From: Candidatus Shapirobacteria bacterium
GTDB lineage: Bacteria; Patescibacteriota; Microgenomatia; 0-14-0-10-38-17
Assembly: GCA_018052565.1 (NCBI GenBank)
Contig: JAGPNC010000003.1
Coordinates: forward strand, 587-64,586
Reading direction: 5' to 3'
Length of the DNA stretch: 64,000 nucleotides
Shown: positions 1 to 64,000 of the stretch, piece after piece
Numbering within the stretch: the stretch's first letter is position 1
Layout: the number at the start of each line of letters is the position of its first letter
The notes under the pieces: model-generated
Database searches by the model: none
What the model was told of the DNA's origin: nothing
The model's input: only the letters and a program-made list of their open reading frames with translations
Made by a program: the position numbers and the translations under genes

Positions 1-1
1 A

Positions 2-289
2 AAAGCACCCTCGCTGGTGGCTCAGTTTGGCCGATTTGTGGTTTCTCCGGAAATTTTTCCTGTCCTCGCCACCCAAAAGCTTTCCCGCGACAACGAACTT
101 TGGTTTGCTGATGCCGTCAACACTTTAGCTAAAAATAAAGTGGCTTTGGCTGTCCCTTTAACTGACGCCGTCTGGATGACCACCGGCGATCCCCTGCGTT
201 GGCTGGAAACTAATCTTGCCGTGGGCCTGCGCCATCCTCAAATTGGCCCGGAACTAAAAAAATTTCTCCAAGAAATTCTTCGCGCCTAA
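2..289 (+). CDS. galU: UTP--glucose-1-phosphate uridylyltransferase, C-terminal fragment (5' end lies outside the window)
   Basis: The open frame runs from the window edge. The C-terminus aligns residue by residue with the GalU C-terminal region (…LTDA…TGD..D.G….GY……GLRHP.IG..FK.FL…). Confidence 0.6.
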   Translation, partial: KAPSLVAQFGRFVVSPEIFPVLATQKLSRDNELWFADAVNTLAKNKVALAVPLTDAVWMTTGDPLRWLETNLAVGLRHPQIGPELKKFLQEILRA

Positions 290-843
290 AGCCCAAATTG
301 CCTCTTGGCTGCCAGAGAATAACGCGCCCCCTCTGGTGAAAGCTTGCTTTCAAAAAGACCGGCTGAAGAAACCCTGAATTCCCTATCGGGAATTTTTGGC
401 AAAGATTTTTTAAAAACTCTTTCTTTTTTAGCAAAGCGCGTCAGGGTAACATGGGGTAAAAATGGCTTGGGGTCAAAGTAAATATCTTTAGCCAAAAGTT
501 CTTCTCCTAACTTTTGCCGAAAAGAGACAAGCCTTGTCTCGTCCTGACCGGCTATTTTCGCCCAAACTCCCCGTGGCCGGCCGGAGCTGGGGAAAAAAGA
601 AAGACCGGCCAAAGAAAGAGTCAAAGGCTTTTCCTTCGCAACCACCCAGAAAAGCACCTCTTCAATTTTTCTTTCTTCTTCTTTGCCTTTTGGGCCAAAG
701 AAAAAAAGCGTCAGGTGAAAATTCTCCAGTACTAAAGGATGGCCGGGGAGCCTTTCGGTTAAGGAAGAAAAAAGCGAGGTTATCTCCTCCGGTAAAAGAA
801 GCGCCAAGAAAAGCCGTTTATTTTTACTGCTTACCACCGTCAT
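286..843 (-). CDS. thpR: RNA 2',3'-cyclic phosphodiesterase / 2'-5' RNA ligase (2H phosphoesterase family)
   Basis: Two H-x-T-x motifs (HLTLFFFG, HVTLTRF) and a typical N-terminus (KRLFLALLLPEEI). I moved the start to the internal Met at 843; the ORF track extends to 915. It overlaps the upstream gene's stop by 20 nt. Confidence 0.65.
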   Translation of the reverse strand: MTVVSSKNKRLFLALLLPEEITSLFSSLTERLPGHPLVLENFHLTLFFFGPKGKEEERKIEEVLFWVVAKEKPLTLSLAGLSFFPSSGRPRGVWAKIAGQDETRLVSFRQKLGEELLAKDIYFDPKPFLPHVTLTRFAKKERVFKKSLPKIPDREFRVSSAGLFESKLSPEGARYSLAAKRQFGL

Positions 844-1768
844 TTGAAAAATTATCTCCCTTAGCAAGAAAACTAACCTTTTCCCCTTTTGCCTTGGGGG
901 CATAGTCCAAAACAAGTTGCCTTGCTTTTTCCTTCACTCCTTTGCTAATCTTTTGGCCAAAAGACCGCGCTAAAACCGTTGGCCCGGGAATTTCGGCCAA
1001 TTCCACTAAATAATCGCCTTTTTCTCCTAATTTTTTAAGTCTTTCGTTTTCTTCTTCATTCCTGCCTACCACAAACAAAACGTTGTTATCCCAAAAATGG
1101 CGGCCTAATTTAAGAAGAGCCAAATCAGAGGCCGTTGGCCGAGGCACAACTCGGAGGAGATCTTTCAACCGCTGGGAAAAAGCCGGATCAGTTAAAAGAC
1201 AACCGCCCGCGGGCGTTTGGTAATTTTTAAGCCCCCACGCCTTTGCCAAAGCTAATTGTTCTTTCCTTTGCTTTCCCTTAATTGAATAAAGCTTTTCCCG
1301 CAAAATGAGTCCTCTCTCTTCCGCTAAAGTGGGGGGTAAAAGTTTTGCCGAAAGGGGACGCAAAACTAGTCTCTCTGCTCCTGCCTCCCCTTCGATTAAC
1401 TTCAACGCGCCAAGGTTTTGGGAAAAAGGGCGTTGGCCCAAAACATCCCCGGTTACCAAAAAAGAAGCCTGCTCTTCTTCCATTATTTCTTTGGCTTTTT
1501 TTAACATCAAGGCATGGCAATCCCGACAGGGATTTAAACCCTTCCCAAAACCATAACGGGGAGACAAAACCAGCGCTAGTTGCTCTTGGGAAATATCAAC
1601 GATTTTTAAAGGAATTCCCAGCTCCTCAGCCTGCTTTCGGACAATGTTTGGAGGATCAAAAAAGTAGCTTTTAAAAGAAACGCCAATTAAACCAATTTTT
1701 TCCTCTTTAACAATTTTTGCCGCCAAAAGGCTATCCAGGCCACCGGAGAGCAAAACCACCGCCTTCAT
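824..1768 (-). CDS. PP-loop superfamily ATPase (ThiI/LarE-like tRNA sulfurtransferase homolog)
   Basis: N-terminal SGGLDS PP-loop, plus a TGDVLGQRPFSQ segment resembling the ThiI ITGESLGQVASQT motif. Confidence 0.5.
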   Translation of the reverse strand: MKAVVLLSGGLDSLLAAKIVKEEKIGLIGVSFKSYFFDPPNIVRKQAEELGIPLKIVDISQEQLALVLSPRYGFGKGLNPCRDCHALMLKKAKEIMEEEQASFLVTGDVLGQRPFSQNLGALKLIEGEAGAERLVLRPLSAKLLPPTLAEERGLILREKLYSIKGKQRKEQLALAKAWGLKNYQTPAGGCLLTDPAFSQRLKDLLRVVPRPTASDLALLKLGRHFWDNNVLFVVGRNEEENERLKKLGEKGDYLVELAEIPGPTVLARSFGQKISKGVKEKARQLVLDYAPKAKGEKVSFLAKGDNFSNDGGKQ

Positions 1769-1854
1769 GTTTATATTATAAAGCCTACATTATAAAGCTT
1801 GCCTTACACAAACTATCATCCGCTTAAAAACTTTAAAACCGCCAAGTTAATTTC

Positions 1855-1878
1855 TCTGAAATACTATGTAGTATTCCA
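1855..1878. promoter_or_regulatory. palindromic operator-like motif, copy 1 (cTGAAATACTA-TG-TAGTATTcc)
   Basis: Inverted repeat read directly from the sequence. It lies about 90 bp upstream of the PP-loop ATPase gene start (minus strand). Confidence 0.4.
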
Positions 1879-1920
1879 AAAAATTCTAAGACATAATTTC
1901 CGCCAACAGAAAACACAACG

Positions 1921-1944
1921 AAATATTACATAGTATTTTAAAAT
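1921..1944. promoter_or_regulatory. palindromic operator-like motif, copy 2 (degenerate, reverse orientation)
   Basis: aaatattacatagtatttta. The reverse complement is aaaatactatgtaatatt, so the same half-sites are present with one mismatch. Confidence 0.3.
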
Positions 1945-1959
1945 AAAAATCTCTTGCGG

Positions 1960-2331
1960 TTATTTCTTCTCTTCGGCGGAGAGAATGCCTAGTTGCTCTA
2001 AAATACGATCAACTTGAGGATGAGAAACGGGCCGGAAACAGTCGGCGGCCATCTTTTTATCAATTTTTTTCTGCCTCTCATCCTCTTCTTGGGGATAAAT
2101 AAAAATTAAATAAATTGCTCTTGCTAATTCCGGCTGGGAAACAAGCAATTGGTGAATTTTACTAATGGTAGTCGGCCCAACGTTGATTTCTTTTTCAATT
2201 TTTTTATATTCATATCCTTTTAAAATTAAAATCGCCACGGCCAATCTTTTGGCAAAAACCTCCCTCTCGCGCGGCGTTAAAAAAATTTCTAAGAAGAGTT
2301 TCTTTTCGAAGGGAGAATCCAGCGACTCCAC
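1960..2331 (-). CDS. TrpR-related YerC/YecD family DNA-binding protein
   Basis: LTPREREVFAKRLAVAILILKGYEYKKIEKEINVGPTTISKI is a conserved YerC/YecD HTH core. The gene is small (123 aa). Confidence 0.65.
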   Translation of the reverse strand: MESLDSPFEKKLFLEIFLTPREREVFAKRLAVAILILKGYEYKKIEKEINVGPTTISKIHQLLVSQPELARAIYLIFIYPQEEDERQKKIDKKMAADCFRPVSHPQVDRILEQLGILSAEEKK

Positions 2332-2732
2332 AAATAAATCAAGATCCGCTAAAATTTTTTCTCGCGTTTTAAAGGAAGCAAAATTTTAGGCAGGCGACTC
2401 ATTTTTCTTTTTAAAACAACTTTCTTTATTCTACAACTTTTTAAAAATTTTAAGAAGAATAAACTTATGAAATATTATGGTGGGAACATAATTCGTCATC
2501 CCGACCCCATTATAAATGACGCTTAGGAGAGGGCTAAAGGGAAGGTGTCATCCTGATGAAAATCAGGATCTGTCTTTAATCTTCAACCAATAATCAATGA
2601 GACAATTTTTAAAAAGACTAATAAATGAAAATTAAAAATTATCTCTTGGTCATGAACCAAGTTCAGGATGGCATTAAACCCCGCCCCGCCGGCAGACAAG
2701 TAAATTTACGACAGCATTAGGAGTTACGCCCT

Positions 2733-2764
2733 AGCTCTAAAATACTATGTAGTATTTCAGAGCT
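2733..2764. promoter_or_regulatory. palindromic operator-like motif, copy 3 (extended: AGCTCTAAAATACTA-TG-TAGTATTTCAGAGCT)
   Basis: Perfect 15-bp arms. It sits in the 0.5 kb noncoding region upstream of the YerC-like gene. Confidence 0.4.
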
Positions 2765-2877
2765 AAAAATGTCAATCATGCCCCTTCTACTACCGCTTTT
2801 TGCTAATGAGCCGCTTGCTCTTTTTAACATTTTTCTCGACAGAAAGCGGACATAAAAAGCCCCTTCCAAATTTAAAT

Positions 2878-3897
2878 TTAAAACCAAAAAAGCGGGCTTT
2901 GGAGACGACGCAAGAATTTCTGGCCGGCAAAATTTAGAGCCGGGTTGGGAGAAGACAAATAATAATTAGCTAAACCTAAATTAGCCCTGTAAGAAGAAGG
3001 GTTTGCCTCGTAAGCTTTTTTAAAAAACCACAAGGCTTTTTCTCCTTCTCCCGCCGTTTGGAAGAAATTGGCCAAAGAGACAAGGCCGCAAGAAGAAGAG
3101 TTTTCTGCCGCTAACTTATTCTCATCTAAAACAATGGCGCTCGCCGCCGGCGAGGAGGTAAAAATCACCACCGCATCATCTAAATAAACTAACTTCCAGG
3201 CGGGATCGTGATAGAGGCGGCTTAAAAAAGTCTGAAACCATGGCGTCTGGTCATGGTGAAAAAGAAAAACTTCCTCAATTTGCCATTTGGCTACTAATTT
3301 TTCCCAAGTCTCGCTGTCTTCTTGAGCCTGACGATATTCTTCCCAAAACTCCGTCGGATAAGCCTCGGGACGGAAGTCGGTAAAAACTGGCCACTGGGGC
3401 CAAAGACAGCCCGCTAAAAAACTGCCGATGTCAAAATTATTGAAAAAATGAGTTCCCGGCACAGAATAAGTTTTAAAAAACTCCACTCCCCTCTCGGCTT
3501 CTTTTTCTCCTCCCCAGCCGAAAGAAGCTTCTCTATCATTAATCAGGTAATAATGGTTACTCGCATAAAAAACGGTAAAAAAGACAAAAGCCAAAAGGTT
3601 GAAAATAACCAAAGCGGGCTTTAACTTTTTGGATAAAGGGGAGTTAATTTTGTCCCAGAGGCGAGGCAAATTTCGGCCTAAAACAAAAAACGAAAAAAGA
3701 GCAAAAAACGGAAAGTGGCGGATTTGCCAAAAGGCGGCTCCTGATAGCGCTAACCAAACGGAAAAAAGCAAGCCATCGCGGCGAAGAAACATAAAGGTAA
3801 GTAAAACCAGAACAAAACAAAGCTTAAAAAAGAAGATGTTGCGAAAACCGCCAAAGCCTCCCAAAAAAAAAGATTGACTGATTTTCCGCAATCTCAT
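2878..3897 (-). CDS. hypothetical membrane-anchored protein with TPR-like C-terminus; possibly the C-terminal part of a frameshifted larger membrane protein
   Basis: TM helices at the N-terminus and a soluble W/F-rich domain. It overlaps the next ORF by 74 nt in another frame, across an A9 homopolymer (3857-3865). Confidence 0.4.
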   Translation of the reverse strand: MRLRKISQSFFLGGFGGFRNIFFFKLCFVLVLLTFMFLRRDGLLFSVWLALSGAAFWQIRHFPFFALFSFFVLGRNLPRLWDKINSPLSKKLKPALVIFNLLAFVFFTVFYASNHYYLINDREASFGWGGEKEAERGVEFFKTYSVPGTHFFNNFDIGSFLAGCLWPQWPVFTDFRPEAYPTEFWEEYRQAQEDSETWEKLVAKWQIEEVFLFHHDQTPWFQTFLSRLYHDPAWKLVYLDDAVVIFTSSPAASAIVLDENKLAAENSSSCGLVSLANFFQTAGEGEKALWFFKKAYEANPSSYRANLGLANYYLSSPNPALNFAGQKFLRRLQSPLFWF

Positions 3898-4609
3898 AAC
3901 CGTAGTTTTCCCAAATCAGAAAAGGCGCCAGCGCCCCCCTTAAGCCATAAGGATTAACTAAATTCGCCAAAATGGCCAAAACCACCGGTATGCTTTGGCG
4001 CGAAAACAGTTTCTTTTCCCTCCAAAGAGAAAAAAAATAGGCTACCAGAAGAAGGTCGCCAAAAACAAAAGAAAGATGGGCATTAACCCAAAACGCCTGG
4101 CAAATCGGTAAAAGATAAAGCCAGCGCTTTTCTCCCCTGTGGCTCTTGGCAAAAACTAAAAGATAAAGGGCGAAAAAGAAAAAGCCGAAAATTTCCGGCC
4201 GGACATCGGTTCTTTCCCGAAAAACCAAAAGAGGCAAAAGAAGAGCCGTAAAAGAAAGAAAGGCATTTTCTTCATCAACCACCAGAAAAAAAATTATCCC
4301 AAAGGCCAGAAGAAAAAGAAGAACCTTAAAGGCAACAAGCGCCCGATCCCCTCCTAAGCTAAAAACCTGATAAAAGACAACCTCCGCCAGCCAATGATGA
4401 TTGGTAAAGGGAAAATCGGGGGAAGTATAGGAAAAAAGATTTGTCCGCGGCAGATAATGCTCTTTTGAAATTACCTCCCCCAACCTTAGGTGGCGGCCTA
4501 AATCCTGACTCCACTCCCGGGTGGTAGTGTGAAAATAAAAAATAAAAACTAAAATAAGACTTAAAATTAGCCAAAAGAATTTTTTCCGGCTCACTTCCTT
4601 GGAGACCAA
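3824..4609 (-). CDS. polytopic integral membrane protein (possible N-terminal part of a split or frameshifted gene)
   Basis: About 8 predicted hydrophobic helices. It ends inside the start of the downstream ORF. Confidence 0.4.
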   Translation of the reverse strand: MVSKEVSRKKFFWLILSLILVFIFYFHTTTREWSQDLGRHLRLGEVISKEHYLPRTNLFSYTSPDFPFTNHHWLAEVVFYQVFSLGGDRALVAFKVLLFLLAFGIIFFLVVDEENAFLSFTALLLPLLVFRERTDVRPEIFGFFFFALYLLVFAKSHRGEKRWLYLLPICQAFWVNAHLSFVFGDLLLVAYFFSLWREKKLFSRQSIPVVLAILANLVNPYGLRGALAPFLIWENYGYEIAENQSIFFFGRLWRFSQHLLF

Positions 4610-5340
4610 AATATTCCCAAGGGGATCTTATCGTTGTTCTCTCCTAAAAATTCGAGTAAAGAGGAGTAGTTTTTCGGAGTGTTTTGGGGGTAATAAATTC
4701 TTTTTCTAAAATATTCTTGGTTATAATCATCGGACCAAACTAAACAGGGCATTATTATTTCTACCAAGGAAAAACCTTGGTGCTTGATGGCGGCTTCAAT
4801 GATAGCAGTGGCTTGGGGAAGATCAAAGGCGAAGGCACGAGAGAGGAAGGCCTTGGGCGAGGCGGCGGCGGTCAAGAGGAGAGGTTGAAGGGGAGGATAA
4901 GGATTGCCTTGAGGGGTGGATTTTGTTGCCAAACCGGCGGGGGTGGCGGAGGAAGCCTGACCGGCAGTAAGGGCAAAAACCAAATTATTGTGAAGCAAAA
5001 CGGTAATATTGTCATTTCTTTGAGCAGCGTGAATCAGATGATTAGCGCCTTCGTTTAAAAGACCGCCATCCCCTGCTTGGGCAATCACCGTTAATCCGGG
5101 ATTGGCCAACTTAGCCCCCACGGCCACCGGCACCGAGCGGCCATGGAGGGTGGCAAACCCGCAAACCCGCAAAAGATTAACCATATTTCCCCCGCAACCA
5201 ATATCATAAGTGACTACCGCGTCTTTTGGGGCAATTTTAAGCTCTACCAGAGCCTGTTTCAAGCTTTGCAAAACCCCAAAATTGCCGCACCCCGGACACC
5301 AGGTAGGAAGCTGGTTGGTAGAATAATTATTTATATTCAT
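4591..5340 (-). CDS. porB: 2-oxoacid:ferredoxin oxidoreductase, beta (TPP-binding) subunit
   Basis: CPGCGNFG cysteine motif, GDG TPP-binding motif, and a length typical of PorB/KorB. Confidence 0.8.
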   Translation of the reverse strand: MNINNYSTNQLPTWCPGCGNFGVLQSLKQALVELKIAPKDAVVTYDIGCGGNMVNLLRVCGFATLHGRSVPVAVGAKLANPGLTVIAQAGDGGLLNEGANHLIHAAQRNDNITVLLHNNLVFALTAGQASSATPAGLATKSTPQGNPYPPLQPLLLTAAASPKAFLSRAFAFDLPQATAIIEAAIKHQGFSLVEIIMPCLVWSDDYNQEYFRKRIYYPQNTPKNYSSLLEFLGENNDKIPLGIFWSPRK

Positions 5341-5370
5341 AATGGTAAGATAAATTTTTTAATGGCCGAG

Positions 5371-6333
5371 CTACCCCCTCTTCACTCTCTCTAAAGTCTC
5401 CAGATATTCCCTTGCGTCGCTAACGCTTTCCATCACAAACATCTCATTTTTATCCCCCCTTAACATTAAACACAATCCTCCCATCTGCCCTCCACCACCC
5501 ATGCCTCTCTTTGGCCCAAACTCATCATCAATTTTATAACACCCCCCAACGATTGCCAAGCGGCTCTTTCCGCCCCGCTGGAAAGAAAGATGCTCTCTGA
5601 CATGGTAATGCCCTAAATAGGAGACATCGGCATCGGGATAGACATGCTCTATAAATCTCTTACAGGCATTTGTCGGATTTAATTTACTCGCTCCCCAAAA
5701 TCTGTGGGTCATCGCTATCTTGTATTCCTGACTGCCATACTTAATCGTCAGCAAGCCCCCGCAGTTAAAGACAGGACAGGGCATATCTCTCAACCAAGTC
5801 CCCTCAAAACTTAACCCCCCTTTTTGGGAAAAGTCTTCGTGGTTGCCAAAGCTCATCGCTATCAGCTTTTCCTGTTTGGCTAATTTTCTCATTAACCCCT
5901 GAACAAGCAACGCCTGCTGTTCGGGAGTAATGCTATCTTCATAGACGCCAGCGGCTTGGGCGGTGTCAACCAAAAAGTTGTCGGCTAAGTCGCCGTTAGT
6001 GATAACATAAAGGTTCGGGGTTTTGCTGACAACCTCATAATCCCTCCAAAAGCCTCCATAATCGGTAAAAACGCTCCCAGCGTGTAAGTCGTTTAAAAGC
6101 CAAATGCCGATGGGAAGTTCGGGATGCTGGGGGTGGATTTCTACCGTTGCCTCTCTCTGGCCAACGGAATTCTCTTGGGCCAATCTTCTTGCCTCAGCTA
6201 AATGAGCCAAAAATCTTTCTTCGTTAAATGTCTGGGTTTTCTTATCTTCAAAAATAATTTCTTCTTGGGGTGGGACGACTATTCGTTTTACTTCCCTTCC
6301 TGATTTGTTGGCAATAATTATCTCTTTTCCCAT
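5371..6333 (-). CDS. calcineurin-like metallophosphoesterase
   Basis: GDLADNF, GNHE and GHYH metallophosphoesterase motifs. Confidence 0.7.
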   Translation of the reverse strand: MGKEIIIANKSGREVKRIVVPPQEEIIFEDKKTQTFNEERFLAHLAEARRLAQENSVGQREATVEIHPQHPELPIGIWLLNDLHAGSVFTDYGGFWRDYEVVSKTPNLYVITNGDLADNFLVDTAQAAGVYEDSITPEQQALLVQGLMRKLAKQEKLIAMSFGNHEDFSQKGGLSFEGTWLRDMPCPVFNCGGLLTIKYGSQEYKIAMTHRFWGASKLNPTNACKRFIEHVYPDADVSYLGHYHVREHLSFQRGGKSRLAIVGGCYKIDDEFGPKRGMGGGGQMGGLCLMLRGDKNEMFVMESVSDAREYLETLERVKRG

Positions 6334-6645
6334 AAAAACCCTTAAAATTTAGCCTCAACGGCTTCACCAAATAGGCCTAAAAGCCGAAAACTATTTTTTC
6401 CTTCCCTATTTTTTCGTACACCGCCTCAAATAAAATCCTCTCTTGCCCAGCGAGGTATTATCAAGATTCTTCCCCTCGCCTCAAATCTCCCCAGATTGGC
6501 GATAAACTTAATACGGGCCGTACGCCGTGGGCTTTCTATAGCTGTCATTCTTCTGGCCAAAGCCAAAATCTGTCTTAATTTAAGATTTACAACCTGCACA
6601 CGCTGGCGAAATCCCACACCGCATGGCACGGGGCAAGGTAAGTTT

Positions 6646-8394
6646 TCATTGGATTTTTCCTCCGGCCCCGCCCCCGGCGGGGTCAGCCTCGGGCAAGAGC
6701 CCCCCTTGGGCGGGAACTTTCTCTTCTATCTCTCCTTCAAAAAACGGCCGGCCATCATCTTTAAGAATCTGCTGGCCAACATTAAGCCCCGTTTCCATTT
6801 TGACTAATCTGGCCAACTGACCGCTACTGTTATTCTCAATGCTAATAATTTTTTTTGCTTTCCCCAAAATTTCTTTTGCTTCCTGAGGAAACGGCCAAGG
6901 CCGCCAAAAATGCAAAAAATTAACCGCCGATCCTTGTTCCAAAAGCTTTTCCTGCGCCCGCAAAACCGCCGCTTTAGTTGAGCCAAAAGAAACAAGGGTG
7001 ATTTTGGCATCTTTCGGGCCATAAAGAGTGCTACCGGGAGAAGAAAACCCCGCCAGCTTTTTTAACAATTTCTCTTTCATTTTAACTCTTGTCTGAGCGT
7101 CCTCTTGAGAAAATCCTTCCTCATCATGAACATAAGAATTAGTTAAAAATGGGGTTTGGCCGGGAAATGCCCGCGGCGAAATGCCGTCCTCGGTTAATTG
7201 ATAGCGCCGGTAAACTTTTAAGTCCGTCGCGTTGGCTAATTTCCCCCGATTAACCTTTAAGCCCCATTTTTCGGCAGAAAAAAAATCGCTTGAGAAAACG
7301 CTTTCGCTTAAATATTTATCGGTTAAAACCACCACCGGCAGCTGGTAAATTTCCGCTAAATTAAAGGCCTCAAAAGTAAGCCGATAAGCCTCAGCCGGAT
7401 CACCCGGGGAAAAAATAATTCGGGGAAATTCCCCCTGCCCGGCGGAGATTAAAAACAGCAAGTCCTCTTGCGAGGTCCAGGTGGCCATACCAGTTGAGGG
7501 ACCGGTGCGCATCCCCTCCACTACCACCAAAGGAATTTCGGCGGCTCCGGCCATGCCAAAAGCCTCAACCATTAAAGAAAACCCGCCGCCGGAGGTGGCC
7601 ACCATCGCCCGCCGGCCGGCAAAAGAAGCACCAATAGCGCTGTTAATTCCCGCAATTTCATCTTCGGGGGTAAAAACAATCATTTTATTCTCCTCTTTTT
7701 TTTGCGCTAAAATCGCCAAAATGGAGTTAATGGGCGTCATCGGATAAATAGCGGCAAAGCCAACTCCGGCTTCCAAGGCCCCCCGGGAGATAGCTTCATT
7801 ACCACTCAAAAACAACTGACTTTTCCCGACCTTCGGCAGCGGGGGAACATCTTTTCCTGCCCAGCTGATTTTAGCGGCCATTTTGTATCCTTCCTCCGCC
7901 GCCTTTTGGTTGCCGCTCACCACTTTTTCTCCCTTAGCACTAAAAGCATTTTTAAGACTCTCTCTTAAGGCCGAAAAAGGTAAGCCCATAAGGCCAAAAA
8001 CAGCGCCGGCGGCTACCGAGTTGCGCGCCAAAAAAAATCCGGCTGTTTTTTGAGCAATTTCGTCCAACGGCAAACCAACTGCTTCGCTATATTGAAGTGG
8101 TTTGTTTTCCCCTGTGTTATATAATAATAATCCTCCCTTTTTTCTCTCCGATAAATACAAGGGAATATTTTCCGGAGAAAAAATCACCAAAAGATCGCTT
8201 TTTTTCTCGGGAAGAGGCGAGGAATGGTCGGCAGAAAAAGAAATCTGGCTCACATTATCACCCCCCCGAATACGCGAAGGATATTCGGGATAAGAAAGAA
8301 CCGAAAAACCTAAACTGCTTAATGCCTCTCCCACCGCCCGTCCGCCTTCCATAATCCCAAAACCAGCGGGAGCGGAAAATTTAATCGAAAACAT
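6646..8394 (-). CDS. porA: 2-oxoacid:ferredoxin oxidoreductase, fused gamma/alpha subunit (3' end altered by a repeat insertion)
   Basis: N-terminal gamma-like domain followed by alpha-subunit motifs (GNEAISRGALEAGVGFAAIYPMTP). The last ~25 codons are the translation of a GC-rich repeat core (6661-6715). Confidence 0.7.
   Translation of the reverse strand: MFSIKFSAPAGFGIMEGGRAVGEALSSLGFSVLSYPEYPSRIRGGDNVSQISFSADHSSPLPEKKSDLLVIFSPENIPLYLSERKKGGLLLYNTGENKPLQYSEAVGLPLDEIAQKTAGFFLARNSVAAGAVFGLMGLPFSALRESLKNAFSAKGEKVVSGNQKAAEEGYKMAAKISWAGKDVPPLPKVGKSQLFLSGNEAISRGALEAGVGFAAIYPMTPINSILAILAQKKEENKMIVFTPEDEIAGINSAIGASFAGRRAMVATSGGGFSLMVEAFGMAGAAEIPLVVVEGMRTGPSTGMATWTSQEDLLFLISAGQGEFPRIIFSPGDPAEAYRLTFEAFNLAEIYQLPVVVLTDKYLSESVFSSDFFSAEKWGLKVNRGKLANATDLKVYRRYQLTEDGISPRAFPGQTPFLTNSYVHDEEGFSQEDAQTRVKMKEKLLKKLAGFSSPGSTLYGPKDAKITLVSFGSTKAAVLRAQEKLLEQGSAVNFLHFWRPWPFPQEAKEILGKAKKIISIENNSSGQLARLVKMETGLNVGQQILKDDGRPFFEGEIEEKVPAQGGLLPEADPAGGGAGGKIQ
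6661..6715. repeat. GC-rich hairpin-core repeat inside the 3' end of porA
   Basis: ccggccccgcccccggcggggtcagcctcgggcaagagccccccttgggcgggaac resembles the cores at 20141, 24223 and 39291. Confidence 0.6.
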
Positions 8395-8411
8395 CTTGTT
8401 TTTCTAAAAAA

Positions 8412-8693
8412 TTAACGCCAAAATTCAGGGATTGAAATTGGCGCTCGCGGTAAAAGTTTCTGCAATAAGGCAATAACATCCAGGCCAATTTCCTGTAATA
8501 AAGGCAAAGAAGCGGGCACAAAAATTATCAAGAGAATAAGCCAAACAAAGCTTTTCTTCACCAATTCAATAAGAGATTTGAGAAGGAAAATGAAGACAAC
8601 CAAGGAAATAATTCCCCCCATCCAATCCGGGAAAACCGTTAAGAACTGCTGCCAAAGAGAATAAAGCTGGTCGAGAAAAAAGTTAAGGGACAT
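8412..8693 (-). CDS. small hydrophobic membrane protein
   Basis: A 93-aa ORF with two TM helices. Confidence 0.35.
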   Translation of the reverse strand: MSLNFFLDQLYSLWQQFLTVFPDWMGGIISLVVFIFLLKSLIELVKKSFVWLILLIIFVPASLPLLQEIGLDVIALLQKLLPRAPISIPEFWR

Positions 8694-8696
8694 GCC

Positions 8697-8830
8697 TTGA
8701 AAAGTTAAAAGTTAAAAATAAAATTCAAAATGCAAAAATCAAAGTTCAAAATTGCAAGTTAAAAATTGAAAGTTTTTACTCTACTTTTGAATTTTTTCAT
8801 TGTAAGTAATTTTGACTTTTGACTTTTTTA
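8697..8830. repeat. AT-rich palindromic k-mer spacer element (aaaagtYaaaagt family)
   Basis: Left arm aaaagttaaaagttaaaaat…caaaattgcaagttaaaaattgaaagt, mirrored by ttttgaatttt…ttttgacttttgactttt. Confidence 0.8.
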
Positions 8831-9026
8831 TTATACCCTCTTGCAAAAGATAATAAGATCTCTAATAATATATCATAAATATCCCTTAAGGTGCGGGCCA
8901 TTGTCATTTTGACGAGAAGGCCAAATTTTAAAAAACAGGGAAGACCCTAATTTTTGGGGAACGGTGCCGCCGCGGTGAAAGTCCGAAGACCTACCTTAAG
9001 GAAGCTGTCCCGGCCAGGACAAGATT

Positions 9027-10007
9027 ATGAATAAAGAAACTCTTGCTTGCGACCCTAACCGTTGGCAAAGCCAAACTGCCCCTTCCCAAATCGAAGCTGA
9101 GCTTGCCTTTTATGGCCTTGAGCACGGTCGCTCCCCCGAATATTTAGGCGCCAACGGTATTTTTGTTATCGGCTATTACTATCGCCTTTATCCCGAAAGA
9201 AATACCATTCACTCCTTTAACCCCCAAACGGGGAAAGAACTCAAAAAAGATGTTCGCGAGATGTTTGACGTGAGCACTCCGCGCGGCCGGCGGGAAAAGA
9301 AAGGCTTTGAAAAACTAACACGGCTTTTTTTTGAGGGAGATCCGGGAGATATTTTTGTTTGGCTAAGCCCGGCCGAAGAAAATCTTTATCCTTATCCTCG
9401 TCTTTATTTTGCCCAAAAGAAAGAGGCCAACCTTATCGAGGCATACGACTTAAACACCGATCTTAGTTTTGCCCAACTTAGAGAGCTTCTTTATCTTCTA
9501 AGCAAACAAGAAATTACGGCCCAAAATAGTGAGGAAATTCTTGGTTTCCCCCTACTGCTTCGGCAAGAAGGCCCCCAAATCATTTTTGAAAGTCTTAAGA
9601 AAGTCGGTGTCAAAGAACTCCATGGTGTCCCTCTTGATGTCGTGGAAAACCAATTCCGGGAAAAAGTTTGGGAAAAGCTTCTTTTGGAGAACCGTTCCCT
9701 TGCTTCTAAGGTTGCCACCGAAGTTTGGGAGAGCGTTGACCAGGAAAATTTTTATCAAGCAAGGCTGTGGGTGGCTTGGTACGAAGAAGCCATCAGAAAA
9801 CAGGGGGGATTCTTTGCTCCCCGATCAAGTTGCGGCGGCGCGTTAACCGCAAACTTTTCCCCAAAAGCGCCCTTTTATTACGGCCTGCCCATTTTCGGTT
9901 TGGAAATTACTCGTTCTCGAACTTGCCCTGTCTGCGGCTGGCCGCTTTTAAGCCCCGTTCCCGTTGGCGGTCATTGCCCCCATTGCGGCACCGAAAGGAA
10001 ATGTTAA
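9027..10007 (+). CDS. hypothetical protein with C-terminal CxxC…CxxC zinc-ribbon
   Basis: A clean 326-aa ORF with CPVCG…CPHCG at the C-terminus. Confidence 0.5.
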   Translation: MNKETLACDPNRWQSQTAPSQIEAELAFYGLEHGRSPEYLGANGIFVIGYYYRLYPERNTIHSFNPQTGKELKKDVREMFDVSTPRGRREKKGFEKLTRLFFEGDPGDIFVWLSPAEENLYPYPRLYFAQKKEANLIEAYDLNTDLSFAQLRELLYLLSKQEITAQNSEEILGFPLLLRQEGPQIIFESLKKVGVKELHGVPLDVVENQFREKVWEKLLLENRSLASKVATEVWESVDQENFYQARLWVAWYEEAIRKQGGFFAPRSSCGGALTANFSPKAPFYYGLPIFGLEITRSRTCPVCGWPLLSPVPVGGHCPHCGTERKC

Positions 10008-10016
10008 AATACCAAT

Positions 10017-10727
10017 ATGGGAAAGAAACCCTTCTTTTCGGTGATCATCCCCGCTTTTAATGAGGAAAAAACTATTGCCCAAACGCTGGAGTCTGTTTTA
10101 AAACAAGATTTTCCCCAAAACCAATACGAGATAATTGTGGTTAATAATAACTCCACCGACAAGACCGCTGCCATTGTTAAAAAATTCCCAAGTATTAAAT
10201 TAGTTAACGAACCAAAACGGGGGTATGTTTATGCCCTCACAAGAGGGGCGAAAGAAGCAAGGGGAGAGGTTCTCGCCTTTACGGACGCAGACACTGTCGT
10301 TCCTCCAGATTGGCTTAGCCGGTATCAGAAAGCCTACCAAAACCAAGGCGTGGTTTACGCCGGCGGCGGGGCTAATTTCCAGCCTAAATTTGGTTTTATC
10401 TTTCTGGTTCAGGAATTTCTTAATTTTTTTGGTTTTGTCACCAAAATTGCTTCGGGCTTTAACTTCTCTCTTCGCCGCTCTACCTACCAAAAAGTAGGCG
10501 GCTTTAACCCGCAAATTAATTTTCATGCCGACACCGATTTAGTCCTCCGCGCCAAAAAAGAAGGCAAGGCCGTTTTCCTTTCAAAAAATCGCGTCACTAC
10601 CTCCAGTCGTCATTACCGCGGCTTTAAAGGAATTGTCTATACGGTTAAGGGAATCGTCAACGCCATTTGGCTGTTCTTATTTAAAAAAACTCTTTTTTGG
10701 CATTTTGGCGAAGTCCGTTGTCTATAA
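10017..10727 (+). CDS. family 2 glycosyltransferase
   Basis: SVIIPAFNEE and DADT GT-A motifs. Confidence 0.75.
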   Translation: MGKKPFFSVIIPAFNEEKTIAQTLESVLKQDFPQNQYEIIVVNNNSTDKTAAIVKKFPSIKLVNEPKRGYVYALTRGAKEARGEVLAFTDADTVVPPDWLSRYQKAYQNQGVVYAGGGANFQPKFGFIFLVQEFLNFFGFVTKIASGFNFSLRRSTYQKVGGFNPQINFHADTDLVLRAKKEGKAVFLSKNRVTTSSRHYRGFKGIVYTVKGIVNAIWLFLFKKTLFWHFGEVRCL

Positions 10728-10742
10728 AGAATAATATTAAAA

Positions 10743-11123
10743 TTGCCAAAAAAAGGAAGAAATGCTAAACTAACAATAATGATGACCAAACTTCTAGCGC
10801 AAGTTGACATTGGCCAAGAAACTCATATTAATCCTACCCAGGGAATCGGCGAGGCTCCTCAATTTAAAAGCATCCTGGGGTTAATTTCTACCATTCTTCC
10901 AAATTTGTATATGGCCGCTGGGTTAATCCTGCTTTTTTTCTTGATTTTTGGCGGCGTTATGGTTATATTAGGAGCAGGCAAGGGCGAAAGCCAACAAGCC
11001 GAGCAAGGCAAGAAAATTATTACCAACACCTTAATTGGCTTTCTGGTTATTTTTCTAAGCTATTGGATTATCCGCCTCGTGGAAATTATCACCGGGGCAA
11101 GAATTTTTAAATCGGGTTTATAA
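10743..11123 (+). CDS. TrbC/VirB2-family pilin-like protein (paralog 1; the true start may be the internal Met near 10779)
   Basis: Two TM segments flank a G-A-G-K-G-E motif. The hydrophobic C-terminal helix is LIGFLVIFLSYWIIRLVE, as in the paralogs. Confidence 0.55.
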   Translation: MPKKGRNAKLTIMMTKLLAQVDIGQETHINPTQGIGEAPQFKSILGLISTILPNLYMAAGLILLFFLIFGGVMVILGAGKGESQQAEQGKKIITNTLIGFLVIFLSYWIIRLVEIITGARIFKSGL

Positions 11124-11129
11124 ATAACC

Positions 11130-11489
11130 ATGGACAAAAAAATAAAGCCGCTTTTAGCGGGAATTGTGGGAGAAATCACCCCCCCCATCACCAGTTACCC
11201 GGATATTGAGCAAGGAGGCCTGGGAAGCTTCTTAAATAACATTTTAAAGCTGGTTACCACGGTGGCAGGTCTTTTTGCCCTTTTTAACTTTATCATGGCC
11301 GGCTATGGGTATATGTCGGCCAACGGCGATGAGAAAAAAATCCAACAGGCTTGGGCAAAAATTTGGCAAAGTCTTTTGGGATTAGTCATTGTGGCCGCTT
11401 CTTTTTTAATTGCCGCTCTGGCCGGCTGGATTCTCTTTAAAGACCCAACCTTTATCATTAACCCAAAAATCTATGGGCCGGGGCAATAG
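11130..11489 (+). CDS. TrbC/VirB2-family pilin-like protein (paralog 2)
   Basis: MAGYGYMSANGDEKK…LLGLVIVAASF motif. Confidence 0.6.
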   Translation: MDKKIKPLLAGIVGEITPPITSYPDIEQGGLGSFLNNILKLVTTVAGLFALFNFIMAGYGYMSANGDEKKIQQAWAKIWQSLLGLVIVAASFLIAALAGWILFKDPTFIINPKIYGPGQ

Positions 11490-11499
11490 TAGGGCGTAA

Positions 11500-11760
11500 C
11501 TTTTAATAAGCAAGCGCAAGGCGCAGCTTGAAATGTCAAATCTCAGGTAGAAATGTCAAAACGGAAATCTCAAAACTCAAAACTACATGTCAAAACTCAA
11601 ATCTAGAAAACAATTTTCTTTAGAAAAGTTTTGCCATTTGACATGTAGATTTACCATTTAAGATTTGCGATTTGAGATTTTTTGCCATTTGCCATTTGAG
11701 ATTTCTACTCGAGTTTTGAGATTTTCCAAAAACTGAGTAATTTAGCAATTGAGCAATTTA
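11500..11760. repeat. AT-rich palindromic spacer element, variant k-mer (aaatgtcaaatctcaaaactc)
   Basis: Arms gaaatgtcaaatctcag…ctcaaaactcaaaac versus gttttgagattt…tttgccatttgagatttc. Confidence 0.8.
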
Positions 11761-12147
11761 GCCATCTATTCTGTGTTTAATAAAATTATCCTCGCCAAAA
11801 CGATAGAAATTGCCCCCAGCGGCGGTCTCGAGGGGCTAGGCCCAACCGCGCCCGCCACTCCGACGGAAGTAGGCGAAAGCACCGCCCATCTTGTCTCTGT
11901 TGTTATTGGCTTTTTCACCCTCGTCGCTGGTCTTTGGTTTCTTTACCAGCTTATTTCAGGAGGTTATGCTTATATGAGCGCCGGCGGCAATAAAGAAAAA
12001 GCGCAGACAGCTAGTCAAAAAATGAGTCAGGCCCTAATCGGGCTGGTAATTGTTGTTTTGGCCATTTTTATGATTAATCTTTTAGGCTACATTTTAGGCA
12101 TTGACTTTTTGAATATTGGTAAAGTGATCCAAAACCTAACTTTTTAA
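11749..12147 (+). CDS. TrbC/VirB2-family pilin-like protein (paralog 3)
   Basis: ISGGYAYMSAGGNKEKAQ…ALIGLVIVVLA. Confidence 0.65.
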   Translation: MSNLAIYSVFNKIILAKTIEIAPSGGLEGLGPTAPATPTEVGESTAHLVSVVIGFFTLVAGLWFLYQLISGGYAYMSAGGNKEKAQTASQKMSQALIGLVIVVLAIFMINLLGYILGIDFLNIGKVIQNLTF

Positions 12148-12160
12148 GTTATTAACTAAA

Positions 12161-12499
12161 ATGGATGCGACACAAAGCGGTAGAATTGGAAATCCAATTG
12201 TCCCTACCGGTCTCCAGCAGCCACCCGCAGGGGCCCCGGGCACTCTTGGCCACATCCTCTCCACCGCTATCGCGTTGGCCTTAATTGGCGCCAGCATTGT
12301 TTTCCTCTTTATTATCATCAGTAGTGGTATTTCCTATATGACCGCCGGGAGTGACAAAGAAAAAAAAGTGGCTGCTTCCGCCCGACTCACCAATGGTGTT
12401 ATCGGCCTAGCGGTCGTTTTTTTCATTTTTGCTATCGCTAAACTTTTCTCTTCCCTTTTTGGTGTTAACCTGCTAAAATTTACTATTCCTAAGCTTTAA
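12161..12499 (+). CDS. TrbC/VirB2-family pilin-like protein (paralog 4)
   Basis: SGISYMTAGSDKEKK…GVIGLAVVFFI. Confidence 0.65.
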   Translation: MDATQSGRIGNPIVPTGLQQPPAGAPGTLGHILSTAIALALIGASIVFLFIIISSGISYMTAGSDKEKKVAASARLTNGVIGLAVVFFIFAIAKLFSSLFGVNLLKFTIPKL

Positions 12500-12517
12500 T
12501 TTAAAAATAAAAAGGAG

Positions 12518-12880
12518 GTGAAAAAAATGTTTAACGTTCTTGCTGTGGCTGGGGAACCAACTATCGTAGTCAGCGCCCCAACGGGATGGGAAGGTCCCGG
12601 AGCCTTAACCGCCGGATCAATTATCAGCGGCGCGATCCAGTTAATATTAATCATCGCCGCTCTTATTTTTTTCTTTCTCTTAATTATCGGCGGTATTCGT
12701 TGGATGACGGCGGGGGGAGACAAGGAAAAAGCGGGCGGAGCGCGGGGTCAGTTGACCTCGGCCTTAATTGGCTTGGCCATTGTTTTTGCCGCCTGGGCTA
12801 TTATTCGTTTAATCGAAACCCTTTTTGGCGTCTCTATCATCAGTGGCTTTACTATTCCCTCTTTCGTGCCAAAACAATAA
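12518..12880 (+). CDS. TrbC/VirB2-family pilin-like protein (paralog 5)
   Basis: IGGIRWMTAGGDKEKAG…ALIGLAIVFAAW. An RBS-like aaaggaggtg precedes the ATG. Confidence 0.7.
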   Translation: MKKMFNVLAVAGEPTIVVSAPTGWEGPGALTAGSIISGAIQLILIIAALIFFFLLIIGGIRWMTAGGDKEKAGGARGQLTSALIGLAIVFAAWAIIRLIETLFGVSIISGFTIPSFVPKQ

Positions 12881-12894
12881 TTTTTAAGCCTAAG

Positions 12895-13269
12895 ATGTCT
12901 CTTAAAAAAGGAGAAGAGGAAGAAAAAAGAATGAGCCTGCTGGCGGCATCTATTACGGGATGGCAAACAAACCCCACCTATGTGGCGGAGGGGGATGTGC
13001 CAACTATTTATGGCCTCGAGGGGGTTGTGACTAATATCTTGAATATCATAATCTCTGTCGTAGGGGCGATCCTTTTGTTCACCCTAATTATGGGCGGGTT
13101 TCGGTATATTACCTCCGGCGGAGACAAAGAACAAACTGCCAAGGCCAAAAAAACTCTCACCTATGGCATTATTGGTCTCCTAGTAGTTATGGGCGCATGG
13201 TTGATTATCCGTCTTATCGAAGAATTTACAGGCTTAAATCTGCATATTTTTCAAATTCCAAAAATATAG
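12895..13269 (+). CDS. TrbC/VirB2-family pilin-like protein (paralog 6)
   Basis: MGGFRYITSGGDKEQTAKAKK…GIIGLLVVMGAW. I trimmed the ORF-track start (12586) to the first in-frame ATG after the upstream gene. Confidence 0.6.
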   Translation: MSLKKGEEEEKRMSLLAASITGWQTNPTYVAEGDVPTIYGLEGVVTNILNIIISVVGAILLFTLIMGGFRYITSGGDKEQTAKAKKTLTYGIIGLLVVMGAWLIIRLIEEFTGLNLHIFQIPKI

Positions 13270-13300
13270 ACACAAACAAAACTGAATTGATAAAAAGAAC

Positions 13301-15436
13301 ATGAAACTCAAGCAAGGGAAAAAGAGTCTTCTGAAAAGAAGAGCCTCTTTTTTCTTACTTCTTTTAATAACGCTTTTCTTGGCGGGGGCTTTTTTGCCAG
13401 AGAAAAAAATTGTCTTTTCTTACGATTACCGCAACGATAGTTCCCATCCCGATCTTAATCTAAATATCAGAAGATACGAACCAATTGATGGCACCAAAGG
13501 GCTCATCGATTTTTCTCATCCCGTTGACGACAAAGCCCCTCAGTTCACTAGCATCTTAGAAAACACCCCTTCCCCGGCAATTATTTCCTTATATCAGGTT
13601 TATAACTGGAGCTGGGAAACAAACTCTCGGGGTAACCTTTGGAAAAAACCCAGCGACGCCCCCGATGACTTTGCCACCCTAATCGGGTTGGAGACCAGCA
13701 ACGGGCAAAACGTTTTGCTCCCGGTATCCGGATATGATATTGGCGGTGGCAACGGGGCAATGGTTATTTATGCAAGCGCCGATAGCGTTACCCTTAAGTA
13801 TACCTGCGAAGACACGATCAGCACCGGTTATACTGTTTATCTTTCCGGTTTTAATGTTAGGCCGGAAGTGCAAAGCCTCTATAATCAGTTGAATCAACAG
13901 GGAAGAGTTTCCCTCCCCGCAGCGCCCGGAGGATATGTCTTGGGAACTGCCACCGGCAATCCTCTTTTAGTCGCGGTAGTTGACACCGGCTCTTTTCTTG
14001 ATCCTCGCTGGAAACGAGATTGGTGGCACGGCGGCGCTTCTTCGGCAAATCAAAGCGCCCAGCTATCTTTTATTAATGTCTGCGAAGTTGGCCTTATCTT
14101 GAAAGGAGCTAGCGACATCTGCTCTCAATTCGAAGTAAGAAGAGAAAGAACAGACAATATTAATAGTCCGTCTCCCATTTCTGAGGGAGAGGAAATAAGC
14201 CAAAGCGTTCTTAACGACGAAATCACCACCATTAACGATTTAATGCCAGATTTTTATTACACTCAAAAGATTATGGCGCAAGTCCTAAAAGGCCTTCTCC
14301 CCCAAGAGCTGGCCGAAAACATCCTTCTTCCCTTTCGCGGCGATGTTTATTTTACCCATTACGCCTGGGGAGAAGAAGCGGGAAACGGCGTGAGTAGCAG
14401 TAACAGTCAAAACAAATATCCCAAAGAAAAAATCTCTCTCACTGCGGAATGGCCACGTCTCGCCGGCGCCGCTCGCGGTCTTCTTTCTTTCTTTCCTCCC
14501 GACAAAAATCCCAACGCCCCCTTAAGCGAATTTAAATTTCGCCTGGAGGATACCGGCTATATAGAAACCGACCCTTATTACTATTGCCGAAAGGGCCAGG
14601 AGACAAAAAAGAAAGTAATGTCTGCGCCGATCGAACAGGATCCGGAATTAAGGCTAAATAATATCTTGGTTAAGGTTATTACCGGTTTCCTTGATTCCCT
14701 AAATAATATTTATTCATATTTTAGAAAAGAGGAAATTAAATATGAAGTCTTTACTATGGGCAGATTGCCCGCCGGAGAAGAAACAACTAAAAACGTTGTT
14801 GATAACGCCAATAAATTCTTGCCCTCTCAAGTAATTGATTCGATAGAAAACTCTTTTAAAAGCGCCCATGATAATGCCAGAGCTATTAAAACCACCTTTA
14901 ATTATAATATCCGCGATGGCGGCGGTGGCGTTAAACCGTCTTCGTTTTTCCTCCTGAATAACTTAAGAGCCCACCACTGCCTTCAGCTTTGTAGCCTCGT
15001 TCCCCCCGATAAAGATGTTTCCTCTCTCGATCCTCTCTGCGTATCCTGCGACCCTAATTACTACCAAACCTATGAGCCGGTGCCTGCTCCTAGAAACATC
15101 CAGAAACTTTGTGTTTGGGATGAACAGGCAGGAGGATGTGATTATTACGACCCCAATGGCGCTCCCAGTTGCAACGGCGATCCTATTTGCGAGGGAGGAA
15201 AATGTAACCCCAATGAATATTTGCTCTCTCCAGATTATGCCAATAATGGCTGTTCTCCGCCATATGGCGAGGGCAACGAGTGCACTAGCGTCTGTCATGT
15301 AGAAACTTTCTCTCCTAATCTTGACGGCACCGGTTACGGTCCTTGTCACTACCTTAACTCTAATGTTTGTGTTCGCAACGATGCCGGAGGCGATTGTAGC
15401 AAGCTTTGCAACTGGGCCTGCTGCGCTTACCAATAA
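13301..15436 (+). CDS. large secreted protein with cysteine-rich C-terminal region (T4SS-associated; possible surface/adhesin component)
   Basis: N-terminal signal/TM segment. The C-terminal 180 aa hold more than 25 Cys, with a GGGG-V motif. Confidence 0.5.
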   Translation: MKLKQGKKSLLKRRASFFLLLLITLFLAGAFLPEKKIVFSYDYRNDSSHPDLNLNIRRYEPIDGTKGLIDFSHPVDDKAPQFTSILENTPSPAIISLYQVYNWSWETNSRGNLWKKPSDAPDDFATLIGLETSNGQNVLLPVSGYDIGGGNGAMVIYASADSVTLKYTCEDTISTGYTVYLSGFNVRPEVQSLYNQLNQQGRVSLPAAPGGYVLGTATGNPLLVAVVDTGSFLDPRWKRDWWHGGASSANQSAQLSFINVCEVGLILKGASDICSQFEVRRERTDNINSPSPISEGEEISQSVLNDEITTINDLMPDFYYTQKIMAQVLKGLLPQELAENILLPFRGDVYFTHYAWGEEAGNGVSSSNSQNKYPKEKISLTAEWPRLAGAARGLLSFFPPDKNPNAPLSEFKFRLEDTGYIETDPYYYCRKGQETKKKVMSAPIEQDPELRLNNILVKVITGFLDSLNNIYSYFRKEEIKYEVFTMGRLPAGEETTKNVVDNANKFLPSQVIDSIENSFKSAHDNARAIKTTFNYNIRDGGGGVKPSSFFLLNNLRAHHCLQLCSLVPPDKDVSSLDPLCVSCDPNYYQTYEPVPAPRNIQKLCVWDEQAGGCDYYDPNGAPSCNGDPICEGGKCNPNEYLLSPDYANNGCSPPYGEGNECTSVCHVETFSPNLDGTGYGPCHYLNSNVCVRNDAGGDCSKLCNWACCAYQ

Positions 15437-15475
15437 AACTTGCTAAAATTAAATTAATGTGTCAGAATAAAGAGG

Positions 15476-16849
15476 ATGAAGAAAAAAATCTTTGAACTAA
15501 TTACTGCCAGTCTTTTCTTCCTTCTGATAAGCGCATCGCCGGCAGAGGCTTTTGTTTCCAGCACGCCCCTAGGCGAAGAGCTTAAGAAGCAAGAATATCA
15601 GGCGGGGAGTTCTGTTTTCAATACCACCAAGGATACTATTGAATCTCTTAATATCCTTATTCTCGGTTCTGGCGACGAAGAGTTGGACCAAAAATTAGGC
15701 GCCAGCGCCATACAGACGACTAATAATCTTATCGCTTCTTTGTATGCCAATCCCCCCGCTTCTTCCGCTTACTACTTAGCTGATATTGGCCAAAGACTTA
15801 ACCTCACCCAGCCGGCTTACGCGCAAGGCGTCGGCTTCCCGGGCCTCACTCCTCTTTTGCCTCTCTGGAGAGCCGCCCGCAATGCCGCCTATATTTTTTT
15901 CATTTTTGTTTTTCTGGTCATCGGCTTTGCCATTATGTTCCGGGCCAAGATTAACCCCCAAACCGTGGTCACCATCCAAAGCGCCATCCCCAAAGCGGTG
16001 GTGGCCTTAGTGTTGGTTACCTTTTCCTACGCTATTGCCGGGCTAATGATTGACCTGATGTATCTGATAATTGGGTTAATGGGTAGCCTCCTTGCCAACA
16101 GCGGCTTATTGACGGGAAATAATTTTCTAAATGAATATGTGGGGATGAATTTTTTTGAGATGATGGGCAAGCTCTTGAAAGAAGGAGAGAGTTCTTGGTG
16201 GTCTATTGCTTTTGGCGTGTGGGAAGGAATGGGAACAGGGAAAGTCGGAAGTAAAATTATTGGAGCGATCACCGGCGCCATTCCCGCTCTTATTTTGGGA
16301 TTAGTTTTGCTTCTTCTAACTTTCAAAATTTTCTTCGCTCTGCTTATGGCTTATATCCAAATAATCATTGCCATTGTCATTGCCCCTTTCCAACTTATGC
16401 TTTCGGCTATCCCCGGCCAAAACACGCTTTCCTCCTGGATGCGTAATTTAACCCAAAATCTTCTCGCTTTTCCCGGAGTAATCTCCGCCCTTGCCCTAGG
16501 AGGAATTCTTGCTAATCTTTCCGGGGACAACCTTTGGATGCCTCCAATTTTAGGGAGCTCAATTAATGCCGATGTCGTTGCCGGTATTCTGTCCTTAGGC
16601 GTTCTCTTGCTAACCGCCAAGATTCCTGACATGATCAAGAGTATGTTTGAGAAAAAGCCCTTTGCCGCCGGCGCGGCAATAGGAGAAGCATTAAAGCCAG
16701 CTAAGACAATGGGGAAAACCGTAGGACTCTATGGAGTAGAAACAGGAGCACAATATATAGAAGGGGCCGCTGAGGCCGCACATAGAACAACTGGTTTAGA
16801 CCTTGGAGCAACGCGAGTAATTAGACGAGTAACCGGACTGAAAAAATAA
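15476..16849 (+). CDS. polytopic membrane protein, VirB6/TrbL-like candidate
   Basis: Signal peptide plus at least 6 TM helices. The position in the T4SS-like cluster is the main argument; the family assignment is by architecture only. Confidence 0.4.
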   Translation: MKKKIFELITASLFFLLISASPAEAFVSSTPLGEELKKQEYQAGSSVFNTTKDTIESLNILILGSGDEELDQKLGASAIQTTNNLIASLYANPPASSAYYLADIGQRLNLTQPAYAQGVGFPGLTPLLPLWRAARNAAYIFFIFVFLVIGFAIMFRAKINPQTVVTIQSAIPKAVVALVLVTFSYAIAGLMIDLMYLIIGLMGSLLANSGLLTGNNFLNEYVGMNFFEMMGKLLKEGESSWWSIAFGVWEGMGTGKVGSKIIGAITGAIPALILGLVLLLLTFKIFFALLMAYIQIIIAIVIAPFQLMLSAIPGQNTLSSWMRNLTQNLLAFPGVISALALGGILANLSGDNLWMPPILGSSINADVVAGILSLGVLLLTAKIPDMIKSMFEKKPFAAGAAIGEALKPAKTMGKTVGLYGVETGAQYIEGAAEAAHRTTGLDLGATRVIRRVTGLKK

Positions 16850-16914
16850 TCTTTTTCTTTCTATCTAAGACTTCAAAATCCCTACGTCTGATAATTTGAT
16901 ACCCTATATTCAAT

Positions 16915-18714
16915 TTATACTTGAAATCTTTCTTTTGAAGAAAAATACCTTACATTCTTGTCTCTTAGGGCCCTTATCAGCGTGCTCCTCTCTAAGAGTG
17001 GTAAATTGATGCTCGGTTTCCGTCTGTTTACATCAGCCACTCCCCCTGTGGCCGCATAAACCGCCCAAGACTTTAGCTTTTCATTTCTCTCAAGGTGTAA
17101 GCGTTTCAAAATATCTAGTAAAGGATCCGCCCATGCCTTGGCCGCACCAAACTTACCCAGTTCTATTGGCTTGCCAGGGTTAAAATATTCAAGTAGGCCA
17201 TTTGCTTTTCTAAGAAGAACAGTTAAATAATTAGTCTTCCACGGATCCGTGCTAACCTGTCTCCAGTCAATCTTTTGCCCCTGTTGTAATCTTAATAATA
17301 AAGTTGGGCCTTCTTCTCCTTCTCTATATTCTTCCCAAAAACTTCTCATCGAGGTGGTCGGATAACATTCGGGGACATAAATTAAAACTTGCCCGTTTTT
17401 AGGCTTATGTTTCCAAAATCTTGAAGGAGAGTCCGCCCCCTCAAACAAAAAGTCTCTTGAGTTCTTTTTCCCTGTTTTATTCTTTATCCTCTCGATCTGT
17501 GATAGCCCCCATTTACCAAAGGCTCCCCACTCTTGCTCTTTACTTGTCTTGTCCTCAAACCTTTCTTGGGGATGAAAAACACTTCGTAAATCATCAGAGC
17601 AAATCGCCGGCGCTAACTCTCCGTGCCTTTTCCTTAATCTCCTGTTGCCAAGACTGCTATACCTCGAATCGACTGATTCCACTAAATTTGAAACCCATAT
17701 CCAATTCCAAGCAATCGCGTCAGCGCTCTTTATTTTAATTCTCAAGGCTCTTAACTCCTCCTCTGCTTTTTTATCGCCTTCTTTAGCTTTTTCAAGTAAA
17801 AGTTTCTCTTGCTCTGCCGTAACGTGAAAAAATCCTCTTTTAAGGGTATACTGGAGGCTCCTTCTAAACATCTGAAATTCTCGACCGCTTGTACACTCAA
17901 CTAAAGATTTTTTTATTCCTCCTCCAATAGGTTCACCTGTTTCTTCATCCCATTCTTCAAATACCATCGTTTCGTCCAATATCGCATTGGCATACCATTC
18001 TAATCCCTCTCTTACTCCCTCAATATTATAAAGAATTTCCATCTGTTCTGTCGTAAGATCAATTAATTCCTGATTTTCAGCCAGCTTTCCAGGGTCTGCG
18101 GAAAAAGCATTTTTATAAAAAGCTGCCCTTGCTAGTCGCCAGCGGGTATCCCACTCTCGACGCCTCTCGGAAGAAAGTCTCGAATAAAAACCAGGCTCCA
18201 TGTTAGGCATAAAGCGGGTATAAAAATCCTGTTGCCATTCTACATCAACCCAGCGTTCTTCTTCTTCTCCCGGGGGTAACCTTCTCAAAATTTCAGCCAG
18301 CGCTTCTTGCGTCTCGCCCCTCTCCACTCCTCCCGCAACGCCTCTCGCTATCTCCCTGTCTGCTGCTTCTCTCAACAGTCTCTCAATTTCCCCGGCAAGC
18401 TCGCCGGCCAAAACCGACCATTCGCCCTCGGGAACTTTCTTATCAAGGTACCAACCATCGCCCTCCTTCAGAAGATTTCCTAAACCTTCTGGGGTTTGCA
18501 TGCGAGGTTGCAAAGCCAGCTGGACCAAACGTAGAAGCTTGTCATTCCCAATCGGCGCCTTTTGGAGAATTTTCCCTTTCTTGTCCTTTTTAGGCTCCAC
18601 CAAACTTCGCAACCTTTCCTCAAAAGGAGGCTCTGCTGGCCGCTCTGGCGATACTACTCTCTGCTGTTGCCCTGTCTCTGATGGTGGTGGCATACCTGGC
18701 TCCCCTTCAGTCAT
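16915..18714 (-). CDS. hypothetical protein (opposite-strand insertion in T4SS-like locus)
   Basis: A 599-aa ORF with long, clean, Trp/Glu/Arg-rich sequence. I recognise no motif. Confidence 0.5.
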   Translation of the reverse strand: MTEGEPGMPPPSETGQQQRVVSPERPAEPPFEERLRSLVEPKKDKKGKILQKAPIGNDKLLRLVQLALQPRMQTPEGLGNLLKEGDGWYLDKKVPEGEWSVLAGELAGEIERLLREAADREIARGVAGGVERGETQEALAEILRRLPPGEEEERWVDVEWQQDFYTRFMPNMEPGFYSRLSSERRREWDTRWRLARAAFYKNAFSADPGKLAENQELIDLTTEQMEILYNIEGVREGLEWYANAILDETMVFEEWDEETGEPIGGGIKKSLVECTSGREFQMFRRSLQYTLKRGFFHVTAEQEKLLLEKAKEGDKKAEEELRALRIKIKSADAIAWNWIWVSNLVESVDSRYSSLGNRRLRKRHGELAPAICSDDLRSVFHPQERFEDKTSKEQEWGAFGKWGLSQIERIKNKTGKKNSRDFLFEGADSPSRFWKHKPKNGQVLIYVPECYPTTSMRSFWEEYREGEEGPTLLLRLQQGQKIDWRQVSTDPWKTNYLTVLLRKANGLLEYFNPGKPIELGKFGAAKAWADPLLDILKRLHLERNEKLKSWAVYAATGGVADVNRRKPSINLPLLERSTLIRALRDKNVRYFSSKERFQV

Positions 18715-18721
18715 ATTTGGC

Positions 18722-19576
18722 TTAATTATAACAAACTTGGCCCGATTTTAGCAAAAAATCTATCACTCGTCTCCCCTCGTCTTCTTTAAGAGCATAATAC
18801 GCTTGCGCCACTTTTTTTTCTAATAATGCCTTCTCTCCCCATTTCTCTTCAGAAAAACAAAACAAGTCTACACCGTCTCTTGGGTTATGACGAGGATAAA
18901 AATTATCGTATGAATGCCTAGGTTCAAAGTCATCTGTCACTTTTACTAGTTTAACTGCCTTCTCTGGCCATAAAGAGCAAAACAAAAGAGTTTTGTTTTC
19001 GTACCAAATAGAAGCCTCATAATAACCGCCTTTTCTCCCTGAATTATGGTAGCAACCTAACTCTACAGAACAACTATTCACCTTAAAATCTTTTGGACTA
19101 ATAAGCGAAAGGGTTTCTATCGTTCCATGCAAACTACCAATAGAATATTCCAGAAAACCATTATAATTTGGCTCTGTTTTTTTATAATCATTATCTTCGC
19201 CAAAATTAAAAAATTCGTTGCCTTCAACAAACTCTTCACCTCTAAAATAAACGTTTCTCCTCTCCCTCTCCCTTATCTCACTAATGCCATACTTGCCTAC
19301 CTTTCCGCGCCTAATAGGGCAAAGATAAGAAACGGCCGCATTAATCTCAACTTCATCTTCTATTCCCGCCGCTTCTTTTAATTCCATTAAAACCTCTATT
19401 GCCCCTGATTGCTGAAGAACTTGAAGATGAGGGCGAACTAATGCCCGTGCTTCTTCGTTTAAGAAGCCAAGCCTTTCTTTAATCTTGCCAATAATTACTA
19501 ATTTCTCTTGGTTTATTTTTTCTTGCTTTGCCTGTTCCTCGGCTCCTAATCGTTCGAGCTCTTTTCTTATACCCAT
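18722..19576 (-). CDS. hypothetical protein (co-oriented with 16915-18714)
   Basis: A 284-aa ORF, 7 nt upstream of the previous one. No recognisable motif. Confidence 0.5.
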   Translation of the reverse strand: MGIRKELERLGAEEQAKQEKINQEKLVIIGKIKERLGFLNEEARALVRPHLQVLQQSGAIEVLMELKEAAGIEDEVEINAAVSYLCPIRRGKVGKYGISEIRERERRNVYFRGEEFVEGNEFFNFGEDNDYKKTEPNYNGFLEYSIGSLHGTIETLSLISPKDFKVNSCSVELGCYHNSGRKGGYYEASIWYENKTLLFCSLWPEKAVKLVKVTDDFEPRHSYDNFYPRHNPRDGVDLFCFSEEKWGEKALLEKKVAQAYYALKEDEGRRVIDFLLKSGQVCYN

Positions 19577-19869
19577 TTTTTATTCAAATAATTAGTTAAA
19601 AATAAAAAATGTTTAATTAAAGTTTGGCCGATAAGGGTTTTCTCTCATAATTATAAGACATTATAATTGTTTATTCCGTCTTTGTCAACGGCTCTTCCGC
19701 AACTCCCGACGTCGATTAGCTTCGAACCTCAGGGTTTTTCAGCACCTAAAATACTATAAGCACTCCATTATCCCGCCTTATGCGTGATCTCTCGGAAAGA
19801 GACTATGTAGTAATGGAGTAAGTTTAGATAGATTCTAAACCTCATGCCAGAGGGGCGCAGAATAGGCTG

Positions 19870-20235
19870 GTTAAAATTTTCTTATTCACTTTTGACTTTT
19901 TATTTGTACTTTTGACTTTTAAATTTTAACTTTTAACTTTTCTTCTCAATATTGCCCCTTAATGCTACACCTTAAGGGTGGGTTCCTGCTTGCCCCCTTG
20001 GCATTCCAGACTATCAAGCTCCGCTCTTGCGCGGCAAGACGATTTATTGTAAGCTAGAATTGTTTAAATTCAAAAGTTAAAATTCAAAATGCAAAATTAC
20101 AATTCAAAATCCAAAATTTTTAATTTTAACTTGCAATTTTTCCGCCAGAGGCGCAGGCCAGAGGTCTGTCGGCCTTGGGCAGAGACCCGCCTTGGGCGGG
20201 AACTTTTGACTTTTAACTTTTGACTTTTAACTATT
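19870..20235. repeat. composite spacer: AT-rich arms + GC-rich nested-hairpin core (core at 20141-20200)
   Basis: The core is tccgccagaggcgcaggccagaggtctgtcggccttgggcagagacccgccttgggcggg, flanked by acttttgacttttaacttttgactttt arms. Confidence 0.8.
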
Positions 20236-20238
20236 TCC

Positions 20239-21108
20239 GTGGAACAGCATCCCATTCCCCAACACATTTCGTCTTACGAGTTTCGCCTTATTGGTGAAAT
20301 GACCCTGGGCCAGTTTGCCCGCGTCGCCGGCGGAGTAATTGTAGCGCTTATTTTTTATGCCCTCCCCCTGCCCGGCTTTATTGGGTGGTTTTTAGTTCTC
20401 CTTTCGGCCGGCTTAGGAATCGCCTTCGCTTTCCTCCCCGTTGAGGGTCGACCACTGGAAGTTTGGCTTCTTGCTTTTCTTCGCTCAATTTATTCCCCCA
20501 CGCAATATGTTTGGCGAAAAGTGGTTGCCTCTTTTGATTTCCAAACCCAAACCCCCTCTCCCGAAGAAACCGTACCAGCAATTTCTGCCTCAAAAACCCT
20601 GACACCCCAAGAGCTGGCCCTTCTGCGCACTTTCGGACAGAAGGATACTGAGTTTTATAGCGAGGAAGAAATTAAGAAAGCCCAGGCGTTTCTCGCTCTT
20701 TATCAGCAGCCTGCCAACGCGACGCCTTCTCCTTCTTCGTTGACTGACATTAAAAAAGAAGAAAAAGCCAAAGAAGCCCGCTTCGAGGAAGGCCTTCCCT
20801 TCCCTGCTCCCCCAGATGAACCAAACATCATTGTCGGCATGGTTATCGATAAAAACGGCAAAATCGTGGAAGGAGCCATTATTGAGATAAAGAGCAGGGA
20901 GGGGGAAACCGTCCGGGCAATGAGGAGCAACAAATTAGGACAGTTTCGGACAATTTCTCCCCTGGTAAACGGCGAATACCGAATTTCCTGCGAGAAAGAG
21001 GGGCTTAATTTTGATATAATGAAAATTAAACTTGAGGGAAAAATTCTCCCGCCGGTAGAGATAAGAGAAAAGGGCCCTAAAACAACAAATAATACCCAAG
21101 AGGAATAG
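20239..21108 (+). CDS. PrgI/VirB3-like T4SS membrane protein with C-terminal carboxypeptidase-regulatory-like beta domain
   Basis: The N-terminus (SSYEFRLIGEMTLGQFARVAGG) matches the PrgI-family pattern, followed by two TM segments. GTG start. It sits two genes upstream of the VirB4-like gene. Confidence 0.5.
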   Translation: MEQHPIPQHISSYEFRLIGEMTLGQFARVAGGVIVALIFYALPLPGFIGWFLVLLSAGLGIAFAFLPVEGRPLEVWLLAFLRSIYSPTQYVWRKVVASFDFQTQTPSPEETVPAISASKTLTPQELALLRTFGQKDTEFYSEEEIKKAQAFLALYQQPANATPSPSSLTDIKKEEKAKEARFEEGLPFPAPPDEPNIIVGMVIDKNGKIVEGAIIEIKSREGETVRAMRSNKLGQFRTISPLVNGEYRISCEKEGLNFDIMKIKLEGKILPPVEIREKGPKTTNNTQEE

Positions 21109-21119
21109 TATATTTAATA

Positions 21120-21275
21120 AAAAAAGGGGCTAAAATAACTAAAATTCAAAGTTCAAAATGCAAAATGAAAAATGAAAAATTAAAATGCAAAAATTATTAA
21201 AAAAAGAAAATTCTTTTTACACTTTACATTTTATTTTATTTTGGACTTTTAAATTTTAATTTTTAACTTTTTTCC
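21120..21275. repeat. AT-rich palindromic spacer element
   Basis: aaaattcaaagttcaaaatgcaaaatgaaaaatg… mirrored by ttttggacttttaaattttaatttttaactttt. Confidence 0.75.
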
Positions 21276-22052
21276 GTGCCTGACCAAAAAAACCCGCCCG
21301 TCCGCGCCTCTACCCAAGAAGCCATACCTGTCGAGGACATTCGCGACAATTTGGTTATTTTAAAAGACGGCTCGGCGGCGATGATTCTCCAGATTAGCGC
21401 CCTAAATTTTGACCTCCTTTCCCAAAGAGAGCAAGAGGCGCTGATTTTTGCCTATGGCAGCCTTCTTAATTCCCTTAATTTTTCGGTGCAGATTTTTATT
21501 CGCTCCCAAAAAAAAGATATCACCGGTTATCTCTCGCTTTTGGACAAAGCCAAGGACAACCAAACCAATCCTCTTCTTAAAAAATTAATCACCGATTATC
21601 AAAAATTTATCAAAGAAGTGGTTACCAAAACAGAGATTTTGGATAAAAAATTTTATCTGGTTATTCCTTTTTCCTCTCTTGAGTTAGGGTTTGGAGCAGC
21701 GGCAAAAAGCATCACCAAAAGCCTGCCGCTTTTCAAAAAAACCACTCCTTCTCAAAAATTGGACCTAATTGAAGTTTCCCAAAAAGCCCAAACTTCTCTT
21801 CTCCCTAAGCGAGACCATTTGATCCGACTTTTCTCCCGCCTCGGCCTTTCTGCCCGCCAATTAACCACCAACGAACTTATTTATCTTTTCTTCCGGATTT
21901 ATAACCCCAATGCCAAAGGAATCGAGCCGGCTCTGACCAAAGAGTATCTCTCTCCTCTAACTACCAGCCTCTTGATCCCACCGAAAATTGAAGAAGGACA
22001 AGCATCGCCAGATCAGGGGAAACAAAAAGAACAAGCAGTTCGTAATACGTAG
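21276..22052 (+). CDS. hypothetical T4SS-associated protein
   Basis: 258-aa ORF with a GTG start inside the conserved TTTTTCCGTGCCTGACC leader. Confidence 0.45.
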   Translation: MPDQKNPPVRASTQEAIPVEDIRDNLVILKDGSAAMILQISALNFDLLSQREQEALIFAYGSLLNSLNFSVQIFIRSQKKDITGYLSLLDKAKDNQTNPLLKKLITDYQKFIKEVVTKTEILDKKFYLVIPFSSLELGFGAAAKSITKSLPLFKKTTPSQKLDLIEVSQKAQTSLLPKRDHLIRLFSRLGLSARQLTTNELIYLFFRIYNPNAKGIEPALTKEYLSPLTTSLLIPPKIEEGQASPDQGKQKEQAVRNT

Positions 22053-22054
22053 GC

Positions 22055-22270
22055 TGTAATCTCAAATCTTAAAACGCAAATGTCAAATCTAAAACGCAAA
22101 ACGCAAACCTGCCTTGCCGGCAGGCAGGATTCAGGATTAAAAAATGCAAAAATCAAAGATCAAAAATCAAAATGAAAATGTAAAATGCAAAAAGAATTTT
22201 CTTTGGATCTTAACAATTTTTGAATTTTAATCTTTCATTTTGACTTTTAACTTTTGACTTTTAATTTTTT
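22055..22270. repeat. composite spacer with GC hairpin core (cctgccttgccggcagg at 22108-22135)
   Basis: k-mer arms (aatctcaaatct…, …ttttgacttttaacttttgactttt) around the GC hairpin. Confidence 0.75.
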
Positions 22271-22274
22271 TTCC

Positions 22275-24128
22275 ATGCCTAATCCTATCAACCAACTATT
22301 AGAAAAAATTAAACCTCCTAAAAAAGAAAGCCCGGCAAAAGAGGCCGCCGCCGCAAAAGAAAGCGGCGAAACTTTCGGCGCCGGCGTGCCCACCATTAAA
22401 GATATCATCGCCCCCTCGGCCATCGAGGTTGACTTTTCCTATCTTAAAATTGACAATAAATATTTGCGAACTTTTTTTGTAGCTGGCTATCCCCGTTTCG
22501 TTTCCGCTAACTGGCTCTCTCCTTTAATTAATTTTGACCACACCTTGGATATTTCTATGTTTATTTATCCGGTAGAAATAAAAGGAACTATGGACGATCT
22601 ACGCCGGAAAATTGCCGAAATGGAAGCGGAAATTTCCACCGATATCCAGCGAGGGCGAGTTGTTGACCCCTCCACCCAGGCTAAATTGGAAGACGCCTTG
22701 GCGCTTCAGGAAGAATTAGCCAAAGGAACCGAGCATTTCTTCCAGTTCGGCCTTTATATCACTATTCCCGCCGATTCCCTCCAGGAGTTGGAAGAGGTAA
22801 GCCGTGAAGTTGAGGCCACCCTGGGGTCGCTTTTAATCATTGCCAAAACAGCGAGCCTGCAAATGGAAGAAGGTTTTAAAACCACTCTCCCTATTGGCAT
22901 TGATTTTTTGAACATCAGCCGTAATATGGATACCACCTCGCTGGCGACCACTTTCCCCTTTACTTCTTCGGAGCTCACGGCCAACGAAGGAATTTTATAT
23001 GGCGTTAATCAACATAATGGTTCTTTGGTTATTTTTGATCGCTTCAATCTGGAAAATTCTAATGCCGTTATTTTTGGCAAGTCCGGCTCAGGAAAAAGCT
23101 ATCTGGTAAAACTTGAAGCCCTCCGTTCTTTAATGATGGGAACAGAATTAATTATTATTGACCCGGAAGAGGAATACCGCCAGCTGAGCGAGGCCGTTGG
23201 AGGAGAATATATTAAGTTTGGCTTTGGCTCACGGGCAAAAATTAACCCCTTTGACCTTCCCAGCCAGCAATTATCATTCCCGGGTGAAAAAACAGAAAAT
23301 GAACTTGGCTTCAAGCTTCTTTCCCTCCACTCTCTCTTAAAAATAATGTTAGGGGAAATGAGCGCTAATGAAGAGGCCATCCTTGACCGGGCGCTGGTGG
23401 CCACTTATAAAAGCAAGGGAATTACCCCCGATCCTGTTACTTACGAACAGGAGCCGCCGCTTTTAGAAGATCTTTACAAAACTCTTCTGGGAATGGAGAG
23501 CAAAGAAGGTCAACTTTTAGCCACCCGTTTGGAAAAATTTGTTAAGGGTTCGCTGACGGGGATTTTTGACCAGCATTCTAATGTTAATCTAAAAAATCCG
23601 TTTACGGTTTTTTCCCTAAAAGACGTTGAGGGTGACTTAAGGCCGGTGGTGATGTTTATTATCCTTGATTACATTTGGACCAAAGTAAAGGCCGAGATTA
23701 AAAAAAGAATCGTCATTGTTGACGAAGCGTGGTATTTAATGCGTTATCCTGATTCGGCCCAATTTTTGGAATCGATCGCCAAAAGAGCGCGTAAATATTA
23801 TTTAGGCCTTTCCACCATCACCCAAGATGTTCCCGACTTTCTCTCCTCGCCCTATGGAGAATCAATTATCACCAACTCTTCTGTGCAAATTTTAATGAAA
23901 CAGCATCCGGCCGCCATCGACCGCTTAGGGGAGGTCTTTTATCTCTCCGAAGGAGAGAAAAATTTTCTTTTATCCGCCAATATCGGCGAGGGGCTCTTCT
24001 TTGCCGGGGACAATCATGTGGCGATTAAGGTAATTTCCTCCCCCCAAGAGCATAAGTTAGTCGGTTCCAGTCCGAAAGAAAAAACAGTCGCGGTGGCCAA
24101 AGAAGCCAAAGAAACGGAAGAAAAATAA
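22275..24128 (+). CDS. VirB4/TraE/PrgJ-family type IV secretion ATPase
   Basis: Walker A GKSGSGKS and Walker B VIVDEAWY. The N-terminal region is typical of PrgJ/TrsE. I set the start at the ATG at 22275; the ORF-track start (22254) lies inside the repeat. Confidence 0.8.
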   Translation: MPNPINQLLEKIKPPKKESPAKEAAAAKESGETFGAGVPTIKDIIAPSAIEVDFSYLKIDNKYLRTFFVAGYPRFVSANWLSPLINFDHTLDISMFIYPVEIKGTMDDLRRKIAEMEAEISTDIQRGRVVDPSTQAKLEDALALQEELAKGTEHFFQFGLYITIPADSLQELEEVSREVEATLGSLLIIAKTASLQMEEGFKTTLPIGIDFLNISRNMDTTSLATTFPFTSSELTANEGILYGVNQHNGSLVIFDRFNLENSNAVIFGKSGSGKSYLVKLEALRSLMMGTELIIIDPEEEYRQLSEAVGGEYIKFGFGSRAKINPFDLPSQQLSFPGEKTENELGFKLLSLHSLLKIMLGEMSANEEAILDRALVATYKSKGITPDPVTYEQEPPLLEDLYKTLLGMESKEGQLLATRLEKFVKGSLTGIFDQHSNVNLKNPFTVFSLKDVEGDLRPVVMFIILDYIWTKVKAEIKKRIVIVDEAWYLMRYPDSAQFLESIAKRARKYYLGLSTITQDVPDFLSSPYGESIITNSSVQILMKQHPAAIDRLGEVFYLSEGEKNFLLSANIGEGLFFAGDNHVAIKVISSPQEHKLVGSSPKEKTVAVAKEAKETEEK

Positions 24129-24129
24129 T

Positions 24130-24355
24130 ACCTAATTCAAAAGTCAAAAGTCAAAATTCAAAATTACAATTAAAAAGTTAAAAGTTTTTCGCTTTACTTT
24201 TAACTTTTAGCTTTTGACTTTTTCCGCCAGAGGCGCACCCGCCTTGGGCGGGATCAGCCTTGGGCAGAGACCCGCCTCGGGTGGGAACTTTTGACTTTTA
24301 ATTTTTAATTATTACATTGCGTTCTAACTTTTGACTTTTAACTTTTGACTTTTTC
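24130..24355. repeat. composite spacer with GC core (24223-24285)
   Basis: Core tccgccagaggcgcacccgccttgggcgggatcagccttgggcagagacccgcctcgggtggg. Confidence 0.8.
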
Positions 24356-24358
24356 CCC

Positions 24359-27300
24359 ATGCCCGACCAAGACAAATTAATTCTTTCCCGCCAAACGGCA
24401 GAACTCTTGCTTCAGGGAATCGCCTTTTTTAAAGAAAACCCGACCGCCAAAAAATGGAAAAACCTAGATAAAGACCTTTTTATTTTTCTTTGCCGCGAAC
24501 TTTGCCAACTCCCCCTTGAGGAAGAAGAAAATTTTGATGAATATCTTGCTCGTGCCGAAGAACTTTTAAAAAGAATCATCGGCGAAGAACTTACTGCCCC
24601 CTCCCTGCCCCAAAACTTGGAAGAACTAGTTGAGGCCTGGGAAAGCTTTGCTACCCAAAAAGATGCCCAAGCCCCTCCTTCTCCAAGAATTAACCTGCCA
24701 ACAGTCGAGGATTGGATTAAAGCTTTAAAAGAAAAAAGAGTTGAAGAAGAAATTGCTCCCCGGGTGAGAAAGGCTCTTCAAACCACCCTCCCCCACCTTT
24801 CCCAGAAAGACCAGGCCAGCCTTGGGAAACAAATTAGCCAGGAAATTGCCAAATCCCCCTTCTTTGTCCTTCCCCAAGAAGAAAAAGAGGCAGTGGTCCA
24901 AAGAGCAGTAGAAAAAAGCCTTGGGGAAAAGCAAATTGTCCTTGGCGAAGAGCAAAAGCAAGCCTTAGCAAAAGCAATGGTAACCCCTTCTCTTCCTCGA
25001 AAAGAGCCGAAGCCAAAAGAAACGATCACCCCTCCTGTTTTTAAAAAATTCCAAGAACAGATTGAACAAGTTTTAAGAACATCCTTAGAGACAACAGGAA
25101 AAATTGACGAAGAAACCCTTGCTGAGTTGAGTCCTTTAATAAGCGGGGCAGTGGCTTCGAATCTCCCTCTTCTATCCCAAGGCGAATTAGAAGCCCTCAG
25201 CCTAGCCGATAAGAGCAAAATTGCCGAGGGAACAACCACCGCCGCCTTAGGAACGATTGGTAAAGCTTTAGTGGCCAAAGGCATTAGTCTCTCCCCCAGC
25301 CAAACCGCCACCCTTTTAGATCAACTCACCATCACCGCCATCTCTAACTTAGAAAGTTTAGCGCCAGTTCTTCCGGAAAACCGCCTTCCCCAGGAAAAAA
25401 CCCCGGAGACGGAAGGAACCGCCACGCCAATTTTAACCTTTTTGCTCCATCCCAAGGAAACCGCCACCCTTATTCTTAACCCCCAAACAAGAAGAAGCCT
25501 TGAAGCTCTCGACAGAGACCCCTCTCTTCCTTTTAGTCTTGTTTTGGAAGGAGAGGAAACCTCTCGGGGAGAACAAATTAAAAATATTTTTCTCCTAAGG
25601 GGGATTAATTTTCAAAGCATTAATTTAGCCGCCCCCCTTGAAGAAGAAACCCAGGCTTTAGTATTGGCGGCCAAGGGAATCACCAGCGCCGATATTAGTT
25701 CCGCCATCAAAGCCGCCCGGGAGGAAAATTGGCCGGCCGAAGAAATAAGGAGGCTTGAGGAAATTTTTAGCCGTCAACTAAAATTTGAAAGAGATTTTCC
25801 TGGATTAACCCAACGGTTCTTTCGTTTCCGAAAAGCAAAAGAAATCATCTCGGGCCAAAAAAATGATCAAAGGCTACCTTCCCGCCCCTATCTTAAAATT
25901 AAAAGCCAAACCAGCTTTGACACTGCCAGATGGAAAGCCCTGAAAATCATTAATAGTTTTTTGGAGAAAATTGGCCTTGTGGAAAAAGAAACCACTGTTT
26001 CGGGAAAAATTATCCAATCCTCCAAAATCTGGTATTATCTCCAAAAAGCCTTCCAGCCGGTAGCTTCTTTTTGGCAAAAAACAAACATCGGGAAAACCAT
26101 TGCGGATTGGCTTTCAAGACAAACTTATCATTTTTGGCAAGACGCCTTGGGGCAAATAAGAGGATTTAGCCAGGCGGGAGTTAAGAAAGCGGTTCAGGAA
26201 GGAACCAAAAAAGGAGTCACTAAAGCAATCACCTGGCTTTCTACCAAATTGGCGGCCACCAAACTGGGAGCTGCTTTAGGCTCAATTGCCCCGGGAATAG
26301 GCAATGCGATAGGGGCAGTGGCCGGCTTTTTGGTTGATTTAGGAATATCTTTCTTTAAAAAGGGCGGCGAATTTTTAGAAAAACTTACCGGCGGCCAAAC
26401 CGAGGCGGAACAAAAGCTTAAAGTCGCCCTAGGACCATTTTCCTTCTTGGTTTCTCCTTTGGCAATTATTGTTATTGGTGCCGCCATTATCCCTCTTTTG
26501 CTTGTTTTTCACGATTCTGCCAACACCCAAAGTCTTTTTTTTGTTTCAGAGGACGGAGGGGGAGGAGTTCTTCCTCCTTCCTCACGCCTTATTTTGCCTT
26601 CTCTAGAATTGGCTGAGATAATCAAAAGGGCAGCTAAAGATATTTGTGTTCCGGAAGCCCTTCTTCTGGCAATCTCCAGAACTGAGGCCGCAAGGGCGTG
26701 GGGGTATTCCTCTGAAGAAGTCAAACTATTTTCTACCCCTAATTGGTGGGAAACACCCGGAGCTCCTATCTGTCGCGGCCTTTGTTATAACACTTGCAAC
26801 CCGGGAGAATGCAGCCAGTGGGACCCGGATTGCGCTTGGACTAATTATGGCGGCATCAGTCAAGAAGCGGATGTGCGGGGAGTTATGCAGTTTGAATTGA
26901 ACACTTTTAACGGTTATCGCAACGAGCTTTTGGGCATTTTAGGAAGAGAACCTCATCGCTGTCTTATTCCCGATTCCATCTATGCAGCAGCATTAAAAAT
27001 AAAAGCCGATAGCGGCACCGACAACACCCAATGCGATGATTGGTCAGACGAAATCGTCCGCAAAGTAGCCAAGGCCTACTGCGGCTCTTGTGATTCTCCT
27101 AATTGTCCCAATTATTGCGACATTGTCCTTTACTACTATCATGATTATCAAAATTCCCTAGATATTATCACTAATCCCTCCAGCAACCCCAACGGCCTAA
27201 TAGCTGAAAAAATCGCTGTTATTATGGCCAGATGCAACCATGATCCCGATGGCTATGGTTTCATTAACGCTTCGACCCAAAACGCCGCCATTGGTTGTTT

Positions 27301-27742
27301 GGAAAATTCTGACCTTGATTCTTCGGTTAAACAAAGACTAATCGCGATTATTAAAGATCAGGTCAGTAGATACGGAACCCTACAGTGCGTTGGTTTTATT
27401 CAGGCAATAGAAGGCAGTCTCTTTCCTTCTTGCGGTTCAAGCGCCAGTGATTGGGCCCAAGAAAAATGCTGGCAAAATAATAATTACTATTTCCTAAACA
27501 ACAATATTAGTCTTGTTCAGGAGGGAGACATCGCCGTAACTGCCGGAAGCAGTCCCGGCAGCAGTGGCCATATTGGCTTTATTACTAAAATCTATAGAGA
27601 TGGTAGCGGCAATATCCAAAAACTTCTTTTTGTTTCTGCTTGGGGTGGCGGCCAGGACGGGAATGGTGGTAATATTAATGCGAAGATCGTGCCCTGGGAC
27701 TATTTCACGAGCAGGGGCTATCTTTTTATCCATCGAAAATGA
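24359..27742 (+). CDS. T4SS cell-wall hydrolase, PrgK/VirB1-like (lytic transglycosylase + CHAP domains) with long N-terminal linker and TM segment
   Basis: SLT-like E…GVMQF segment around 26650-26900. A C-terminal CHAP-like Cys/His pair (C…GHIGFI). TM helix near aa 690. Confidence 0.65.
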   Translation: MPDQDKLILSRQTAELLLQGIAFFKENPTAKKWKNLDKDLFIFLCRELCQLPLEEEENFDEYLARAEELLKRIIGEELTAPSLPQNLEELVEAWESFATQKDAQAPPSPRINLPTVEDWIKALKEKRVEEEIAPRVRKALQTTLPHLSQKDQASLGKQISQEIAKSPFFVLPQEEKEAVVQRAVEKSLGEKQIVLGEEQKQALAKAMVTPSLPRKEPKPKETITPPVFKKFQEQIEQVLRTSLETTGKIDEETLAELSPLISGAVASNLPLLSQGELEALSLADKSKIAEGTTTAALGTIGKALVAKGISLSPSQTATLLDQLTITAISNLESLAPVLPENRLPQEKTPETEGTATPILTFLLHPKETATLILNPQTRRSLEALDRDPSLPFSLVLEGEETSRGEQIKNIFLLRGINFQSINLAAPLEEETQALVLAAKGITSADISSAIKAAREENWPAEEIRRLEEIFSRQLKFERDFPGLTQRFFRFRKAKEIISGQKNDQRLPSRPYLKIKSQTSFDTARWKALKIINSFLEKIGLVEKETTVSGKIIQSSKIWYYLQKAFQPVASFWQKTNIGKTIADWLSRQTYHFWQDALGQIRGFSQAGVKKAVQEGTKKGVTKAITWLSTKLAATKLGAALGSIAPGIGNAIGAVAGFLVDLGISFFKKGGEFLEKLTGGQTEAEQKLKVALGPFSFLVSPLAIIVIGAAIIPLLLVFHDSANTQSLFFVSEDGGGGVLPPSSRLILPSLELAEIIKRAAKDICVPEALLLAISRTEAARAWGYSSEEVKLFSTPNWWETPGAPICRGLCYNTCNPGECSQWDPDCAWTNYGGISQEADVRGVMQFELNTFNGYRNELLGILGREPHRCLIPDSIYAAALKIKADSGTDNTQCDDWSDEIVRKVAKAYCGSCDSPNCPNYCDIVLYYYHDYQNSLDIITNPSSNPNGLIAEKIAVIMARCNHDPDGYGFINASTQNAAIGCLENSDLDSSVKQRLIAIIKDQVSRYGTLQCVGFIQAIEGSLFPSCGSSASDWAQEKCWQNNNYYFLNNNISLVQEGDIAVTAGSSPGSSGHIGFITKIYRDGSGNIQKLLFVSAWGGGQDGNGGNINAKIVPWDYFTSRGYLFIHRK

Positions 27743-28380
27743 CCAAATTATTTTCTTTCCTCCGCTCGATAAACAAAACTGCCATCATCGTGGCCATAAT
27801 AATAATTATTATTATGGCCACTTATTTGGCAAATCATTTAGAAGAACCGCTTTCATTAATAGAGACTACCCCCAAGAATAGCCAAGAGAATGTTTCTCTT
27901 GATACTGAGATTATTCTAACCTTTAATCAGCCAATCAATGATCAGCAGCTGCTTATCAGAACAGAACCTTTTTTTGAATATCAAGTCAAGAAGCAAGGAA
28001 ATAAGGCAATAATTATCCCCAGCCATCCCCTTGTTTCTGGCCAGAGATATTATCTCTATATCAGCTATGGCCAAAACAAGGAAGAGCTGGTTTTTTTTAG
28101 CACGATAGAAAAAAGCAGGCAACAGGTTAATCCCAAAACGATCGATGATTCAAAAATTGCCGAAGATATGGACCAATACATAAAAGAGAATTACCCCCTC
28201 CTTGGAGTCACCCCTAAAAAAACAGCTAACTGGACTGCCGATTATCTTAGCAAAAAGAAATTAATTATTACCTATAAAAAAGGCCTTTATCCAGAAACCA
28301 TTAGGCAAGAAGTCTTTGCTTGGATAAAAAGCTTCGGGCTTGATCCAAACAGCCACGAATATATCTGGGAGGAAAAATAG
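27739..28380 (+). CDS. hypothetical membrane-anchored protein (paralog family with the next two genes)
   Basis: N-terminal TM. The C-terminal W-x-x-S-x-G-L motif is shared with 28791 and 29308. Confidence 0.45.
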   Translation: MTKLFSFLRSINKTAIIVAIIIIIIMATYLANHLEEPLSLIETTPKNSQENVSLDTEIILTFNQPINDQQLLIRTEPFFEYQVKKQGNKAIIIPSHPLVSGQRYYLYISYGQNKEELVFFSTIEKSRQQVNPKTIDDSKIAEDMDQYIKENYPLLGVTPKKTANWTADYLSKKKLIITYKKGLYPETIRQEVFAWIKSFGLDPNSHEYIWEEK

Positions 28381-28790
28381 ATAAACAAGGTAATGTTTAA
28401 AAATAGCTACTAGTAATGTTAAAGTAGCGGCGATAGCCGGAATAAAATCCAAAAGATGTTCCGGGAAAAAAGTCTTGAAGGGCCAAAAAAAGAAAACTAA
28501 GTTATAAAAATTTTGGGTTATGAGTTCAGGCTAAGGCTTACACCTGAGGCCATATTCGCCGACCCATGGGGCACCAAAAAAGGAGTATGCCCGAAGCAAA
28601 ACTATCTTAATAGCATAGAATGTTTCTTTGGCTGCTTACTCCGGGGAGAAACCGGAAGAGAAAAACTGCCCCTCTATCTAGCCAAACAACATTTATATCT
28701 ATTAAGATATAATGATAAAGACTTAACAGCCAAAGAATAGAGTGGAAAATTATTAAATTCAGCGGCCAATATTTGGCCTTACCCTAAAAT

Positions 28791-29258
28791 ATGAAAAGAA
28801 ATAATCTTTTTCTTGTTATCATCTTAGTCTTTGGAGTTGCTTTCTTATTCCTCAGGCAATTTATTGTCCAAACCGAAGAGGAAAATTCTTTATTCGAAAA
28901 AGATTACCACTCCATCTCGCCCACGAAAGAAGTTATTTCGCCCACGAAAGAAGTTATTTCGCCCACGAAAGAAGTTATTTCGCCCACGAAAGAAGTTATT
29001 TCGCCCACGAAAGAAGTTATTTCGCCCACAGAAGAAGAAATAGACTATCTCCAAAAAGAAAAACTCATAAGCCTTCTTCCTGTTAGAAAGTCAGATTTTG
29101 ATATGGAATATCTAGCTCAAGATAACGTCTTTATTGTTTTGATCTCCGCCAATGACTTCAATGCCGGAAAAAGAAAAGCAATCAGTTGGCTGGAAAGCCA
29201 AGGCATTAGTAACTGGGAAAAATTACCTCTTATCTGGGGAAAAAAGGGAGGATTTTAA
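28791..29258 (+). CDS. hypothetical membrane-anchored protein containing 6x SPTKEVI heptad repeats
   Basis: N-terminal TM, a tandem 21-bp coding repeat, and a C-terminal domain paralogous to 29308. Confidence 0.5.
   Translation: MKRNNLFLVIILVFGVAFLFLRQFIVQTEEENSLFEKDYHSISPTKEVISPTKEVISPTKEVISPTKEVISPTKEVISPTEEEIDYLQKEKLISLLPVRKSDFDMEYLAQDNVFIVLISANDFNAGKRKAISWLESQGISNWEKLPLIWGKKGGF
28917..29042. repeat. 6 x 21-bp perfect tandem repeat (tcgcccacgaaagaagttatt), last unit degenerate
   Basis: Read directly. It lies in frame within CDS 28791-29258, encoding (SPTKEVI)x5 plus SPTEEEI. Confidence 0.9.
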
Positions 29259-29307
29259 AAAGCAAAACCATAAAATATCTTTTCGTTAAAAGCAAAAAAC
29301 TTTTAAT

Positions 29308-29724
29308 ATGGGAAAAAGAAAAAATACTCTTCTTTTAATTTGTTTTTTATCTTTTTTAAGTTGTTTGCTGATATTTGGCCGGATTTATTCTATCCGTGAG
29401 AAAGGCGAGATTCCCTCGCCTGCACAAACCAAAACGTCTGGGCAAACATTATTTCTTGACGCTATCCCCTCACCGTCGCCTTCTGCCCCTCCGGTCACCA
29501 ATACTACTAAAAGCTATTTAAAACAAAAAGTTATCAATCTTCTGCCGATAACAACCGAAGATTTCATTATTGAATACTCGCCTGACACCGACATATTCTT
29601 TATTATCGCCACTCATCAGCCAAAAGAATTATGTTACCAAAGAGCTGAAGATTGGCTTAGACAACAAGGATTAACAAATCTGGCAGAAATTAATATCATT
29701 AAGAAGGAAGTAGGAGAAAAATAA
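29308..29724 (+). CDS. hypothetical membrane-anchored protein (paralog of 28791)
   Basis: Same architecture as 28791. The C-terminal segments LLPITTEDFIIEYSPDTDIFFIIATHQ…WLRQQGLTNL parallel LLPVRKSDFDMEYLAQDNVFIVLISAND…WLESQGISNW. Confidence 0.5.
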   Translation: MGKRKNTLLLICFLSFLSCLLIFGRIYSIREKGEIPSPAQTKTSGQTLFLDAIPSPSPSAPPVTNTTKSYLKQKVINLLPITTEDFIIEYSPDTDIFFIIATHQPKELCYQRAEDWLRQQGLTNLAEINIIKKEVGEK

Positions 29725-29735
29725 AAAAGGAGCAG

Positions 29736-30842
29736 TCATTCTTCCTGAAGTCTTACCGGCATAATCACATGAGAAAAAGAGTCACTTTTGGGAAAATAAA
29801 AAAGAGCGGGTGATAAAGAATCGTTTAACGTTATCGCCAGCGACTCTTCTTCGCTTGCCTCAACTAAATCCAACAAAAAACGAAAGTTAAAAGCGATTTT
29901 TTGCTTCGGCCCGGCAACTTGCGCCTCAAGCCTGCTCTTGTTTTCCCCTACCTGAGGAGAATTAGCGGTAATAACCAACTCATTCTCTTTTGCCTCAAGC
30001 TTCACGATGTTGGCCGATTCGCGGGCAAAAATGGCCGCCATTTTTATGGCCCGCCGAAAATCCTCTTTTTCTAAAACTACTTTTGTCTTCCCTTCCTTAG
30101 GAATTACCTCCTCAATATTGGGAAAACTGCCTTCTAAAAGTCTTGAAGAAAGCTCAATATTGGGGAGAAAAAAAACCGCCTGCTTTTCCTCATTTGAAAG
30201 GCCCATTTCCACCTCTTCTTGGTCAGTTTTAACCCGACTAACTTCTGCCAAGGCATTCGCCGGCACAATAAAGCTTTGTTCCCCAAAGGAAGAAGCAAAA
30301 ACAACCCTTTTTAAAGAAAGCCGATAGCCATCGGTGGCGGCCAACTGGCATTCTTTACCTCTAATTTTGAACTGAACTCCTCCCAAAACCGGCCGGCTCT
30401 CATCATTAGTGGCGGCAAAAATAGTCTCCCGGATAGCCTGATTTAAGGCGGTAGTTTTAAAACTTATCTTCGAGGAAGAAATGGTTGAGATTTGGGGAAA
30501 TTCTTCCGCAGGCATTATCGGAAAAAGCGCCTGAAAACCGCCACAGGCAACCTCTAAGCCTTCTTTTTTTAAAAAAAGATCCACCTTCCCGGCCGGCGGC
30601 AAAGAGTTAACAAATTCCAAAAAAGGACGAGCCAAAACGGTTGTTTTTCCCTCATTTTCAATTTTGGCACCTACAAAATAGTTAATTCCCATTTCCAAGT
30701 TAGTAGCCGAGATTTTCAGTCGATTTTTTTCCGTGGCTAAAAGAATATTTCCCAATACCGGTAGTGTTGGCCTTGCGGGAAGAAAACGAAAAACAGTATT
30801 TAAGGCAGAGCTTAGGTTTTCTTGAAGAAGGGTAAGTTTCAT
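29736..30842 (-). CDS. dnaN: DNA polymerase III beta sliding clamp
   Basis: The N-terminus (MKLTLLQENLSSALNTV…TLPVLGNILL) and the length are typical. The gene lies immediately downstream of dnaA. Confidence 0.85.
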   Translation of the reverse strand: MKLTLLQENLSSALNTVFRFLPARPTLPVLGNILLATEKNRLKISATNLEMGINYFVGAKIENEGKTTVLARPFLEFVNSLPPAGKVDLFLKKEGLEVACGGFQALFPIMPAEEFPQISTISSSKISFKTTALNQAIRETIFAATNDESRPVLGGVQFKIRGKECQLAATDGYRLSLKRVVFASSFGEQSFIVPANALAEVSRVKTDQEEVEMGLSNEEKQAVFFLPNIELSSRLLEGSFPNIEEVIPKEGKTKVVLEKEDFRRAIKMAAIFARESANIVKLEAKENELVITANSPQVGENKSRLEAQVAGPKQKIAFNFRFLLDLVEASEEESLAITLNDSLSPALFYFPKSDSFSHVIMPVRLQEE

Positions 30843-31269
30843 TGTTTAAGTTTTTAGATTATATCTTTATGGTATTAGTTTTAGTAGGGAATGTCAATAA
30901 GTGGATTGGGCTTTAGGTTGACTTGACAATTAATGTTGTTTATTTATTTTTACCTGTTTTTTCCGCTTATTTTTTTTCTAATGCCTTGTATTTCCTTTTT
31001 ATTTTTGGGTTTTTTTAGTGAGAAAAAACAGGGGCAAGAAAAGGTTTTTTGTGGAAAAAAATAAGTCCGCTGTTGAAAACTAAAAATAAACTTTTCCACA
31101 ACTAATTTTTGTTTTCGACTAATAATGACTATTCTAACGGAACCATTTTAGCTAAATCAATTAAAACTGGTGTCAACTTATAAGTTGAAATTCAAAATTC
31201 AAAAGTCAAAATTTAAAATTGCAAGTTAAAAGTTAAAAGTTTTTTTGCTTTACTTTTGGATTTTGACTT
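30843..31269. other. oriC: putative chromosomal replication origin (dnaA-dnaN intergenic) with DnaA-box-like 9-mers
   Basis: TGTGGAAAA at 31050-31058 and TTTTCCACA at 31092-31100 are each 8/9 matches to TGTGGATAA/TTATCCACA. A third box lies at 32671-32679, upstream of dnaA. AT-rich tracts are present. Confidence 0.5.
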
Positions 31270-31270
31270 T
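31190..31270. repeat. AT-rich palindromic spacer element (upstream of dnaA start)
   Basis: gaaattcaaaattcaaaagtcaaaatttaaaattgcaagttaaaagttaaaagttttt, mirrored by ttttggattttgacttttaa. Confidence 0.75.
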
Positions 31271-32613
31271 TAATTATTAGCCCCTATCTCTTTTCTAATT
31301 TCTACCACGTGGTGGCGGATGGTTTCATTGGTGGTAAATTCCTGGTTAATTTTTTCAATCGCATGGATAACGGTGCTGTGGTCGCGATTGCCCAAAAGTT
31401 CGCCAATTTTCATTAGCGGTAAGTTTAGATCTTTTCTTAAAAGATACATGGCAATGTGGCGGGCGTTAACTAACTCCGCCTTTCGGCTTTTCCCGCAAAG
31501 ATCGCGGATTTTAAAAGAAAACTCTTTGGCGGTTTGGGAAAGAACTTTGCGGGGGGTAATTTTAATAAGGTTTTTTTGGGGACGGCCGTAAAACTTGCTG
31601 GCAAAATCTAAGGTCAGGGGAGTATTTTCCGCTAAAGCCCGGGTTTTAAGTTGGAGAAGAGCCCCCTCAAGCTCACGGGCATTGCTTTCAATGGTTTGGG
31701 CCAAAAAAGAAAGCACTTCCTCGTGAACGGCAAAACCTTTTTCCCTGGCCTTTTGCTTTAAGATCGCCAGGCGCATTTCGTAGTCCGGCGGCTGGATGTC
31801 AACGGTTAGGCCGCCCATAAAACGAGAGGTAAGACGATTCTCTAGGGGTTGGATTTCCTCGGGCCGCCGGTCTGAGGTTAAAACCACTTGCCGGCCGGCT
31901 AAATAAAGATAGTTGAAGGTATGGAAGAACTCCTCTTGGGAATATTCTTTGCCGGCAATAAATTGGATATCGTCAATTAATAAAACATCAACTTGGCGAT
32001 ATTTTCTTTTAAAGCTGGTTATTGTTTTGCTTTGCAAGGCGGCCACTAACTCATTAGTGAAAGTTTCCGCGGTCGCGTAAAGAATGTTAAGGTTAGGATG
32101 TTTTTCGGCGATGGCGTTGCCAATGGCTTGAATTAAATGGGTTTTGCCTACCCCTACTCCACCCCAAACAAAAAAGGGGTTATAGGCTTGGCCGGGGTTT
32201 TCAACGATGGCTTGGGCGGCAGCATGGGCAAAATTATTGGAAGAACCAACCACAAAGGAGGAAAAATTATAATAGGGGAGCAGGCCGGTTTTAGGATTAA
32301 AACTCTCTTTTCTTTCTTTTTTTTCAAAAAGCGGCCCTATTTTAACGGGCGTTTTTTTAGGACGCTGGCTAATAGTAAAGACGAGACTATTTTTTTCTCC
32401 CGTTTGGCGGTCCAAAATTTCTTTAATTAAAGAGTAATAGCGGCTTTCAACTAGCTCTTGAAGGTAGGCGCTGGGGCAGCCAATGGTGGCGACATTATTT
32501 TCAAGCGATAAAAGTTGGGTTTGGGAGAGCAAGGCCTGATAATTAGTTTTGGAAACAGCAATTTTCAACTCTTCCTGGATATTTTCCCAAAGGGCGTTTT
32601 GATTCATTTTCAA
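31270..32613 (-). CDS. dnaA: chromosomal replication initiator protein DnaA
   Basis: AAA+ Walker A GGVGVGKTHL, LLIDDIQF, and a C-terminal DnaA-box-binding HTH (VNARHIAMYLLR). Confidence 0.9.
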   Translation of the reverse strand: MKMNQNALWENIQEELKIAVSKTNYQALLSQTQLLSLENNVATIGCPSAYLQELVESRYYSLIKEILDRQTGEKNSLVFTISQRPKKTPVKIGPLFEKKERKESFNPKTGLLPYYNFSSFVVGSSNNFAHAAAQAIVENPGQAYNPFFVWGGVGVGKTHLIQAIGNAIAEKHPNLNILYATAETFTNELVAALQSKTITSFKRKYRQVDVLLIDDIQFIAGKEYSQEEFFHTFNYLYLAGRQVVLTSDRRPEEIQPLENRLTSRFMGGLTVDIQPPDYEMRLAILKQKAREKGFAVHEEVLSFLAQTIESNARELEGALLQLKTRALAENTPLTLDFASKFYGRPQKNLIKITPRKVLSQTAKEFSFKIRDLCGKSRKAELVNARHIAMYLLRKDLNLPLMKIGELLGNRDHSTVIHAIEKINQEFTTNETIRHHVVEIRKEIGANN

Positions 32614-32695
32614 AAGAAAAAAGAAAAAGGAGCTTTAACGAAGGCAGGCAACTATACTAATAATAGCAAGTTTTCCACAATTTTCAAGGGGATTT

Positions 32696-33022
32696 TTAAA
32701 GGAGCTCTACCCCTAAGATTATTTCCAAAAGGCGGACAATCCAGTAGCTTAAAAAGATGATTAAAAAACCAATTAGGGCGTTGGTGATTTGGCCCTGGGC
32801 CTTTTTGGCGGCCTCTTCGTTGCCGGCCGCGGTAAGATAATTGAATCCGCCGATTAAAAGATAGACAAAAGTGGCAATACCGGCAAGGGGGAAAACATAA
32901 ACAAGAAGGCGGGAAATGATATCGCCGATAGTGCCCCAGTCTTTAATGGGGGGGTTGTCAACGACAGTCGGCAGATCGATATCTTTGTACTTGGGAATGG
33001 TGATATTATCAACAAGTTTCAT
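32696..33022 (-). CDS. TrbC/VirB2-family pilin-like protein (paralog 7)
   Basis: GGFNYLTAAGNEEAAKKAQGQITNALIGFLIIFLSYWIVRLLE. Confidence 0.6.
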   Translation of the reverse strand: MKLVDNITIPKYKDIDLPTVVDNPPIKDWGTIGDIISRLLVYVFPLAGIATFVYLLIGGFNYLTAAGNEEAAKKAQGQITNALIGFLIIFLSYWIVRLLEIILGVELL

Positions 33023-33170
33023 GGCGGAAAGTCACCGAATTAATAGTTAAATTGTCCTCTTGTTAAATTATTCAATTGCTACGGGTGTTTATGCCAGGGT
33101 GATGGCGTGTTGGCCATTTATTTTATTTCTATTTTGCAATTTTTATACTTAATACATAATAATTAATACT

Positions 33171-34253
33171 CTATTCTAGCCCCGGCAGGCCCAGAATATC
33201 AACTCCGATTAGGCGCAGGAGGAACAAAGAGAGAATAACAAAAATTAAGCCGGTAATGGCGGAAGTAATTGTTTCTTTGGCCCCCTGGATTTTTTGGGGA
33301 TCGCCAGAGGAGATTATTATTTGGATACCGGAGAAAACAATTAAGCCAAAAACGGCCAGCCCGCCGAAACCTAAAAGATAGGGAAAAAGCCACTTTACTA
33401 AATTCATGGGATCGGTGGGGATACAGCCGAAAGCGGTCCAGGCATTGCCATTACTGAAGCAATTACTGCAGGCCTCGTCGCCTTGGCAAATATCGTACAC
33501 TTCCGTGTCGGGCCCTCCTATTTGGGGCTGGCCAATATACCCCGGATTTTCTGCGTTAGGGCCGACAAAGACATGAATGGAGCAAGCAAGATAATTCGTT
33601 GCGCCGCCGCCAGCAAGACTGTAAAGACGAAAGTAATAACTACCACTGAGTTTTGGCTCAAGAGAAACGGCGCTTTTATTTTTCTCGAAACGATCTTCAT
33701 TATTATCAGGCTTGGCGACTTTTATTTGAAAATCTCCCTGGGGAATAACGTCGCTAATATTAGTGACTTTAACATCGATCCTTGTGTTTTTAAAAGGTTT
33801 GTCGGGGGTAATTTCCCACTTACAATTTGTGCTGGGCTTAATGCTAATATCCCCTTCGCAAATGTTTGTTCCGTCTGAATATTCGAGTTTTATTTTATAA
33901 TCTCCAATATAAGTAAAATTGTGGATAACCTCTAAAATTTTGCCTTCTTTTGCTTTTTCCGAAATATCAACGTTAGGAATTGCCCCGCCCCCATCAATAC
34001 TAATTTGATATTCTTCTTCCTTAACGATTTGCTCGCTTCTTATGGTTAAAGTATTATTGCCTAACCGGCCGGGGCTAACTGTTACTGAAGAACAAGAATT
34101 TGCCGCTATTGCCGTCCCGGGATAGCTTAAATAAAAACGAAAGAAAATGGCGAAAATTAAAAGGAGAGGAAGGATTTTTTCTTTTTTCATTTTATTAATA
34201 CTAAATTTAGTTTTTACCCTATCGGGGGATATCCTAATAGTTGTACATATCAT
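33171..34253 (-). CDS. secreted beta-rich protein fused to C-terminal TrbC/VirB2-like pilin module
   Basis: Signal peptide. The C-terminal 80 aa (IISSGDPQKIQGAKETITSAITGLIFVILSLFLL) match the pilin paralogs. Confidence 0.5.
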   Translation of the reverse strand: MICTTIRISPDRVKTKFSINKMKKEKILPLLLIFAIFFRFYLSYPGTAIAANSCSSVTVSPGRLGNNTLTIRSEQIVKEEEYQISIDGGGAIPNVDISEKAKEGKILEVIHNFTYIGDYKIKLEYSDGTNICEGDISIKPSTNCKWEITPDKPFKNTRIDVKVTNISDVIPQGDFQIKVAKPDNNEDRFEKNKSAVSLEPKLSGSYYFRLYSLAGGGATNYLACSIHVFVGPNAENPGYIGQPQIGGPDTEVYDICQGDEACSNCFSNGNAWTAFGCIPTDPMNLVKWLFPYLLGFGGLAVFGLIVFSGIQIIISSGDPQKIQGAKETITSAITGLIFVILSLFLLRLIGVDILGLPGLE

Positions 34254-34446
34254 AGCAAAAAAGAGGAAATTTTGGTAGGATGGAAAAGAAAGTCAAAAGC
34301 CAAAAGTCAGAAGTTAAAAATAATAAACAGAATAAATTACTATTAGCAGTTGGGGATTGGTAATTGGTAGTTAGGGAAAAACATTCTCCCCAATTTCTAA
34401 CTACCATCTACTAACTACTATCTTATCTTAATAGTATCGTTTTACC

Positions 34447-36150
34447 ATGAAAAAATCTTTAAAATTGGTCATGGCGGCCGTTGTTTTCTCTCTCCCTTTT
34501 TATTTTACCTCTTTTTTTCCTCTTTTGGCGCAAAGCAACGAGGAGATTGAAAAAGAACTGGCGGCAATTGCCGAATCCTTACGGCTTTTGGAAATTGCCG
34601 AAAAGCCTTTGAAAGAAGAGCTTTCCCAGTTACGGGCAAAACTTGCCGATATTGAGAAAAGAATTAGTAATGTTTCTGTCAGCATTGACCGCCTTGAGGA
34701 AAGCATTAAAGAAAGAAGCCAAGAACTTGCTTATCAAAAAATGCTTTTTAATCAAAGGGTGCGAAACCAGTATATAAAACAGCGTTCTTCTTCTCCCCTG
34801 CTTCTTTTTTTGGCAACCGATGAGGCCATTGATTTAACTCAGGAAGTTTGGGCTAACCGGATGGTGGCCCGCCGCGATCAGGAAGAATTAATTGAAATTG
34901 CCCAAAATTTACTGGCCTTACAAAAAGACAAGGAATTTTTGGAAAAAGAGAAAGTTAATTTAGCGGGGGTAAAAAAAACTTTTGCCTCGCGGGCCCAATT
35001 TTTGGAAGGAGAGATTAAAGGCGCCGAAAGCTACCGGGCCCAACTTACTGCCCGGCAAAAAGAGTTAATTGCCAAGAAGTTAGCCAGCCTTAATTTACCC
35101 ACCAGCCTTGGCGCCGGGCCGCTTTATTGTGTAGACGATCGGATAGTTGACCCGGGCTTCCGGCCCGCCTTTGCTTTTTTTACTTTTGGTATTCCCCATC
35201 GGGTAGGAATGAATCAATATGGAGCTTTGGGACGGGCTAAAGCCGGCCAGAATTATCACCAGATTTTAGAAAGCTATTTTGCCGGAGTTGGCTTTGAGAA
35301 AAGAGACCCAAACACGAGGATTAAGGTTCAGGGTTATGGAGAGATGGCTTTGGATGATTATCTTTTGGGAATTTATGAAATGCCCGGCAATTGGCCGCTT
35401 GAGGCATTAAAAGCGCAGGTAGTGGCGGCTCGTTCTTACGCGCTCGCCTATACCGATAATGGCGCTAAGGAAATTTGTACCACCCAGGCTTGTCAGGTTT
35501 ATAAGGGCGGCAATAAAGGAGGCGATTGGGAGAAGGCGGTGCGGGAAACCGCGGGCGAGGTGATGGTTTTGGGCGGGCGGGTAATTACTGCCTGGTATGC
35601 CTCGACGGCCGGCGGTTATACTTATCGTTCTTCTGATGTGGGCTGGCAGGATCGGTCTTGGACAAAAAGAATGCAAGATACTACTTCTTCGGCAGGCAGC
35701 TTTGGGGAGCTAATGGAGAAAGCGTATGACCGGGAGTCGCCTTGTTTCTACTCCGCCCAGGGTTGGCGGGCGCAGTACAACAAATCGGCTTGGCTTAAGG
35801 CAGATGAGGTGGCGGACATTGTTAACGCGATTCTTTTGGCCAAGGCCGATAGTGACACCCAGGACCGTCTTTACCAGCCCGATAAGCCTCATCCTTACGG
35901 GGGCGAGGTTTGGAATCAGGAAAGAGTGAAACAGGAATTGCGGCAGAGAGGGATTGCCCCCTTTAATCGGATAGATAACGTCTCTGTTAGTGGTGTTGAT
36001 TGGGGATTGGGGAAAACCACCTCGATTAGTTTTTCCGGCGACGGCGGAAATATTTCTTTCTCCGGTGATGAATTTAAGGATTTTTTTAATCTCCGCGCGC
36101 CGGCCAATATCCAAATTGTCGGCCCTCTTTTTAATATTGAGAAAAAATGA
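34447..36150 (+). CDS. SpoIID/LytB-domain protein with N-terminal coiled coil
   Basis: VGMNQYGALGRAKAGQNYHQILESYF is a SpoIID signature. Signal/TM at the N-terminus. Confidence 0.7.
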   Translation: MKKSLKLVMAAVVFSLPFYFTSFFPLLAQSNEEIEKELAAIAESLRLLEIAEKPLKEELSQLRAKLADIEKRISNVSVSIDRLEESIKERSQELAYQKMLFNQRVRNQYIKQRSSSPLLLFLATDEAIDLTQEVWANRMVARRDQEELIEIAQNLLALQKDKEFLEKEKVNLAGVKKTFASRAQFLEGEIKGAESYRAQLTARQKELIAKKLASLNLPTSLGAGPLYCVDDRIVDPGFRPAFAFFTFGIPHRVGMNQYGALGRAKAGQNYHQILESYFAGVGFEKRDPNTRIKVQGYGEMALDDYLLGIYEMPGNWPLEALKAQVVAARSYALAYTDNGAKEICTTQACQVYKGGNKGGDWEKAVRETAGEVMVLGGRVITAWYASTAGGYTYRSSDVGWQDRSWTKRMQDTTSSAGSFGELMEKAYDRESPCFYSAQGWRAQYNKSAWLKADEVADIVNAILLAKADSDTQDRLYQPDKPHPYGGEVWNQERVKQELRQRGIAPFNRIDNVSVSGVDWGLGKTTSISFSGDGGNISFSGDEFKDFFNLRAPANIQIVGPLFNIEKK

Positions 36151-36189
36151 GATATAATAAAAGAAAATAGTTAAGTTGTTAAATAGCGG

Positions 36190-36310
36190 AAATGATCAAA
36201 AATTTAAAAGTTAAAAGTCAAAAGTTCCCGCCCAAGGCGGATCCGCCTCTGGCGGAAAAATTGCAAGTTAAAATTAAAAATTTTGGATTTTGAATTGTCA
36301 TTTTGCATTT
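36190..36310. repeat. composite spacer with short GC core (36226-36255, inverted orientation)
   Basis: gttcccgcccaaggcggatccgcctctggcgga between aaaagtcaaaagt arms. Confidence 0.75.
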
Positions 36311-36413
36311 TGACTTTTGATTTTTGAATTTAATTAAAAAACACATTTTGATTGGTAGTAATTGATGAGTAATCACGATTTTTGTCAAGGGGGATAATTT
36401 ACCGTTAATTTTT

Positions 36414-37094
36414 ATGCCTGATCTTTATACCTCCTCACCAGCCAAAGAAGCGGAGACGCCCAAAAGAGAGAAAGAAGGAAAGCCGGCCCTTAAGGCTCAC
36501 GTCTCTCCTTTTAAGAAAATTGTCAAGGAAAATCTTCCCCCCAAGTGGGGTTTGGTAATTAATCCCCAGAAAATCAAGTTTGCCAGCCAGGAAAAAGATG
36601 AGGAAGTGCTGCTTTTGATCCGCCGCCACCCGATTACCAATTTTATCTGGATGGCCGCCTTTGTTTTAATGATTTTTGCTCTGCCGGCCGCCCGTCATTT
36701 TCAGTGGCTAGCGCCTCTCCCCTCTAATTTCCAAATGGTGATTGCTTTTGCCTGGTTAACGTTGGCGCTGGCAGTTTTTTGGGGCGGGTTTTTAAGCTGG
36801 TTTTTTAATGTTAATATCGTTTCCAACGAAAGAGTGGTGGACATTGATTTTTATAATCTTATCTACCGGGAGGTAACCGATGCGGAGGTGGGGAAAATTC
36901 AAGATGTCACTCATAAAATGGGCGGCCTCTTTGGGCTAATTTTTAATTATGGCGACGTTTTTATCCAAACGGCCGGGGCTAAACCGGAAATTGAATTCTT
37001 AAGAGTCCCCCGGCCGGCGCAAATAGCGGCAGTTTTGCGCCAGATTAGAGAAGAGGCGGAAAAAATGGAGAAATTAAATAGCATCAATGATTGA
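36414..37094 (+). CDS. membrane protein with bacterial PH (YdbS/YdbT-like) domain
   Basis: Two TM helices followed by a bPH-like segment. Confidence 0.4.
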   Translation: MPDLYTSSPAKEAETPKREKEGKPALKAHVSPFKKIVKENLPPKWGLVINPQKIKFASQEKDEEVLLLIRRHPITNFIWMAAFVLMIFALPAARHFQWLAPLPSNFQMVIAFAWLTLALAVFWGGFLSWFFNVNIVSNERVVDIDFYNLIYREVTDAEVGKIQDVTHKMGGLFGLIFNYGDVFIQTAGAKPEIEFLRVPRPAQIAAVLRQIREEAEKMEKLNSIND

Positions 37095-37326
37095 TCTTCA
37101 AAATTGGCTTAACATATTTCAGGGCTTTTCTTTTTGGTCGGCGGGGCGAATTTTTCTCCTGATTTATTTTTTGGGCTATTTAATTTTTAATCTTATTTTG
37201 GGTCGGCAAATTACTTTAATGAGTCAGCTTTTCGGGACAAGCCTTGAGCCCCTTTTAAAAATTTTTAACTGGCTGCTTTTTGGCTTGGGAGTTTTGGGAT
37301 TTTTGATGACCCTGACACTGGGATAA
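37087..37326 (+). CDS. small membrane protein
   Basis: A 79-aa hydrophobic ORF overlapping the stop of the upstream gene. Confidence 0.3.
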   Translation: MIDLQNWLNIFQGFSFWSAGRIFLLIYFLGYLIFNLILGRQITLMSQLFGTSLEPLLKIFNWLLFGLGVLGFLMTLTLG

Positions 37327-37369
37327 GCATAAATTGGGAAAAAAGAGAGGATTTGTGATATTCTTTTAA

Positions 37370-39151
37370 GTGATGGTTGAAGACAAGAAAAACTGGGCGA
37401 TTAAAGTTGGAAAAATTGTTGGGCCGCAAGACGAGACCCATTGGTCACAAACCCATGTTTTTGTGCCGCCGGAAAAAGAAAAGCGGGAGAAAAAGGGCTC
37501 TCTTTTGGCAGTTTTTTCCCTTGCTTCAGAAAGTTCTTTTCCTCCCGATTTGGGAAAGGAATTGATTTTTCGTCTTCAGGAAGAATATTATGGTCAAGCC
37601 CAGGGTTGGCCAATGCAAAACTTAATTGCCGCGGTGGAAAAGGTGGCAGCCGAGGTAGAAGAAAGCCGGTTGGGAGTGGAACTGGAAATTACGGCCGCAG
37701 TTTTTTGGCGGGGAATTTGGTATTTTATCACCAATGGCGAAGGGCGGGCTTATGTTAAGCGCGGCCCGACTCTTTCGGCGGTTTTATCAGGGGAAGGGAA
37801 AATTTCCTCTTCGTCGGGAAAGGCAGAAGCAGGCGACTTAATTCTTCTGGGCAACAATTTATTTTTCCAAAATTTACCGGCGGAAAGAGTGCGGCAGGCC
37901 CTTGAGACTTTTAGTCCCGCCTTGGCGGCAGAAACGCTAAGCCCATTTTTAGCTAAAGAAGGAAGGTTGGGGGCGGCGGCCTTGGCGGTGAAGCTAGAAG
38001 AAAGAGAAAAAGAAAGTGGCGAGAAAGAAAAAAGCGGGGGAGAAGAAAGACTAAATTTTTCGGGGGTAAAAGCAGGCCTTTCAAAATATGGCAAACCGGT
38101 CGTGCTGGTATTCTTTGTTTTACTCCTCATTTGGGCGGCTTTCTGGGGTGTAGGCAAGAAGAAAGAAAGTGATTTGTCAAAACAGCAAAAAATTTTAGTT
38201 CAGGCGGAGGAGAAAATTTCTCAGGCTCAAGCCTTGGCAGAACTTAACCCTCTTCAGGCGAAAACGATCCTCGAGGAGCAAAAAGCAGTTTTGGAAAAAA
38301 TTAAGGGTGAGGGAGAGTTGGGGGCCAAGAAGGAAGAGCTGGCGATTCGGCTCGAACAGCTTTTGACAAAAGTGAATCAGCCAGAAGAAGAAACCCCTTT
38401 GCCAAAAGAAGAATGGCCGGTTTTTTTAGAGACGCAAGAAATAAGCGATGTGGCTAATTTAGGCAAAACCATCTACATTCTTTCCCCGGAGTCGGGAAAG
38501 ATTTTCCAAATTGATTGGGAGGAAAAAACCAGCGCTGTTTTCTTAGGCGATGAAAAAATTAGCAAAATGCGCCTTATCGTTCCCCAGCTTAATAAAATGT
38601 TGCTTTTGGCTGACGACGGTATTCATCAGGCTGATAAAAGTAAATTGAGCCCCATTATCGAAAAAGAGGAAAGCTGGGGAAAAATAGTGAGCATGAGCTC
38701 CTGGCTCGGTAATCTCTACCTCTTAGATAGCACTAAAGATCAGATTTGGCAATATCCGGCTACTGCTAGCGGCTTTGGGGCAGCAAGGGAATGGATTAAG
38801 GAAAAGAAGCGGGATTTTTCCGAGCAGGCGAGAATGACCATTGATGGCGCGGTTTGGATTGTGGATCAGGGTACGGTTTTTCGCTATTGGAAGGGCTATG
38901 AGGAAAAAGTCTTTTCGCCCGAAGGCTTGGGGAAGGAAGTTCTGCCCTATACCACAGCCGATTTTGACCTTCTTTATCTTTGGGACAAAGAAAAAGGGAA
39001 AATAATTTCTCTAAACAAAGAAGACGGGAAAATTACGGGCGAAAAAAATATTGGCAAAATTGAAGGCGGCAGCAACTTTATTGTTTCTCCTGACCAAACA
39101 ATGGCTTTAATCGGGGCGGGAAAGAAGCTGGTAGAAATAGAGCTAAAATAA
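37370..39151 (+). CDS. hypothetical membrane-spanning protein (N-terminal cytoplasmic domain, one TM, C-terminal beta-rich domain)
   Basis: 593-aa ORF. I recognise no motif. Confidence 0.45.
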   Translation: MMVEDKKNWAIKVGKIVGPQDETHWSQTHVFVPPEKEKREKKGSLLAVFSLASESSFPPDLGKELIFRLQEEYYGQAQGWPMQNLIAAVEKVAAEVEESRLGVELEITAAVFWRGIWYFITNGEGRAYVKRGPTLSAVLSGEGKISSSSGKAEAGDLILLGNNLFFQNLPAERVRQALETFSPALAAETLSPFLAKEGRLGAAALAVKLEEREKESGEKEKSGGEERLNFSGVKAGLSKYGKPVVLVFFVLLLIWAAFWGVGKKKESDLSKQQKILVQAEEKISQAQALAELNPLQAKTILEEQKAVLEKIKGEGELGAKKEELAIRLEQLLTKVNQPEEETPLPKEEWPVFLETQEISDVANLGKTIYILSPESGKIFQIDWEEKTSAVFLGDEKISKMRLIVPQLNKMLLLADDGIHQADKSKLSPIIEKEESWGKIVSMSSWLGNLYLLDSTKDQIWQYPATASGFGAAREWIKEKKRDFSEQARMTIDGAVWIVDQGTVFRYWKGYEEKVFSPEGLGKEVLPYTTADFDLLYLWDKEKGKIISLNKEDGKITGEKNIGKIEGGSNFIVSPDQTMALIGAGKKLVEIELK

Positions 39152-39204
39152 AAAACAGGTGGGTATTATTATTCTTGCGTGTGCCGAGACAAATGGAGCT
39201 TTAA

Positions 39205-39375
39205 AAAATATTTAACGCAAAAATCAAAGATTAGAGATTAGAACCTAAATCAAAGCTCAAAAATATTTTTACATTTTGTTTTTAGTCTTTTCCGCCAGAG
39301 GCGCAGGCCAGAGGTCTGTCGGCCTTGGGCAGAGACCCGCCTTGGGCGGGAACTTTTAACTTTTGACTTTTAACT
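39205..39375. repeat. composite spacer with GC core (39291-39350), adjacent to the tmRNA 3' end
   Basis: The core is identical to the 20141-20200 copy. Confidence 0.8.
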
Positions 39376-39385
39376 TTTCTGCACA

Positions 39386-39749
39386 GGTGGAGATGGGGAG
39401 GAATGACCTCCCGTCCGAAAAAAACCCTTCTGAATTTCTCCAAGCTCAGTTAGCCCTTTAAATTTTCTTTTGGGATTTTCGCTGCTAACCGCTTTTCCCA
39501 AAAATAGCCTTTAATTCTCTGCTTTTTTTCTTAAGGCGAAGAAAAAAAGCGCCTCTTGCCTTCCGTTTTCACCTTCCCTGCCCCGACAAGAGAGGGAAAA
39601 GAAGATGCTTTTCCTTACGCGAAAGCGTAATTCAAAGAGTAGTCGACATTATTGTCGGCATTCTTTTTTGGTGAATTTTGACAGGGTAATCACCTTCCCT
39701 GGCTTGCCCTTCAGAACAGGCTTTCTCCGTCGATTCAAAGAGCATCCCC
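39386..39749 (-). ncRNA. ssrA: transfer-messenger RNA (tmRNA, SsrA)
   Basis: The 5' end GGGGAUGCUCUUUGAAUCGACGG matches the tmRNA consensus GGGGCUGAUUCUGGAUUCGACGG. The 3' end GGACGGGAGGUCAUUCCUCCCCAUCUCCACC closes an acceptor stem carrying the G3·U wobble. Internal tag reading frame: ADNNVDYSLNYAFA-UAA. The gene lies directly downstream of smpB. Confidence 0.7.
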
Positions 39750-39900
39750 AAAAAACTAAATTCAAAATTCACAAGTCAAAAATCAAAAGTACAAGTAAAA
39801 ATTCAAAATTGAAACAAAAACTTTTAACCTTTTACTTGTAATTTTGACTTTTGAGTTTTAACTTTTGACTTTTCTACGCAATTTGGCCATTTAGCAATAG
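39750..39900. repeat. AT-rich palindromic spacer element between smpB and ssrA
   Basis: aaattcaaaattcacaagtcaaaaatcaaaagtacaagtaaaaattcaaaattg… mirrored by ttttacttgtaattttgacttttgagttttaacttttgactttt. Confidence 0.75.
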
Positions 39901-39911
39901 AACAATTTAAT

Positions 39912-40313
39912 TTAATACTCTCTTCTCTCTCTTTTTTCTTTTCCTTTTTTCTTCTTTTTCCCTAATCCTACTTTTAGCTTAATCAAATTGCCCTTATTAT
40001 ACCATTCTAAGGCTAAAGGCGTCAACTTTTGTTGCTTAACTTTGTTATGGAGAGCCAGAATTTCTCTTTTTTTTAAAAGCAGGCGACGGCTTTGGCGGGG
40101 ATTAGGGGGGTTAAGGCCGGCCGCCGGTTGATAAGGGGCGATATAAGCGTTTTCCAAAAAAGCCTCGCCCTTTTTAATATTAATTAAACTTTGGTCAAGG
40201 GTCCCCTGCCCGGCGCGCAAGCTTTTTACCTCCGGACCGCTTAAGGCTATCCCCGCCTCAAGTTCGTCTAAAATTAAATAATCGCGATAGGCTTTATGAT
40301 TTTTGATAAGCAC
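39912..40313 (-). CDS. smpB: SsrA-binding protein
   Basis: YEILDELEAGIALSGPEVKSLR and a basic C-terminal tail. Confidence 0.85.
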   Translation of the reverse strand: MLIKNHKAYRDYLILDELEAGIALSGPEVKSLRAGQGTLDQSLINIKKGEAFLENAYIAPYQPAAGLNPPNPRQSRRLLLKKREILALHNKVKQQKLTPLALEWYNKGNLIKLKVGLGKKKKKGKEKRERREY

Positions 40314-40319
40314 GATAAA

Positions 40320-40410
40320 AGGTTAAAATTCAAAATTAAAAATTTAAAAGTTCAAGTAAAAATTCAAAAGTAAAACAAAAAAAATTTTGACTTTTGACTT
40401 TTAACTTTTG
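40320..40410. repeat. AT-rich palindromic spacer element
   Basis: ggttaaaattcaaaattaaaaatttaaaagttcaagtaaaaattcaaaagtaaaac… mirrored by ttttgacttttgacttttaacttttgaattt. Confidence 0.75.
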
Positions 40411-40451
40411 AATTTGGCTTTTATTTGAATAGCAAGTAATGCCCCCTACTT

Positions 40452-41174
40452 TTGTATTATACTTTATATACTATTATGCCTTTTTCTCTGCTTGATTTTC
40501 TTTACCCCCGTCACTGCCTCTTTTGTGGCCGAGAAGGCAGTTTTTTCTGCCCCGCTTGTTTTTCAAAAAAGCCCCTCATTTCTTTCCAAATTTGTCCGAT
40601 TTGCCAACATCCCAGTTTTTCCGGCCAAACCCATCCTTCCTGCCAGACAAAATTTAATTTAAATGGCTTGATCAGTCTTTTTTCTTACCCCGATTTTTCT
40701 TTGGCGATAAAGAAGATTAAATATCGGCCCTATTATTTTGCCGCCATAGAAGAGCTAATGAGTAAAGTTAACCCTATTTTAAAAAGCGAGGAAAGCTTTT
40801 GGCAATGGCGGCAGTTTGTGGAGGGGCAGCAGCCGGTGGTGATTCCCCTGCCGTTGGCCTCCGGCCGCGAGAAAGAGCGCGGTTTTAATCAGGCAGAATT
40901 AATGGCCCGTTTCCTGGCCTCTTTTTTTAAGCTTTCCTTTGATGACCATCTTTTGTGGCGGACAAAAGAAACGAGGCCGCAGTCTTTGTTAAAAAAAGAG
41001 GCAAGAAAAGCAAATGTTAAAGATGCTTTTGCCGTTTTGCCGGGGAAACGCTGTCCTCAGGCGGCGCTTTTGGTGGATGATGTTTGGACCAGCGGCGCGA
41101 GCCTTAAAAACGCGGCTACTGCCTTAAAACATGGGGGCGCTTCTTTAGTTTGGGGCTTTACCCTTTGCCGATAG
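40452..41174 (+). CDS. comFC: ComF-family competence protein / phosphoribosyltransferase domain (ComFC)
   Basis: N-terminal CxxC…CxxC zinc finger. C-terminal PRTase motif LLVDDVWTSGASL. Confidence 0.7.
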   Translation: MYYTLYTIMPFSLLDFLYPRHCLFCGREGSFFCPACFSKKPLISFQICPICQHPSFSGQTHPSCQTKFNLNGLISLFSYPDFSLAIKKIKYRPYYFAAIEELMSKVNPILKSEESFWQWRQFVEGQQPVVIPLPLASGREKERGFNQAELMARFLASFFKLSFDDHLLWRTKETRPQSLLKKEARKANVKDAFAVLPGKRCPQAALLVDDVWTSGASLKNAATALKHGGASLVWGFTLCR

Positions 41175-41254
41175 AAAGATAGTACGAGATGAACTTATTG
41201 AAGTATGGTTTTCTTTTATTGGCAAAAAAATTACTTTCCTGTGATTGGTTAAGT

Positions 41255-41360
41255 CAAAATTCAAAATTTAAAAGTCAAAAGTGGAAGTTAAAATTCAGAA
41301 GTAAAGCAAAAAACTTTTAGCTTTTAATTTTTAATTTTGAATTTTGACTTTTGAATTTTT
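41255..41360. repeat. AT-rich palindromic spacer element (3' of tRNA-Arg CCG)
   Basis: gtcaaaattcaaaatttaaaagtcaaaagtggaagttaaaattcagaagtaaagc… mirrored by ttttagcttttaatttttaattttgaattttgacttttgaattt. Confidence 0.75.
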
Positions 41361-41364
41361 TTAG

Positions 41365-41438
41365 TGCGCCTGGCCGGATTTGAACCGGCAATCTTTGGCT
41401 CCGGAGGCCAACGCTTTATCCAATTAAGCCACAGGCGC
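41365..41438 (-). tRNA. tRNA-Arg (anticodon CCG)
   Basis: Manual cloverleaf fold: acceptor GCGCCUG, anticodon loop CUCCGGA, T-loop UUCAAAU, 74 nt. Confidence 0.8.
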
Positions 41439-41816
41439 GGAAAAAGTATTAAGTATTATGTATTAGGTATTAAGTTATAGAATCAAAAGTCAAAAAAGAA
41501 CAAAAGGCAAGAGATCATTAAATCACGAGATTAAAAGGATAGCAACTCGTAACTAGTAATACGTCATTCTGACCCCACTCTGACGGGGGAAAAATTTCCT
41601 TCGCTTCGCTCATGGGCAGGATAACGATTGGGCGTAATTTGTTTTTGACAAAAGCGCTCTTAAGCGACGATATACTTTTTAAACCACCGTCTGCGGTGGC
41701 AGGCAGGAAAAATCCGTCGGCTCACGGTTAAAAGTTATCCTCCCACCGCAGATCGTTTTTTAATTTTTTCCTGCCCGCCGAAACCCCATCGTGTACAGGC
41801 ACGCCGGCAGGAAAAT

Positions 41817-42095
41817 TTATAAATTATTTTTCATCCAATCAGTTACTTCTTTTGAAACATTAAAAGTAGCCCAGCCTGTTCGCGTTACATCAATTACTAA
41901 TACCTTATCATTAGCATCAATTTTTGATTTTATTTCGTCTCGAACTTCAGAAACAGTCTTTGTGGTTTTAACAAGCCAAACAGATTGGAGCGGTTTGGCC
42001 CAATAAGGATATGATTTAAGATATTGAGATAGAAGTTTGTAGTCTTCGTATGTTTCGGGCAATCCCAAATCGTAAGTTATTAAAAAAGTATTCAT
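41817..42095 (-). CDS. small protein with Cas2/VapD-like sequence pattern (function unknown)
   Basis: A 92-aa ORF. It starts MNTFLITYDL, then runs …YPYWAKPLQSVW…DKVLVIDV, which parallels the Cas2 layout (ß1 YD, YG-RVQ-SVF, D-x-V-R-Y). Confidence 0.35.
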   Translation of the reverse strand: MNTFLITYDLGLPETYEDYKLLSQYLKSYPYWAKPLQSVWLVKTTKTVSEVRDEIKSKIDANDKVLVIDVTRTGWATFNVSKEVTDWMKNNL

Positions 42096-42105
42096 ATTTT
42101 TCCGT

Positions 42106-42396
42106 TTATTTCTCGCTACTTGCCTTAAAATAATAACCGATTATAAAACCAAGTGGCCCAGACAATATACCAGAGATAGCGAGTAGAAGATCTTTATTAT
42201 CTTGAATGCTATATTCTTTTAAAGTGCTAATCGATAAAGCAGCGGCTACTATCGCAAGGTATGCAATCACATAAATAAGGGCTATGTAGCTTCTTGTTGA
42301 TTCTCTTTTGGTCGCTCTCTGTTCTGCTGGGCCAGCAAGTTGGCTAGCCCCCGGCGGCGTTAAATCATCTATGTTTTGTTTTTCCTTCATCGCCAT
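42106..42396 (-). CDS. small two-TM membrane protein
   Basis: A 96-aa ORF. Confidence 0.35.
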   Translation of the reverse strand: MAMKEKQNIDDLTPPGASQLAGPAEQRATKRESTRSYIALIYVIAYLAIVAAALSISTLKEYSIQDNKDLLLAISGILSGPLGFIIGYYFKASSEK

Positions 42397-42398
42397 AA

Positions 42399-42636
42399 TT
42401 ATAAATCTCGTACATTGATTACTTCTCTTTTGCCATCTTTGGTTTCAATAATAATTTTGTATTCCCCGGCATCCTTAATAGCGTCTATTATTTTTATTCC
42501 TTTAACTAAAACATCTCCAAGCTTATCTTCCGAAATAGAAAGGTAATTGGCTAACTCTTTGAGTTTTTTCAACGCACTATTACCAAAACTAACATCGAAC
42601 CTTTCTTGTGTTTTTCTTTGTTCGGTTGTTGGCTTA

Positions 42637-42647
<11 letters not shown>
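42399..42647 (-). CDS. hypothetical small protein
   Basis: An 82-aa ORF whose start overlaps the upstream gene. Confidence 0.35.
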
Positions 42648-44284
<1,637 letters not shown>

Positions 44285-44462
44285 TTACTTGATTTTTAAT
44301 AATAGTTCAAATTTCGCCAGCGCGCCTGCGCGCGATAGGGTTTCGGTGAGCGGGTAAAATGAAGGGGGCTTTATAGTAAGAAATTTTTCGTCCGCAAGCC
44401 GACAGATTTTTCCTACTCACCGTTGCAAGCAGAATAATGCGGAGAACGCGTCGCGAATAAAC

Positions 44463-44552
44463 TGGCGGAGGGAGGGAGATTCGAACTCCCGTGGACAATA
44501 ATGCCCGCAAGGTTTTCGAGACCTGCCAGATAAGCCACTCCTGCATCCCTCC
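44463..44552 (-). tRNA. tRNA-Ser (anticodon CGA), long variable arm, CCA encoded
   Basis: Manual fold: acceptor GGAGGGA, anticodon loop CUCGAAA, long extra arm, T-loop UUCGAAU, 90 nt. Confidence 0.75.
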
Positions 44553-44599
44553 AAAAAAAACGCCTAAATTTAAACTAAAGACGCTAATTATAGCTAGGT

Positions 44600-44695
44600 C
44601 AAAATTCAAAATTTAAAATTCAAAAGTGAGGTAAAAAGCTTTTAGCTTTTAACTTGTAATTTTGAATTTTGCCTTTTGCATTTTGAATTTTTTTA
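44600..44695. repeat. AT-rich palindromic spacer element (between tRNA-Ser and tRNA-Arg GCG)
   Basis: ggtcaaaattcaaaatttaaaattcaaaagtgaggtaaaaagc… mirrored by ttttagcttttaacttgtaattttgaattttgccttttgcattttgaattt. Confidence 0.75.
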
Positions 44696-44696
44696 G

Positions 44697-44770
44697 TGCG
44701 CCTGGGGCGATTTGAACGCCCAACCGCCAGCTCCGCAAGCTGATGCTCTATCCAGTTGAGCTACAGGCGC
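44697..44770 (-). tRNA. tRNA-Arg (anticodon GCG as read)
   Basis: Manual fold: acceptor GCGCCUG, D-arm GCUCAACUGGAUAGAGC, anticodon stem UCAGC/GCUGG, loop UUGCGGA, T-loop UUCAAAU. Confidence 0.7.
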
Positions 44771-44819
44771 GAGAGAAGTATCAAGTATTAAGTATTATGT
44801 ATTAGGTATTAAGTATGAA

Positions 44820-45000
44820 AAATCTCAAATGTCAAATCTCAAGTAGAAATGTCAAAACGCAAATCTCAAAACTCAAAACTAAGAAATATTTTAAATTTTA
44901 AAAAGTTTTAACGTTTACCGTGTAGTTTTGCCATTTGACATTTGCGATTTGAGATTTTTTTGCCACTTGAGTTTTGAGATTTCTAAGCCATTTAGCGATT
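44820..45000. repeat. AT-rich palindromic spacer element, aaatgtcaaatctcaa variant
   Basis: Same variant k-mers as the 11500-11760 copy. Confidence 0.75.
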
Positions 45001-45068
45001 GAACAATTTAGCTATTCTTTCTTATTATATCAAACCTCACTTGCAAAAGGAGAAAAATTTGTTATACA

Positions 45069-45638
45069 ATGGTTTTAATGGCCGAAGAAAAGAAACCTCT
45101 TCCTAATCTTGAAAAAAGCGATGTCCGTTTTAAGGAAATTTTTTCCTGGGAAGCGCCGGAGCGGCCTTTCAAAAAAAGAAACAAAGAATTTTGGACCACT
45201 CTTCTTTCCCTGGTGCTGCTAATTTCCTTAATTCTTTTTTTTGCTAAAGAATATTTCTTAATCGCCACCATTTTTGCTCTTGTTTTTCTTTTTTACGTTC
45301 TTTCTACCCGTCCGCCCCAAAATATTACCTATAAAATTACTAATCAGGGAATTTTTTTAGCAGAAGCAAGATATAATTGGCCAGTTTTGCATTCTTTTTG
45401 GATTGAAGACGATGAAGGGCAGTCGATTTTGAATGTGAGTACTTACCTTAATTTTCCAAAGCGCTTGATTTTACCCTTAGGTGAGCAAGATGAAAAAACG
45501 ATCCGGCAGGTGTTGGAGAATTTTTTGCCCTACGAGAAGCCGGAACCTACTTTTATTGAAAAAGCAACCAGTTGGCTGGCAAAAACTTTCCCCTTAGAAG
45601 AAAAGCCCCAAAAACAAGCCCCGCCGGTAGAGAAATAG
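45069..45638 (+). CDS. membrane protein with bPH-like domain
   Basis: Two TM helices. The architecture is similar to 36414-37094. Confidence 0.4.
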   Translation: MVLMAEEKKPLPNLEKSDVRFKEIFSWEAPERPFKKRNKEFWTTLLSLVLLISLILFFAKEYFLIATIFALVFLFYVLSTRPPQNITYKITNQGIFLAEARYNWPVLHSFWIEDDEGQSILNVSTYLNFPKRLILPLGEQDEKTIRQVLENFLPYEKPEPTFIEKATSWLAKTFPLEEKPQKQAPPVEK

Positions 45639-45670
45639 CTTTCTGATAGCGGCTTCCTGCTATAATTATA

Positions 45671-47452
45671 GTGATGAGCCAGGTCGATGAAGTCTTAGCA
45701 AAAACGGATATTGTGGAATTAATTGGTGGCTATTTGCCTTTAAAAAAAGCGGGTCGTAATTTTAAAGCTCTTTGCCCCTTCCATACCGAGAAAACGCCCT
45801 CTTTTATTGTTTCTCCCGAACGGCAGATTTTTAAATGCTTTGGTTGCCAAACTGGGGGAAACGCTGTTAAGTTTTTAATGGAATACGAAAAGATGGATTT
45901 TGGGGAAGCGCTGCGGTTTTTGGCCAAAAGGGCAGGGATTACTCTGAAGTCTTATCAGCCCGGTCCGGAAGAAGCCAAACGAGAGCGCCTTTTACAACTT
46001 AACCATCTGACGGCTGAGCTTTATCACTTTTTGCTCTTGGAGCATCGCGCCGGCGAGCCCGGGCGGCAATATTTGGCAGGGAGGGGAATTAAGAGAGAAA
46101 CAATTGAGGAGTTTAATCTTGGTTATGCCCCACCCCATCGTCAGCTATTGGCAGAATTTTTGGTCAAGAAGAAGGGGTTTAGCCGGGAAGAGCTGGAGCT
46201 TTCGGGTTTGGTTTTTAAAGGAAGAAATGGACAATTGGAGGACCGCTTTTTTGAAAGATTAATGTTTCCTCTGACTGATCAGCGGGGGAACGTTTTGGGT
46301 TTTTCCGGCCGGTTAATTTTTCCCCAAGAAGGGGCGGGAAAATATATTAACACTCCGGAAACGTTGCTTTACCACAAGAGCCAGATGCTTTTCGGTTTAG
46401 CGCAGGCAAAGGAAGCCATCAGGCGGGAGAAGAAGGTTTTGGTAGTGGAAGGAGAATTTGACATGATTTCTCCCTATCAGGCGGGGATAAAAAATGTGGT
46501 GGCGATTAAGGGAAGCGCGTTAACCGAAGAGCAGGTGAAACTTTTACATCGCTTTAGCGAGGAGGCTCTTTTGGCCTTGGATGAGGATAGCGCCGGCGAT
46601 GCCGCTACCCGGCGGGGAATTCAGGTGGCCCTTAACGAAGGCTTGAATGTTTTGGTGGTTTCGCTTTCAGGAAAATATAAGGACCCTGACGAGGCGGTGC
46701 GAGCCGATTTGAATTTTTTTAAACAAAGAATGGCGGCGGCGGTGCCTGTTTTTGACTTTTATCTTGCTTCCGCCCTGAAACGTTTTGACATCAACGCGGC
46801 TTGGGGCAAGAAACAGGCGGTGGAGGATTTAGTGCCTACTCTTTCCGGTATCGAAGATGAGGTTTTGCTCTCTTCTTATGTTAAACAAATTGCTTCGGCT
46901 TTGAAAATTGACGAGGAGGCGATTTTGGCTAAAATTGCTAAGGCAAGAAAGACATCTTTGGAAGATAATTTTAGGAGAAGAGATGAGCCGGTTTTAATAG
47001 AGAAAAAAGAAAGTCGGCAGGAAGTGCTGGCCCGCTATCTTTTTGCTCTTTGTTTCCAGACTCATCAGGAGGAGGCGCTTTTAACGCCCGGCCTTGAAGA
47101 GTGGCTCGATAATCCCGGCTACCGGCGTTTCGTTGCCGCCCTAGAAAAATTCCTGGCAAAAGAGAAAAAATTTTCCTCCTTTGACTTTAGCCAAAAGCTG
47201 GCACCGGAATTGAAAGAAATTTTTGACGAGTTTTACTTGGTTCCTTTGCCGGAAAAATTAGACCAGCCGGAAGAGCAGGAAAAGGAGATTAGGCGTGTAC
47301 TAAACGAGCTGAGACAGCTTTACCTAAAGAAACAATTGGGGAAGCTTACCGAGGAATTGGAGGCAAGAGAAAAGGCGGGCGAGAAAGAAGCCCTACCTAA
47401 TCTTGAGGAGAAGATCAATCAAGTCCTGAAAGAGCTGAAAAGAGCAGGGTGA
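45671..47452 (+). CDS. dnaG: DNA primase
   Basis: CHC2 zinc finger (CPFHTEKTPSF) and TOPRIM EGEFD. Located upstream of rpoD. Confidence 0.85.
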   Translation: MMSQVDEVLAKTDIVELIGGYLPLKKAGRNFKALCPFHTEKTPSFIVSPERQIFKCFGCQTGGNAVKFLMEYEKMDFGEALRFLAKRAGITLKSYQPGPEEAKRERLLQLNHLTAELYHFLLLEHRAGEPGRQYLAGRGIKRETIEEFNLGYAPPHRQLLAEFLVKKKGFSREELELSGLVFKGRNGQLEDRFFERLMFPLTDQRGNVLGFSGRLIFPQEGAGKYINTPETLLYHKSQMLFGLAQAKEAIRREKKVLVVEGEFDMISPYQAGIKNVVAIKGSALTEEQVKLLHRFSEEALLALDEDSAGDAATRRGIQVALNEGLNVLVVSLSGKYKDPDEAVRADLNFFKQRMAAAVPVFDFYLASALKRFDINAAWGKKQAVEDLVPTLSGIEDEVLLSSYVKQIASALKIDEEAILAKIAKARKTSLEDNFRRRDEPVLIEKKESRQEVLARYLFALCFQTHQEEALLTPGLEEWLDNPGYRRFVAALEKFLAKEKKFSSFDFSQKLAPELKEIFDEFYLVPLPEKLDQPEEQEKEIRRVLNELRQLYLKKQLGKLTEELEAREKAGEKEALPNLEEKINQVLKELKRAG

Positions 47453-47804
47453 AGAGGTATAATAAAAAAGTATCAATTATCATATATTAGATATTAAGTA
47501 TAAAAATTACAGAAGATAAAAAGAAACTGCCCCTAACCTGTCATCCTGATGAAAATCAGGATCTATCTACAGCAAGGAAATTCCAAATTACAAACAATTT
47601 CTAATAACCAAAATCCTAAATTCAAAATAAAAAGAGAAGGCGGACAATGCGAGTAGCGTTTCTTGTTTAGAAAATTTAGAAATTGGAATTTAGAATTTGT
47701 TTGCGATTTGCCTCCCTGCGGGAGGTCTCTTGTAGGGAGATTATTTGGGGCTTGGAATTTTCTTGCCGTAACAACTCGGTGATAGAGCAATTTACCCGCT
47801 AACG

Positions 47805-48929
47805 ATGGCTAAAAATTTAGACAAAACTAAAACCAGCATCCCCTCTCCGGTTAAAAATGTTCTTTCGCCGGCGGCGAAAGATTTATTAGCGCGGGGAAAA
47901 GAAGAAGGGTTTTTAACCCAAGATGATGTCTTGGTTGTCTTTCCTGATGCTGAAAACCGCCTGGAAGAATTGGATGAATTTTATGATCAGACTCAAAAAA
48001 GAGGCATTGATATTTTTGAGTCGATTGATCTTGAAGAGGCAAAAGAGGAGGATTTTGAAAAATTAAGCCGCCAGATTGAAGAGCTGACCATTCAACAAAA
48101 CGAGCCCTTGGATCCGGTCCGCAATTATTTGCGGGAAATTGGGCGGGTGCCGTTGCTTAAGCCGGATGAGGAGCTTAAACTGGCTGAAGAAGTCGCTGGC
48201 GGCTCTAAAAAAGCGAAAGAGAAGCTGATTGAGGCAAATCTGCGACTGGTGGTTTCCATTGCCAAGCGTTATATTGGCCGGGGCCTGCCATTTTTAGATT
48301 TAATTCAGGAAGGAAACAAAGGCTTGATTCGGGCGACAGAGAAATATGACTATCAGCGAGGCTTTAAATTTTCTACCTATGCCACCTGGTGGATTAGGCA
48401 GGCAATCACCCGGGCCATTGCCGATCAGGCGCGGACCATTCGCATTCCGGTGCATATGGTGGAGACGATCAACAAGGTTTACCGCGCCTCGCGTCAACTA
48501 ACGCAGAAGTTGGGCTATGAACCGAGCGCGGCAGAAATTGCCCAAGAGCTTGGTGCCCCCGTTTCTAAAGTAAAGACGGTTTTTAAGATTTCCCAGGGGA
48601 CGGCTTCGCTTCAGGCGCCGGTGGGCGAAGACGGCGATTCGGTTTTGGGAGATTTTATTGAGGATTCGGTCCAGCTTTCTCCCTACGAGGAGGCCTCGCG
48701 GGAGCTTTTAAAAGAAAACATTGACGAGGTGCTTTCCTCCTTAACTGATCGAGAGGCCAAGGTTTTGCGCATGAGATTTTCTCTTGACGGCGATCAGCCC
48801 CACACTTTGGAGGAGGTCGGTCGCCACTTTGGCGTTACCCGCGAACGAATTCGCCAAATTGAAGCCAAGGCCTTGCGTAAACTAAAACACCCCTCCCGCC
48901 GCCACAAACTGGAAGACTACTTGGGCTGA
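47805..48929 (+). CDS. rpoD: RNA polymerase sigma-70 factor
   Basis: Region 2 ([33 protein letters not shown]) and the region 4 HTH. Confidence 0.9.
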
Positions 48930-49113
48930 TGATTAAAGCCACCAAGCCAAGAGAGTAAAAAATTGAGGAAAGAGCCACCTTTGGCCGGTGCCTTGCCGAA
49001 AGGAGTATTAAGTATAAAAAACTCAAAAGCAAAACAGGCTTCTGACAAATAGGCTCCTATTCTTCTAAATAGTTGCCATCCTGAGCTAAAAATTGTTATA
49101 ATCAGAATATTAT

Positions 49114-49186
49114 TCCTCGGTAGCTCAGTTGGTAGAGCGTCCGCCTGTTAAGCGGCTGGTCGGAGGTTCGAGTCCTCCCCGAGGAG
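49114..49186 (+). tRNA. tRNA-Asn (anticodon GUU)
   Basis: UCCUCGGUAGCUCAGUUGGUAGAGC…CUGUUAA…GGUUCGAGUCCUCC…CCGAGGAG. The cloverleaf folds by hand. Confidence 0.85.
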
Positions 49187-49406
49187 CCCGCATAGGCGTG
49201 GAGGTTAAGAATTCCTTCCGGAACTACTGCGGATTTCCGCAACAAATCCCCCGCGAGGCTTCTGAAGCAAAATAGGTGGAAAACTATGCCACCCCAGGCA
49301 CGAAAGCCCCGACAGGTCAACACAGGCGATTACGGAGGTTAACTCTGCTACCAAGCGCGAAAAAGACGAGTATAATTTTTTTATGAATGTGTTATGCTTA
49401 TAATAT

Positions 49407-52154
49407 ATGACCGATTCAGAGCCGATACCTGGAGCTGTCTCGGGAGGGATTGAATCACCTCAGCCAGTTTCAGCGGCTCCAGAAACTACCAATCAACTAA
49501 GGCCGTTAGTCAGAGAATACGAAACCAGAGCGCGGGAACTTCCAATAAAGCCAGTTCAGAATGGTGATTGGTTGGTTATAGACGGCGTAGAGTATTTCCG
49601 GCTTGGAGGCGAAAAAGGCATTTTCCCAGCCAGCACCGACGAAGCAACTTTCCCGACACGACTAAGCCAAGTTGGAACTTACGACTCAAACAACGATACT
49701 TTGGCTTTTGTCGATGGACAAGGCGTAATGCGAATAGGTCATCTCACAGAAGAAAACCTTGCTGCCTTAGAAAAAGCTGGTTACAGACGAGGAGAAATTT
49801 GGGTGCCATTCTCAAACGGCGAAAATCCCACTGACCCTACCTTGAAACGGCGATATCTTGAATTAAGAGAAAAAGGGCGAGAAGCCAACAAGCAGAGAAA
49901 TATTAGGGAACATCTTAAGATTTACGGCGATATTGCTGAGAGAAGAGGAATAAAACCTGTCAAGGGCGGCTTGTTTATGATGGTTGATGGCGTTGAATAT
50001 CGATATTTAGGCAACGAAACTGGTCGGGTGGATCTAAACACGGATGGTGATAATATGGCAATTAGTCGTGTAGATCAGGTTGGTACTTATGATAGTAATA
50101 ACGGCATAATAGCCTTTGTTGACGGGCAAGGAAAGATGTGGGTTGGCGCCTCAACTGCCGAGAACTGGAGAGCATTAATACAAGCTGGATATAAGAGTGG
50201 TGGCATCTGGGTGCCGTTTTCTAATGGCGAAATGCCTACAAATAGAGCCACCTACGAACAACTTAGAGATGTTTTAACAGGTAAACCTGCGGAACAGCTA
50301 ATAGCAGAGAGAACGGCAAGAGTAGAAGAAATTATCTCCGAAAGGCGTAGGCTTTTTGGTGATACTGCCGTTATACCAGACAAAGATGCTTTGTATATCA
50401 AGGTAGCAGATAGAGCAGAAGGAGATTATGTCGATATAGAAGGACTTGTTCGGGAGAGACTCCGTCCCAAAGTGGAACGAGACAACGCTGGTTTTGAGAG
50501 AAAAGTCTTTACCCTTAATGGGGTTACCTTCTCTTTCAAGGGGCGTGAAGAGTTGCCTATCTATGCAACCCTGACGAGTTCGAGAAGCATTTTTTTAGGT
50601 GAAGCTCCGAACTGGGTAGAGCCAGAAGACTTTCAGAAATATCAAGAGCAGTTACGATTAACCCAAACCCAAAAGAGTGCGCCCGAACACTTTGTTGTAA
50701 ATAAAACGCTAATGGGGGTTGTCGAACTGGCTATTAAATTGGGTAGCAAGGATACTACTTTGTCGCAGCTAAGAGAAGAGCTTGCTGAGGGAGTTTATAG
50801 CCCTCGTTCTTTATTACTTATAGATGCCTTATTTGCATTGAATTATGTTGATTTCACTGGTTTCGGTAGTAAACCAAGCAGTAACGCAGAAGCTGTTGTC
50901 TTGTTATCTTTATTGGGTGATCCTCAGGCACAGAGCGCAGTATCCGAAGCAGTCGAAACGCTCAGAAGACACGAGCGATCTAAACAAGTAAGGGAAGAAA
51001 GGGCCAAAAGTAGTGGAGAATCACTTAGGCCTCAAGATCTTTGTGTTGTACACGCAACAAGGTATGAGCCAGAGAGCACAGAAGATGGTGAGTTCTTAGT
51101 CAAAACAACTTTTGATGCAACCGGAGGAAAAGTCTTGCGCAATACTGTCCACACCGCTTTAAACCATAAAGTTGCTGGGCATATGTATGGTTCTTGGGCA
51201 GATGCTGGTTATGTAGTTATCTCTCCTTTCGAAAGCATGATAAGAAAGAATGGTGTGCCGACAGTATTAAATACTGTCGATACTTATTGGGCGACAAACC
51301 CGGGAGAGCCTTTAATCTTTGCCGATGGCACGCTTGTTGCCCCAGGCGGTGGAGAAATTGAGGGTTTATTTGAAGAGGAAGGAAATATTGTAAAATTCAA
51401 ATCAGAAGGTTTGGATGTACAGGATTTGGTTTCCCTCTCAGAATATGCCCGGAGAAACGGTTACCTTTATGATTTTTCGAGAAGTATTGACTTAGCAGTG
51501 AGCGGGGCGTTGCATCCTTATGGTTCTGCGATGGAATTAGGAGAACAATGGGATTTTGCGGTAACGCAGAAAGCCATAAATCAATTTCTTTATCACGATG
51601 ATAATAACTGGGGACATCAACCAGCTTTGTTGGGTTTTATAACTGCTGAAACTGAAGGTCAAGCACCAACAGATATCGAAACAAGACTAAAAAATCTCAT
51701 TTTAGATTCTGGAGCCGTCAGCGGCTTAAGGCCTGAAGTTCAGGATAGAGAAATGGCTATAGCCACCCTGGCTAAGACATTGGCTGACAAAATTAGATTA
51801 GCCATGTTTATGGAAATAAACGAGTTAACGGTGAGAGAAGTAATAAGGAAAAGAGGCTTTGCTGTCAAACCAGGCGGTATGTGGGCGTGGGGTGATAGCT
51901 GGTCTGTAACCAGGCAAACTGAATTATTAGGTGAAGAACTTGGCGTCCCGGTCGGCGCTCATAGATACATGGTAGACCATGAACTTACCGAGAGATTTAT
52001 GGTTGCTGTCCATCGAGCTACTGAAGGTGAGCAAGGAAAAAGTAGGTTTAACTGGACAAAATTTGAGGCCGAATTCGATGACTTAGTTCCCTTGATAGAT
52101 CAGAAATCTCGCAGGGTTCTTTATGCCTCTGGTTTGTTAATCGCGAGGGGATAA
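49407..52154 (+). CDS. large hypothetical protein with two tandem ~120-aa internal repeats
   Basis: The repeats are VDGVEY..LG…GTYDSNN..AFVDGQG.M..G..TEENL.AL..AGY..GEIWVPFSNGE.PT (twice). GC content is higher than in neighbouring loci. Confidence 0.5.
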   Translation: MTDSEPIPGAVSGGIESPQPVSAAPETTNQLRPLVREYETRARELPIKPVQNGDWLVIDGVEYFRLGGEKGIFPASTDEATFPTRLSQVGTYDSNNDTLAFVDGQGVMRIGHLTEENLAALEKAGYRRGEIWVPFSNGENPTDPTLKRRYLELREKGREANKQRNIREHLKIYGDIAERRGIKPVKGGLFMMVDGVEYRYLGNETGRVDLNTDGDNMAISRVDQVGTYDSNNGIIAFVDGQGKMWVGASTAENWRALIQAGYKSGGIWVPFSNGEMPTNRATYEQLRDVLTGKPAEQLIAERTARVEEIISERRRLFGDTAVIPDKDALYIKVADRAEGDYVDIEGLVRERLRPKVERDNAGFERKVFTLNGVTFSFKGREELPIYATLTSSRSIFLGEAPNWVEPEDFQKYQEQLRLTQTQKSAPEHFVVNKTLMGVVELAIKLGSKDTTLSQLREELAEGVYSPRSLLLIDALFALNYVDFTGFGSKPSSNAEAVVLLSLLGDPQAQSAVSEAVETLRRHERSKQVREERAKSSGESLRPQDLCVVHATRYEPESTEDGEFLVKTTFDATGGKVLRNTVHTALNHKVAGHMYGSWADAGYVVISPFESMIRKNGVPTVLNTVDTYWATNPGEPLIFADGTLVAPGGGEIEGLFEEEGNIVKFKSEGLDVQDLVSLSEYARRNGYLYDFSRSIDLAVSGALHPYGSAMELGEQWDFAVTQKAINQFLYHDDNNWGHQPALLGFITAETEGQAPTDIETRLKNLILDSGAVSGLRPEVQDREMAIATLAKTLADKIRLAMFMEINELTVREVIRKRGFAVKPGGMWAWGDSWSVTRQTELLGEELGVPVGAHRYMVDHELTERFMVAVHRATEGEQGKSRFNWTKFEAEFDDLVPLIDQKSRRVLYASGLLIARG

Positions 52155-52323
52155 AAATAAGCGATTGGCTGATTGTTGAACCTTGCCGATAAAAATTTCT
52201 CTGTTCCTTGTCAACTCAGTTCCGGGTAATCGGTTTTATTTAGCCAATTGTGCCTTCGATAGGGGGCTCGTGGTGTGAGCTATAAGTGTCTTTATCTTAT
52301 TTTTTAAAGTCTTTTGAAATAAA

Positions 52324-52584
52324 ATGAAAATTGAAAAGAAGGTTTGGCCAAAGTATTTTCAGGCAATTTTAGATGGCGAGAAAACTTTTGAGCTAAGGCT
52401 TGCTGACTTTAAATGCGGCCCTGGGGATATATTAGTGCTAAGGGAATGGAACCCTGATACCAGGCAATACACCGGTCGTAAACTCAAGAAAAGAATCACT
52501 TATGTAAGTAAAACTAAAGAGTGTCGTTTCTGGCCCCAAGAAGAAATTGAAAAATATGGCTACCAGGTAATTGGGTTTAAGTAA
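52324..52584 (+). CDS. DUF3850/ASCH-like (PUA-fold) small protein
   Basis: KVWPKYFQAILDGEKTFELRLADFKCGPGDILVLREW matches the DUF3850 pattern. Confidence 0.55.
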   Translation: MKIEKKVWPKYFQAILDGEKTFELRLADFKCGPGDILVLREWNPDTRQYTGRKLKKRITYVSKTKECRFWPQEEIEKYGYQVIGFK

Positions 52585-52826
52585 AATAAATCGGCTAGTT
52601 ATCTCCTTCGGTAAATAAACGCTTTATTCTTAGAAAAATTATCGCTTGGTCTGTTTGCGGTCGCATCTTAATGCTCTCCAAGAATTTAATGACGGCAAAC
52701 TGATTATGGTTATGTTAAAATTTGATTATTATTGAGTCATAAGTTTTTCTGACGCTATAAGCCAAGCGGGGCTTTTGCCTCTTTTGACTTAGGGCCCAAA
52801 AATAAAATAATTTTTTTAAAAAGCAT

Positions 52827-53261
52827 ATGTGTCCTGTTTGTACAGTTGGCGTGGCGGCGGGATTAGGCCTGTCGCGCTGGCTTAAAGTTGACGATGCCAT
52901 CTCCGGCCTTTGGATTGGGGCTTTGATTTTGGCCTTAGCCATTTGGTTTTGGCGATGGCTTTATAACAAGAAATCCCAGAAGTCATTTAGCGCCCTATTG
53001 CTTTTGGTGGTTTCTTTTTGGCTTTTAACCTTCCTTCCCTTAAATTATGCCGGTATTCTTGAGAATTGCCGCTCTCTTTGGGGAATGAACCGCTTAATTT
53101 TAAGCTCCATTATTGGTATGTTGGCGGCGCTCTTGGGCATTTTTCTGGATAAGGATCTGAGAGCCGGCAGGAAGGGAAAGGCGGCCTTCCCGTACCAAAA
53201 GGTAATTTTGCCTCTTGCCCTTCTTATTCTTGCCAGCCTGATAATGGCGTTAGTTTCCTAA
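52827..53261 (+). CDS. integral membrane protein
   Basis: A 144-aa ORF with 4 TM helices. Confidence 0.4.
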   Translation: MCPVCTVGVAAGLGLSRWLKVDDAISGLWIGALILALAIWFWRWLYNKKSQKSFSALLLLVVSFWLLTFLPLNYAGILENCRSLWGMNRLILSSIIGMLAALLGIFLDKDLRAGRKGKAAFPYQKVILPLALLILASLIMALVS

Positions 53262-53268
53262 TTAAATC

Positions 53269-53790
53269 ATGGATCAAGAAGAAATTTTAAAAAAAGTTAA
53301 AAATTTTAAAGAAAGTGACAAGGTTGATCTTTCCTCAAAAGAGGACTTGGCCGTGGCGGTGATGAATCTTATCAGCATCGAAGAGCATCTCTTTTTTACC
53401 TACAATAAAACCGGCGGCAAGAAATATCTAAGCTTATTAAACGAGATCAGGGATTTGCGGAAAAAATACCTCGCCCAAATTGTTAAAAACCCCCAAGGAG
53501 AGCTTTGGTGTATTTCCAAGCACCTGCTGAGCGCCTCGATGAGGTTAATGGAGGTGGGCACCAAGAAATTAAACGAGGGCAAGGAAAAAGAAACCAAGGA
53601 TCTTTTTGAAAAAAGTTATGACCTTTGGAACATTTTTTGGGGCCTTAACTTAGGGCTAATTGAGGTAAAAGATGTCCAGGCCGAAGAGGACGAGAAAGAA
53701 GAGATTAGGCTTGGGAAAGGCAAGAAAGTTTCCGTTTTTGCCAAACTGGGAGACGTTATCCAGAAAGTCTTGGATTGCTGCCGAGAGTAA
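53269..53790 (+). CDS. hypothetical protein
   Basis: A 173-aa ORF, 8 nt downstream of the previous gene. Confidence 0.4.
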   Translation: MDQEEILKKVKNFKESDKVDLSSKEDLAVAVMNLISIEEHLFFTYNKTGGKKYLSLLNEIRDLRKKYLAQIVKNPQGELWCISKHLLSASMRLMEVGTKKLNEGKEKETKDLFEKSYDLWNIFWGLNLGLIEVKDVQAEEDEKEEIRLGKGKKVSVFAKLGDVIQKVLDCCRE

Positions 53791-53841
53791 AACAAAGTCT
53801 AAGCTGGTTCCTTTTTTTTTCTTCAATTTTAGTTTTGAGTA

Positions 53842-54258
53842 ATGAAAGATCCGGTTTGCCAGAAAGATAATTTTGGTTGCGGTGTTGCTTGCCTTGCCTT
53901 TATAACCAACAGATCTTATGAGGAGATTGTAAAAGAATTGGGCGAAGAAAAAGCCAAAAAAGAAGGTTTTTCCTGCCGTCAGCTAGTTGCCTATTTAAAA
54001 GGTTTAGGCTATCAGGCGGAATTTCATTATCTTAATCAAAAGTGGAGACAAAGAATTTATCAGGAAGGGACGATTGTTTTTTTAAAACGAAGCAAAAAAT
54101 TCCCCTTTGGCCACTATCTTGCTCGCTATCATGATTTTTGGATGGACCCTTGGCTTAATTTCTTAAAAGAAAAAAATTTAACTAAAGCCAAAGCAGGTTT
54201 TAGGAAAAGACTGCTCGGCAAGCCAATTTATGGCATTTTTTGTGGGCAAACCGCATAA
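53842..54258 (+). CDS. stand-alone papain-like (C39-like) cysteine peptidase domain protein
   Basis: CGVACLAF Cys motif and a downstream GHY His. Confidence 0.45.
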   Translation: MKDPVCQKDNFGCGVACLAFITNRSYEEIVKELGEEKAKKEGFSCRQLVAYLKGLGYQAEFHYLNQKWRQRIYQEGTIVFLKRSKKFPFGHYLARYHDFWMDPWLNFLKEKNLTKAKAGFRKRLLGKPIYGIFCGQTA

Positions 54259-54300
54259 AGTAAAAAATAATATTATCGAAAAGGTTTGTCATTCTGGTGA

Positions 54301-54324
54301 TTGAAATACTATGTAGTATTTCAA
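54301..54324. promoter_or_regulatory. palindromic operator-like motif, copy 4 (TTGAAATACTA-TG-TAGTATTTCAA)
   Basis: Perfect 11-bp arms, about 110 bp upstream of the nucleoside hydrolase gene. Confidence 0.4.
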
Positions 54325-54433
54325 TAAATAGAGAAAGACGGAGCAGCCGACATTAAATGCTCTAAAGCATTTCAGAATAAGGAAAAGTTGCTTGCTAAAA
54401 AGTAAAGACAGCCGCTTTTGATAAAATCATTTT

Positions 54434-55360
54434 ATGGTGAAAGTTCATCTTGATACCGACTTGGGAGGCGATATTGACGATCTTTGCGCTTTGGCAATGC
54501 TTTTAAAGTGGCCGAAAGTGAGAATTACAGGGATTACCACCGTGGCTGACGACAAGGGAATAAGGGCTGGCTTTGTAAAGTATGCCCTGAAATTGGCAGG
54601 GAAAAGTGATATTCCTGTTAAGGCTGGCGCCGATATTTCTTTAGGGCGTTATCGTGTTCGGCGCGGCTACCAAGACGAGAGATATTGGCCCAAGGAGGCA
54701 ATCAAAAGGGCAAAAAATCCCATTGGTGAAGCGTTGGCACTTTTAAAAAAAAGCATTGCTGAGGGGGCAATCATCATCGGCATCGGCCCGCTTACCAACC
54801 TTTATCTTCTTGGTAAGAAATATCCCGGCATTTTGCGCCAGGCGAAATTATTTTTGATGGGGGGCTATATTTATCCACCCCGAGACGGTTATCCCCGATG
54901 GGGGCAAAATTATGATTTTAATATCCAGGTGGATGTTAAAGCCGCCAAAGAGGTTTTAGAAAATTCCTGCCCTACCCTGGTGCCGCTAACGGTAACAATT
55001 GAGACATTTCTTAGGCAAGCCTATTTGGGAAAACTAAGGCAGTCAGACGATTTAAATAGACTTCTTGCTAAGCAGGCAGAAGTTTTTGCCGATGACGAGA
55101 AAATAGCGGAAAAGTATGGCAGAGTCTGTCCTAAACTCCCTGATGATATTATTAATTTTCAGCATGATCCCTTAACAACAGCGATTGCTTTAGGCTGGCA
55201 TGATGGCGTTGAGTTTAAAGGTTTGCCCTTGCGTTTTAGTATTCAGAATGGATGGTTAAAGGAGATGGTTGATAAATCAAGCCAAAAATTTTATCGGGTG
55301 GTGACGAAAATAGACGGAGAAAAATTTAGCCGCTTTTGGTTAGAAAGAGTAATCGCTTGA
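54434..55360 (+). CDS. inosine-uridine-preferring nucleoside hydrolase family protein
   Basis: N-terminal DTDLGGDIDDLCAL motif (DxDxxxDD). Confidence 0.75.
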   Translation: MVKVHLDTDLGGDIDDLCALAMLLKWPKVRITGITTVADDKGIRAGFVKYALKLAGKSDIPVKAGADISLGRYRVRRGYQDERYWPKEAIKRAKNPIGEALALLKKSIAEGAIIIGIGPLTNLYLLGKKYPGILRQAKLFLMGGYIYPPRDGYPRWGQNYDFNIQVDVKAAKEVLENSCPTLVPLTVTIETFLRQAYLGKLRQSDDLNRLLAKQAEVFADDEKIAEKYGRVCPKLPDDIINFQHDPLTTAIALGWHDGVEFKGLPLRFSIQNGWLKEMVDKSSQKFYRVVTKIDGEKFSRFWLERVIA

Positions 55361-55513
55361 TTTATAATGAAATTATTAAGGCCTTTTTTGACGGCGCCAA
55401 AAGAGGAAGCAGCGCTTTTTGGCCCCTATTTTTGAAGTGGAATTATCGGCTTGGGTTAGCCGGCTTGAAAAGCGTTTAATTAGTTTTTGTGATATAATAG
55501 GGCAATAATAATT

Positions 55514-55783
55514 ATGGAAAGGGAAAAAAGATCCTATATACCCCCCCATATCGGTGAAATACGTATTGTTGTGCAAGAAGGGTCAGGTAGTTTTCTGGTG
55601 ATTGATAAGACTACTGGTAATCAGTTTTTCCGGCCCGGCGGCACCCGCGATTGGTTTTGGTTGGCGGACGTAGGTAGAAGTCCTTTTGGTGAAGATGTAA
55701 AGTTGGGAGGTCAGGGAAAATACTATCTTAATGGTATCGTGGATACGGCAGGATTTAGCCTCAATCATCCCCCCAAGAAATAA
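55514..55783 (+). CDS. hypothetical small protein
   Basis: An 89-aa ORF with a TGTGATATAAT-like promoter upstream. Confidence 0.3.
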   Translation: MEREKRSYIPPHIGEIRIVVQEGSGSFLVIDKTTGNQFFRPGGTRDWFWLADVGRSPFGEDVKLGGQGKYYLNGIVDTAGFSLNHPPKK

Positions 55784-55843
55784 GAGCCTAAAATCTACAA
55801 GCGCGATTGACTTCGGTTTTAATTAATTTTAAAATAGAAAGTA

Positions 55844-56821
55844 ATGGAGGAAGGAAAAACGGCATTGGCGGAGCCGGTGGATGCCTCAAGCTTTCAAACC
55901 GAAAAGCCCAAAGCTTCAAACAGCACGAAAATTAATTGGTGGCTAATCATCGCGATTCTCCTTTTAATCGCCCTCCTGGCGGCAGGCGCTTATGCTTTTT
56001 ACCTGAAAAATCAAAATGAGAAGTTAGCGCCCTTGGAGGAGCAGGAAACGGCGACGCCCAGCGGGCAAACAGCAGCGCCTACCGGCGAGCCAACGGTGGC
56101 TTTTTCTTCTTCTGTTGAAGCCTCCCCTTCCCCATCGGCGGCCCAAAAAGAATCGGAGTTAATTTCTTTAGACGATACTTGGAATAAATATATTAATTAT
56201 CGTCTTGGCTTTTCTATTAATGTCCCCAAAATGATGATGCATGGGAGTGGCGCGTGCCGGTGGGTGCTGGAAGGCGATCATTCCTACCGGCCGGCGCCGA
56301 AATTAGTGCCGGTGAAAGTTTTTGAGGAGGACAATATGGTTTACATCGTTAATGGCTCCTATGCCGAGTTGGGAGGAGAGACAAGGGAAGAAATCGCCGA
56401 GGGGATAAGATCTTATTTTTCCGAATGCAACGAGGTTATCAATTCTTTGGCCAAAGCTAAGGATAAGGAAAATTATTACCAGCGCGGCTGGCAGATTATT
56501 GTGGAGGAGGCCAAAAATGATGAGGATCTGGACCGCTTTATTAAGAAATATTTTGGCCCTGATTGCCGTTTGGGCGACCGGATTCATGATCGCCAAGAGG
56601 GAGTTTACAAGATCTCTATTGATCAGGGAATTAAAAGCCACGAGGTAGGAGAAGCGCCCGAGGAAACCGGCTGTTTTGTGAATTATGCCTACGCAATTAA
56701 GTATTTTCCCGAAAAAAATAAGGTGGCTAGTTGGGATTTAGGGCAGGACTTTACTTTCTATCAGGACATCGACCACCCCTTCGACGCCCAAATGGCCGAA
56801 AGCTTTGAATTTCTGAAGTAA
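55844..56821 (+). CDS. hypothetical membrane-anchored protein
   Basis: One TM helix, a Pro/Ser/Thr linker and a C-terminal globular region. Confidence 0.45.
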   Translation: MEEGKTALAEPVDASSFQTEKPKASNSTKINWWLIIAILLLIALLAAGAYAFYLKNQNEKLAPLEEQETATPSGQTAAPTGEPTVAFSSSVEASPSPSAAQKESELISLDDTWNKYINYRLGFSINVPKMMMHGSGACRWVLEGDHSYRPAPKLVPVKVFEEDNMVYIVNGSYAELGGETREEIAEGIRSYFSECNEVINSLAKAKDKENYYQRGWQIIVEEAKNDEDLDRFIKKYFGPDCRLGDRIHDRQEGVYKISIDQGIKSHEVGEAPEETGCFVNYAYAIKYFPEKNKVASWDLGQDFTFYQDIDHPFDAQMAESFEFLK

Positions 56822-56849
56822 GACGCCAGGGGTTCAGTTTAAAGAAAAA

Positions 56850-57164
56850 TCAGGAGACTTTCTGGGGCCAGGGCTCGCCGCTTTCTTTTTTGGCCTGGTT
56901 GCCAATTTCCCACTGGTCATAAATTTTCTTCTCCACATTTATCTCCACTTTTTTGCCGTCGTTGGTTTCAAAGTAAAGAGTGTAAAGATCCTTTGTGTAG
57001 GGGCTGTCGTCGTCTTCCCATTCCAGGTGCTTTTTGTCCACCAGCTTTCCTTCCCAAACGGATGCTTTTCTCTTCTCGCCTCTTCTCTTGACGGATTTGG
57101 CAAAAAGAAAAACCGGCAGGCCGAAAATAACTAAAACCGCGATTAAAAAAATTAGCGCTCTCAT
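56850..57164 (-). CDS. small membrane-anchored protein
   Basis: A 104-aa ORF with an N-terminal TM. Confidence 0.35.
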   Translation of the reverse strand: MRALIFLIAVLVIFGLPVFLFAKSVKRRGEKRKASVWEGKLVDKKHLEWEDDDSPYTKDLYTLYFETNDGKKVEINVEKKIYDQWEIGNQAKKESGEPWPQKVS

Positions 57165-57224
57165 CTTTAATTATCATTAAGAACCGTTTTTCGGCAGTTG
57201 TCAAGAGAAAATAAATGGCTAAGT

Positions 57225-57300
57225 TGCATGAAAATTCAAAATTCAAAATTCAAAAGTCAAAATTACAAGTTAAAATTCAAAAGTAAGATTAAACCTTTGC
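57225..57300. repeat. AT-rich k-mer spacer (single arm) preceding a TATAAT box
   Basis: gaaaattcaaaattcaaaattcaaaagtcaaaattacaagttaaaattcaaaagtaag. Confidence 0.6.
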
Positions 57301-57329
57301 ATTTTTGCTAATGTAGTATAATAAAACCG

Positions 57330-57908
57330 ATGAAGCCCAAGCTTTTGGTTCCTCTTTTTTTTCTTCTTCTTGCCGGAATAGGGACATGGCTGGTGGTGGG
57401 GAAAGGGAAAGAATTTACCCCAACGGTTTCTGAAGAAGATGAAGACGAAACCCAGCTTTTAAAAAGAATAAATAGCACGCCAACGCCGCTTCCGGAAAAT
57501 ACTCCCACAACAGAGACGCCAACAAGCGCTGCTTCGACGGTTCCCTTGCCGACAGAAGAAGATATTGTCAGGCTCTTTTTTAACCTTATTGACGAGGAAA
57601 GAATCCCCGAGGCGGTGGCGATGATGAGTGTTGAAGCCGTTCCCGATGACAGCTACAGGCAAGCCTGGGGAGTGCAGTTCAACGCCCTTGACTCAATTAA
57701 AGTTTCCAAAATTGAGCCTTATGATCAGGGAAATTGGAGCCCCAGCAGCCATACCTACAAGGTTAATTTGGAGGTGGCGGTTTCCGAAAATGCCGCCAAC
57801 GCCCCCATCCCCTATTATGGCTGGGAGAATGGCGATAACCTGCGCTGGGTGGAAATTGTCAAAGAGGGAGATCTTTGGAAAATTAACCAAATTGCCACGG
57901 GAGCGTAA
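57330..57908 (+). CDS. hypothetical membrane-anchored protein
   Basis: N-terminal TM and a TATAAT-like box at 57318. Confidence 0.4.
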   Translation: MKPKLLVPLFFLLLAGIGTWLVVGKGKEFTPTVSEEDEDETQLLKRINSTPTPLPENTPTTETPTSAASTVPLPTEEDIVRLFFNLIDEERIPEAVAMMSVEAVPDDSYRQAWGVQFNALDSIKVSKIEPYDQGNWSPSSHTYKVNLEVAVSENAANAPIPYYGWENGDNLRWVEIVKEGDLWKINQIATGA

Positions 57909-58056
57909 AATTTCTCCTTAATTCACTAAATATAGATTTTCTTCTACCTAAATACCAGCCTGGGATTTTAATGTTAATTTAATACCCCTCTATCTTCATT
58001 TAGTATCTTCATGGTTTTTAAGTGAAAAAGCGGGGAGATTTTGATAAGATAAAAAT

Positions 58057-59967
58057 ATGGAAAACTTATTAGACAATTTAAAAAACTTACTTAAAAAAGA
58101 CGAACGGCTGGTGAGCGAAGGCGAGCTTTTGAAAAACAAAATTGTTGAGTTAGCTTTAAAATTGGATAAGGACTTGATTGAACTTCTTTTATCTGATGAA
58201 AAAATAAAAGAAGTATTTTTTAGGCAAGTTGGTAAAGCTGCAATTTTTGACAAAGATAAGTTTATTAAGTTTGTTTCCAATAAGCAATTTTTACCGGATA
58301 GTTATACTGCTTTTAAAAATAAGATTGGTTTAACAGTTGATGATGAATTTATTAGCGAGAAAAAAGAAGTTGTTCTTTCTTGGCCTTATAAGGACTGTGT
58401 TTTAGAAGGCGGAATGACCAAGGAAGACCAAAAGCGAGATGAAATTTTCTGGAACCAAACACTTGCGCCGGATGAAATCAGCCGCCTTTTAGACCCGAAA
58501 GTTTTTACTAATGCAAAAAGGATTGATAAAAACGGCGAACATAAATTTGATGGATTTAAAACAGATGAAAACGGAGATATAAAAGACAATCTCATCATCA
58601 AGGGCAACAATCTTTTAGCCCTCCACTCCCTCAAAAAACGCTTTGCCGGAAGAGTAAAACTCATTTACATTGATCCGCCGTATAATACTGGAGGTCCGCA
58701 GGATACTTTCACTTACAACAACAGCTTTAAACACTCTACATGGCTAACCTTTATAAAAAATAGGCTGGAGATAGCCAAGAGTCTTTTACAGGAGGATGGA
58801 TTTATTGCAATAACGATTGACCATGTTGAGCTTTTTTACCTGGGGGCACTAGCTGATGAGGTATTTGGGAAAGAGAACAGGATTGGAATAGTAACAATTT
58901 ATATAAACCCTAAAGGGAGACAGCATGAAAAATTTTTTGCTGCCTCGACTGAGTATATGCTGGTTTATGCAAAAAACATAAAAGCTGCGAAGTTTAATAA
59001 GGTTATCCTGGATGAGGAGAAGGCAAAGAAATTTAATTTAGAAGATGAACGTGGAAGATATAGATTAGAACCTTTTATAAGAGCAAGAACAGATACCCTT
59101 AGAAAGAATAAACCAGATTTTTGGTATCCAATTTATGTAAGTAAAGACCTAAAAGAAATAATTTTAGAGAGAAAACCCAACTATTACGAAGTTTGGCCGG
59201 TTAAAAACGGTAAAGAATTTACGTGGAAAACAATTCCGGAAACTTTTGATGAAAGAAATTCCAAAGGTTATTTTGTTGCTAAAAAAGAAAACGAGAGAAT
59301 TGTCATTTATCATAAATTCTACGAACAGCAAGTTTTAAAAAATATATGGATAGACAAAAAGTATTTTCCAGAATTCCAGGGCACTCAATTACTTAAAAAA
59401 CTTTTAGGGGAATCCAAGTTTAGTTATCCAAAGTCATTATACGCCGTACGGGATACTCTCAAGATAATGACGAAAAATGATGATTTAATACTTGATTTTT
59501 TCGCCGGGTCAGGAACAACAGGGCATGCAACTTTAGAACTTAACAAACAAGATGGTGGGAAGAGAAAATTTATTTTGGTTGAGCAACTTGATGAACATTT
59601 ATCAGTTATAAGGGAAAGAATGAAAAAAGTTTTTGAATATCTAGATGGTGGTGATTTTATTTATTTAGAACTAATGAAATGGAATGAGAATTTTATTGAG
59701 AAAATAAAGAAAGCAAAAACAAAAGAAGAATTAAAGAGATTATGGGAGACAATAAAGGAAAAAGCGTTTTTGAGTTATAAAGTTGATGTAAAAGCGATTG
59801 ATGAAAATGCAAAAGATTTTGCTGATTTATCTATTGAAAACCAGAAAAGATTTTTAGTTGAGTGTTTAGACAAAAATCATCTTTATGTAAATTATAGCGA
59901 AATTGATGATGAAGAGTATGGAGTAAGCAAGGAAGATAAAAAGTTAAATAAGGAGTTTTATGGATAA
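58057..59967 (+). CDS. mod: Type III restriction-modification methyltransferase (Mod)
   Basis: IYIDPPYNTG catalytic motif, FFAGSGTTGHA AdoMet motif, and the overall Type III Mod layout. Confidence 0.8.
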   Translation: MENLLDNLKNLLKKDERLVSEGELLKNKIVELALKLDKDLIELLLSDEKIKEVFFRQVGKAAIFDKDKFIKFVSNKQFLPDSYTAFKNKIGLTVDDEFISEKKEVVLSWPYKDCVLEGGMTKEDQKRDEIFWNQTLAPDEISRLLDPKVFTNAKRIDKNGEHKFDGFKTDENGDIKDNLIIKGNNLLALHSLKKRFAGRVKLIYIDPPYNTGGPQDTFTYNNSFKHSTWLTFIKNRLEIAKSLLQEDGFIAITIDHVELFYLGALADEVFGKENRIGIVTIYINPKGRQHEKFFAASTEYMLVYAKNIKAAKFNKVILDEEKAKKFNLEDERGRYRLEPFIRARTDTLRKNKPDFWYPIYVSKDLKEIILERKPNYYEVWPVKNGKEFTWKTIPETFDERNSKGYFVAKKENERIVIYHKFYEQQVLKNIWIDKKYFPEFQGTQLLKKLLGESKFSYPKSLYAVRDTLKIMTKNDDLILDFFAGSGTTGHATLELNKQDGGKRKFILVEQLDEHLSVIRERMKKVFEYLDGGDFIYLELMKWNENFIEKIKKAKTKEELKRLWETIKEKAFLSYKVDVKAIDENAKDFADLSIENQKRFLVECLDKNHLYVNYSEIDDEEYGVSKEDKKLNKEFYG

Positions 59968-60661
59968 GTTACCGTTCTCCTTAAATTTTTTCAAACAAAT
60001 TGAATGTTTTCAGGAAATCGAGCGTTTAGATAAACAATTTGATGAAATGCTTCTCGAATGGAAAAAGGGCGGATATAAAAAGGGGGGTATTTCAGAAAGT
60101 ATCAACATTAACTATCCTACTTGGGAAATAGAAAAGAAGATTCTTTTTTGGGCATCCAGAGAACATAAGCATCTTGGTTCTCCTATTACAACTACCCATT
60201 TATCTGATGAAAGTTTTCAAAAAGATATACATTGCACAGAAACAGAATTAGAGTTTGCTGGAAAAGAGGAAGTATTAAAAAACCTCACTAGTAGAGGATT
60301 AGCGTCTTGGCAAAATGGCGCTGTTGTATCCCAAAAAGGATTGGACTATGGTCTTGTTATTGCTGATTTATATGAGATAAAAAAGGATGAGAATATTAAA
60401 AGAGGAGAGACGGAATATAGGGAAGAGCTTCTTGTTAAGAGGAAGATTAGATGGTTTGGATATAAATTAATTTACTTTTCTGCTCTCACCTTAATATTTT
60501 CCAGTTTAATCTTTTTAGGGCTAGAGATTTTTAGAGCTGCGAATATTGCTATACCATTTTTGAATATTACTATAAAAACGGGATTAAAATATTTAGTAGT
60601 TTTAATGGGTTTTATTCCAGCTTTTTTATTTTTGTTAGGTTTATTTTTTTCAAATATATAA
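59960..60661 (+). CDS. hypothetical protein with two C-terminal TM helices, inserted between mod and res
   Basis: A 233-aa ORF that overlaps the mod stop and ends 2 nt before res. Confidence 0.45.
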   Translation: MDKLPFSLNFFKQIECFQEIERLDKQFDEMLLEWKKGGYKKGGISESININYPTWEIEKKILFWASREHKHLGSPITTTHLSDESFQKDIHCTETELEFAGKEEVLKNLTSRGLASWQNGAVVSQKGLDYGLVIADLYEIKKDENIKRGETEYREELLVKRKIRWFGYKLIYFSALTLIFSSLIFLGLEIFRAANIAIPFLNITIKTGLKYLVVLMGFIPAFLFLLGLFFSNI

Positions 60662-60663
60662 CT

Positions 60664-63255
60664 ATGCTTTACGAAACTTTTAATGCTAATAAGGAATCAT
60701 TGGGAGAGGATTTTTTTACTTCACGAATCGATGATGAAGTAGTCCGGAATTTGAATCCGAAATTTGAGTTACGTGAATATCAAAAAGAAGCATTAGGCCG
60801 CTTTGATTTTTATTTTAAAAATTATCAAAAACGAGTTTATCCGGCACATTTACTATTTCATATGGCTACCGGAAGCGGTAAAACATTGATTATGGCTGCT
60901 AATATTTTACAGCTTTATAAACAAGGTTATCGCAATTTTATTTTTTTTGTAAACAGCACGAATATTATCGAAAAGACAAAAGACAATTTTTTGAATCCAC
61001 TTTCGGAAAAATATTTATTCGCGTCAAAAATTAAGTTTGGCGGAAAAGAAGTTTTTGTAAAAGAAGTTGATAATTTTGAGGCGGCAAGCCCAGATGACAT
61101 AAATATCCTCTTTACAACAATTCAAGGATTGCATATTCGTTTAAATTTTCCCAAAGAAAACGCTTTGACTTATGAAGATTTTGCCGACAAAGAAATTGTT
61201 TTAATTTCTGATGAAGCGCACCATTTACAAACAATCACCAAACAAGACAAAAAAGAGCTTGAATTAGAAAAAAGTTGGGAATATACAGTTAAAAAAATAT
61301 TAAATAGCAATATCAGAAATATCTTGTTGGAATTTACCGCTACTATTGATTTGGGCAATCAAAACATTAGGCAGAAATATGAAGACAAGATTATTTTTCA
61401 ATACGATTTAAAACAATTTAGATTAGATAAATACTCAAAAGAAATAGAGGTTTTACAGGCAGATTTAGAAGCAGTAGATAGAGCATTGCAAGCAGTAATT
61501 TTAAGTCAATATCGTCGAAAAATTGCTGAAAAATATAAATTGCATTTGAAGCCAGTTCTTCTTTTTAAGTCAAAGAGTATCAAAGAATCAAAAGAAAATT
61601 ATGATGACTTTTTAGAGAAAATAAAAAGTTTGTCTTCAAAAGACATTCAAGAGATAAGTTCACGGGCAAAAGGAACGGATTTAGAAAAGGCATTTAATTA
61701 TTTTAAAAAAGAAAATATAACTTTTGAAAATTTAATTAAGGAGTTGCAAGAAGATTTTCCAGAAGAAAAAGTGATGCTTTTGGATTCTGAAAATGTTGAT
61801 GAAGAAAAACAATTAAAATTAAATTCATTAGAAAATAAAAATAATGAAATAAGGGCAATTTTTGCGGTAAATATGCTTAATGAAGGTTGGGATGTGTTAA
61901 ATTTATTTGACATTGTAAGGTTGTATGATACAAGAGACGGTAGATGGGATAGGAGGCTTAATAAATATAAACCTGGTCCAACTACATTAGGTGAAGCTCA
62001 ACTCATTGGGAGAGGCGCAAGGTATTTCCCATTTCAGTTAGATTCTGTTCAAGATAAATATAAAAGAAAATTTGATGAAGATATTGAAAATGAACTTCGG
62101 ATTTTAGAAACATTACATTATCATAGCGCTCATAACCCAAGATATATTGACGAGATAAAAAGTACACTTACAGAAATGGGGATTATGCCAGAAAAATATA
62201 TTCAGAAAGATTTATTTATTAAAGAAAATATTAAGAAAAGATGGAAAAATGATTATATTTTTATAAACGATAGGGGATTAAACCAACGAAAAGATATAAA
62301 AAGCTTAAATGATGCGAAAATTAAAGAACAATATAGTTATGAGATAAAAACGGGCGAAATTAAAGAGGAATTTATTTTAGGCGAGGCGGGGGAAATAAAG
62401 AAATCGAAAAATATTGTAAAAAAGAGAGTAAAATATAAAATTTCTGATTTTGGAAAAAATCTTATAAGAGGCGCATTGGATAAATTAGAGTTTTATAAGT
62501 TTGAAGCATTTAAAAAATATTTTCCTCATTTAAAATCGATACAAGAATTTATTATCTCTGATAATTACTTAAAAAATGTTGAAATAGAAATAATAGGGCC
62601 GGAGAACAAAATAAAAAGGTTGACACAAGATGATAAATTGGCAATTGTTTTATCTGTGGTTAACGAAATAGCAGATCAAGCAAAAATAAATACCTCAGAA
62701 TACAAAGGAACAACTTTATTTAAAGCGAAAGCATTATGGGAAGTTTTTAAGGATAAAAAAATAAAGATAGACAAAGATGAAGCAGAACAAAAAGAATTTA
62801 CAGATATTGATTTAGAAAAGACAGATTGGTATGGACAAAAGATATTTTATGGGACAAGCGAGGAAAAAAGTTTTATTGATTTTATTAGCGGATTGATAGA
62901 GGAGTTAAAGAAAAAATACTCAGATATTGCCTTATTACGAAATGAAAAGTTTTTTCAAATTTATGATTTTGACGAAGGTAGGGCATTTGAGCCGGATTTT
63001 GTAATGTTATTGAAAGAAAAAAACCATAAAATTACCATTTATCAAGTCTTTATTGAGCCAAAAGGAGAATTTTTAGTAAAAAATGATGAATGGAAGCAAA
63101 AATTTTTACTTGATATAGAAGAAAAATCTAAACTGCAAAAAGATTTAGTAATGGACATGGAAAATAAGGATTTTAAGTTAATCGGGTTACCATTTTATAA
63201 CGAGCAGTTAAAAAAAGATTTTGAAGAAGCATTAGAGAGTAAAATTTTAAGATAA
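60664..63255 (+). CDS. res: Type III restriction enzyme, Res subunit (SF2 helicase-nuclease)
   Basis: Walker A MATGSGKTL and DEAH box LISDEAHHL. Confidence 0.8.
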   Translation: MLYETFNANKESLGEDFFTSRIDDEVVRNLNPKFELREYQKEALGRFDFYFKNYQKRVYPAHLLFHMATGSGKTLIMAANILQLYKQGYRNFIFFVNSTNIIEKTKDNFLNPLSEKYLFASKIKFGGKEVFVKEVDNFEAASPDDINILFTTIQGLHIRLNFPKENALTYEDFADKEIVLISDEAHHLQTITKQDKKELELEKSWEYTVKKILNSNIRNILLEFTATIDLGNQNIRQKYEDKIIFQYDLKQFRLDKYSKEIEVLQADLEAVDRALQAVILSQYRRKIAEKYKLHLKPVLLFKSKSIKESKENYDDFLEKIKSLSSKDIQEISSRAKGTDLEKAFNYFKKENITFENLIKELQEDFPEEKVMLLDSENVDEEKQLKLNSLENKNNEIRAIFAVNMLNEGWDVLNLFDIVRLYDTRDGRWDRRLNKYKPGPTTLGEAQLIGRGARYFPFQLDSVQDKYKRKFDEDIENELRILETLHYHSAHNPRYIDEIKSTLTEMGIMPEKYIQKDLFIKENIKKRWKNDYIFINDRGLNQRKDIKSLNDAKIKEQYSYEIKTGEIKEEFILGEAGEIKKSKNIVKKRVKYKISDFGKNLIRGALDKLEFYKFEAFKKYFPHLKSIQEFIISDNYLKNVEIEIIGPENKIKRLTQDDKLAIVLSVVNEIADQAKINTSEYKGTTLFKAKALWEVFKDKKIKIDKDEAEQKEFTDIDLEKTDWYGQKIFYGTSEEKSFIDFISGLIEELKKKYSDIALLRNEKFFQIYDFDEGRAFEPDFVMLLKEKNHKITIYQVFIEPKGEFLVKNDEWKQKFLLDIEEKSKLQKDLVMDMENKDFKLIGLPFYNEQLKKDFEEALESKILR

Positions 63256-63397
63256 AAAGCCAAACAAAAAGTTGAAGGAGTAATTGAAAAATAAAATTAC
63301 GAAAAAGAAAGGGAAGATTATGAAAGGCAAAGAGTAACCGTCCCCTTTTGGCATTTAGGTAATAGAAAAAAATAAATAACCTGTTATTATATTTATA

Positions 63398-64000
63398 ATG
63401 ATTAAAAAGATTAGCCTTTTGGTTTTTTCTTTACTCCTAGGTTTTGCCGGCTTAACCACTTCGGTTTTGGCGGAGGAAGAACCGGCGATGATTTTTGATA
63501 CCGGCAAGGGTTATTTGGGTGGTTGCGGTTTAACTGATAAAACCACCTGGACTTTGGATGAAGATTTGGAAATTAAACTTTTCCAAATTTGGTATAACTG
63601 GGATGCCAACGAAAAAGAAGTTGGCATTACTGTTAAAAAAGACGGAGAAGAATTTTTAACAGGAACGGCAACGCGGTCGGGATGCGATATTTACCAAAAA
63701 AATTGGTGCAATGGCGATTTAAAAATGGATAAAATTTTTCCAAAGGGAAATTATGAGCTTACAGTTGATAAGAAAAAACAGTGCGCGATTCCCGACGGCA
63801 ACGGAACGATTAGACTTTACGGGGAAAAGTTAGGAGCGGTTGAAAATGAACCGACAATAACAGCGGCACCAACAACAACTCCAACCATAGTTTCTTCCCT
63901 ACCGGCTCAGTCGGCAACTGCTCCTCAAAAATGCTCGGCCGGTTGGTGTTATCCTGTTTTGGGAATTTTAGTTTTTTCTAATCTTATTACCCTATTTTTG
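63398..64000 (+). CDS. secreted hypothetical protein, 3'-truncated by the window end
   Basis: ATG followed by a signal peptide (MIKKISLLVFSLLLGFAGLTTSVLA). The frame stays open to the window edge. Confidence 0.45.
   Translation, partial: MIKKISLLVFSLLLGFAGLTTSVLAEEEPAMIFDTGKGYLGGCGLTDKTTWTLDEDLEIKLFQIWYNWDANEKEVGITVKKDGEEFLTGTATRSGCDIYQKNWCNGDLKMDKIFPKGNYELTVDKKKQCAIPDGNGTIRLYGEKLGAVENEPTITAAPTTTPTIVSSLPAQSATAPQKCSAGWCYPVLGILVFSNLITLFL

Follow-up and report, generated by a model that had tools for sequence, protein, structure and literature searches.

What reads the 22-bp palindrome that recurs around a small TrpR-like regulator gene in this 64,000-nucleotide stretch of DNA (the window)? An earlier note on the locus had taken the repeat for an operator recognised by the adjacent helix-turn-helix protein, with autoregulation and a small regulon as consequences, and comparative genomics supports that proposal well while correcting several of its details. 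Judging from the sequence evidence set out below, we consider it likely that the palindromes are the operators of the adjacent TrpR-fold protein, a repressor that would regulate its own gene, co-evolve with its sites and control a small lineage-specific regulon.

The palindrome, TGAAATACTA-TG-TAGTATTTCA (in full TGAAATACTATGTAGTATTTCA), is found at 4 places in the window with up to 3 mismatches against 0.01 expected by chance, and no shuffle reaches the observed count. The repeat is thus real, and the coordinates first given for it were right to within 2-4 bases. Two copies follow the regulator gene, which runs on the minus strand. Site D1 (1919-1940) matches best on the minus strand, where it reads TAAAATACTATGTAATATTTCG with 3 mismatches to the 22-mer, and has its centre 30 bp past the regulator stop codon. 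Site D2 (1857-1878, TGAAATACTATGTAGTATTCCA, 1 mismatch) is centred 92 bp past the stop codon, with a PP-loop ATPase gene starting 100 bp further on. On the other side of the regulator, site U has its core at 2738-2759 (1 mismatch) inside a longer palindrome (2732-2765) whose 16-bp arms pair with a single mismatch. The regulator ATG is 346 bp downstream of the site's centre, and the ~330 bp between site and gene (2403-2737) are specific to the window, the corresponding site in close relatives lying at -103 to -121. The fourth copy, site 4, has a core without mismatches (54302-54323) within a perfect palindrome (54300-54325) of 12-bp arms, ATTGAAATACTA-TG-TAGTATTTCAAT, and a nucleoside hydrolase gene starts 121 bp downstream of its centre.

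The initial count of four to five copies holds for these four full copies, while its partial copy at 19802 does not stand out from chance and a fifth site had been missed. The partial match (19800-19813) has 2 mismatches in a 14-bp core, ~1.7 such matches are expected by chance, and it was dropped. Site 5 (54354-54373, TAAATGCTCTAAAGCATTTC) lies between site 4, 51 bp away, and the hydrolase start codon, 70 bp downstream, and was found with the generalised pattern GAAATRCT-N4-AGYATTTC at 1 mismatch. It is a G:C variant of the motif (GAAAT-G-CT/AG-C-ATTTC) that also flanks the regulator gene in three relatives (L002, L003 and L113); since close relatives use both the A:T and the G:C variants, the two belong to one site family, which validates site 5. 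All five sites, from a list that covers the 64-kb window, are intergenic in DNA that is ~80% coding, and the motif is unrelated to the abundant AT-rich heptamer repeat family of the window, as had been anticipated. Five intergenic sites against an expectation of 0.01 argue for their being operators. The LexA SOS box, the NrdR box and the ARG box differ from the palindrome in spacing and half-sites. Rfam searches at gathering and at permissive thresholds returned nothing at the sites or in the spacer 2403-2737, and the spacer showed no folding signal (z -1.4 and -1.5).

Pfam PF01371, alignments, translations and an AlphaFold2 model place the TrpR-fold regulator gene at 1960-2402 on the minus strand, where it is single-copy in the window. 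Homologues of the regulator are 147 aa long. The span of 1960-2331 initially assigned to the gene was too short: its start is at 2402, and the A5 run of four relatives is shortened to A4 at 2367-2370, which introduces a 1-nt frameshift. The frame from ATG 2402 breaks after 12 codons and reaches a stop after 17 codons, while the annotated product restarts at GTG 2331 (123 aa). The frameshift may be an assembly error or a real lesion; unless it is the former, the regulator protein may be truncated or inactive in the window. An identical database protein is annotated as coming from Candidatus Shapirobacteria bacterium.

The window ORF passes the Pfam Trp_repressor model PF01371 (37.9 bits against a cut-off of 27, E 1.9e-9), which is carried by all homologues found. 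The YerC/YecD family name first attached to it was right as to the TrpR fold and the Pfam family, but the protein falls short of the YerC/YecD model TIGR02531 (21.1 bits against a cut-off of 42.2) and has an extra C-terminal helix. It likewise fails the TrpR equivalog model TIGR01321 (18.1 bits against a cut-off of 67.25). Searched against structures, the family profile finds the HisR/YerC-like 3frw, 3kor and 3g1c at E 1e-13 to 1e-15 and E. coli TrpR at E ~0.01. The AlphaFold2 single-chain model (pLDDT 86.3) contains the TrpR helices together with a long extra helix (residues 91-124), the C-terminal helix extension comprising ~45 residues, and the best 42 Foldseek matches in the PDB are all TrpR or HisR-like chains (target-normalised TM-scores of 0.66-0.79). 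The regulator is a member of the TrpR superfamily that is neither HisR/YerC nor TrpR proper. Proteins of this superfamily form intertwined homodimers, and their DNA binding depends on a small-molecule co-repressor. Alignment with hhalign places Thr, Ser and Lys at the TrpR positions T81, T83 and R84, which in TrpR are DNA-contact residues (PMC9413887), and a TrpR-fold protein so equipped next to the palindromes is further support for operators. The family is large, with 1,928 cluster representatives at 50% identity (E <= 1e-10), mostly of 140-190 aa, and those members with a source name come from bacteria of the Candidate Phyla Radiation (CPR).

In the closest relatives the sites travel with the gene. 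Three of them with regulators 88-94% identical (L001, L005 and L006) and a fourth at ~76% (L112) retain all three of the sites, the upstream one at -103 to -121 and the pair beyond the stop codon. D2 is kept in L001, L005 and L006, and the position of D1 is also occupied in L001, L005 and L112 as well as in distant relatives, which identifies D1 as the window's counterpart of a downstream palindrome found family-wide. A second group (L002-L004 and L113, regulators 76-78% identical) carries the G:C variant upstream, GAAATGCT-TTAA-AGCATTTC, and downstream either the G:C variant or AAATACTATATAGTATTT. These genomes are too near one another for conservation alone to prove function.

Further evidence comes from distant relatives. 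A scan of 185,579 genomes, one per species, for the 18-mer AAATACTAYRTAGTATTT gave 105 matching stretches, mostly chance matches in A+T-rich Firmicutes and others, leaving only the CPR ones as useful; none is from the genome of the window. The family profile finds a regulator in exactly three of the 105 (two Woesebacteria and one Sungiibacteriota); in two of these genomes the N-terminal 83-86 residues of the regulator align at 34-35% identity. All three have the motif at a distance of 3-12 bp from the start codon. Two have a second copy that lies 5 bp beyond the stop codon or overlaps it, and in the third the second copy is weaker. Scanning metagenomes with the regulator alignment added 80 loci at 27-47% identity, at which palindromes were sought with no particular sequence assumed. 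At most of these loci the gene stands between two copies of one palindrome of 24-30 bp, the first with its centre 12-35 bp ahead of the start codon, the second with its centre 12-45 bp past the stop codon. Matched pairs at both gene ends are present at 32 of the 62 non-identical loci with enough flank and at none of 157 control ORFs, the other ORFs within the same loci. Taken singly, the upstream palindrome is found at 31/62 regulator loci and 5/157 controls, the downstream one at 26/62 and 10/157. About half of the relatives have no clear palindrome under the criteria used, which weighs against the operator reading. The co-occurrence of motif and regulator in related genomes, proposed as a check on the original idea, is thereby borne out.

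The palindrome itself differs from lineage to lineage (ACTTCAATGATTT/AAATCATTGAAGT, ATTCCAATACTAT/ATAGTATTGGAAT, TAGTTCGATA/TATCGAACTA and TTATACACC/GGTGTATAA are examples), while the copies within a locus match. In a raw comparison that ignores kinship, palindrome types track recognition-helix types across lineages. In a clade of eight loci the same neighbours are kept, an M23/PcsB-like peptidase gene upstream and a gene for a secreted protein downstream, and the palindromes diverge between them. Matched pairs at 32 of 62 loci against none of 157, co-varying with the recognition helix even beside conserved flanking genes, argue that the palindromes are operators of the protein they enclose. 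Elsewhere the neighbours are housekeeping genes with no common theme (ArgRS, NusA, ribosomal protein L3, FemAB, M23 peptidase, GNAT), and within the 8-kb loci of relatives palindrome copies occur almost only beside the regulator gene.

A different DNA-binding protein could nonetheless read the sites, with the TrpR-like gene merely one of its targets. The case for the adjacent protein is built on sequence comparison, and in several CPR genomes the motif stands at loci with no family gene within the 8 kb fetched. Such a reader would need to change in step with the palindrome in each lineage and yet always act at both ends of one gene, and the architecture of the sites, palindromes of 20-30 bp with an 8-bp periodicity, fits operators of the TrpR family. 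We regard this alternative as very improbable.

The periodicity is seen within the palindrome halves, each of which repeats itself directly when shifted by 8 bp (match fraction 0.44, shuffles 0.31, z = 10.3); shifts of 4 and 7 are depleted. In TrpR operators the half-sites GNACT repeat every 8 bp (PMC9413887), and the agreement with this half-site spacing supports the reading of the palindromes as operators. The 8-bp repeat implies four half-sites and hence two dimers or a tetramer, which would explain arms (13-18 bp, often perfect) that are longer than one helix-turn-helix dimer needs, a length that by itself would count against simple operators.

The upstream copies in the wider family have a promoter-like geometry. 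A TTGACA or TTGACT hexamer precedes a TATATA- or TAGTAT-like palindrome centre by ~17-18 nt, with the start codon 13-25 nt beyond that centre. Hexamers resembling a -35 element (at least 5/6 matches) accompany 9 of 35 upstream copies, against a background of 7% and 1 of 29 downstream copies, an enrichment that again favours operators. The upstream copy thus lies over the -10 element and spacer of the regulator's own promoter. The downstream copies behave differently: they are found both where the following gene points the same way (36 loci) and where it is convergent (28 loci), and are consequently not simply the next gene's promoter. D1 and D2, which had been placed in the promoter region of the PP-loop ATPase cluster, are therefore better seen as a family-wide feature that occurs with either gene orientation and has no -35 element. 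The distance between upstream and downstream centres clusters at 482-487 bp (~484, sd 8), and across all loci it shows no significant helical phasing (Rayleigh p 0.35-0.87). A longer C-terminus goes with a shorter gap between stop codon and downstream copy (r = -0.81, permutation p = 0.0003); one or two ancestral shifts of the stop codon could explain this compensation, which we have not counted as evidence for a selected spacing.

From what is observed, namely the association of motif and gene, their co-variation across lineages, the protein fold, the promoter overlap and the 8-bp periodicity, we infer the following mechanism. The TrpR-fold protein would bind the palindromes as one dimer or as two adjacent ones, after the manner of TrpR, and binding at the upstream copy, over the -10 element and spacer, would shut the regulator gene off, giving negative autoregulation. 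The downstream copy would be a second anchor, acting as a roadblock to RNA polymerase at the gene end as LacI O3 does, or alternatively pairing with the upstream copy in a loop of ~484 bp. The extra C-terminal helix may mediate higher-order assembly. In the window the predicted layout is site U, the gene, and then D1 and D2, and the further pair at the nucleoside hydrolase would be a recent addition to the regulon.

A palindrome may also act as a hairpin, and the sites could be terminators of the upstream gene or 5' and 3' stem-loops that stabilise or sequester the regulator mRNA. Long, near-perfect arms would suit such a role, as would arm extensions that change between relatives yet remain complementary (GCTCT...AGAGC in the window, CTATTCA...TGAATAG in L001 and L005) and the T-run that follows the upstream palindrome in L001, L005 and L003, in which the palindrome may double as a terminator of the preceding gene. 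Set against this, the stems are A+T-rich, none of the window sites has a T-run, a terminator scan is empty there, and the downstream copies of relatives are without T-runs as well. Mismatches in the arms show no bias towards G.U on the sense strand (13 G.U, 13 A.C and 18 transversion-type), other genes in the same loci have no such palindromes, and a hairpin would leave unexplained both the 8-bp periodicity inside the arms and the -35 element at a fixed distance. We consider hairpins very improbable as the explanation of the palindromes.

The least probable explanation, that palindrome, gene and palindrome make up a small mobile or selfish cassette whose repeats serve as recombination sites or terminal repeats in the manner of REP/RAYT, draws on the tight bracketing of the gene by one sequence that is both a direct and an inverted repeat, on the few extra palindrome copies elsewhere and on the complete divergence of L002/L113 from L003 directly past the stop codon despite 95% identical regulators, but it has to contend with a protein of TrpR fold with no transposase, recombinase or HUH domain, with housekeeping genes as neighbours, a single gene copy in the window, a clade that keeps both neighbours while its palindromes diverge, palindromes within 8-kb loci that stand almost only next to the gene, and no relatives among 2.9 million viral contigs. 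RAYTs are relatives of HUH/Y1 transposases, and REPs number tens to hundreds per genome. A single-copy gene flanked by palindromic repeats that also occur elsewhere is common to both systems; the window gene, unlike a RAYT, encodes a helix-turn-helix repressor, and its palindromes are few, five in 64 kb.

Returning to the window with the palindromes taken as operators, candidate promoters of the family type can be recognised at two of the sites. At site U a perfect TTGACA (2770-2775, minus strand) lies 18 nt upstream of TACATA at the palindrome centre, the same geometry as at the upstream palindrome of relatives, and may form a promoter. This pair is missing from the list of a consensus promoter scan, TACATA being without the final T. 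At site 4 the putative -35 element TTGTCA (54286-54291, plus strand, 5/6 matches) lies 18 nt upstream of TATGTA at the centre, and may belong to the promoter of the nucleoside hydrolase gene. D1 and D2 show no promoter geometry of the family type, and D2, read from the sequence, has no -35-like hexamer at the family distance. Consensus promoter and terminator scans are uninformative at the window sites. In the lineage of the window 100-350 bp separate the upstream site from the start codon, and the site does not lie over an obvious core promoter, which weighs against the operator reading.

The regulon predicted from these sites is modest: the regulator itself, perhaps a PP-loop ATPase/thpR operon, and the nucleoside hydrolase. 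The hydrolase gene (IU_nuc_hydro, Pfam 111.6 bits) occupies 54434-55360 on the plus strand, and its inclusion in the regulon, as first suggested, can be upheld as a candidate for the lineage of the window only. Sites 4 and 5 are kept in L192 (hydrolase 81% identical), within the longest conserved blocks of the intergenic alignment, and no such palindrome lies upstream of the hydrolase in L193-L195 (72-76% protein identity). As the sites are kept only in the closest relative, the target appears recent and its membership in the regulon young. L192 also has a similar-sized ORF (142 aa) upstream.

The PP-loop ATPase gene (824-1768, minus strand), which carries an NFACT-R_2 domain, lies downstream of D1 and D2 and is followed by thpR (286-915). 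A conserved TATAAT stands 6 nt before the PP-loop ATPase ATG, ~85 bp from D2; with this element so far from the palindrome, any effect of D1 and D2 on the ATPase gene would be a block of read-through rather than occlusion of its promoter, and the two genes are possible targets through such read-through control. The ORF earlier named galU and grouped with thpR lies on the opposite strand in convergent orientation and cannot be co-transcribed with it.

Known systems provide precedents for most of these features. The window family resembles E. coli TrpR in its fold, in its palindromic operator with an 8-bp half-site repeat that allows tandem dimers, and in Thr and basic residues at the DNA contacts, and trpR of E. 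coli is autoregulated. It differs in a protein of ~147 aa with a long extra C-terminal helix, in its motif (AAATACTAT/ATAGTATTT in the window against TGTACTnGTnnACnAGTACA for TrpR) and in CPR loci without trp biosynthesis targets. HisR, of the YerC/YecD family, supplies the closest solved structures (3frw, 3kor and 3g1c), with window-family proteins being ~45 residues longer. To our knowledge, TrpR has no second operator at the 3' end of its own gene and HisR has no bracketing operators. HisR regulators use lineage-specific 20-bp palindromes, about half of hisR genes being autoregulated (PMC9413887), and such habits among TrpR-family regulators lend weight to reading the palindromes described here as autoregulatory operators. 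The HisR operator consensus cacTTTA-N6-TAAAgtg stands upstream of his biosynthesis or transport genes (PMC9413887). The window motif does not match the HisR consensus cacTTTAnnnnnnTAAAgtg, and in place of his genes its neighbours are the PP-loop ATPase, thpR and nucleoside hydrolase genes.

The nearest precedent for the downstream copy is LacI O3, which at the 3' end of lacI blocks elongating polymerase and also loops with another operator (PMC3711431); by analogy, a roadblock or a loop may form at the downstream copy of the window family. LacI belongs to another protein family and lac O3 to the control region of the next operon, whereas the two copies of the window family are identical, enclose the regulator gene alone and recur across a whole protein family. 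In kind, then, the system would be like TrpR and HisR, with a palindromic, lineage-specific and autoregulatory operator; the longer protein and the conserved enclosing operator pair would be its new features. A literature search found no description of the CPR family proteins or of an operator pair bracketing a regulator gene.

A broader generalisation is that this CPR-wide TrpR-fold family consists of self-bracketing autoregulatory cassettes with matching operators ~484 bp apart (sd 8), of which the downstream one is a roadblock or a loop anchor. We put this forward tentatively and think it somewhat more apt to fail than to hold. Were it true, the protein would seal its own gene at both ends, with an LacI-O3-like control of transcript completion, the regulator gene would be insulated from its neighbours in compact genomes, and the co-evolving operators and recognition helices would form a natural series for the recognition code of the TrpR fold. 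Dozens of natural variants are at hand in which the recognition helix and both operators changed together. For a bacterial repressor it is unusual to have a conserved second operator at the gene's 3' end, and the arrangement could reveal how a regulator is insulated or fine-tuned in very small genomes that have few classical terminators. The window provides a candidate transcription factor-operator pair from CPR/Patescibacteria, a group in which gene regulation has hardly been studied.

One Patescibacteria genome of at least 0.85 Mb has four exact copies of the motif. Genes next to the motif in other CPR genomes, among them exonuclease III with an Ogt-like gene, Hsp20, LD-carboxypeptidase and DUF3175, give a hint of stress or repair functions and are too few to name a regulon.

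Among the loci of relatives that carry a gene of the regulator family (L112-L191), the spacing between the two operators, the palindrome copies before the start codon and past the stop codon, is narrowly distributed, with the centre-to-centre distance clustering at 482-487 bp. Loci whose regulator has a C-terminus shorter by 8 codons keep this spacing too, and across the same loci the gap between the stop codon and the downstream copy compensates for C-terminus length (r = -0.81).

In the window, the reading frame of the TrpR-fold regulator gene (1960-2402, minus strand) starting at ATG 2402 is broken, and the gene carries a run of four A residues at 2367-2370 where four relatives have five. 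The difference reflects either a homopolymer assembly error or a genuine frameshift. The database annotation starts the protein at GTG 2331, giving 123 residues versus 147. The regulator is separated from site U, the upstream palindrome (2732-2765, core 2738-2759), by about 330 bp (2403-2737) that are missing in close relatives. This spacer gave neither an Rfam match nor a folding signal; it contains a 30-nt hairpin, gtcATCCTGATgaaaATCAGGATct, at 2546-2575, a second copy of which lies at 47539-47568.

Palindromes also precede other genes in relatives. In two metagenome loci of one lineage (L131 and L133, about 540 bp beyond the regulator stop codon), the palindrome TAAAATGATTTGAATCATTTTA stands ahead of three consecutive genes. 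They encode the regulator, a GNAT acetyltransferase and the product of the following gene; in this lineage the palindrome marks a run of successive gene starts. Exact motif copies lie upstream of several genes in L028, L045, L066 and L092 (Patescibacteria SBF912LR0HQ0104) and in L093, where the adjacent genes are one for exonuclease III with an Ogt-like gene divergent from it, and others for Hsp20, an LD-carboxypeptidase, a DUF3175 protein and a further exonuclease III-like protein. In other CPR genomes, then, the targets may have to do with stress or repair.

The window also contains other repeats. A very abundant AT-rich family, whose units are heptamers (AAAAGTC, AAAATTC and AAAAGTT among them), occupies more than 20 intergenic regions (for example 8695-8840, 19860-20240, 24120-24350, 39750-39880 and 44600-44700) and frequently forms long inverted pairs. 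In one of these, the two 90-nt members (20064-20153 and 36244-36333) are 96% complementary over a distance of 16 kb. Another repeat, GTCGGCCTTGGGCAGAGACCCGCCTTGGGCGGGAACTTT, is G+C-rich, about 40 nt long and present in four copies (6682-6720, 20168-20206, 24253-24291 and 39318-39356); every copy adjoins the AT-rich repeats, and one is directly adjacent to the tmRNA gene (39385-39749). The beginning of ORF 27739-28380 includes a perfect palindrome, GTGGCCATAATAATA-AT-TATTATTATGGCCAC (27790-27821), whose arms are 15 bp long, and ORF 28791-29258 contains about eight copies of a 21-nt (7-codon) tandem repeat (28893-29058). Finally, the intergenic stretch 19690-19860, with the complementary segments ACTCCATTA and TAATGGAGT, could encode a structured RNA that lacks annotation; the partial motif reported near 19802 in the earlier note falls within it.

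Follow-up and report, generated by a model that had tools for sequence, protein, structure and literature searches.

Selfish DNA inside protein-coding genes is a textbook oddity of Rickettsia and mitochondria. Rickettsia palindromic elements (RPEs; Ogata et al. 2000) are known from Rickettsia only, in about ten families of about 100-150 bp (PMC10969869). They are palindromic repeats that lie between genes and, unusually often, in frame inside unrelated housekeeping genes of small, reduced genomes, and they add a peptide without destroying the host protein. The GC clusters and double-hairpin elements of fungal mitochondria are short (about 30-50 nt) GC-rich palindromes in AT-rich DNA (PMC4478555). 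Their stems show structure-preserving substitutions, their presence varies sporadically between relatives and their modules merge and shuffle into composites; the yeast GC42 cluster is reported with an AG target dinucleotide (PMC4478555). REP/BIME-RAYT and IS200/IS605-derived palindrome-associated elements are small GC-rich hairpins of high copy number, often paired, which leave no target-site duplication, adjoin a short specific sequence and show strand or orientation bias. REPs are essentially extragenic, and one end of the palindrome bears GTAG or CGTC as a conserved tag (PMC3733652). Intragenic MITEs (ERIC, Coxiella QMITE1 and the Anabaena MITEs) are small non-autonomous repeats that fuse in frame and alter protein termini (PMC10969869, PMC5896051), and MITEs are usually 100-400 bp long with terminal inverted repeats and target duplications. 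Patescibacteria are absent from a 2024 MITE review, and literature searches with element strings (CCGCCTTGGGCGG, SAQGGSASGG) and on palindromic, in-frame and hairpin topics in the candidate phyla radiation (CPR) found no account for Patescibacteria of the element described here.

The window, that is, the whole 64,000-nt stretch of DNA that was analysed, comes from Candidatus Shapirobacteria, a tiny groundwater bacterium. We consider it likely that a copy of a short palindromic element, rich in GC and composed of several hairpins, has overwritten the 3' end of its korA gene (Table 1).

Results

Identity of the gene and the end of its homology

The product of the host gene contains the Pfam domains POR_N (2.6e-48), POR (1.5e-29) and PFOR_II (5.7e-06), matches the structure 5b48_A with an E-value of 8e-77, and is 100% identical to the NCBI protein "2-oxoacid:acceptor oxidoreductase subunit alpha" of Candidatus Shapirobacteria bacterium. 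These three domains, together with an adjacent TPP_enzyme_C beta subunit, identify it as a 2-oxoacid:ferredoxin oxidoreductase (OFOR) alpha subunit, and synteny in four sister loci showed korB to be the usual direct downstream partner of korA. By its Pfam domains and NCBI name, the gene labelled porA in the preliminary description is better termed an alpha subunit of the KorA/OorA type, to which a gamma domain is fused.

The reading frame ends in EGEIEEKVPAQGGLLPEADPAGGGAGGKIQ followed by the stop codon, and its last codons are K559 (6718-6720), V560 (6715-6717) and, at the very end, Q582 (6649-6651). Homologues cover about 96% of the KorA query, and alignment with 119 relatives and with the OFOR alpha subunit structures 5b48_A and 5b46_A showed that the homology ends exactly at K559. 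The Gly/Ala/Pro tail and any element-type peptide were absent from all 119 closest homologues, four of which are 82-83% identical; orthologues that share a Gly/Ala-rich end without the repeat DNA, the finding that would have spoken against a repeat origin, were thus not seen. The length of the KorA C-terminus varies among relatives. The korA tail includes the peptide VPAQGGLLPEADPAGGGAGGK.

Table 1. Features of the korA region and copies of the GC-core repeat in the window
Feature	Position	Strand	Basis or remark
korA/porA-type 2-oxoacid:acceptor oxidoreductase alpha subunit, fused gamma domain	6646..8394	-	ORF, 582 aa
Stop codon TGA of korA	6646..6648	-	immediately beyond the element core, bordering DNA missing from the sister loci
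Repeat-encoded tail, codons 560-582 (VPAQGGLLPEADPAGGGAGGKIQ)	6649..6717	-	without homology to any orthologue
GC-core repeat copy in korA, four modules	6652..6720	+	alignment, nhmmer, G+C, six-frame translation
Module 1, CCGCC-AGA-GGCGG remnant, 6-nt gap	6653-6665		
Module 2, hairpin CCCCGCC-CCC-GGCGGGG	6666-6682		
Module 3, TCAGCCTCGGGCAAGAG	6683-6699		
Module 4, degenerate hairpin CCCCCC-TTG-GGCGGG-AAC	6700-6717		
Shared flank TTT, doubling as K559 codon	6718-6720		
Intergenic copy of four modules, nested between AT-rich arms of heptamers	20140..20203	+	between ORFs 19576/20239
Intergenic four-module copy, nearest to the korA copy, identical module order	24223..24288	+	between ORFs 24128/24359
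Intergenic two-module copy (GTTCCCGCCCAAGGCGGATCCGCCTCTGGCGGAAAAA), canonical metagenome form	36224..36260	-	between ORFs 36150/36414
Intergenic four-module copy abutting the tmRNA gene 3' end	39290..39353	+	between 39151 and tmRNA at 39385
1.3-kb segment between element and korB, missing from all four sisters	5341..6645	-	sister synteny
Phage-type DNA repair exonuclease ORF	5371..6333	-	PHROG 7339, E = 1.6e-31
korB (beta subunit, TPP-binding)	4591..5340	-	Pfam TPP_enzyme_C 4.9e-24; synteny in L001, L002, L005, L006

The korA tail as a diverged copy of a GC-rich repeat

The G+C content of the korA copy is 74% over the core at 6652-6717. The 18-mer CCCCCCTTGGGCGGGAAC at 6700-6717 has five more matches in the window at three mismatches or fewer (20186, 24238, 24271, 36224 on the minus strand, and 39336), and these six occurrences compare with 0.06 expected from shuffles, none of 100 shuffles reaching six. 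The generic hairpin CCGCCNNNGGCGG also occurs six times in the window against 0.06 expected. Repeat finding grouped 6682-6720 with 20168-20206 (82%), 24253-24291 (77%) and 39318-39356 (82%), giving 77-82% identity over a 39-nt core with a 6-nt gap. The 73-nt stretch 6650-6722 matched the copy at 24219-24291 along positions 5-71 (nhmmer E = 9e-6); the similarity therefore spans the entire core, beyond the 18-mer, and this full-length similarity beyond chance places 6652-6720 in the GC-core repeat of the window. When the non-coding copies are read in the korA frame, they give the near-identical peptides VPAQGGSLPKAD... and VPTRGGSLPKADPAQGG....

These results bear out the earlier proposal that a repeat copy forms the 3' end of the gene, codons 560-582 being a diverged four-module copy, with a repeat-derived end of 23 codons instead of the roughly 25 first suggested. 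The other four copies are all intergenic, within AT-rich palindromes. A search of the window with the metagenome profile described below found no further convincing copies in other genes, the remaining hits having E > 1. No copy matched Rfam 15 at the gathering score, which called only one tmRNA and three tRNAs in the whole window, and the orientation of the window copies showed no consistent pattern against GC skew. The RNA fold of the korA copy was no better than that of shuffles (z = -1.3), compared with z = -3.0 for an intergenic copy. The two-module copy at 36224-36260 is open in all six frames, and the four-module copies at 6652 and 24223 have one stop in one of the six.

In-frame copies in other Patescibacteria

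The patescibacterial family was defined by a pair of adjoining 15-nt hairpins, YCMGCC-NNN-GGCKGR, with an A/T run beside them. Its basic unit is a 30-nt double hairpin, TCCGCC-NNN-GGCGGA twice, with no stop in any of the six frames, and it adjoins A/T runs of the AAAATTT or AAAGTT type, either between genes or in frame in conserved genes. A metagenome scan with the element pattern gave 84 loci. The search pattern fixed one flank (RAAMTTTT), so the target preference on that side is partly circular; six copies recovered without the flank constraint adjoined T or A runs with no strict motif. Metagenome hits in high-GC contigs (L024, L077, L084, L057, L075, L091) appeared to be chance single hairpins and were set aside. 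The same pattern had no hits in viral contigs, a scan that thus gave no sign of phage carriage.

Among 72 distinct contexts, 38 stayed open over 150 nt or more in each direction, and 36 host ORFs, all on one strand, were found. About 32 of these are credible, and many are recognisable housekeeping genes. The hosts belong to both the Microgenomates and Parcubacteria groups. SerRS, AhcY, MiaA and DnaG carry copies that mostly read KF-SAQGGSASGG, and topA and alr contain further in-frame copies. The copies add 10-20 Gly/Ala/Ser/Pro-rich residues; the AhcY insert forms a 12-aa gap against 1b3r_A, and the DnaG insert is visible against the DnaG of the window itself. The preliminary description had placed the core, outside this gene, in intergenic spacers only, which holds for the window and fails for the family.

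Across 70 distinct copies the stems showed compensatory changes, with C-G in 31 and A-T in 28 at one pair, and T-A in 45, C-G in 18 and G-C in 3 at a second.

In SerRS the insert corresponds to a gap of exactly 10 aa in the alignment with 2dq3_A. Among SerRS relatives the site is empty at 89%, 87% and 86% identity and filled at 100%, 84% and 67%, and the DNA alignment of filled and empty alleles showed an exact 30-nt indel between AAA(A/G)TT(T/C) and GATTT. No target-site duplication was found in this alignment of close relatives. Mobility and the ability to rewrite coding sequence, which had been proposed from the korA locus, follow weakly from that locus alone and strongly from the approximately 32 in-frame copies and the exact filled and empty SerRS site. 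Since in-frame copies occur in many essential genes of related bacteria, the repeat behaves like a small selfish DNA that extends proteins without breaking them.

The window lineage carries merged two- and four-module versions of the 30-nt unit. The copy at 36224-36260 matched the metagenome profile with an nhmmer E-value of 3.4e-14, and the element at the sister locus L005 with 6e-15. The korA copy matched this two-module profile weakly and in its last module only (E = 0.016), and the case for korA therefore rests on the four-module copies of the window. To judge from its sequence, the korA copy is a merged, decayed derivative of the 30-nt double-hairpin family.

Sister loci and the origin of the korA tail

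The four sister loci (L001, L002, L005 and L006) are 82-83% identical to the window locus. Their korA genes stop 3-10 codons past K559, with FKS*, FKSQKSKFKS* or LLKDTN*, and in three of the four the stop codon lies within an AT-rich palindrome. Comparison with the sisters shows the part replaced to be just 3-10 poorly conserved codons plus the stop. A scan of genome contigs for closer relatives found one close sister (L006) and none nearer; with 83% as the best available identity, neither an empty korA site nor the succession of events there can be read directly. The gap between korA and korB is 52-165 nt in the sisters. In the window it contains a further 1.3 kb, and this insertion took out the distal AT arm of the spacer. 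The GC core was also considered as a terminal part of the 1.3-kb insert and rejected, the other end of the insert (5341-5371) having no related repeat.

In the reading we favour, the ancestral korA end would have been ...GAA AAA TTC AAA AGT TAA AA, matching three of the four sister loci, and would thus have offered an AAAAGTT-AAAA site spanning the stop codon of korA itself. A four-module copy with the architecture of 24223-24288 would have been placed directly past AAAGTT in the window lineage. With TAA and the FKS codons lost, translation would read 23 codons of the element up to the TGA just beyond. This lineage-specific insertion or remodelling, plus the loss of one 7-nt unit (TTCAAAA), would give the present frame.

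A second route is conceivable, since in the sister L005 an element directly follows the stop codon. The GC element there has the same orientation as the korA copy, begins 8 nt past TAA and reads AAATTCAAAAGTTAAAATTTT joined to CCGCCCAAGGCGGATCCGCCTCTGGTGGAAAAA. The ORF could accordingly have been fused to an element that already lay in the spacer by a small deletion of the AT-rich, TAA-bearing linker, with no new insertion in coding DNA; perhaps slippage between heptamers removed the linker, or it was lost when the 1.3-kb segment inserted nearby. The korA-korB spacer is composed of slippage-prone 7-nt units and was in any case remodelled in the window by the 1.3-kb insertion. However, the junction in the window, GAGAAAGTT followed by CCCGCC, differs from that in L005 by a net 14 nt, which would require at least two separate deletions, and the window copy has four modules in the order of the copy at 24223, unlike the architecture in L005. 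Moreover, in L001 and L006, which are equally related, there is just an AT palindrome that includes the stop, and no GC element; the L005 element may therefore have arrived independently at a preferred target. We regard read-through of this kind as possible but the less probable route. The earlier proposal that the element inserted into, or replaced, the native C-terminus is supported, direct insertion and loss of a stop-bearing linker both being possible.

Other explanations

Instead of being selfish DNA, the repeat could be a functional RNA or DNA signal that acts where korA meets the downstream gene, for instance by terminating transcription intrinsically, stabilising the mRNA 3' end or binding a protein. 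The plus-strand intergenic copies are GC hairpins followed by T runs (CCCGCCTTGGGCGGGAACTTTTGACTTTT), those at 24223 and 39290 lie downstream of plus-strand genes, and the stem is kept through the compensatory changes. In korA, however, the copy is oriented without a U run, the DNA after the element on the minus strand being AAAAATCC, and no terminator-like site was called on that strand at 6646-6722; the arrangement of an intrinsic terminator, a GC hairpin directly followed by a U run at a gene end, is thus not found here. The copies at 20140 and 36224 are neither placed nor oriented like terminators, and about 32 copies occupy mid-gene positions in essential genes, at which termination would be lethal. 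The lack of an Rfam match and the loss of above-background folding in the coding copy also argue against a signal. We therefore rejected the terminator reading for the korA copy and the intragenic copies, and consider a functional signal of any of these kinds improbable.

An artefact of assembly or base calling, either a chimeric join at the repeat or a G/C homopolymer indel giving a false read-through, is very improbable. The genome was assembled from a metagenome, the KorA protein with the tail was found on one contig only, so that the junction is without support from an independent assembly, and a probable homopolymer frameshift lies at a T9 run 2.8 kb from the tail. Yet the korA copy shares no exact match longer than about 17-18 nt with another copy, far less than the k-mers used in assembly, and synteny resumes with korB past the extra gene, which does not fit a simple mis-join. 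No stop-bearing linker precedes the element in any frame, and after an error of one nucleotide in either direction the ORF would still enter the element, one alternative frame being fully open and the other stopping 10 codons in.

Least probable of all is selection for the tail as a flexible linker or docking peptide that resembles the repeat only secondarily: it is Gly/Ala/Pro-rich and linker-like, in an intact ORF that NCBI calls as a protein, but it is confined to this one KorA among the homologues compared, and its DNA aligns over the full length with non-coding copies that encode nearly the same peptide in the same frame.

Discussion

The patescibacterial repeat resembles RPEs in the properties described above, being palindromic, both intergenic and unusually often in frame in unrelated housekeeping genes, and adding a peptide to a host protein that is not destroyed in a small, reduced genome. 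It differs in its unit of 30 nt (37-66 nt when merged), GC-rich in an AT-rich genome, occurs in Patescibacteria, and has neither the length nor, by expectation, the sequence of the RPE families. The element works like an RPE and is not a member of the group.

With the fungal mitochondrial GC clusters it shares small size, GC-rich palindromes in AT-rich DNA, structure-preserving stem changes, sporadic occurrence between relatives and the merging of modules, as in the two- and four-module copies of the window. Those clusters are organellar and not bacterial. In place of the AG dinucleotide reported for GC42, the flanks of the patescibacterial copies are A/T runs, and the SerRS insert is without duplication. 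The REP/BIME-RAYT and IS200/IS605-derived elements are similar in their small, GC-rich, often paired hairpins of high copy number, the missing target-site duplication, the short specific adjoining sequence and the strand bias. REPs, however, are essentially extragenic, while patescibacterial copies are often intragenic, and the GTAG or CGTC end tag is absent from the column composition of the 70 copies, the ends of which are T-rich and A-rich. Like intragenic MITEs, the element is a small repeat that fuses in frame and alters protein termini, but it has neither the usual MITE size nor a target duplication, as the SerRS alignment showed.

Insertion without target duplication, ends formed by hairpins, a target of A/T runs and a strong bias in strand are compatible with mobilisation on single-stranded DNA by an HUH/Y1 mechanism like that of IS200/IS605 or REP-RAYT, which we offer as a hypothesis only. 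The new KorA tail is most likely a tolerated, disordered by-product and not an adaptation, since related KorA proteins differ in the length of their C-terminus and hairpin structure has decayed in the coding copy. In this way the unusual end of an enzyme of central metabolism is explained without a new function.

On the broader proposal our judgement is evenly balanced. Patescibacteria may carry, throughout the phylum, a so far undescribed family of mobile elements, 30-nt double hairpins that insert at A/T runs without target duplication and with strong strand bias, very often in frame in essential genes (aminoacyl-tRNA synthetases, primase, topoisomerase, AhcY). Such a family would be a general source of short Gly/Ser/Ala loops and rewritten termini, of which the korA tail is one instance, and its mobiliser would possibly be a single-strand HUH-type enzyme or act by a novel mechanism. 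The transposition mechanism is directly testable, given clean filled and empty sites that show no target duplication, covarying hairpin stems and a bias in orientation. If the proposal is true, it would flag a systematic origin of annotation and alignment artefacts in CPR genomes and provide a concrete mechanism behind lineage-specific insertions and altered termini of CPR proteins. It would also place a far smaller, 30-nt analogue of the intragenic elements of Rickettsia and mitochondria in two major groups of Patescibacteria, and would mean that streamlined genomes tolerate, and may be shaped by, intragenic parasites.

A GC-core repeat copy forms the 3′ end of korA

The ORF at 6646..8394 (minus strand) has a 582-aa product whose C-terminus is ...DDGRPFFEGEIEEKVPAQGGLLPEADPAGGGAGGKIQ* and in which Pfam recognizes POR, POR_N and PFOR_II domains. 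The product is identical to the NCBI entry for the 2-oxoacid:acceptor oxidoreductase subunit alpha (KorA) of a Candidatus Shapirobacteria bacterium, a host of the Patescibacteria/Microgenomates group. All close homologues cover ~96% of the query, and their C-termini read ...DDGRPFFxGEIExK followed by just 2-10 variable residues. The alignment to solved Sulfolobus OFOR alpha subunits ends at query residue 559, past which the solved homologue has 18 more residues. The tail without homology is therefore 23 codons long (V560-Q582, 6649-6717); the preliminary description had recognized it as repeat-encoded and put it at ~25 codons. Orthologs do not share it: neither PAQGG nor any other element-type peptide occurs in the 119 KorA homologues.

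The plus-strand 18-mer CCCCCCTTGGGCGGGAAC (6700-6717) has 5 further matches in the window with at most 3 mismatches, and six occurrences of the generic hairpin CCGCCNNNGGCGG were counted; chance expectation is 0.06 for each. A repeat search grouped 6682-6720 with 20168-20206, 24253-24291 and 39318-39356 at 77-82% identity, and nhmmer matched 6650-6722 to the copy at 24219-24291 (E = 9e-6, 67/73 positions aligned). Since this match is full length, korA holds the entire GC core and not just one hairpin, which bears out the proposal that a repeat copy makes up the gene's 3′ end. The module order in korA is that of the copy at 24223-24288, with a 6-nt gap in the first module.

The other four window copies lie between long ORFs or adjoin the tmRNA gene, and each is enclosed by AT-rich arms of 7-nt units (AAAAGTC/TTTTGAC). 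Long AT-rich palindromes of such units (AAAAGTC/AAAATTC, complement TTTTGAC), which enclose the GC cores, occupy many intergenic spacers of the window (Table); terminators and element targets were raised as candidate roles. One four-module core is ~30 nt from the 3′ end of the tmRNA gene, just upstream of which is the SmpB gene; its hairpin and T runs are on the strand opposite tmRNA. Cores also stand at the start (20140) of, and within (24223), a cluster of PrgI-family, TraG P-loop/VirB4-like and CHAP-domain proteins that resembles a type IV secretion/conjugation system.

Table. Locations of features in the window and in metagenome loci
Feature	Location	Strand
AT-rich palindromic spacer	8695-8841
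AT-rich palindromic spacer	11531-11734
AT-rich palindromic spacer	19858-20141
AT-rich palindromic spacer	21116-21271
AT-rich palindromic spacer	22037-22276
AT-rich palindromic spacer	24122-24222
AT-rich palindromic spacer	31177-31292
AT-rich palindromic spacer	36256-36339
AT-rich palindromic spacer	39732-39876
AT-rich palindromic spacer	40306-40429
AT-rich palindromic spacer	41247-41360
AT-rich palindromic spacer	44585-44960
AT-rich palindromic spacer	57229-57307
PrgI/TraG/CHAP cluster	20239-27742	+
Four-module GC core near tmRNA	39290-39353
tmRNA gene	39385-39749	-
SmpB gene	39912-40313	-
21-nt tandem repeat	28893-29058
ORF containing 21-nt repeat	28791..29258	+
22-nt palindrome	1857-1884
22-nt palindrome	2738-2765
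22-nt palindrome	54302-54329
In-frame two-hairpin copy, topA (topoisomerase I)	L095 15750-15779
In-frame two-hairpin copy, alr (alanine racemase)	L097 6028-6057
In-frame two-hairpin copy, second site in dnaG	L026

Sister loci and the korA-korB spacer

Four sister loci were read (L001, L002, L005 and L006), whose KorA is 82-83% identical to that of the window. In both L001 and L006, korA closes with GAA AAA AAA TTC AAA AGT ... TAA; an AT-rich palindrome encloses the stop and last codons, and the korA end lacks a GC core. The L002 spacer has a different short-unit palindrome (unit ACACGAAT / ACAGGAT). L005 reads AAA TTC AAA AGT TAA AATTTT^CCGCCCAAGGCGGATCCGCCTCTGGTGGAAAAAG (caret, element boundary), and its GC element shares the orientation of the window copy and lies entirely past the korA stop. 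The window gene reads GAG AAA GTT^CCC GCC CAA GGG..., and the stop-bearing linker present in the sisters is missing. This junction (AAAGTT^CCCGCC) is the same as that of the window's intergenic copies (AAAAGTT^CCCGCC). In sister genomes the AT-rich arm encodes the korA stop and final codons (FKS, FKSQKSKFKS).

The korA-korB distance is 52-165 nt in all four sisters. In the window, a 1.3-kb segment (5341-6645) separates the element from korB and splits this otherwise contiguous pair. It carries a phage-type DNA repair exonuclease gene (ORF 5371..6333, minus strand, 320 aa; PHROG 7339, E = 1.6e-31), the product of which has metallophosphoesterase-like motifs and no Pfam match. The segment has the appearance of a phage-derived gene that entered the operon spacer directly beside the GC element; together, element and segment imply at least two spacer remodellings in the window lineage.

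In the sisters, one ORF of 571-576 aa lies downstream of korB. Its window counterpart (2878-4609, minus strand) is split into two overlapping ORFs (residues 1-251 in frame -1, 256-576 in frame -2) at a T9 homopolymer near 3850; slippage, a sequencing error or a pseudogene could account for the break.

Elsewhere in the window, a small protein with an apparent N-terminal hydrophobic segment contains ISPTKEV repeats, which come from ~6 perfect tandem copies of the 21-nt unit ATTTCGCCCACGAAAGAAGTT. The window also holds three copies of a perfect 22-nt palindrome (TGAAATACTATGTAGTATTTCA) that bears no relation to the GC core. The cumulative GC skew has its minimum near 30 kb with a sign change (window ~29000-32000), and may mark a replication origin or terminus.

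A wider family with in-frame copies in conserved genes

A metagenome scan with the pattern CCGCCTTGGGCGGRAAMTTTT gave 84 loci, mostly on low-GC groundwater and sediment contigs; a scan of viral contigs gave none. The family is present in both the Microgenomates and Parcubacteria groups. Its canonical unit is two adjacent 15-nt hairpins, e.g. TCCGCCAGAGGCGGA TCCGCCTTGGGCGGA, the form also taken by the window copy at 36224-36260 and by the beginning of the L005 copy; this two-module unit is open in all six frames. Among 70 distinct copies, compensatory changes preserve the stem of the unconstrained hairpin (one pair C-G in 31 and A-T in 28; another T-A in 45, C-G in 18 and G-C in 3).

In 38/72 distinct contexts a reading frame across the element continues without a stop for 150 nt or more to either side, and 36 open host ORFs, ~32 of them credible, share one strand relative to it. 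The earlier statement that the core is otherwise only intergenic thus holds for the window's four other copies but not for the family. Despite six open frames, the intragenic copies of the metagenome loci (L011-L094) are biased in orientation: the AAAAKTT flank and CAA-loop hairpin are 5′ in the host gene in ~33, with at most 3 opposite. They usually translate as KF/KV-SAQGG-SASGG or KF-SAQGG-PASGW, less often as NFPPKADQPRAE; the korA copy has exactly this orientation and the PAQGG... reading.

A metagenome SerRS (L027; Candidatus Liptonbacteria/Paceibacterota, Parcubacteria group) aligned over its full length with Aquifex SerRS (2dq3_A) with a single gap of exactly 10 residues, SAQGGSASGG. 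The insert is absent (WGEPRKFDFKPKDH) in relatives at 89%, 87% and 86% identity, and present at 100%, 84% and 67%, with variants at this site in more distant lineages; the patchy filling suggests a recurrent hot spot or precise excision. In the DNA, a clean 30-nt indel flanked by AAA(A/G)TT(T/C) and GATTT separates filled from empty alleles, with no target-site duplication. An element-bearing AhcY showed a 12-residue gap against rat AhcY, and two DnaG primases hold an insert relative to the window's own DnaG. Further in-frame copies (Table) show that a single genome can carry several intragenic copies. Collectively, this evidence indicates that copies of the family come and go as discrete units and are tolerated inside essential genes. 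Judged by these alignments, the intragenic copies are evidently real insertions, and the SerRS indel and many in-frame copies uphold the view of a mobile element able to rewrite coding sequence.

Origin of the korA tail

Most likely, we infer, a copy was placed at a stop-straddling flank and one 7-nt unit was lost. The sister 3′ end ...AAA TTC AAA AGT TAA AA... holds AAAAGTT, the element's usual flank, across the stop codon, and a copy landing there would abolish TAA. With the sequence as it now stands, translation in that frame would pass through 10 element codons before meeting a stop (SRPRGALARG*). Loss of one unit (TTCAAAA) would give the observed GAG AAA GTT CCC... frame, open for 23 codons up to a TGA just past the core. 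Alternatively, an L005-like copy may already have lain past the stop, with the stop-bearing linker deleted later, a route that requires more steps and leaves the window-specific four-module architecture unexplained. By either route, the replaced native tail would have been only FKS-like and unconserved.

A terminator or RNA signal fits two of the intergenic copies, but not the other two, nor the orientation at korA, nor the numerous mid-gene copies in essential genes. We consider an assembly artefact unlikely: a probable homopolymer frameshift is close by, but exact identity to other copies does not extend beyond ~18 nt, the sister gene order is picked up again at korB and all frames lack a stop ahead of the element. 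A selected protein extension is contradicted by the absence of the tail from all KorA relatives and by non-coding copies, which give near-identical peptides when translated in the same frame. The RNA fold z of -1.3 for the coding copy, versus -3.0 for an intergenic copy, indicates that its hairpins have decayed. Because of this decay, the unconserved native tail and the 18 extra residues of the solved homologue, we take the tail to be a by-product that is tolerated rather than adaptive.

Relation to known elements

Functionally, the closest systems are Rickettsia palindromic elements, which insert in frame into housekeeping genes (PMC10969869), and the palindromic GC clusters/double-hairpin elements of AT-rich fungal mitochondrial genomes, with structure-preserving substitutions, sporadic presence and module merging (PMC4478555). 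Membership of the RPE family was rejected because size and host do not fit, REP identity because the copies lack a GTAG or CGTC tag, and classical MITE identity because the SerRS alignment shows no target duplication. By analogy, the lack of duplication, hairpin ends, A/T-run flank and strand bias recall the behaviour of IS200/IS605 and REP-RAYT systems. The searchable literature yielded no account of such elements from Patescibacteria, an absence of evidence within that scope only. The observation and interpretation of the preliminary description both hold. The korA tail offers a single view of a broader family: 30-nt hairpin elements, lying in frame, that Patescibacteria carry and that apparently have not been described before.

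Follow-up and report, generated by a model that had tools for sequence, protein, structure and literature searches.

Heptanucleotide arrays and REP-like hairpins at gene boundaries of a Candidatus Shapirobacteria genome

In a stretch of the genome of an uncultured Candidatus Shapirobacteria bacterium, about a third of the DNA between genes is repetitive, which raises the question of what these repeats are, how they came to lie at gene boundaries and whether they act there. The window, that is, the whole stretch of 64,000 nt that was analysed, covers positions 587-64,586 of JAGPNC010000003.1 (assembly GCA_018052565.1) on the forward strand. An earlier note had described, within 8697-57300 of the window, a single family of palindromes around a shared GC-rich core, and we found repeats wherever it had placed them.

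A seven-nucleotide period between genes

A lag-identity scan of the whole window returned 33 arrays at lag 7, together 1,779 nt, and 0, 0, 1, 0 and 0 arrays at lags 5, 6, 8, 9 and 10; TRF reported periods of 7, 14 and 20-21 at the same sites. Thirty of the 33 arrays are intergenic, though intergenic DNA makes up 14.9% of the window (binomial p=5.8e-22), which bears out the proposal that gene boundaries here carry a true system of non-coding repeats. Grouping gives ~21 element loci with a total of 2,502 nt, equal to 26% of all intergenic DNA in the window and 34% of that within 8697-57300, at a density of roughly one per 2.3-3 kb. What unifies the elements is the 7-nt period, not particular k-mers. 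At least six unit families occur in the window, with further ones in relatives; the coexisting units are AAAAGTY/AAAATTC, AAATCTC/AAATGTC/AAAACGC, AAGTATT, CGCAAAG-like, AAATTCC/AATTTAG and GGTAATT. The single family thus dissolves into several, with a GC core in few loci.

Arrays occupy 6/6 divergent and 2/5 convergent intergenic regions. As had been claimed, elements lie directly against start codons (20239, 21276, 22275, 24359, 40313 and 8693) and against the 3' ends of two tRNA-Arg genes (41364 and 44696); the 5' ends of the tRNA-Arg genes and of tmRNA are likewise adjoined. The statement that nearly every intergenic region of the T4SS-like locus carries an element was too strong: 5 of ~8 regions of at least 40 nt do, and the many short ones carry none. 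A Shine-Dalgarno (SD)-like core precedes only 4/57 genes, and TAnnnT is found at -16 to -4 in 23/57 genes versus 11/57 in a control window. Counted from the start table, an nAnnnT hexamer lies 4-8 nt upstream of 10/10 array-led starts compared with 28/48 other starts, with TTGACT 17 nt further up in 3 of the 10. Adjacency of arrays to starts versus stops was not significant (p=1 and p=0.08), and a consensus promoter scan gave no promoter excess; arrays scored at most 8/12, a promoter-likeness that is largely built into the unit (G/A)ACTTTT.

Palindromes, hairpins and GC-rich cores

In most arrays an A-rich arm is followed by its T-rich mirror, and the paired arms give hairpins of 20-50 bp. The predicted folding is real in the sense that eight tested elements beat dinucleotide shuffles (z -2.0 to -7.1; dG -17 to -49 kcal/mol), and longer composite elements reach a dG of -76. 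Pairing between the two arms of one element was no stronger than between arms taken from different elements, a search for compensatory changes in the arms found none, sense and antisense folding showed no bias, and no element matched an Rfam family.

Palindromes of AAAAGTY/AAAATTC-type units lie at 8699-8830, a divergent region where the minus-strand T-arm adjoins the ATG of gene 8412-8693 (z -3.3); at 39757-39875 (AAAAGTC), between the tmRNA 5' end, 7 nt away, and the smpB stop codon; at 40325-40416 (AAAATTC), in the divergent region between smpB and a double zinc ribbon domain gene (DZR), against the smpB GTG; at 41250-41360 (AAAAGTC), ending 3 nt from the 3' end of tRNA-Arg(ccg); and at 44598-44692 (AAAATTC), between tRNA-Arg(gcg) and tRNA-Ser. 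Minus-strand AATACTT arrays stand 5 nt upstream of the tRNA-Arg(ccg) 5' end (41444-41475) and directly upstream of tRNA-Arg(gcg) (44776-44816). An AAAATGC/AAAATGA palindrome fills the intergenic region at 21141-21272, and the T-arm of an AAAATGC/AAAATCA palindrome (22138-22272) ends 2 nt before the ATG at 22275 of a VirB4-like gene. The AAATCTC/AAATGTC palindrome of the divergent region at 44820-44992 has an AAATCTC/AAATGTC/AAAACGC paralogue at 11531-11740 (96% over 55 nt); between the copies at 44827 and 11531 the left arms are identical at 53/55 positions and the right arms only ~80%, a contrast that may be the signature of partial conversion.

Simpler and mixed arrangements also occur. Lone plus-strand arrays are T-rich (ACTTTTR) at 19888-19941 and A-rich (AAAATTC) at 57231-57290, the latter ~27 nt upstream of a TATAAT (57317-57322) that itself lies 7 nt before the ATG at 57330. 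The divergent region at 34289-34425 combines a lone A-rich array (34289-34330) with a GGTAATT/CTAACTA palindrome (34350-34425). A conserved, asymmetric loop, TTTTYGCTTT, recurs in ~10 window copies in both orientations, among them a hairpin at 31188-31275, between dnaN and dnaA (the origin region), that adjoins the stop codon of dnaA. On the plus strand at 22058-22135, an AAATCTC/AAAACGC array carries a GC hairpin (CCTGCCTTGCCGGCAGG, 22108-22135), and the dnaG-sigma70 region (47467-47745) holds an AAGTATC array, a GTCATCCTGA hairpin, AAATTCC/AATTTAG arrays and another GC hairpin (CCTCCCTGCGGGAGG).

The GC-rich module had been placed at the palindrome centre; it lies instead within the T-rich arm, flanked by ...CTTTT(T) and AACTTTT.... 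Four of the six copies listed in the earlier note (20141, 24223, 39291 and, as the reverse complement, 36226) form one family, and the hairpins at 22108-22135 and 47707-47745 are unrelated to it. A degenerate plus-strand copy at 6660-6720 now forms the end of a minus-strand ORF, POR (pyruvate:ferredoxin oxidoreductase), and supplies its last ~20 codons, shortly before the stop at 6646-6648. The composite element at 20062-20235 consists of an A-arm (20065-20113), an inner T-arm, the core and an outer T-arm (20201-20235), and ends 3 nt before the GTG at 20239. Its plus-strand core (20141-20200) comprises module A (CCGCCAGAGGCG), a middle module and module B (CCCGCCTTGGGCGGG) and is, as reported, identical over 60/60 nt to the plus-strand core at 39291-39350, which sits with CGCAAAA/AGATTAG arrays and a T-arm (39214-39378) between a plus-strand gene and the tmRNA 3' end; a ~71-nt identical block stops exactly at the core edges, within otherwise diverged arrays. 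The double composite at 24135-24354 has an A-arm, an inner hairpin with loop TTTTCGCTTT, a plus-strand mosaic core ordered A-B-C'-B' (24223-24285) and two T-arms, 4 nt before the ATG at 24359. A reverse-orientation paralogue of the 20062 element (36199-36335; 70% over 112 nt; z -7.1) carries a minimal A-B core (36226-36255; minus-strand sequence CCGCCAGAGGCGGATCCGCCTTGGGCGGG) that is antisense to the genes on either side. Module orders are mosaic (A-B, A-C-B, A-B-C'-B'). Orientation is locked to the T-strand in 7/7 copies; of the six gene contexts of the cores, three are sense and three antisense. The same A-B core, again between CTTT(T) and AACTTTT, also occurs in two unrelated metagenome contigs.

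Turnover among sibling genomes

We compared ~17 matching intergenic regions with the siblings L001 and L091, whose genes are 75-86% identical at the nucleotide level in conserved synteny. An element was present only in the window in 3 of the ~17 and only in the relative in 2, and ~11 carried different unit families or rearranged pieces. The L001 region matching 21141-21272 has no such palindrome, the one matching 24135-24354 is only 20 nt, a piece homologous to 22058-22135 forms the middle of a nested palindrome, and the dnaN-dnaA hairpin is on the other side of a conserved block. L091 has an AAAAGTC palindrome in the dnaG-sigma70 region in place of the window's arrays. At the site of 41250-41360, L091 has no element and L092 has a different unit family, a third state at the DZR/tRNA-Arg region; at that of 44598-44692, both carry an ACTAAGA-family palindrome instead. 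Copies of the TTTTYGCTTT-loop family, at 86-88% identity, lie at non-matching sites in L091 and L001. Where outgroups have short SD-bearing intergenic regions, as at the site matching 22138-22272, the window and L001 hold 200-430 nt of repeats. Presence/absence polymorphism, the sign of mobility that the earlier note had looked to, is thus observed in the L001, L091 and L092 comparisons; the conserved alternative, identical elements at identical positions, is not what relatives show, as elements are different, absent or relocated nearly everywhere. Both siblings nevertheless keep some palindrome despite a differing unit family at smpB/DZR, tmRNA/smpB and tRNA-Ser/tRNA-Arg, which could mean that the hairpin is selected and not merely tolerated.

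Origin and possible role

The REP-like label of the earlier note holds for the GC cores, which are small GC-rich hairpins. REP/BIME elements of enterobacteria and pseudomonads are extragenic GC-rich hairpins that form mosaics and are occasionally absorbed into gene ends; the window's cores are likewise 13-15-nt GC-rich extragenic hairpins in mosaic combinations, occasionally in gene ends. They differ in that their modules are co-oriented and not alternating, are embedded, strand-locked, in AT-rich heptamer arrays and are few, and we know of no RAYT transposase in this genome. In the Nostocales, small dispersed repeats (reportedly described by Elhai et al. in 2008) consist of very small hairpin-forming units inserted within tandem heptameric repeats; their sequences are not known to be related to those of the window, and they belong to another phylum.

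Heptamer arrays that lie between genes, close to promoters or start codons, and turn over in a species-specific way occur in Beggiatoaceae, cyanobacteria, Bacteroidetes and Xanthomonas (PMC4679880, PMC4692102, bioRxiv 10.1101/2022.06.06.494920). The TAACTGA direct repeats of marine Beggiatoaceae, some cyanobacteria and Bacteroidetes (MacGregor 2015, PMC4679880) share with our elements 7-nt tandem units, nearly all intergenic, array ends often a few nt from a start codon lacking a ribosome-binding site, and strain-specific patterns; TAACTSG-type units even occur in L001. Unlike that one-unit system, the window has many unit families, mostly as inverted arms that build long, sometimes nested palindromes, its arrays also flank tRNA and tmRNA genes, its start-codon bias is not statistically significant, and the host lineage is Patescibacteria. 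Cyanobacterial STRR (short tandemly repeated repetitive sequences) and Nostoc heptamers such as (TTTTGAA)n (PMC4692102; bioRxiv 10.1101/2022.06.06.494920; Mazel 1990, as cited there) also form intergenic arrays close to promoters or start codons, with several unit families in one genome, and TTTTGAA equals the window unit GAATTTT/AAAATTC. Inverted pairs, however, are only some of theirs, so that the palindromic layout is the exception there and the rule here; the window has no G-rich or quadruplex units, and one third of intergenic DNA is affected in a very small genome. The G-rich, quadruplex-capable GGGAATC repeats of Xanthomonas (PMC4692102) are intergenic heptamer arrays too, with some convergent inverted repeats, and vary extensively in length and sequence between the same genes of related species, but have neither GC-hairpin inserts nor nesting.

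Could there be no real family at all, only generic AT-rich low-complexity sequence? The window's intergenic DNA is AT-rich, yet we give this reading practically no credence: it is refuted by the specificity of the array excess for period 7, by BLAST-level homology among loci and among genomes and by the identical 60-nt cores, and fold z-scores better than shuffles also oppose it. Dedicated terminators or insulators, in which an A-arm/U-arm hairpin, clamped by a GC core where present and followed by a U-run, ends transcripts in both directions, seem an unlikely account. Stems are long and stable, T5-T8 runs end many T-arms, module B plus AACUUUUGACUUUU resembles a classical terminator, and elements lie 3' of the tRNA-Arg genes and of gene 37370-39151 and in two convergent regions. 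Placement, however, does not back the terminator/insulator role that had been suggested: the full occupancy of divergent regions, beside less than half of the convergent ones, argues against it, and so do the antisense cores. T-arms that run right up to start codons leave no space for a separate promoter, a sibling genome lacks elements at corresponding operon junctions, sense-strand folding has no advantage, compensatory change is absent, and a terminator scan did not call the elements.

The definition of a MITE, to which the earlier note had pointed, does not fit the elements: we found no defined termini or target-site duplications at the elements and no transposase among 30 ORFs scanned in the 64-kb window. 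It is similarly improbable that the GC cores, and possibly whole palindromes, are non-autonomous transposable elements of another kind, inserted 3' of a CTTTT-like target on one strand by an HUH-type single-strand transposase (RAYT, IS200/IS605 TnpA). The precise core ends with invariant flanks (TTTT / core / AACTTTT), strand-locked orientation, 100% identical 60-nt copies at two loci, one copy captured in a gene's 3' end and the insertion polymorphism speak for it, as does the hairpin at the left and right core ends; IS200/IS605-type elements have a hairpin at each end. Against it stand, besides the missing transposase, termini and duplications, the handful of copies seen and the mosaic orders, which suggest recombination. 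We also consider it doubtful that the arrays are bound by a protein such as ribosomal protein S1 or a cold-shock protein (Csp), which would contact single-stranded nucleic acid over a footprint of 7 nt. In its favour, the period stays strictly at 7 across all unit sequences, arrays adjoin start codons without SD sites, an array precedes the matching PrgI-family gene in 8 Microgenomates loci with differing units, and GACTTTT resembles T-rich Csp heptamers. CspB binds one heptamer per monomer, and, as in the equivalent proposal for TAACTGA repeats, such a protein would govern how SD-less genes are translated or how their hairpins melt (PMC4679880). Arrays, however, also adjoin tRNA and tmRNA 5' ends, where there is no translation, unit families are very diverse, starts are not significantly favoured over stops, elements are dispensable at matching sites of relatives, and no candidate protein was identified.

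The reading that we favour, and to which as a whole we give about an even chance, is that the elements form a fast-changing pool of non-coding repeats in two nested layers: STRR-like heptanucleotide arrays and REP-like hairpins, spread by slippage and recombination, tolerated, and perhaps co-opted at gene boundaries. The first layer would be the tandem 7-nt arrays of several unit families, where usually an A-rich array followed by its reverse-complement T-rich array makes the locus a long AT-rich imperfect palindrome; the second would be the hairpins CCGCCAGAGGCGG plus CCCGCCTTGGGCGGG, with an optional middle module, in fixed orientation inside the T-rich strand. Arrays may grow by slipped-strand replication, as their periodicity alone suggests; no clean 7-nt-step indels were seen between matching or paralogous arrays, and slippage today should be slow, given the imperfect units. 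Recombination, gene conversion or template switching between near-identical arrays would carry arms, GC cores and nested inner palindromes from one locus to another, which would explain the strand-locked cores and absent target duplications with no need for a transposase; the sharp core edges, however, would be as compatible with site-specific transposition as with conversion. Elements would persist where they do little harm, at gene boundaries; SD sites are rare in this genome, and the -10 box often directly adjoins the start codon. At these boundaries an outward-facing T-rich arm could supply an AT-rich, weakly promoter-like TTGACT-N16-17-nAnnnT upstream of start codons and tRNA/tmRNA 5' ends, and an arm pair that is transcribed through could form a hairpin able to stop or process the transcript, although such action would be generic only. 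Similar arrays are already known from cyanobacteria and giant sulfur bacteria.

Heptamer arrays and their palindromic arrangement

We found that the intergenic elements of the window are arrays of 7-nt units, mostly arranged as inverted pairs, that carry REP-like GC hairpins and turn over very fast, a description that is well supported by the data. A lag-identity scan of the window (42% GC) detected 33 arrays at lag 7, covering 1,779 nt, compared with 0, 0, 1, 0 and 0 arrays at the control lags 5, 6, 8, 9 and 10, and TRF returned periods of 7, 14 or 21 at the arrays. Intergenic DNA, which makes up 14.9% of the window, holds 30 of the 33 arrays (p=5.8e-22). About 21 element loci total 2,502 nt and account for 34% of the intergenic DNA within 8697-57300, or 26% when the whole window is counted. 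The earlier note had described the elements as built from degenerate k-mers; the repeats are indeed present, but the intergenic sequence and TRF resolve them into tandem 7-nt units, which in the window belong to the families AAAAGTY/AAAATTC, AAATCTC/AAATGTC/AAAACGC, AAGTATT, CGCAAAG-like, AAATTCC/AATTTAG and GGTAATT. Relatives add TAACTSG, ACGAATG, AAATCAC and ACTAAGA. Its view that this is not a CRISPR array holds, since we see contiguous 7-mers in inverted arms rather than regularly spaced identical repeats with unique spacers. Phase-variable contingency loci were also rejected, since matches between units are imperfect (65-90%) and lengths were not seen to differ in 7-nt steps. A near-perfect 21-nt tandem repeat at 28917-29037 (5.8 copies, 98% matches) lies inside the ORF 28791-29258 and encodes a 7-residue protein repeat.

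At 13 loci an A-rich array is followed by a reverse-complement T-rich array, such that the T-rich arm faces outward on either strand. These palindromes form long hairpins (-17 to -76 kcal/mol), and relative to dinucleotide shuffles the fold z-scores of the eight elements tested ranged from -2.0 to -7.1. Mirror symmetry is a property of the unit family, not of the individual element: left arms paired with their own right arms no better than with those of other loci, the own arm ranking anywhere from 1 to 12 of 13, and when heptamer units were shuffled, arm complementarity reached significance for only about half of the elements. Sense and antisense folding energies were equal on average, with no consistent bias, and comparison of the paralogues at 44827 and 11531 revealed no double changes that keep pairing, along with single changes of which six keep it and nine break it. 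On these few data, nothing indicates selection on an RNA structure. RNAalifold, applied to 11 copies of the hairpin family with a TTTTYGCTTT loop, gave a trivial 10-bp consensus without covariation, on an alignment made unreliable by repeat registers. The elements, which the earlier note had suggested comparing with Rfam, had no match there at the gathering threshold and E<=1, and only the tmRNA and tRNAs were recovered. Two GC-richer, structured-looking segments, 8880-9026 and 19950-20050, lie in long 5' regions upstream of the genes at 9027 and 20239, also with no Rfam match.

Some elements are homologous copies. The window contains about 10 copies, in both orientations, of a hairpin whose asymmetric loop (AAAAGT-TTTTYGCTTT-ACTTTT) is conserved, as is a TGCAAGT/ACTTGCA break; this hairpin is also present, at 86-88% identity, at non-matching sites in the relatives' loci L091 (a JGI contig) and L001 (JBMNNJ01). 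The elements at 11531-11740 and 44820-44992 are paralogues whose left arms are identical at 53 of 55 positions and whose right arms are only ~80% identical, a contrast that looks like a partial conversion tract. The copy at 31188 was considered as an origin-unwinding element and set aside, since the same family occurs everywhere. Around it, dnaN and dnaA are both on the minus strand (29736-32613), the cumulative GC skew has its minimum at ~30-31 kb, and DnaA-box-like sites (TTTTCCACA/TGTGGAAAA) occur at 31050, 31092 and 32671, with the regions 30843-31269 and 32614-32695 noted. The window spans the replication origin, whose position places the T4SS-like locus to its left head-on to replication. 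Two further short repeats were noticed. The 30-nt hairpin repeat GTCATCCTGATGAAAATCAGGATCTRTCT is found at 2546-2575 and 47539-47568 and at 3484-3513 of L091, with ~97% identity across loci and genomes and a related sequence at 41565, and the 18-nt perfect palindrome AAATACTATGTAGTATTT, possibly an operator or one more small repeat, is found in three intergenic regions (1857-1884, 2738-2765 and 54302-54329).

GC-rich cores within the arrays

Four intergenic copies of a GC-rich core are present, assembled from module A (CCGCCAGAGGCG(G)), module B (CCCGCCTTGGGCGGG) and module C, a ~30-nt middle module. The copies at 20141-20200 and 39291-39350 are identical, that at 24223-24285 has the order A-B-C'-B', and that at 36226-36255 is a minimal A-B in reverse complement. 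A degenerate copy at 6660-6720 falls within the minus-strand POR (pyruvate:ferredoxin oxidoreductase) ORF 6646-8394 and encodes its C-terminal ~20 residues (…VPAQGGLLPEADPAGGGAGGKIQ*), just before the stop. The GC hairpins at 22108-22135 and 47707-47745 are unrelated to this family. Modules A and B together fold at -20.9 kcal/mol (z -3.7), and the modules within one core are co-oriented. The cores had been placed at the palindrome centres; each instead splits a T-rich array, with ...CTTTT(T) on one side and AACTTTT... on the other, and the array becomes continuous again once the core is taken out. The two identical copies are 100% identical only over tttt + core + aactttt while their flanking arrays have diverged, indicating that the core moved as a discrete unit. 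In a metagenome scan, 2 of 10 hits were relevant, namely a minimal A-B core in identical array context on two Patescibacteria-like contigs, L081 and L088; the other eight were chance matches in high-GC coding DNA. Scans of viral contigs for the core and for an array gave no hits. In 7/7 copies the core is oriented with the T-rich strand. Relative to genes, it is sense in three contexts (20141, 24223 and 39291) and antisense in three (36226, 6660 and L081).

Turnover among relatives and distribution in Patescibacteria

The window belongs to Candidatus Shapirobacteria (Patescibacteria/Microgenomates), and its DnaG is 100% identical to a protein recorded at NCBI under that name. The closest relatives of the window's VirB4-like gene are in Patescibacteria MAGs, and an exact-protein look-up of this gene found no identical record. 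L001 and L091 overlap identically where they meet and appear to come from the same or nearly the same organism. Jointly they are syntenic to ~15.7-49 kb of the window, with genes 75-86% identical at the nucleotide level, and we compared ~17 matching intergenic regions, using L092 as a third relative. Insertion polymorphism between relatives, which the earlier note had named as the test of mobility, is present. Nothing corresponds to the palindromes at 21141-21272, 24135-24354 and 41250-41360, where the matching region of L001 or L091 measures only 54, 20 and 0 nt, respectively. Conversely, a 138-nt heptamer palindrome in L091 separates the counterparts of two genes that in the window overlap by ATGA at 37088. 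The second of these, 37088-37330, is an unlisted small ORF (DUF5657-like in L091) overlapping the stop of 36414-37094, so the "intergenic" stretch 37095-37369 is mostly coding. Palindromes of different families occupy the smpB/DZR (double zinc ribbon gene), tmRNA/smpB, 593-aa gene/tmRNA, tRNA-Ser/tRNA-Arg and dnaG/sigma70 regions in the two genomes, and the DZR/tRNA-Arg region exists in three states: an AAAAGTC palindrome, nothing, or an AAATCAC palindrome. In the dnaN-dnaA region the two genomes have one and the same hairpin, but to either side of a conserved block. Ahead of the PrgI-family gene, they agree in the outer arms and differ in the interior. Concentric nested palindromes of up to five layers, each with its own heptamer family, surround a GC hairpin in L001 (9566-10030) and L091 (8985-9330). 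Ahead of the VirB4-like gene, 200-430 nt of repeats and no Shine-Dalgarno (SD) site are found in the window and in L001, whereas more distant relatives have a short intergenic region with a GGAGG SD site, which makes the elements gains in this lineage. A different kind of insertion is the island 41439-44462, which encodes a TdeIII-like restriction endonuclease, an N6/N4 DNA methyltransferase and three small ORFs, and lies between tRNA-Arg(ccg) and tRNA-Ser(cga), two tRNAs only 4 nt apart in L091 and L092.

We surveyed 80 Patescibacteria loci around the VirB4-like gene. Array density was 4.6-6 per 10 kb in Shapirobacteria-like genomes and 1-3 per 10 kb in a Microgenomates-type subset (Chisholmbacteria L005 and L008; L006, L007, L022, L023, L027 and L031), where the units are different and the arrays mostly lone and direct. 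More than 50 WWE3-type or "Saccharibacteria"-labelled loci had no arrays, and the lag-6 and lag-8 controls were near zero in all surveyed loci. Upstream of the matching PrgI-family gene, eight Microgenomates-type loci gave a lag-7 signal of 0.48-0.71, versus at most 0.44 for other lags, with units that differ among the eight; in the WWE3-type loci this place is taken by TATAAT, 7-10 nt ahead of the ATG.

Gene boundaries, origin and possible function

Among intergenic regions of at least 40 nt, arrays are present in 6/6 divergent, 2/5 convergent and ~10/28 tandem ones (Fisher p~0.006, with regions classified by eye). A formal test of start against stop adjacency was not significant (p=1 in the Shapirobacteria set, p=0.08 at the other loci), although single cases of arrays next to start codons are many and the pattern had looked striking by eye. 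T-rich arms reach as far as start codons (...TTTTCC-ATG/GTG) and, at the tmRNA and the two tRNA-Arg genes, as far as the 5' end. The organism appears poor in SD sites: of 57 genes, only four carry an SD-like core in the interval -18..-4, and more distant relatives have GGAGG at these same genes. TAnnnT occurs at -16..-4 in 23/57 genes, against 11/57 in a control window, and several genes have TATAAT 2-10 nt before the start, as at 57317-57322, followed by 7 nt and the ATG at 57330, which suggests that leaderless transcripts are frequent. By hand count, an nAnnnT hexamer lies 4-8 nt upstream of 10/10 array-led starts versus 28/48 others, with TTGACT 17 nt further up at three of the ten; the unit (G/A)ACTTTT by itself produces this promoter-like pattern, which scores weakly, at 8/12 or below. 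In consensus scans promoter-like sites were not enriched (8 vs 6.8±2.6; 25 vs 16.4±4.9), and terminator-like sites were enriched only in 19.5-25 kb, mostly inside genes there.

How might such elements spread? The MITE identity proposed by the earlier note finds no support: the elements have no defined terminal inverted repeats, their arms being arrays of variable length, and filled-versus-empty comparisons revealed no target-site duplication. We favour a combination in which slippage would grow the arrays and recombination or conversion between near-identical arrays would move arms, nested inserts and cores. This accords with the lack of termini and target duplications, with the absence of a transposase among 30 window ORFs, with the mosaic cores, and with the strand-locked core orientation, which is expected if flanking homology guides the copying. 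Movement of the cores by a single-strand (HUH-type) transposase is a live alternative, given their precise ends and strand-specific insertion; no RAYT (Y1 HUH) or other transposase was found among 30 window ORFs. As to function, module B with AACUUUU loosely fits an intrinsic terminator, one that was not called by the scan, yet placement argues against dedicated terminators, since divergent regions are always occupied and convergent ones less often, and cores are as often antisense as sense to genes. The bias towards 5' boundaries, the paucity of SD sites and the presence of arrays ahead of tRNA and tmRNA genes fit a generic role as upstream region or weak promoter, in which hairpins would form incidentally in read-through transcripts, although function is the weakest part of our account. 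Putative RNase III-type processing, yielding near-leaderless downstream mRNAs, is an attractive extension. A bolder proposal, which we consider unlikely, is that in some Microgenomates the 7-nt period is itself a sequence-independent signal at the 5' edge of genes and of stable RNAs, replacing the SD or leader and read by a protein with a 7-nt footprint (Csp/S1-like) or by RNA polymerase, the inverted pairs acting as swappable "stop/process, then restart" cassettes. Such a signal would be convergent with cyanobacteria and Beggiatoaceae, and cassettes swappable without loss of function would account for the siblings' having, in one and the same region, palindromes of different unit families.

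Intergenic heptanucleotide repeats have been known in cyanobacteria since 1990 and later in Xanthomonas and Beggiatoaceae, and in the accounts cited here their origin and function are not established. Most TAACTGA direct repeats of Beggiatoaceae, cyanobacteria and Bacteroidetes lie a few nt upstream of RBS-less start codons, with S1, Csp and Csr proteins proposed as readers (PMC4679880), and cyanobacterial STRR (short tandemly repeated repetitive sequences) and Nostoc (TTTTGAA)n arrays lie near start codons or promoters (bioRxiv 10.1101/2022.06.06.494920). In Xanthomonas, GGGAATC repeats are in some cases inverted, and at a given intergenic region they vary strongly from one related species to the next (PMC4692102); the same paper passes on the polymerase-footprint slippage hypothesis put forward by Mrazek et al. 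(2007). The window shares with these systems tandem units of exactly 7 nt and a predominantly intergenic, dispersed location, and the Nostoc unit TTTTGAA is literally one of its own. It differs in phylum, in its many unit families, systematic palindromic and nested arrangement and strand-locked GC-hairpin inserts, and in how much of the intergenic DNA is affected in so minimal a genome. Like REP/BIME sequences, the cores are short GC-rich imperfect palindromes in extragenic DNA; unlike REP/BIME clusters, which alternate in orientation, their modules are co-oriented. Our literature search found no description of heptamer arrays for Patescibacteria.

Altogether, the arrays and their REP-like cores belong with the known yet unexplained heptamer repeats and are of moderate interest. 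Assembly and annotation problems are likely, including ORFs over-extended into arrays and a repeat-encoded gene tail. The elements account for unusually long intergenic regions and for SD loss at some operon junctions. A Patescibacteria genome also offers a much smaller set of genes in which to seek the array generator or reader, for instance by profiling array-bearing Microgenomates against array-free WWE3-type relatives. The 7-nt rule in a Patescibacteria genome of ~0.6-1 Mb, affecting locally about one third of intergenic DNA and turning over completely between genomes with ~80% identical genes, shows that such repeats do not depend on a large, complex genome.
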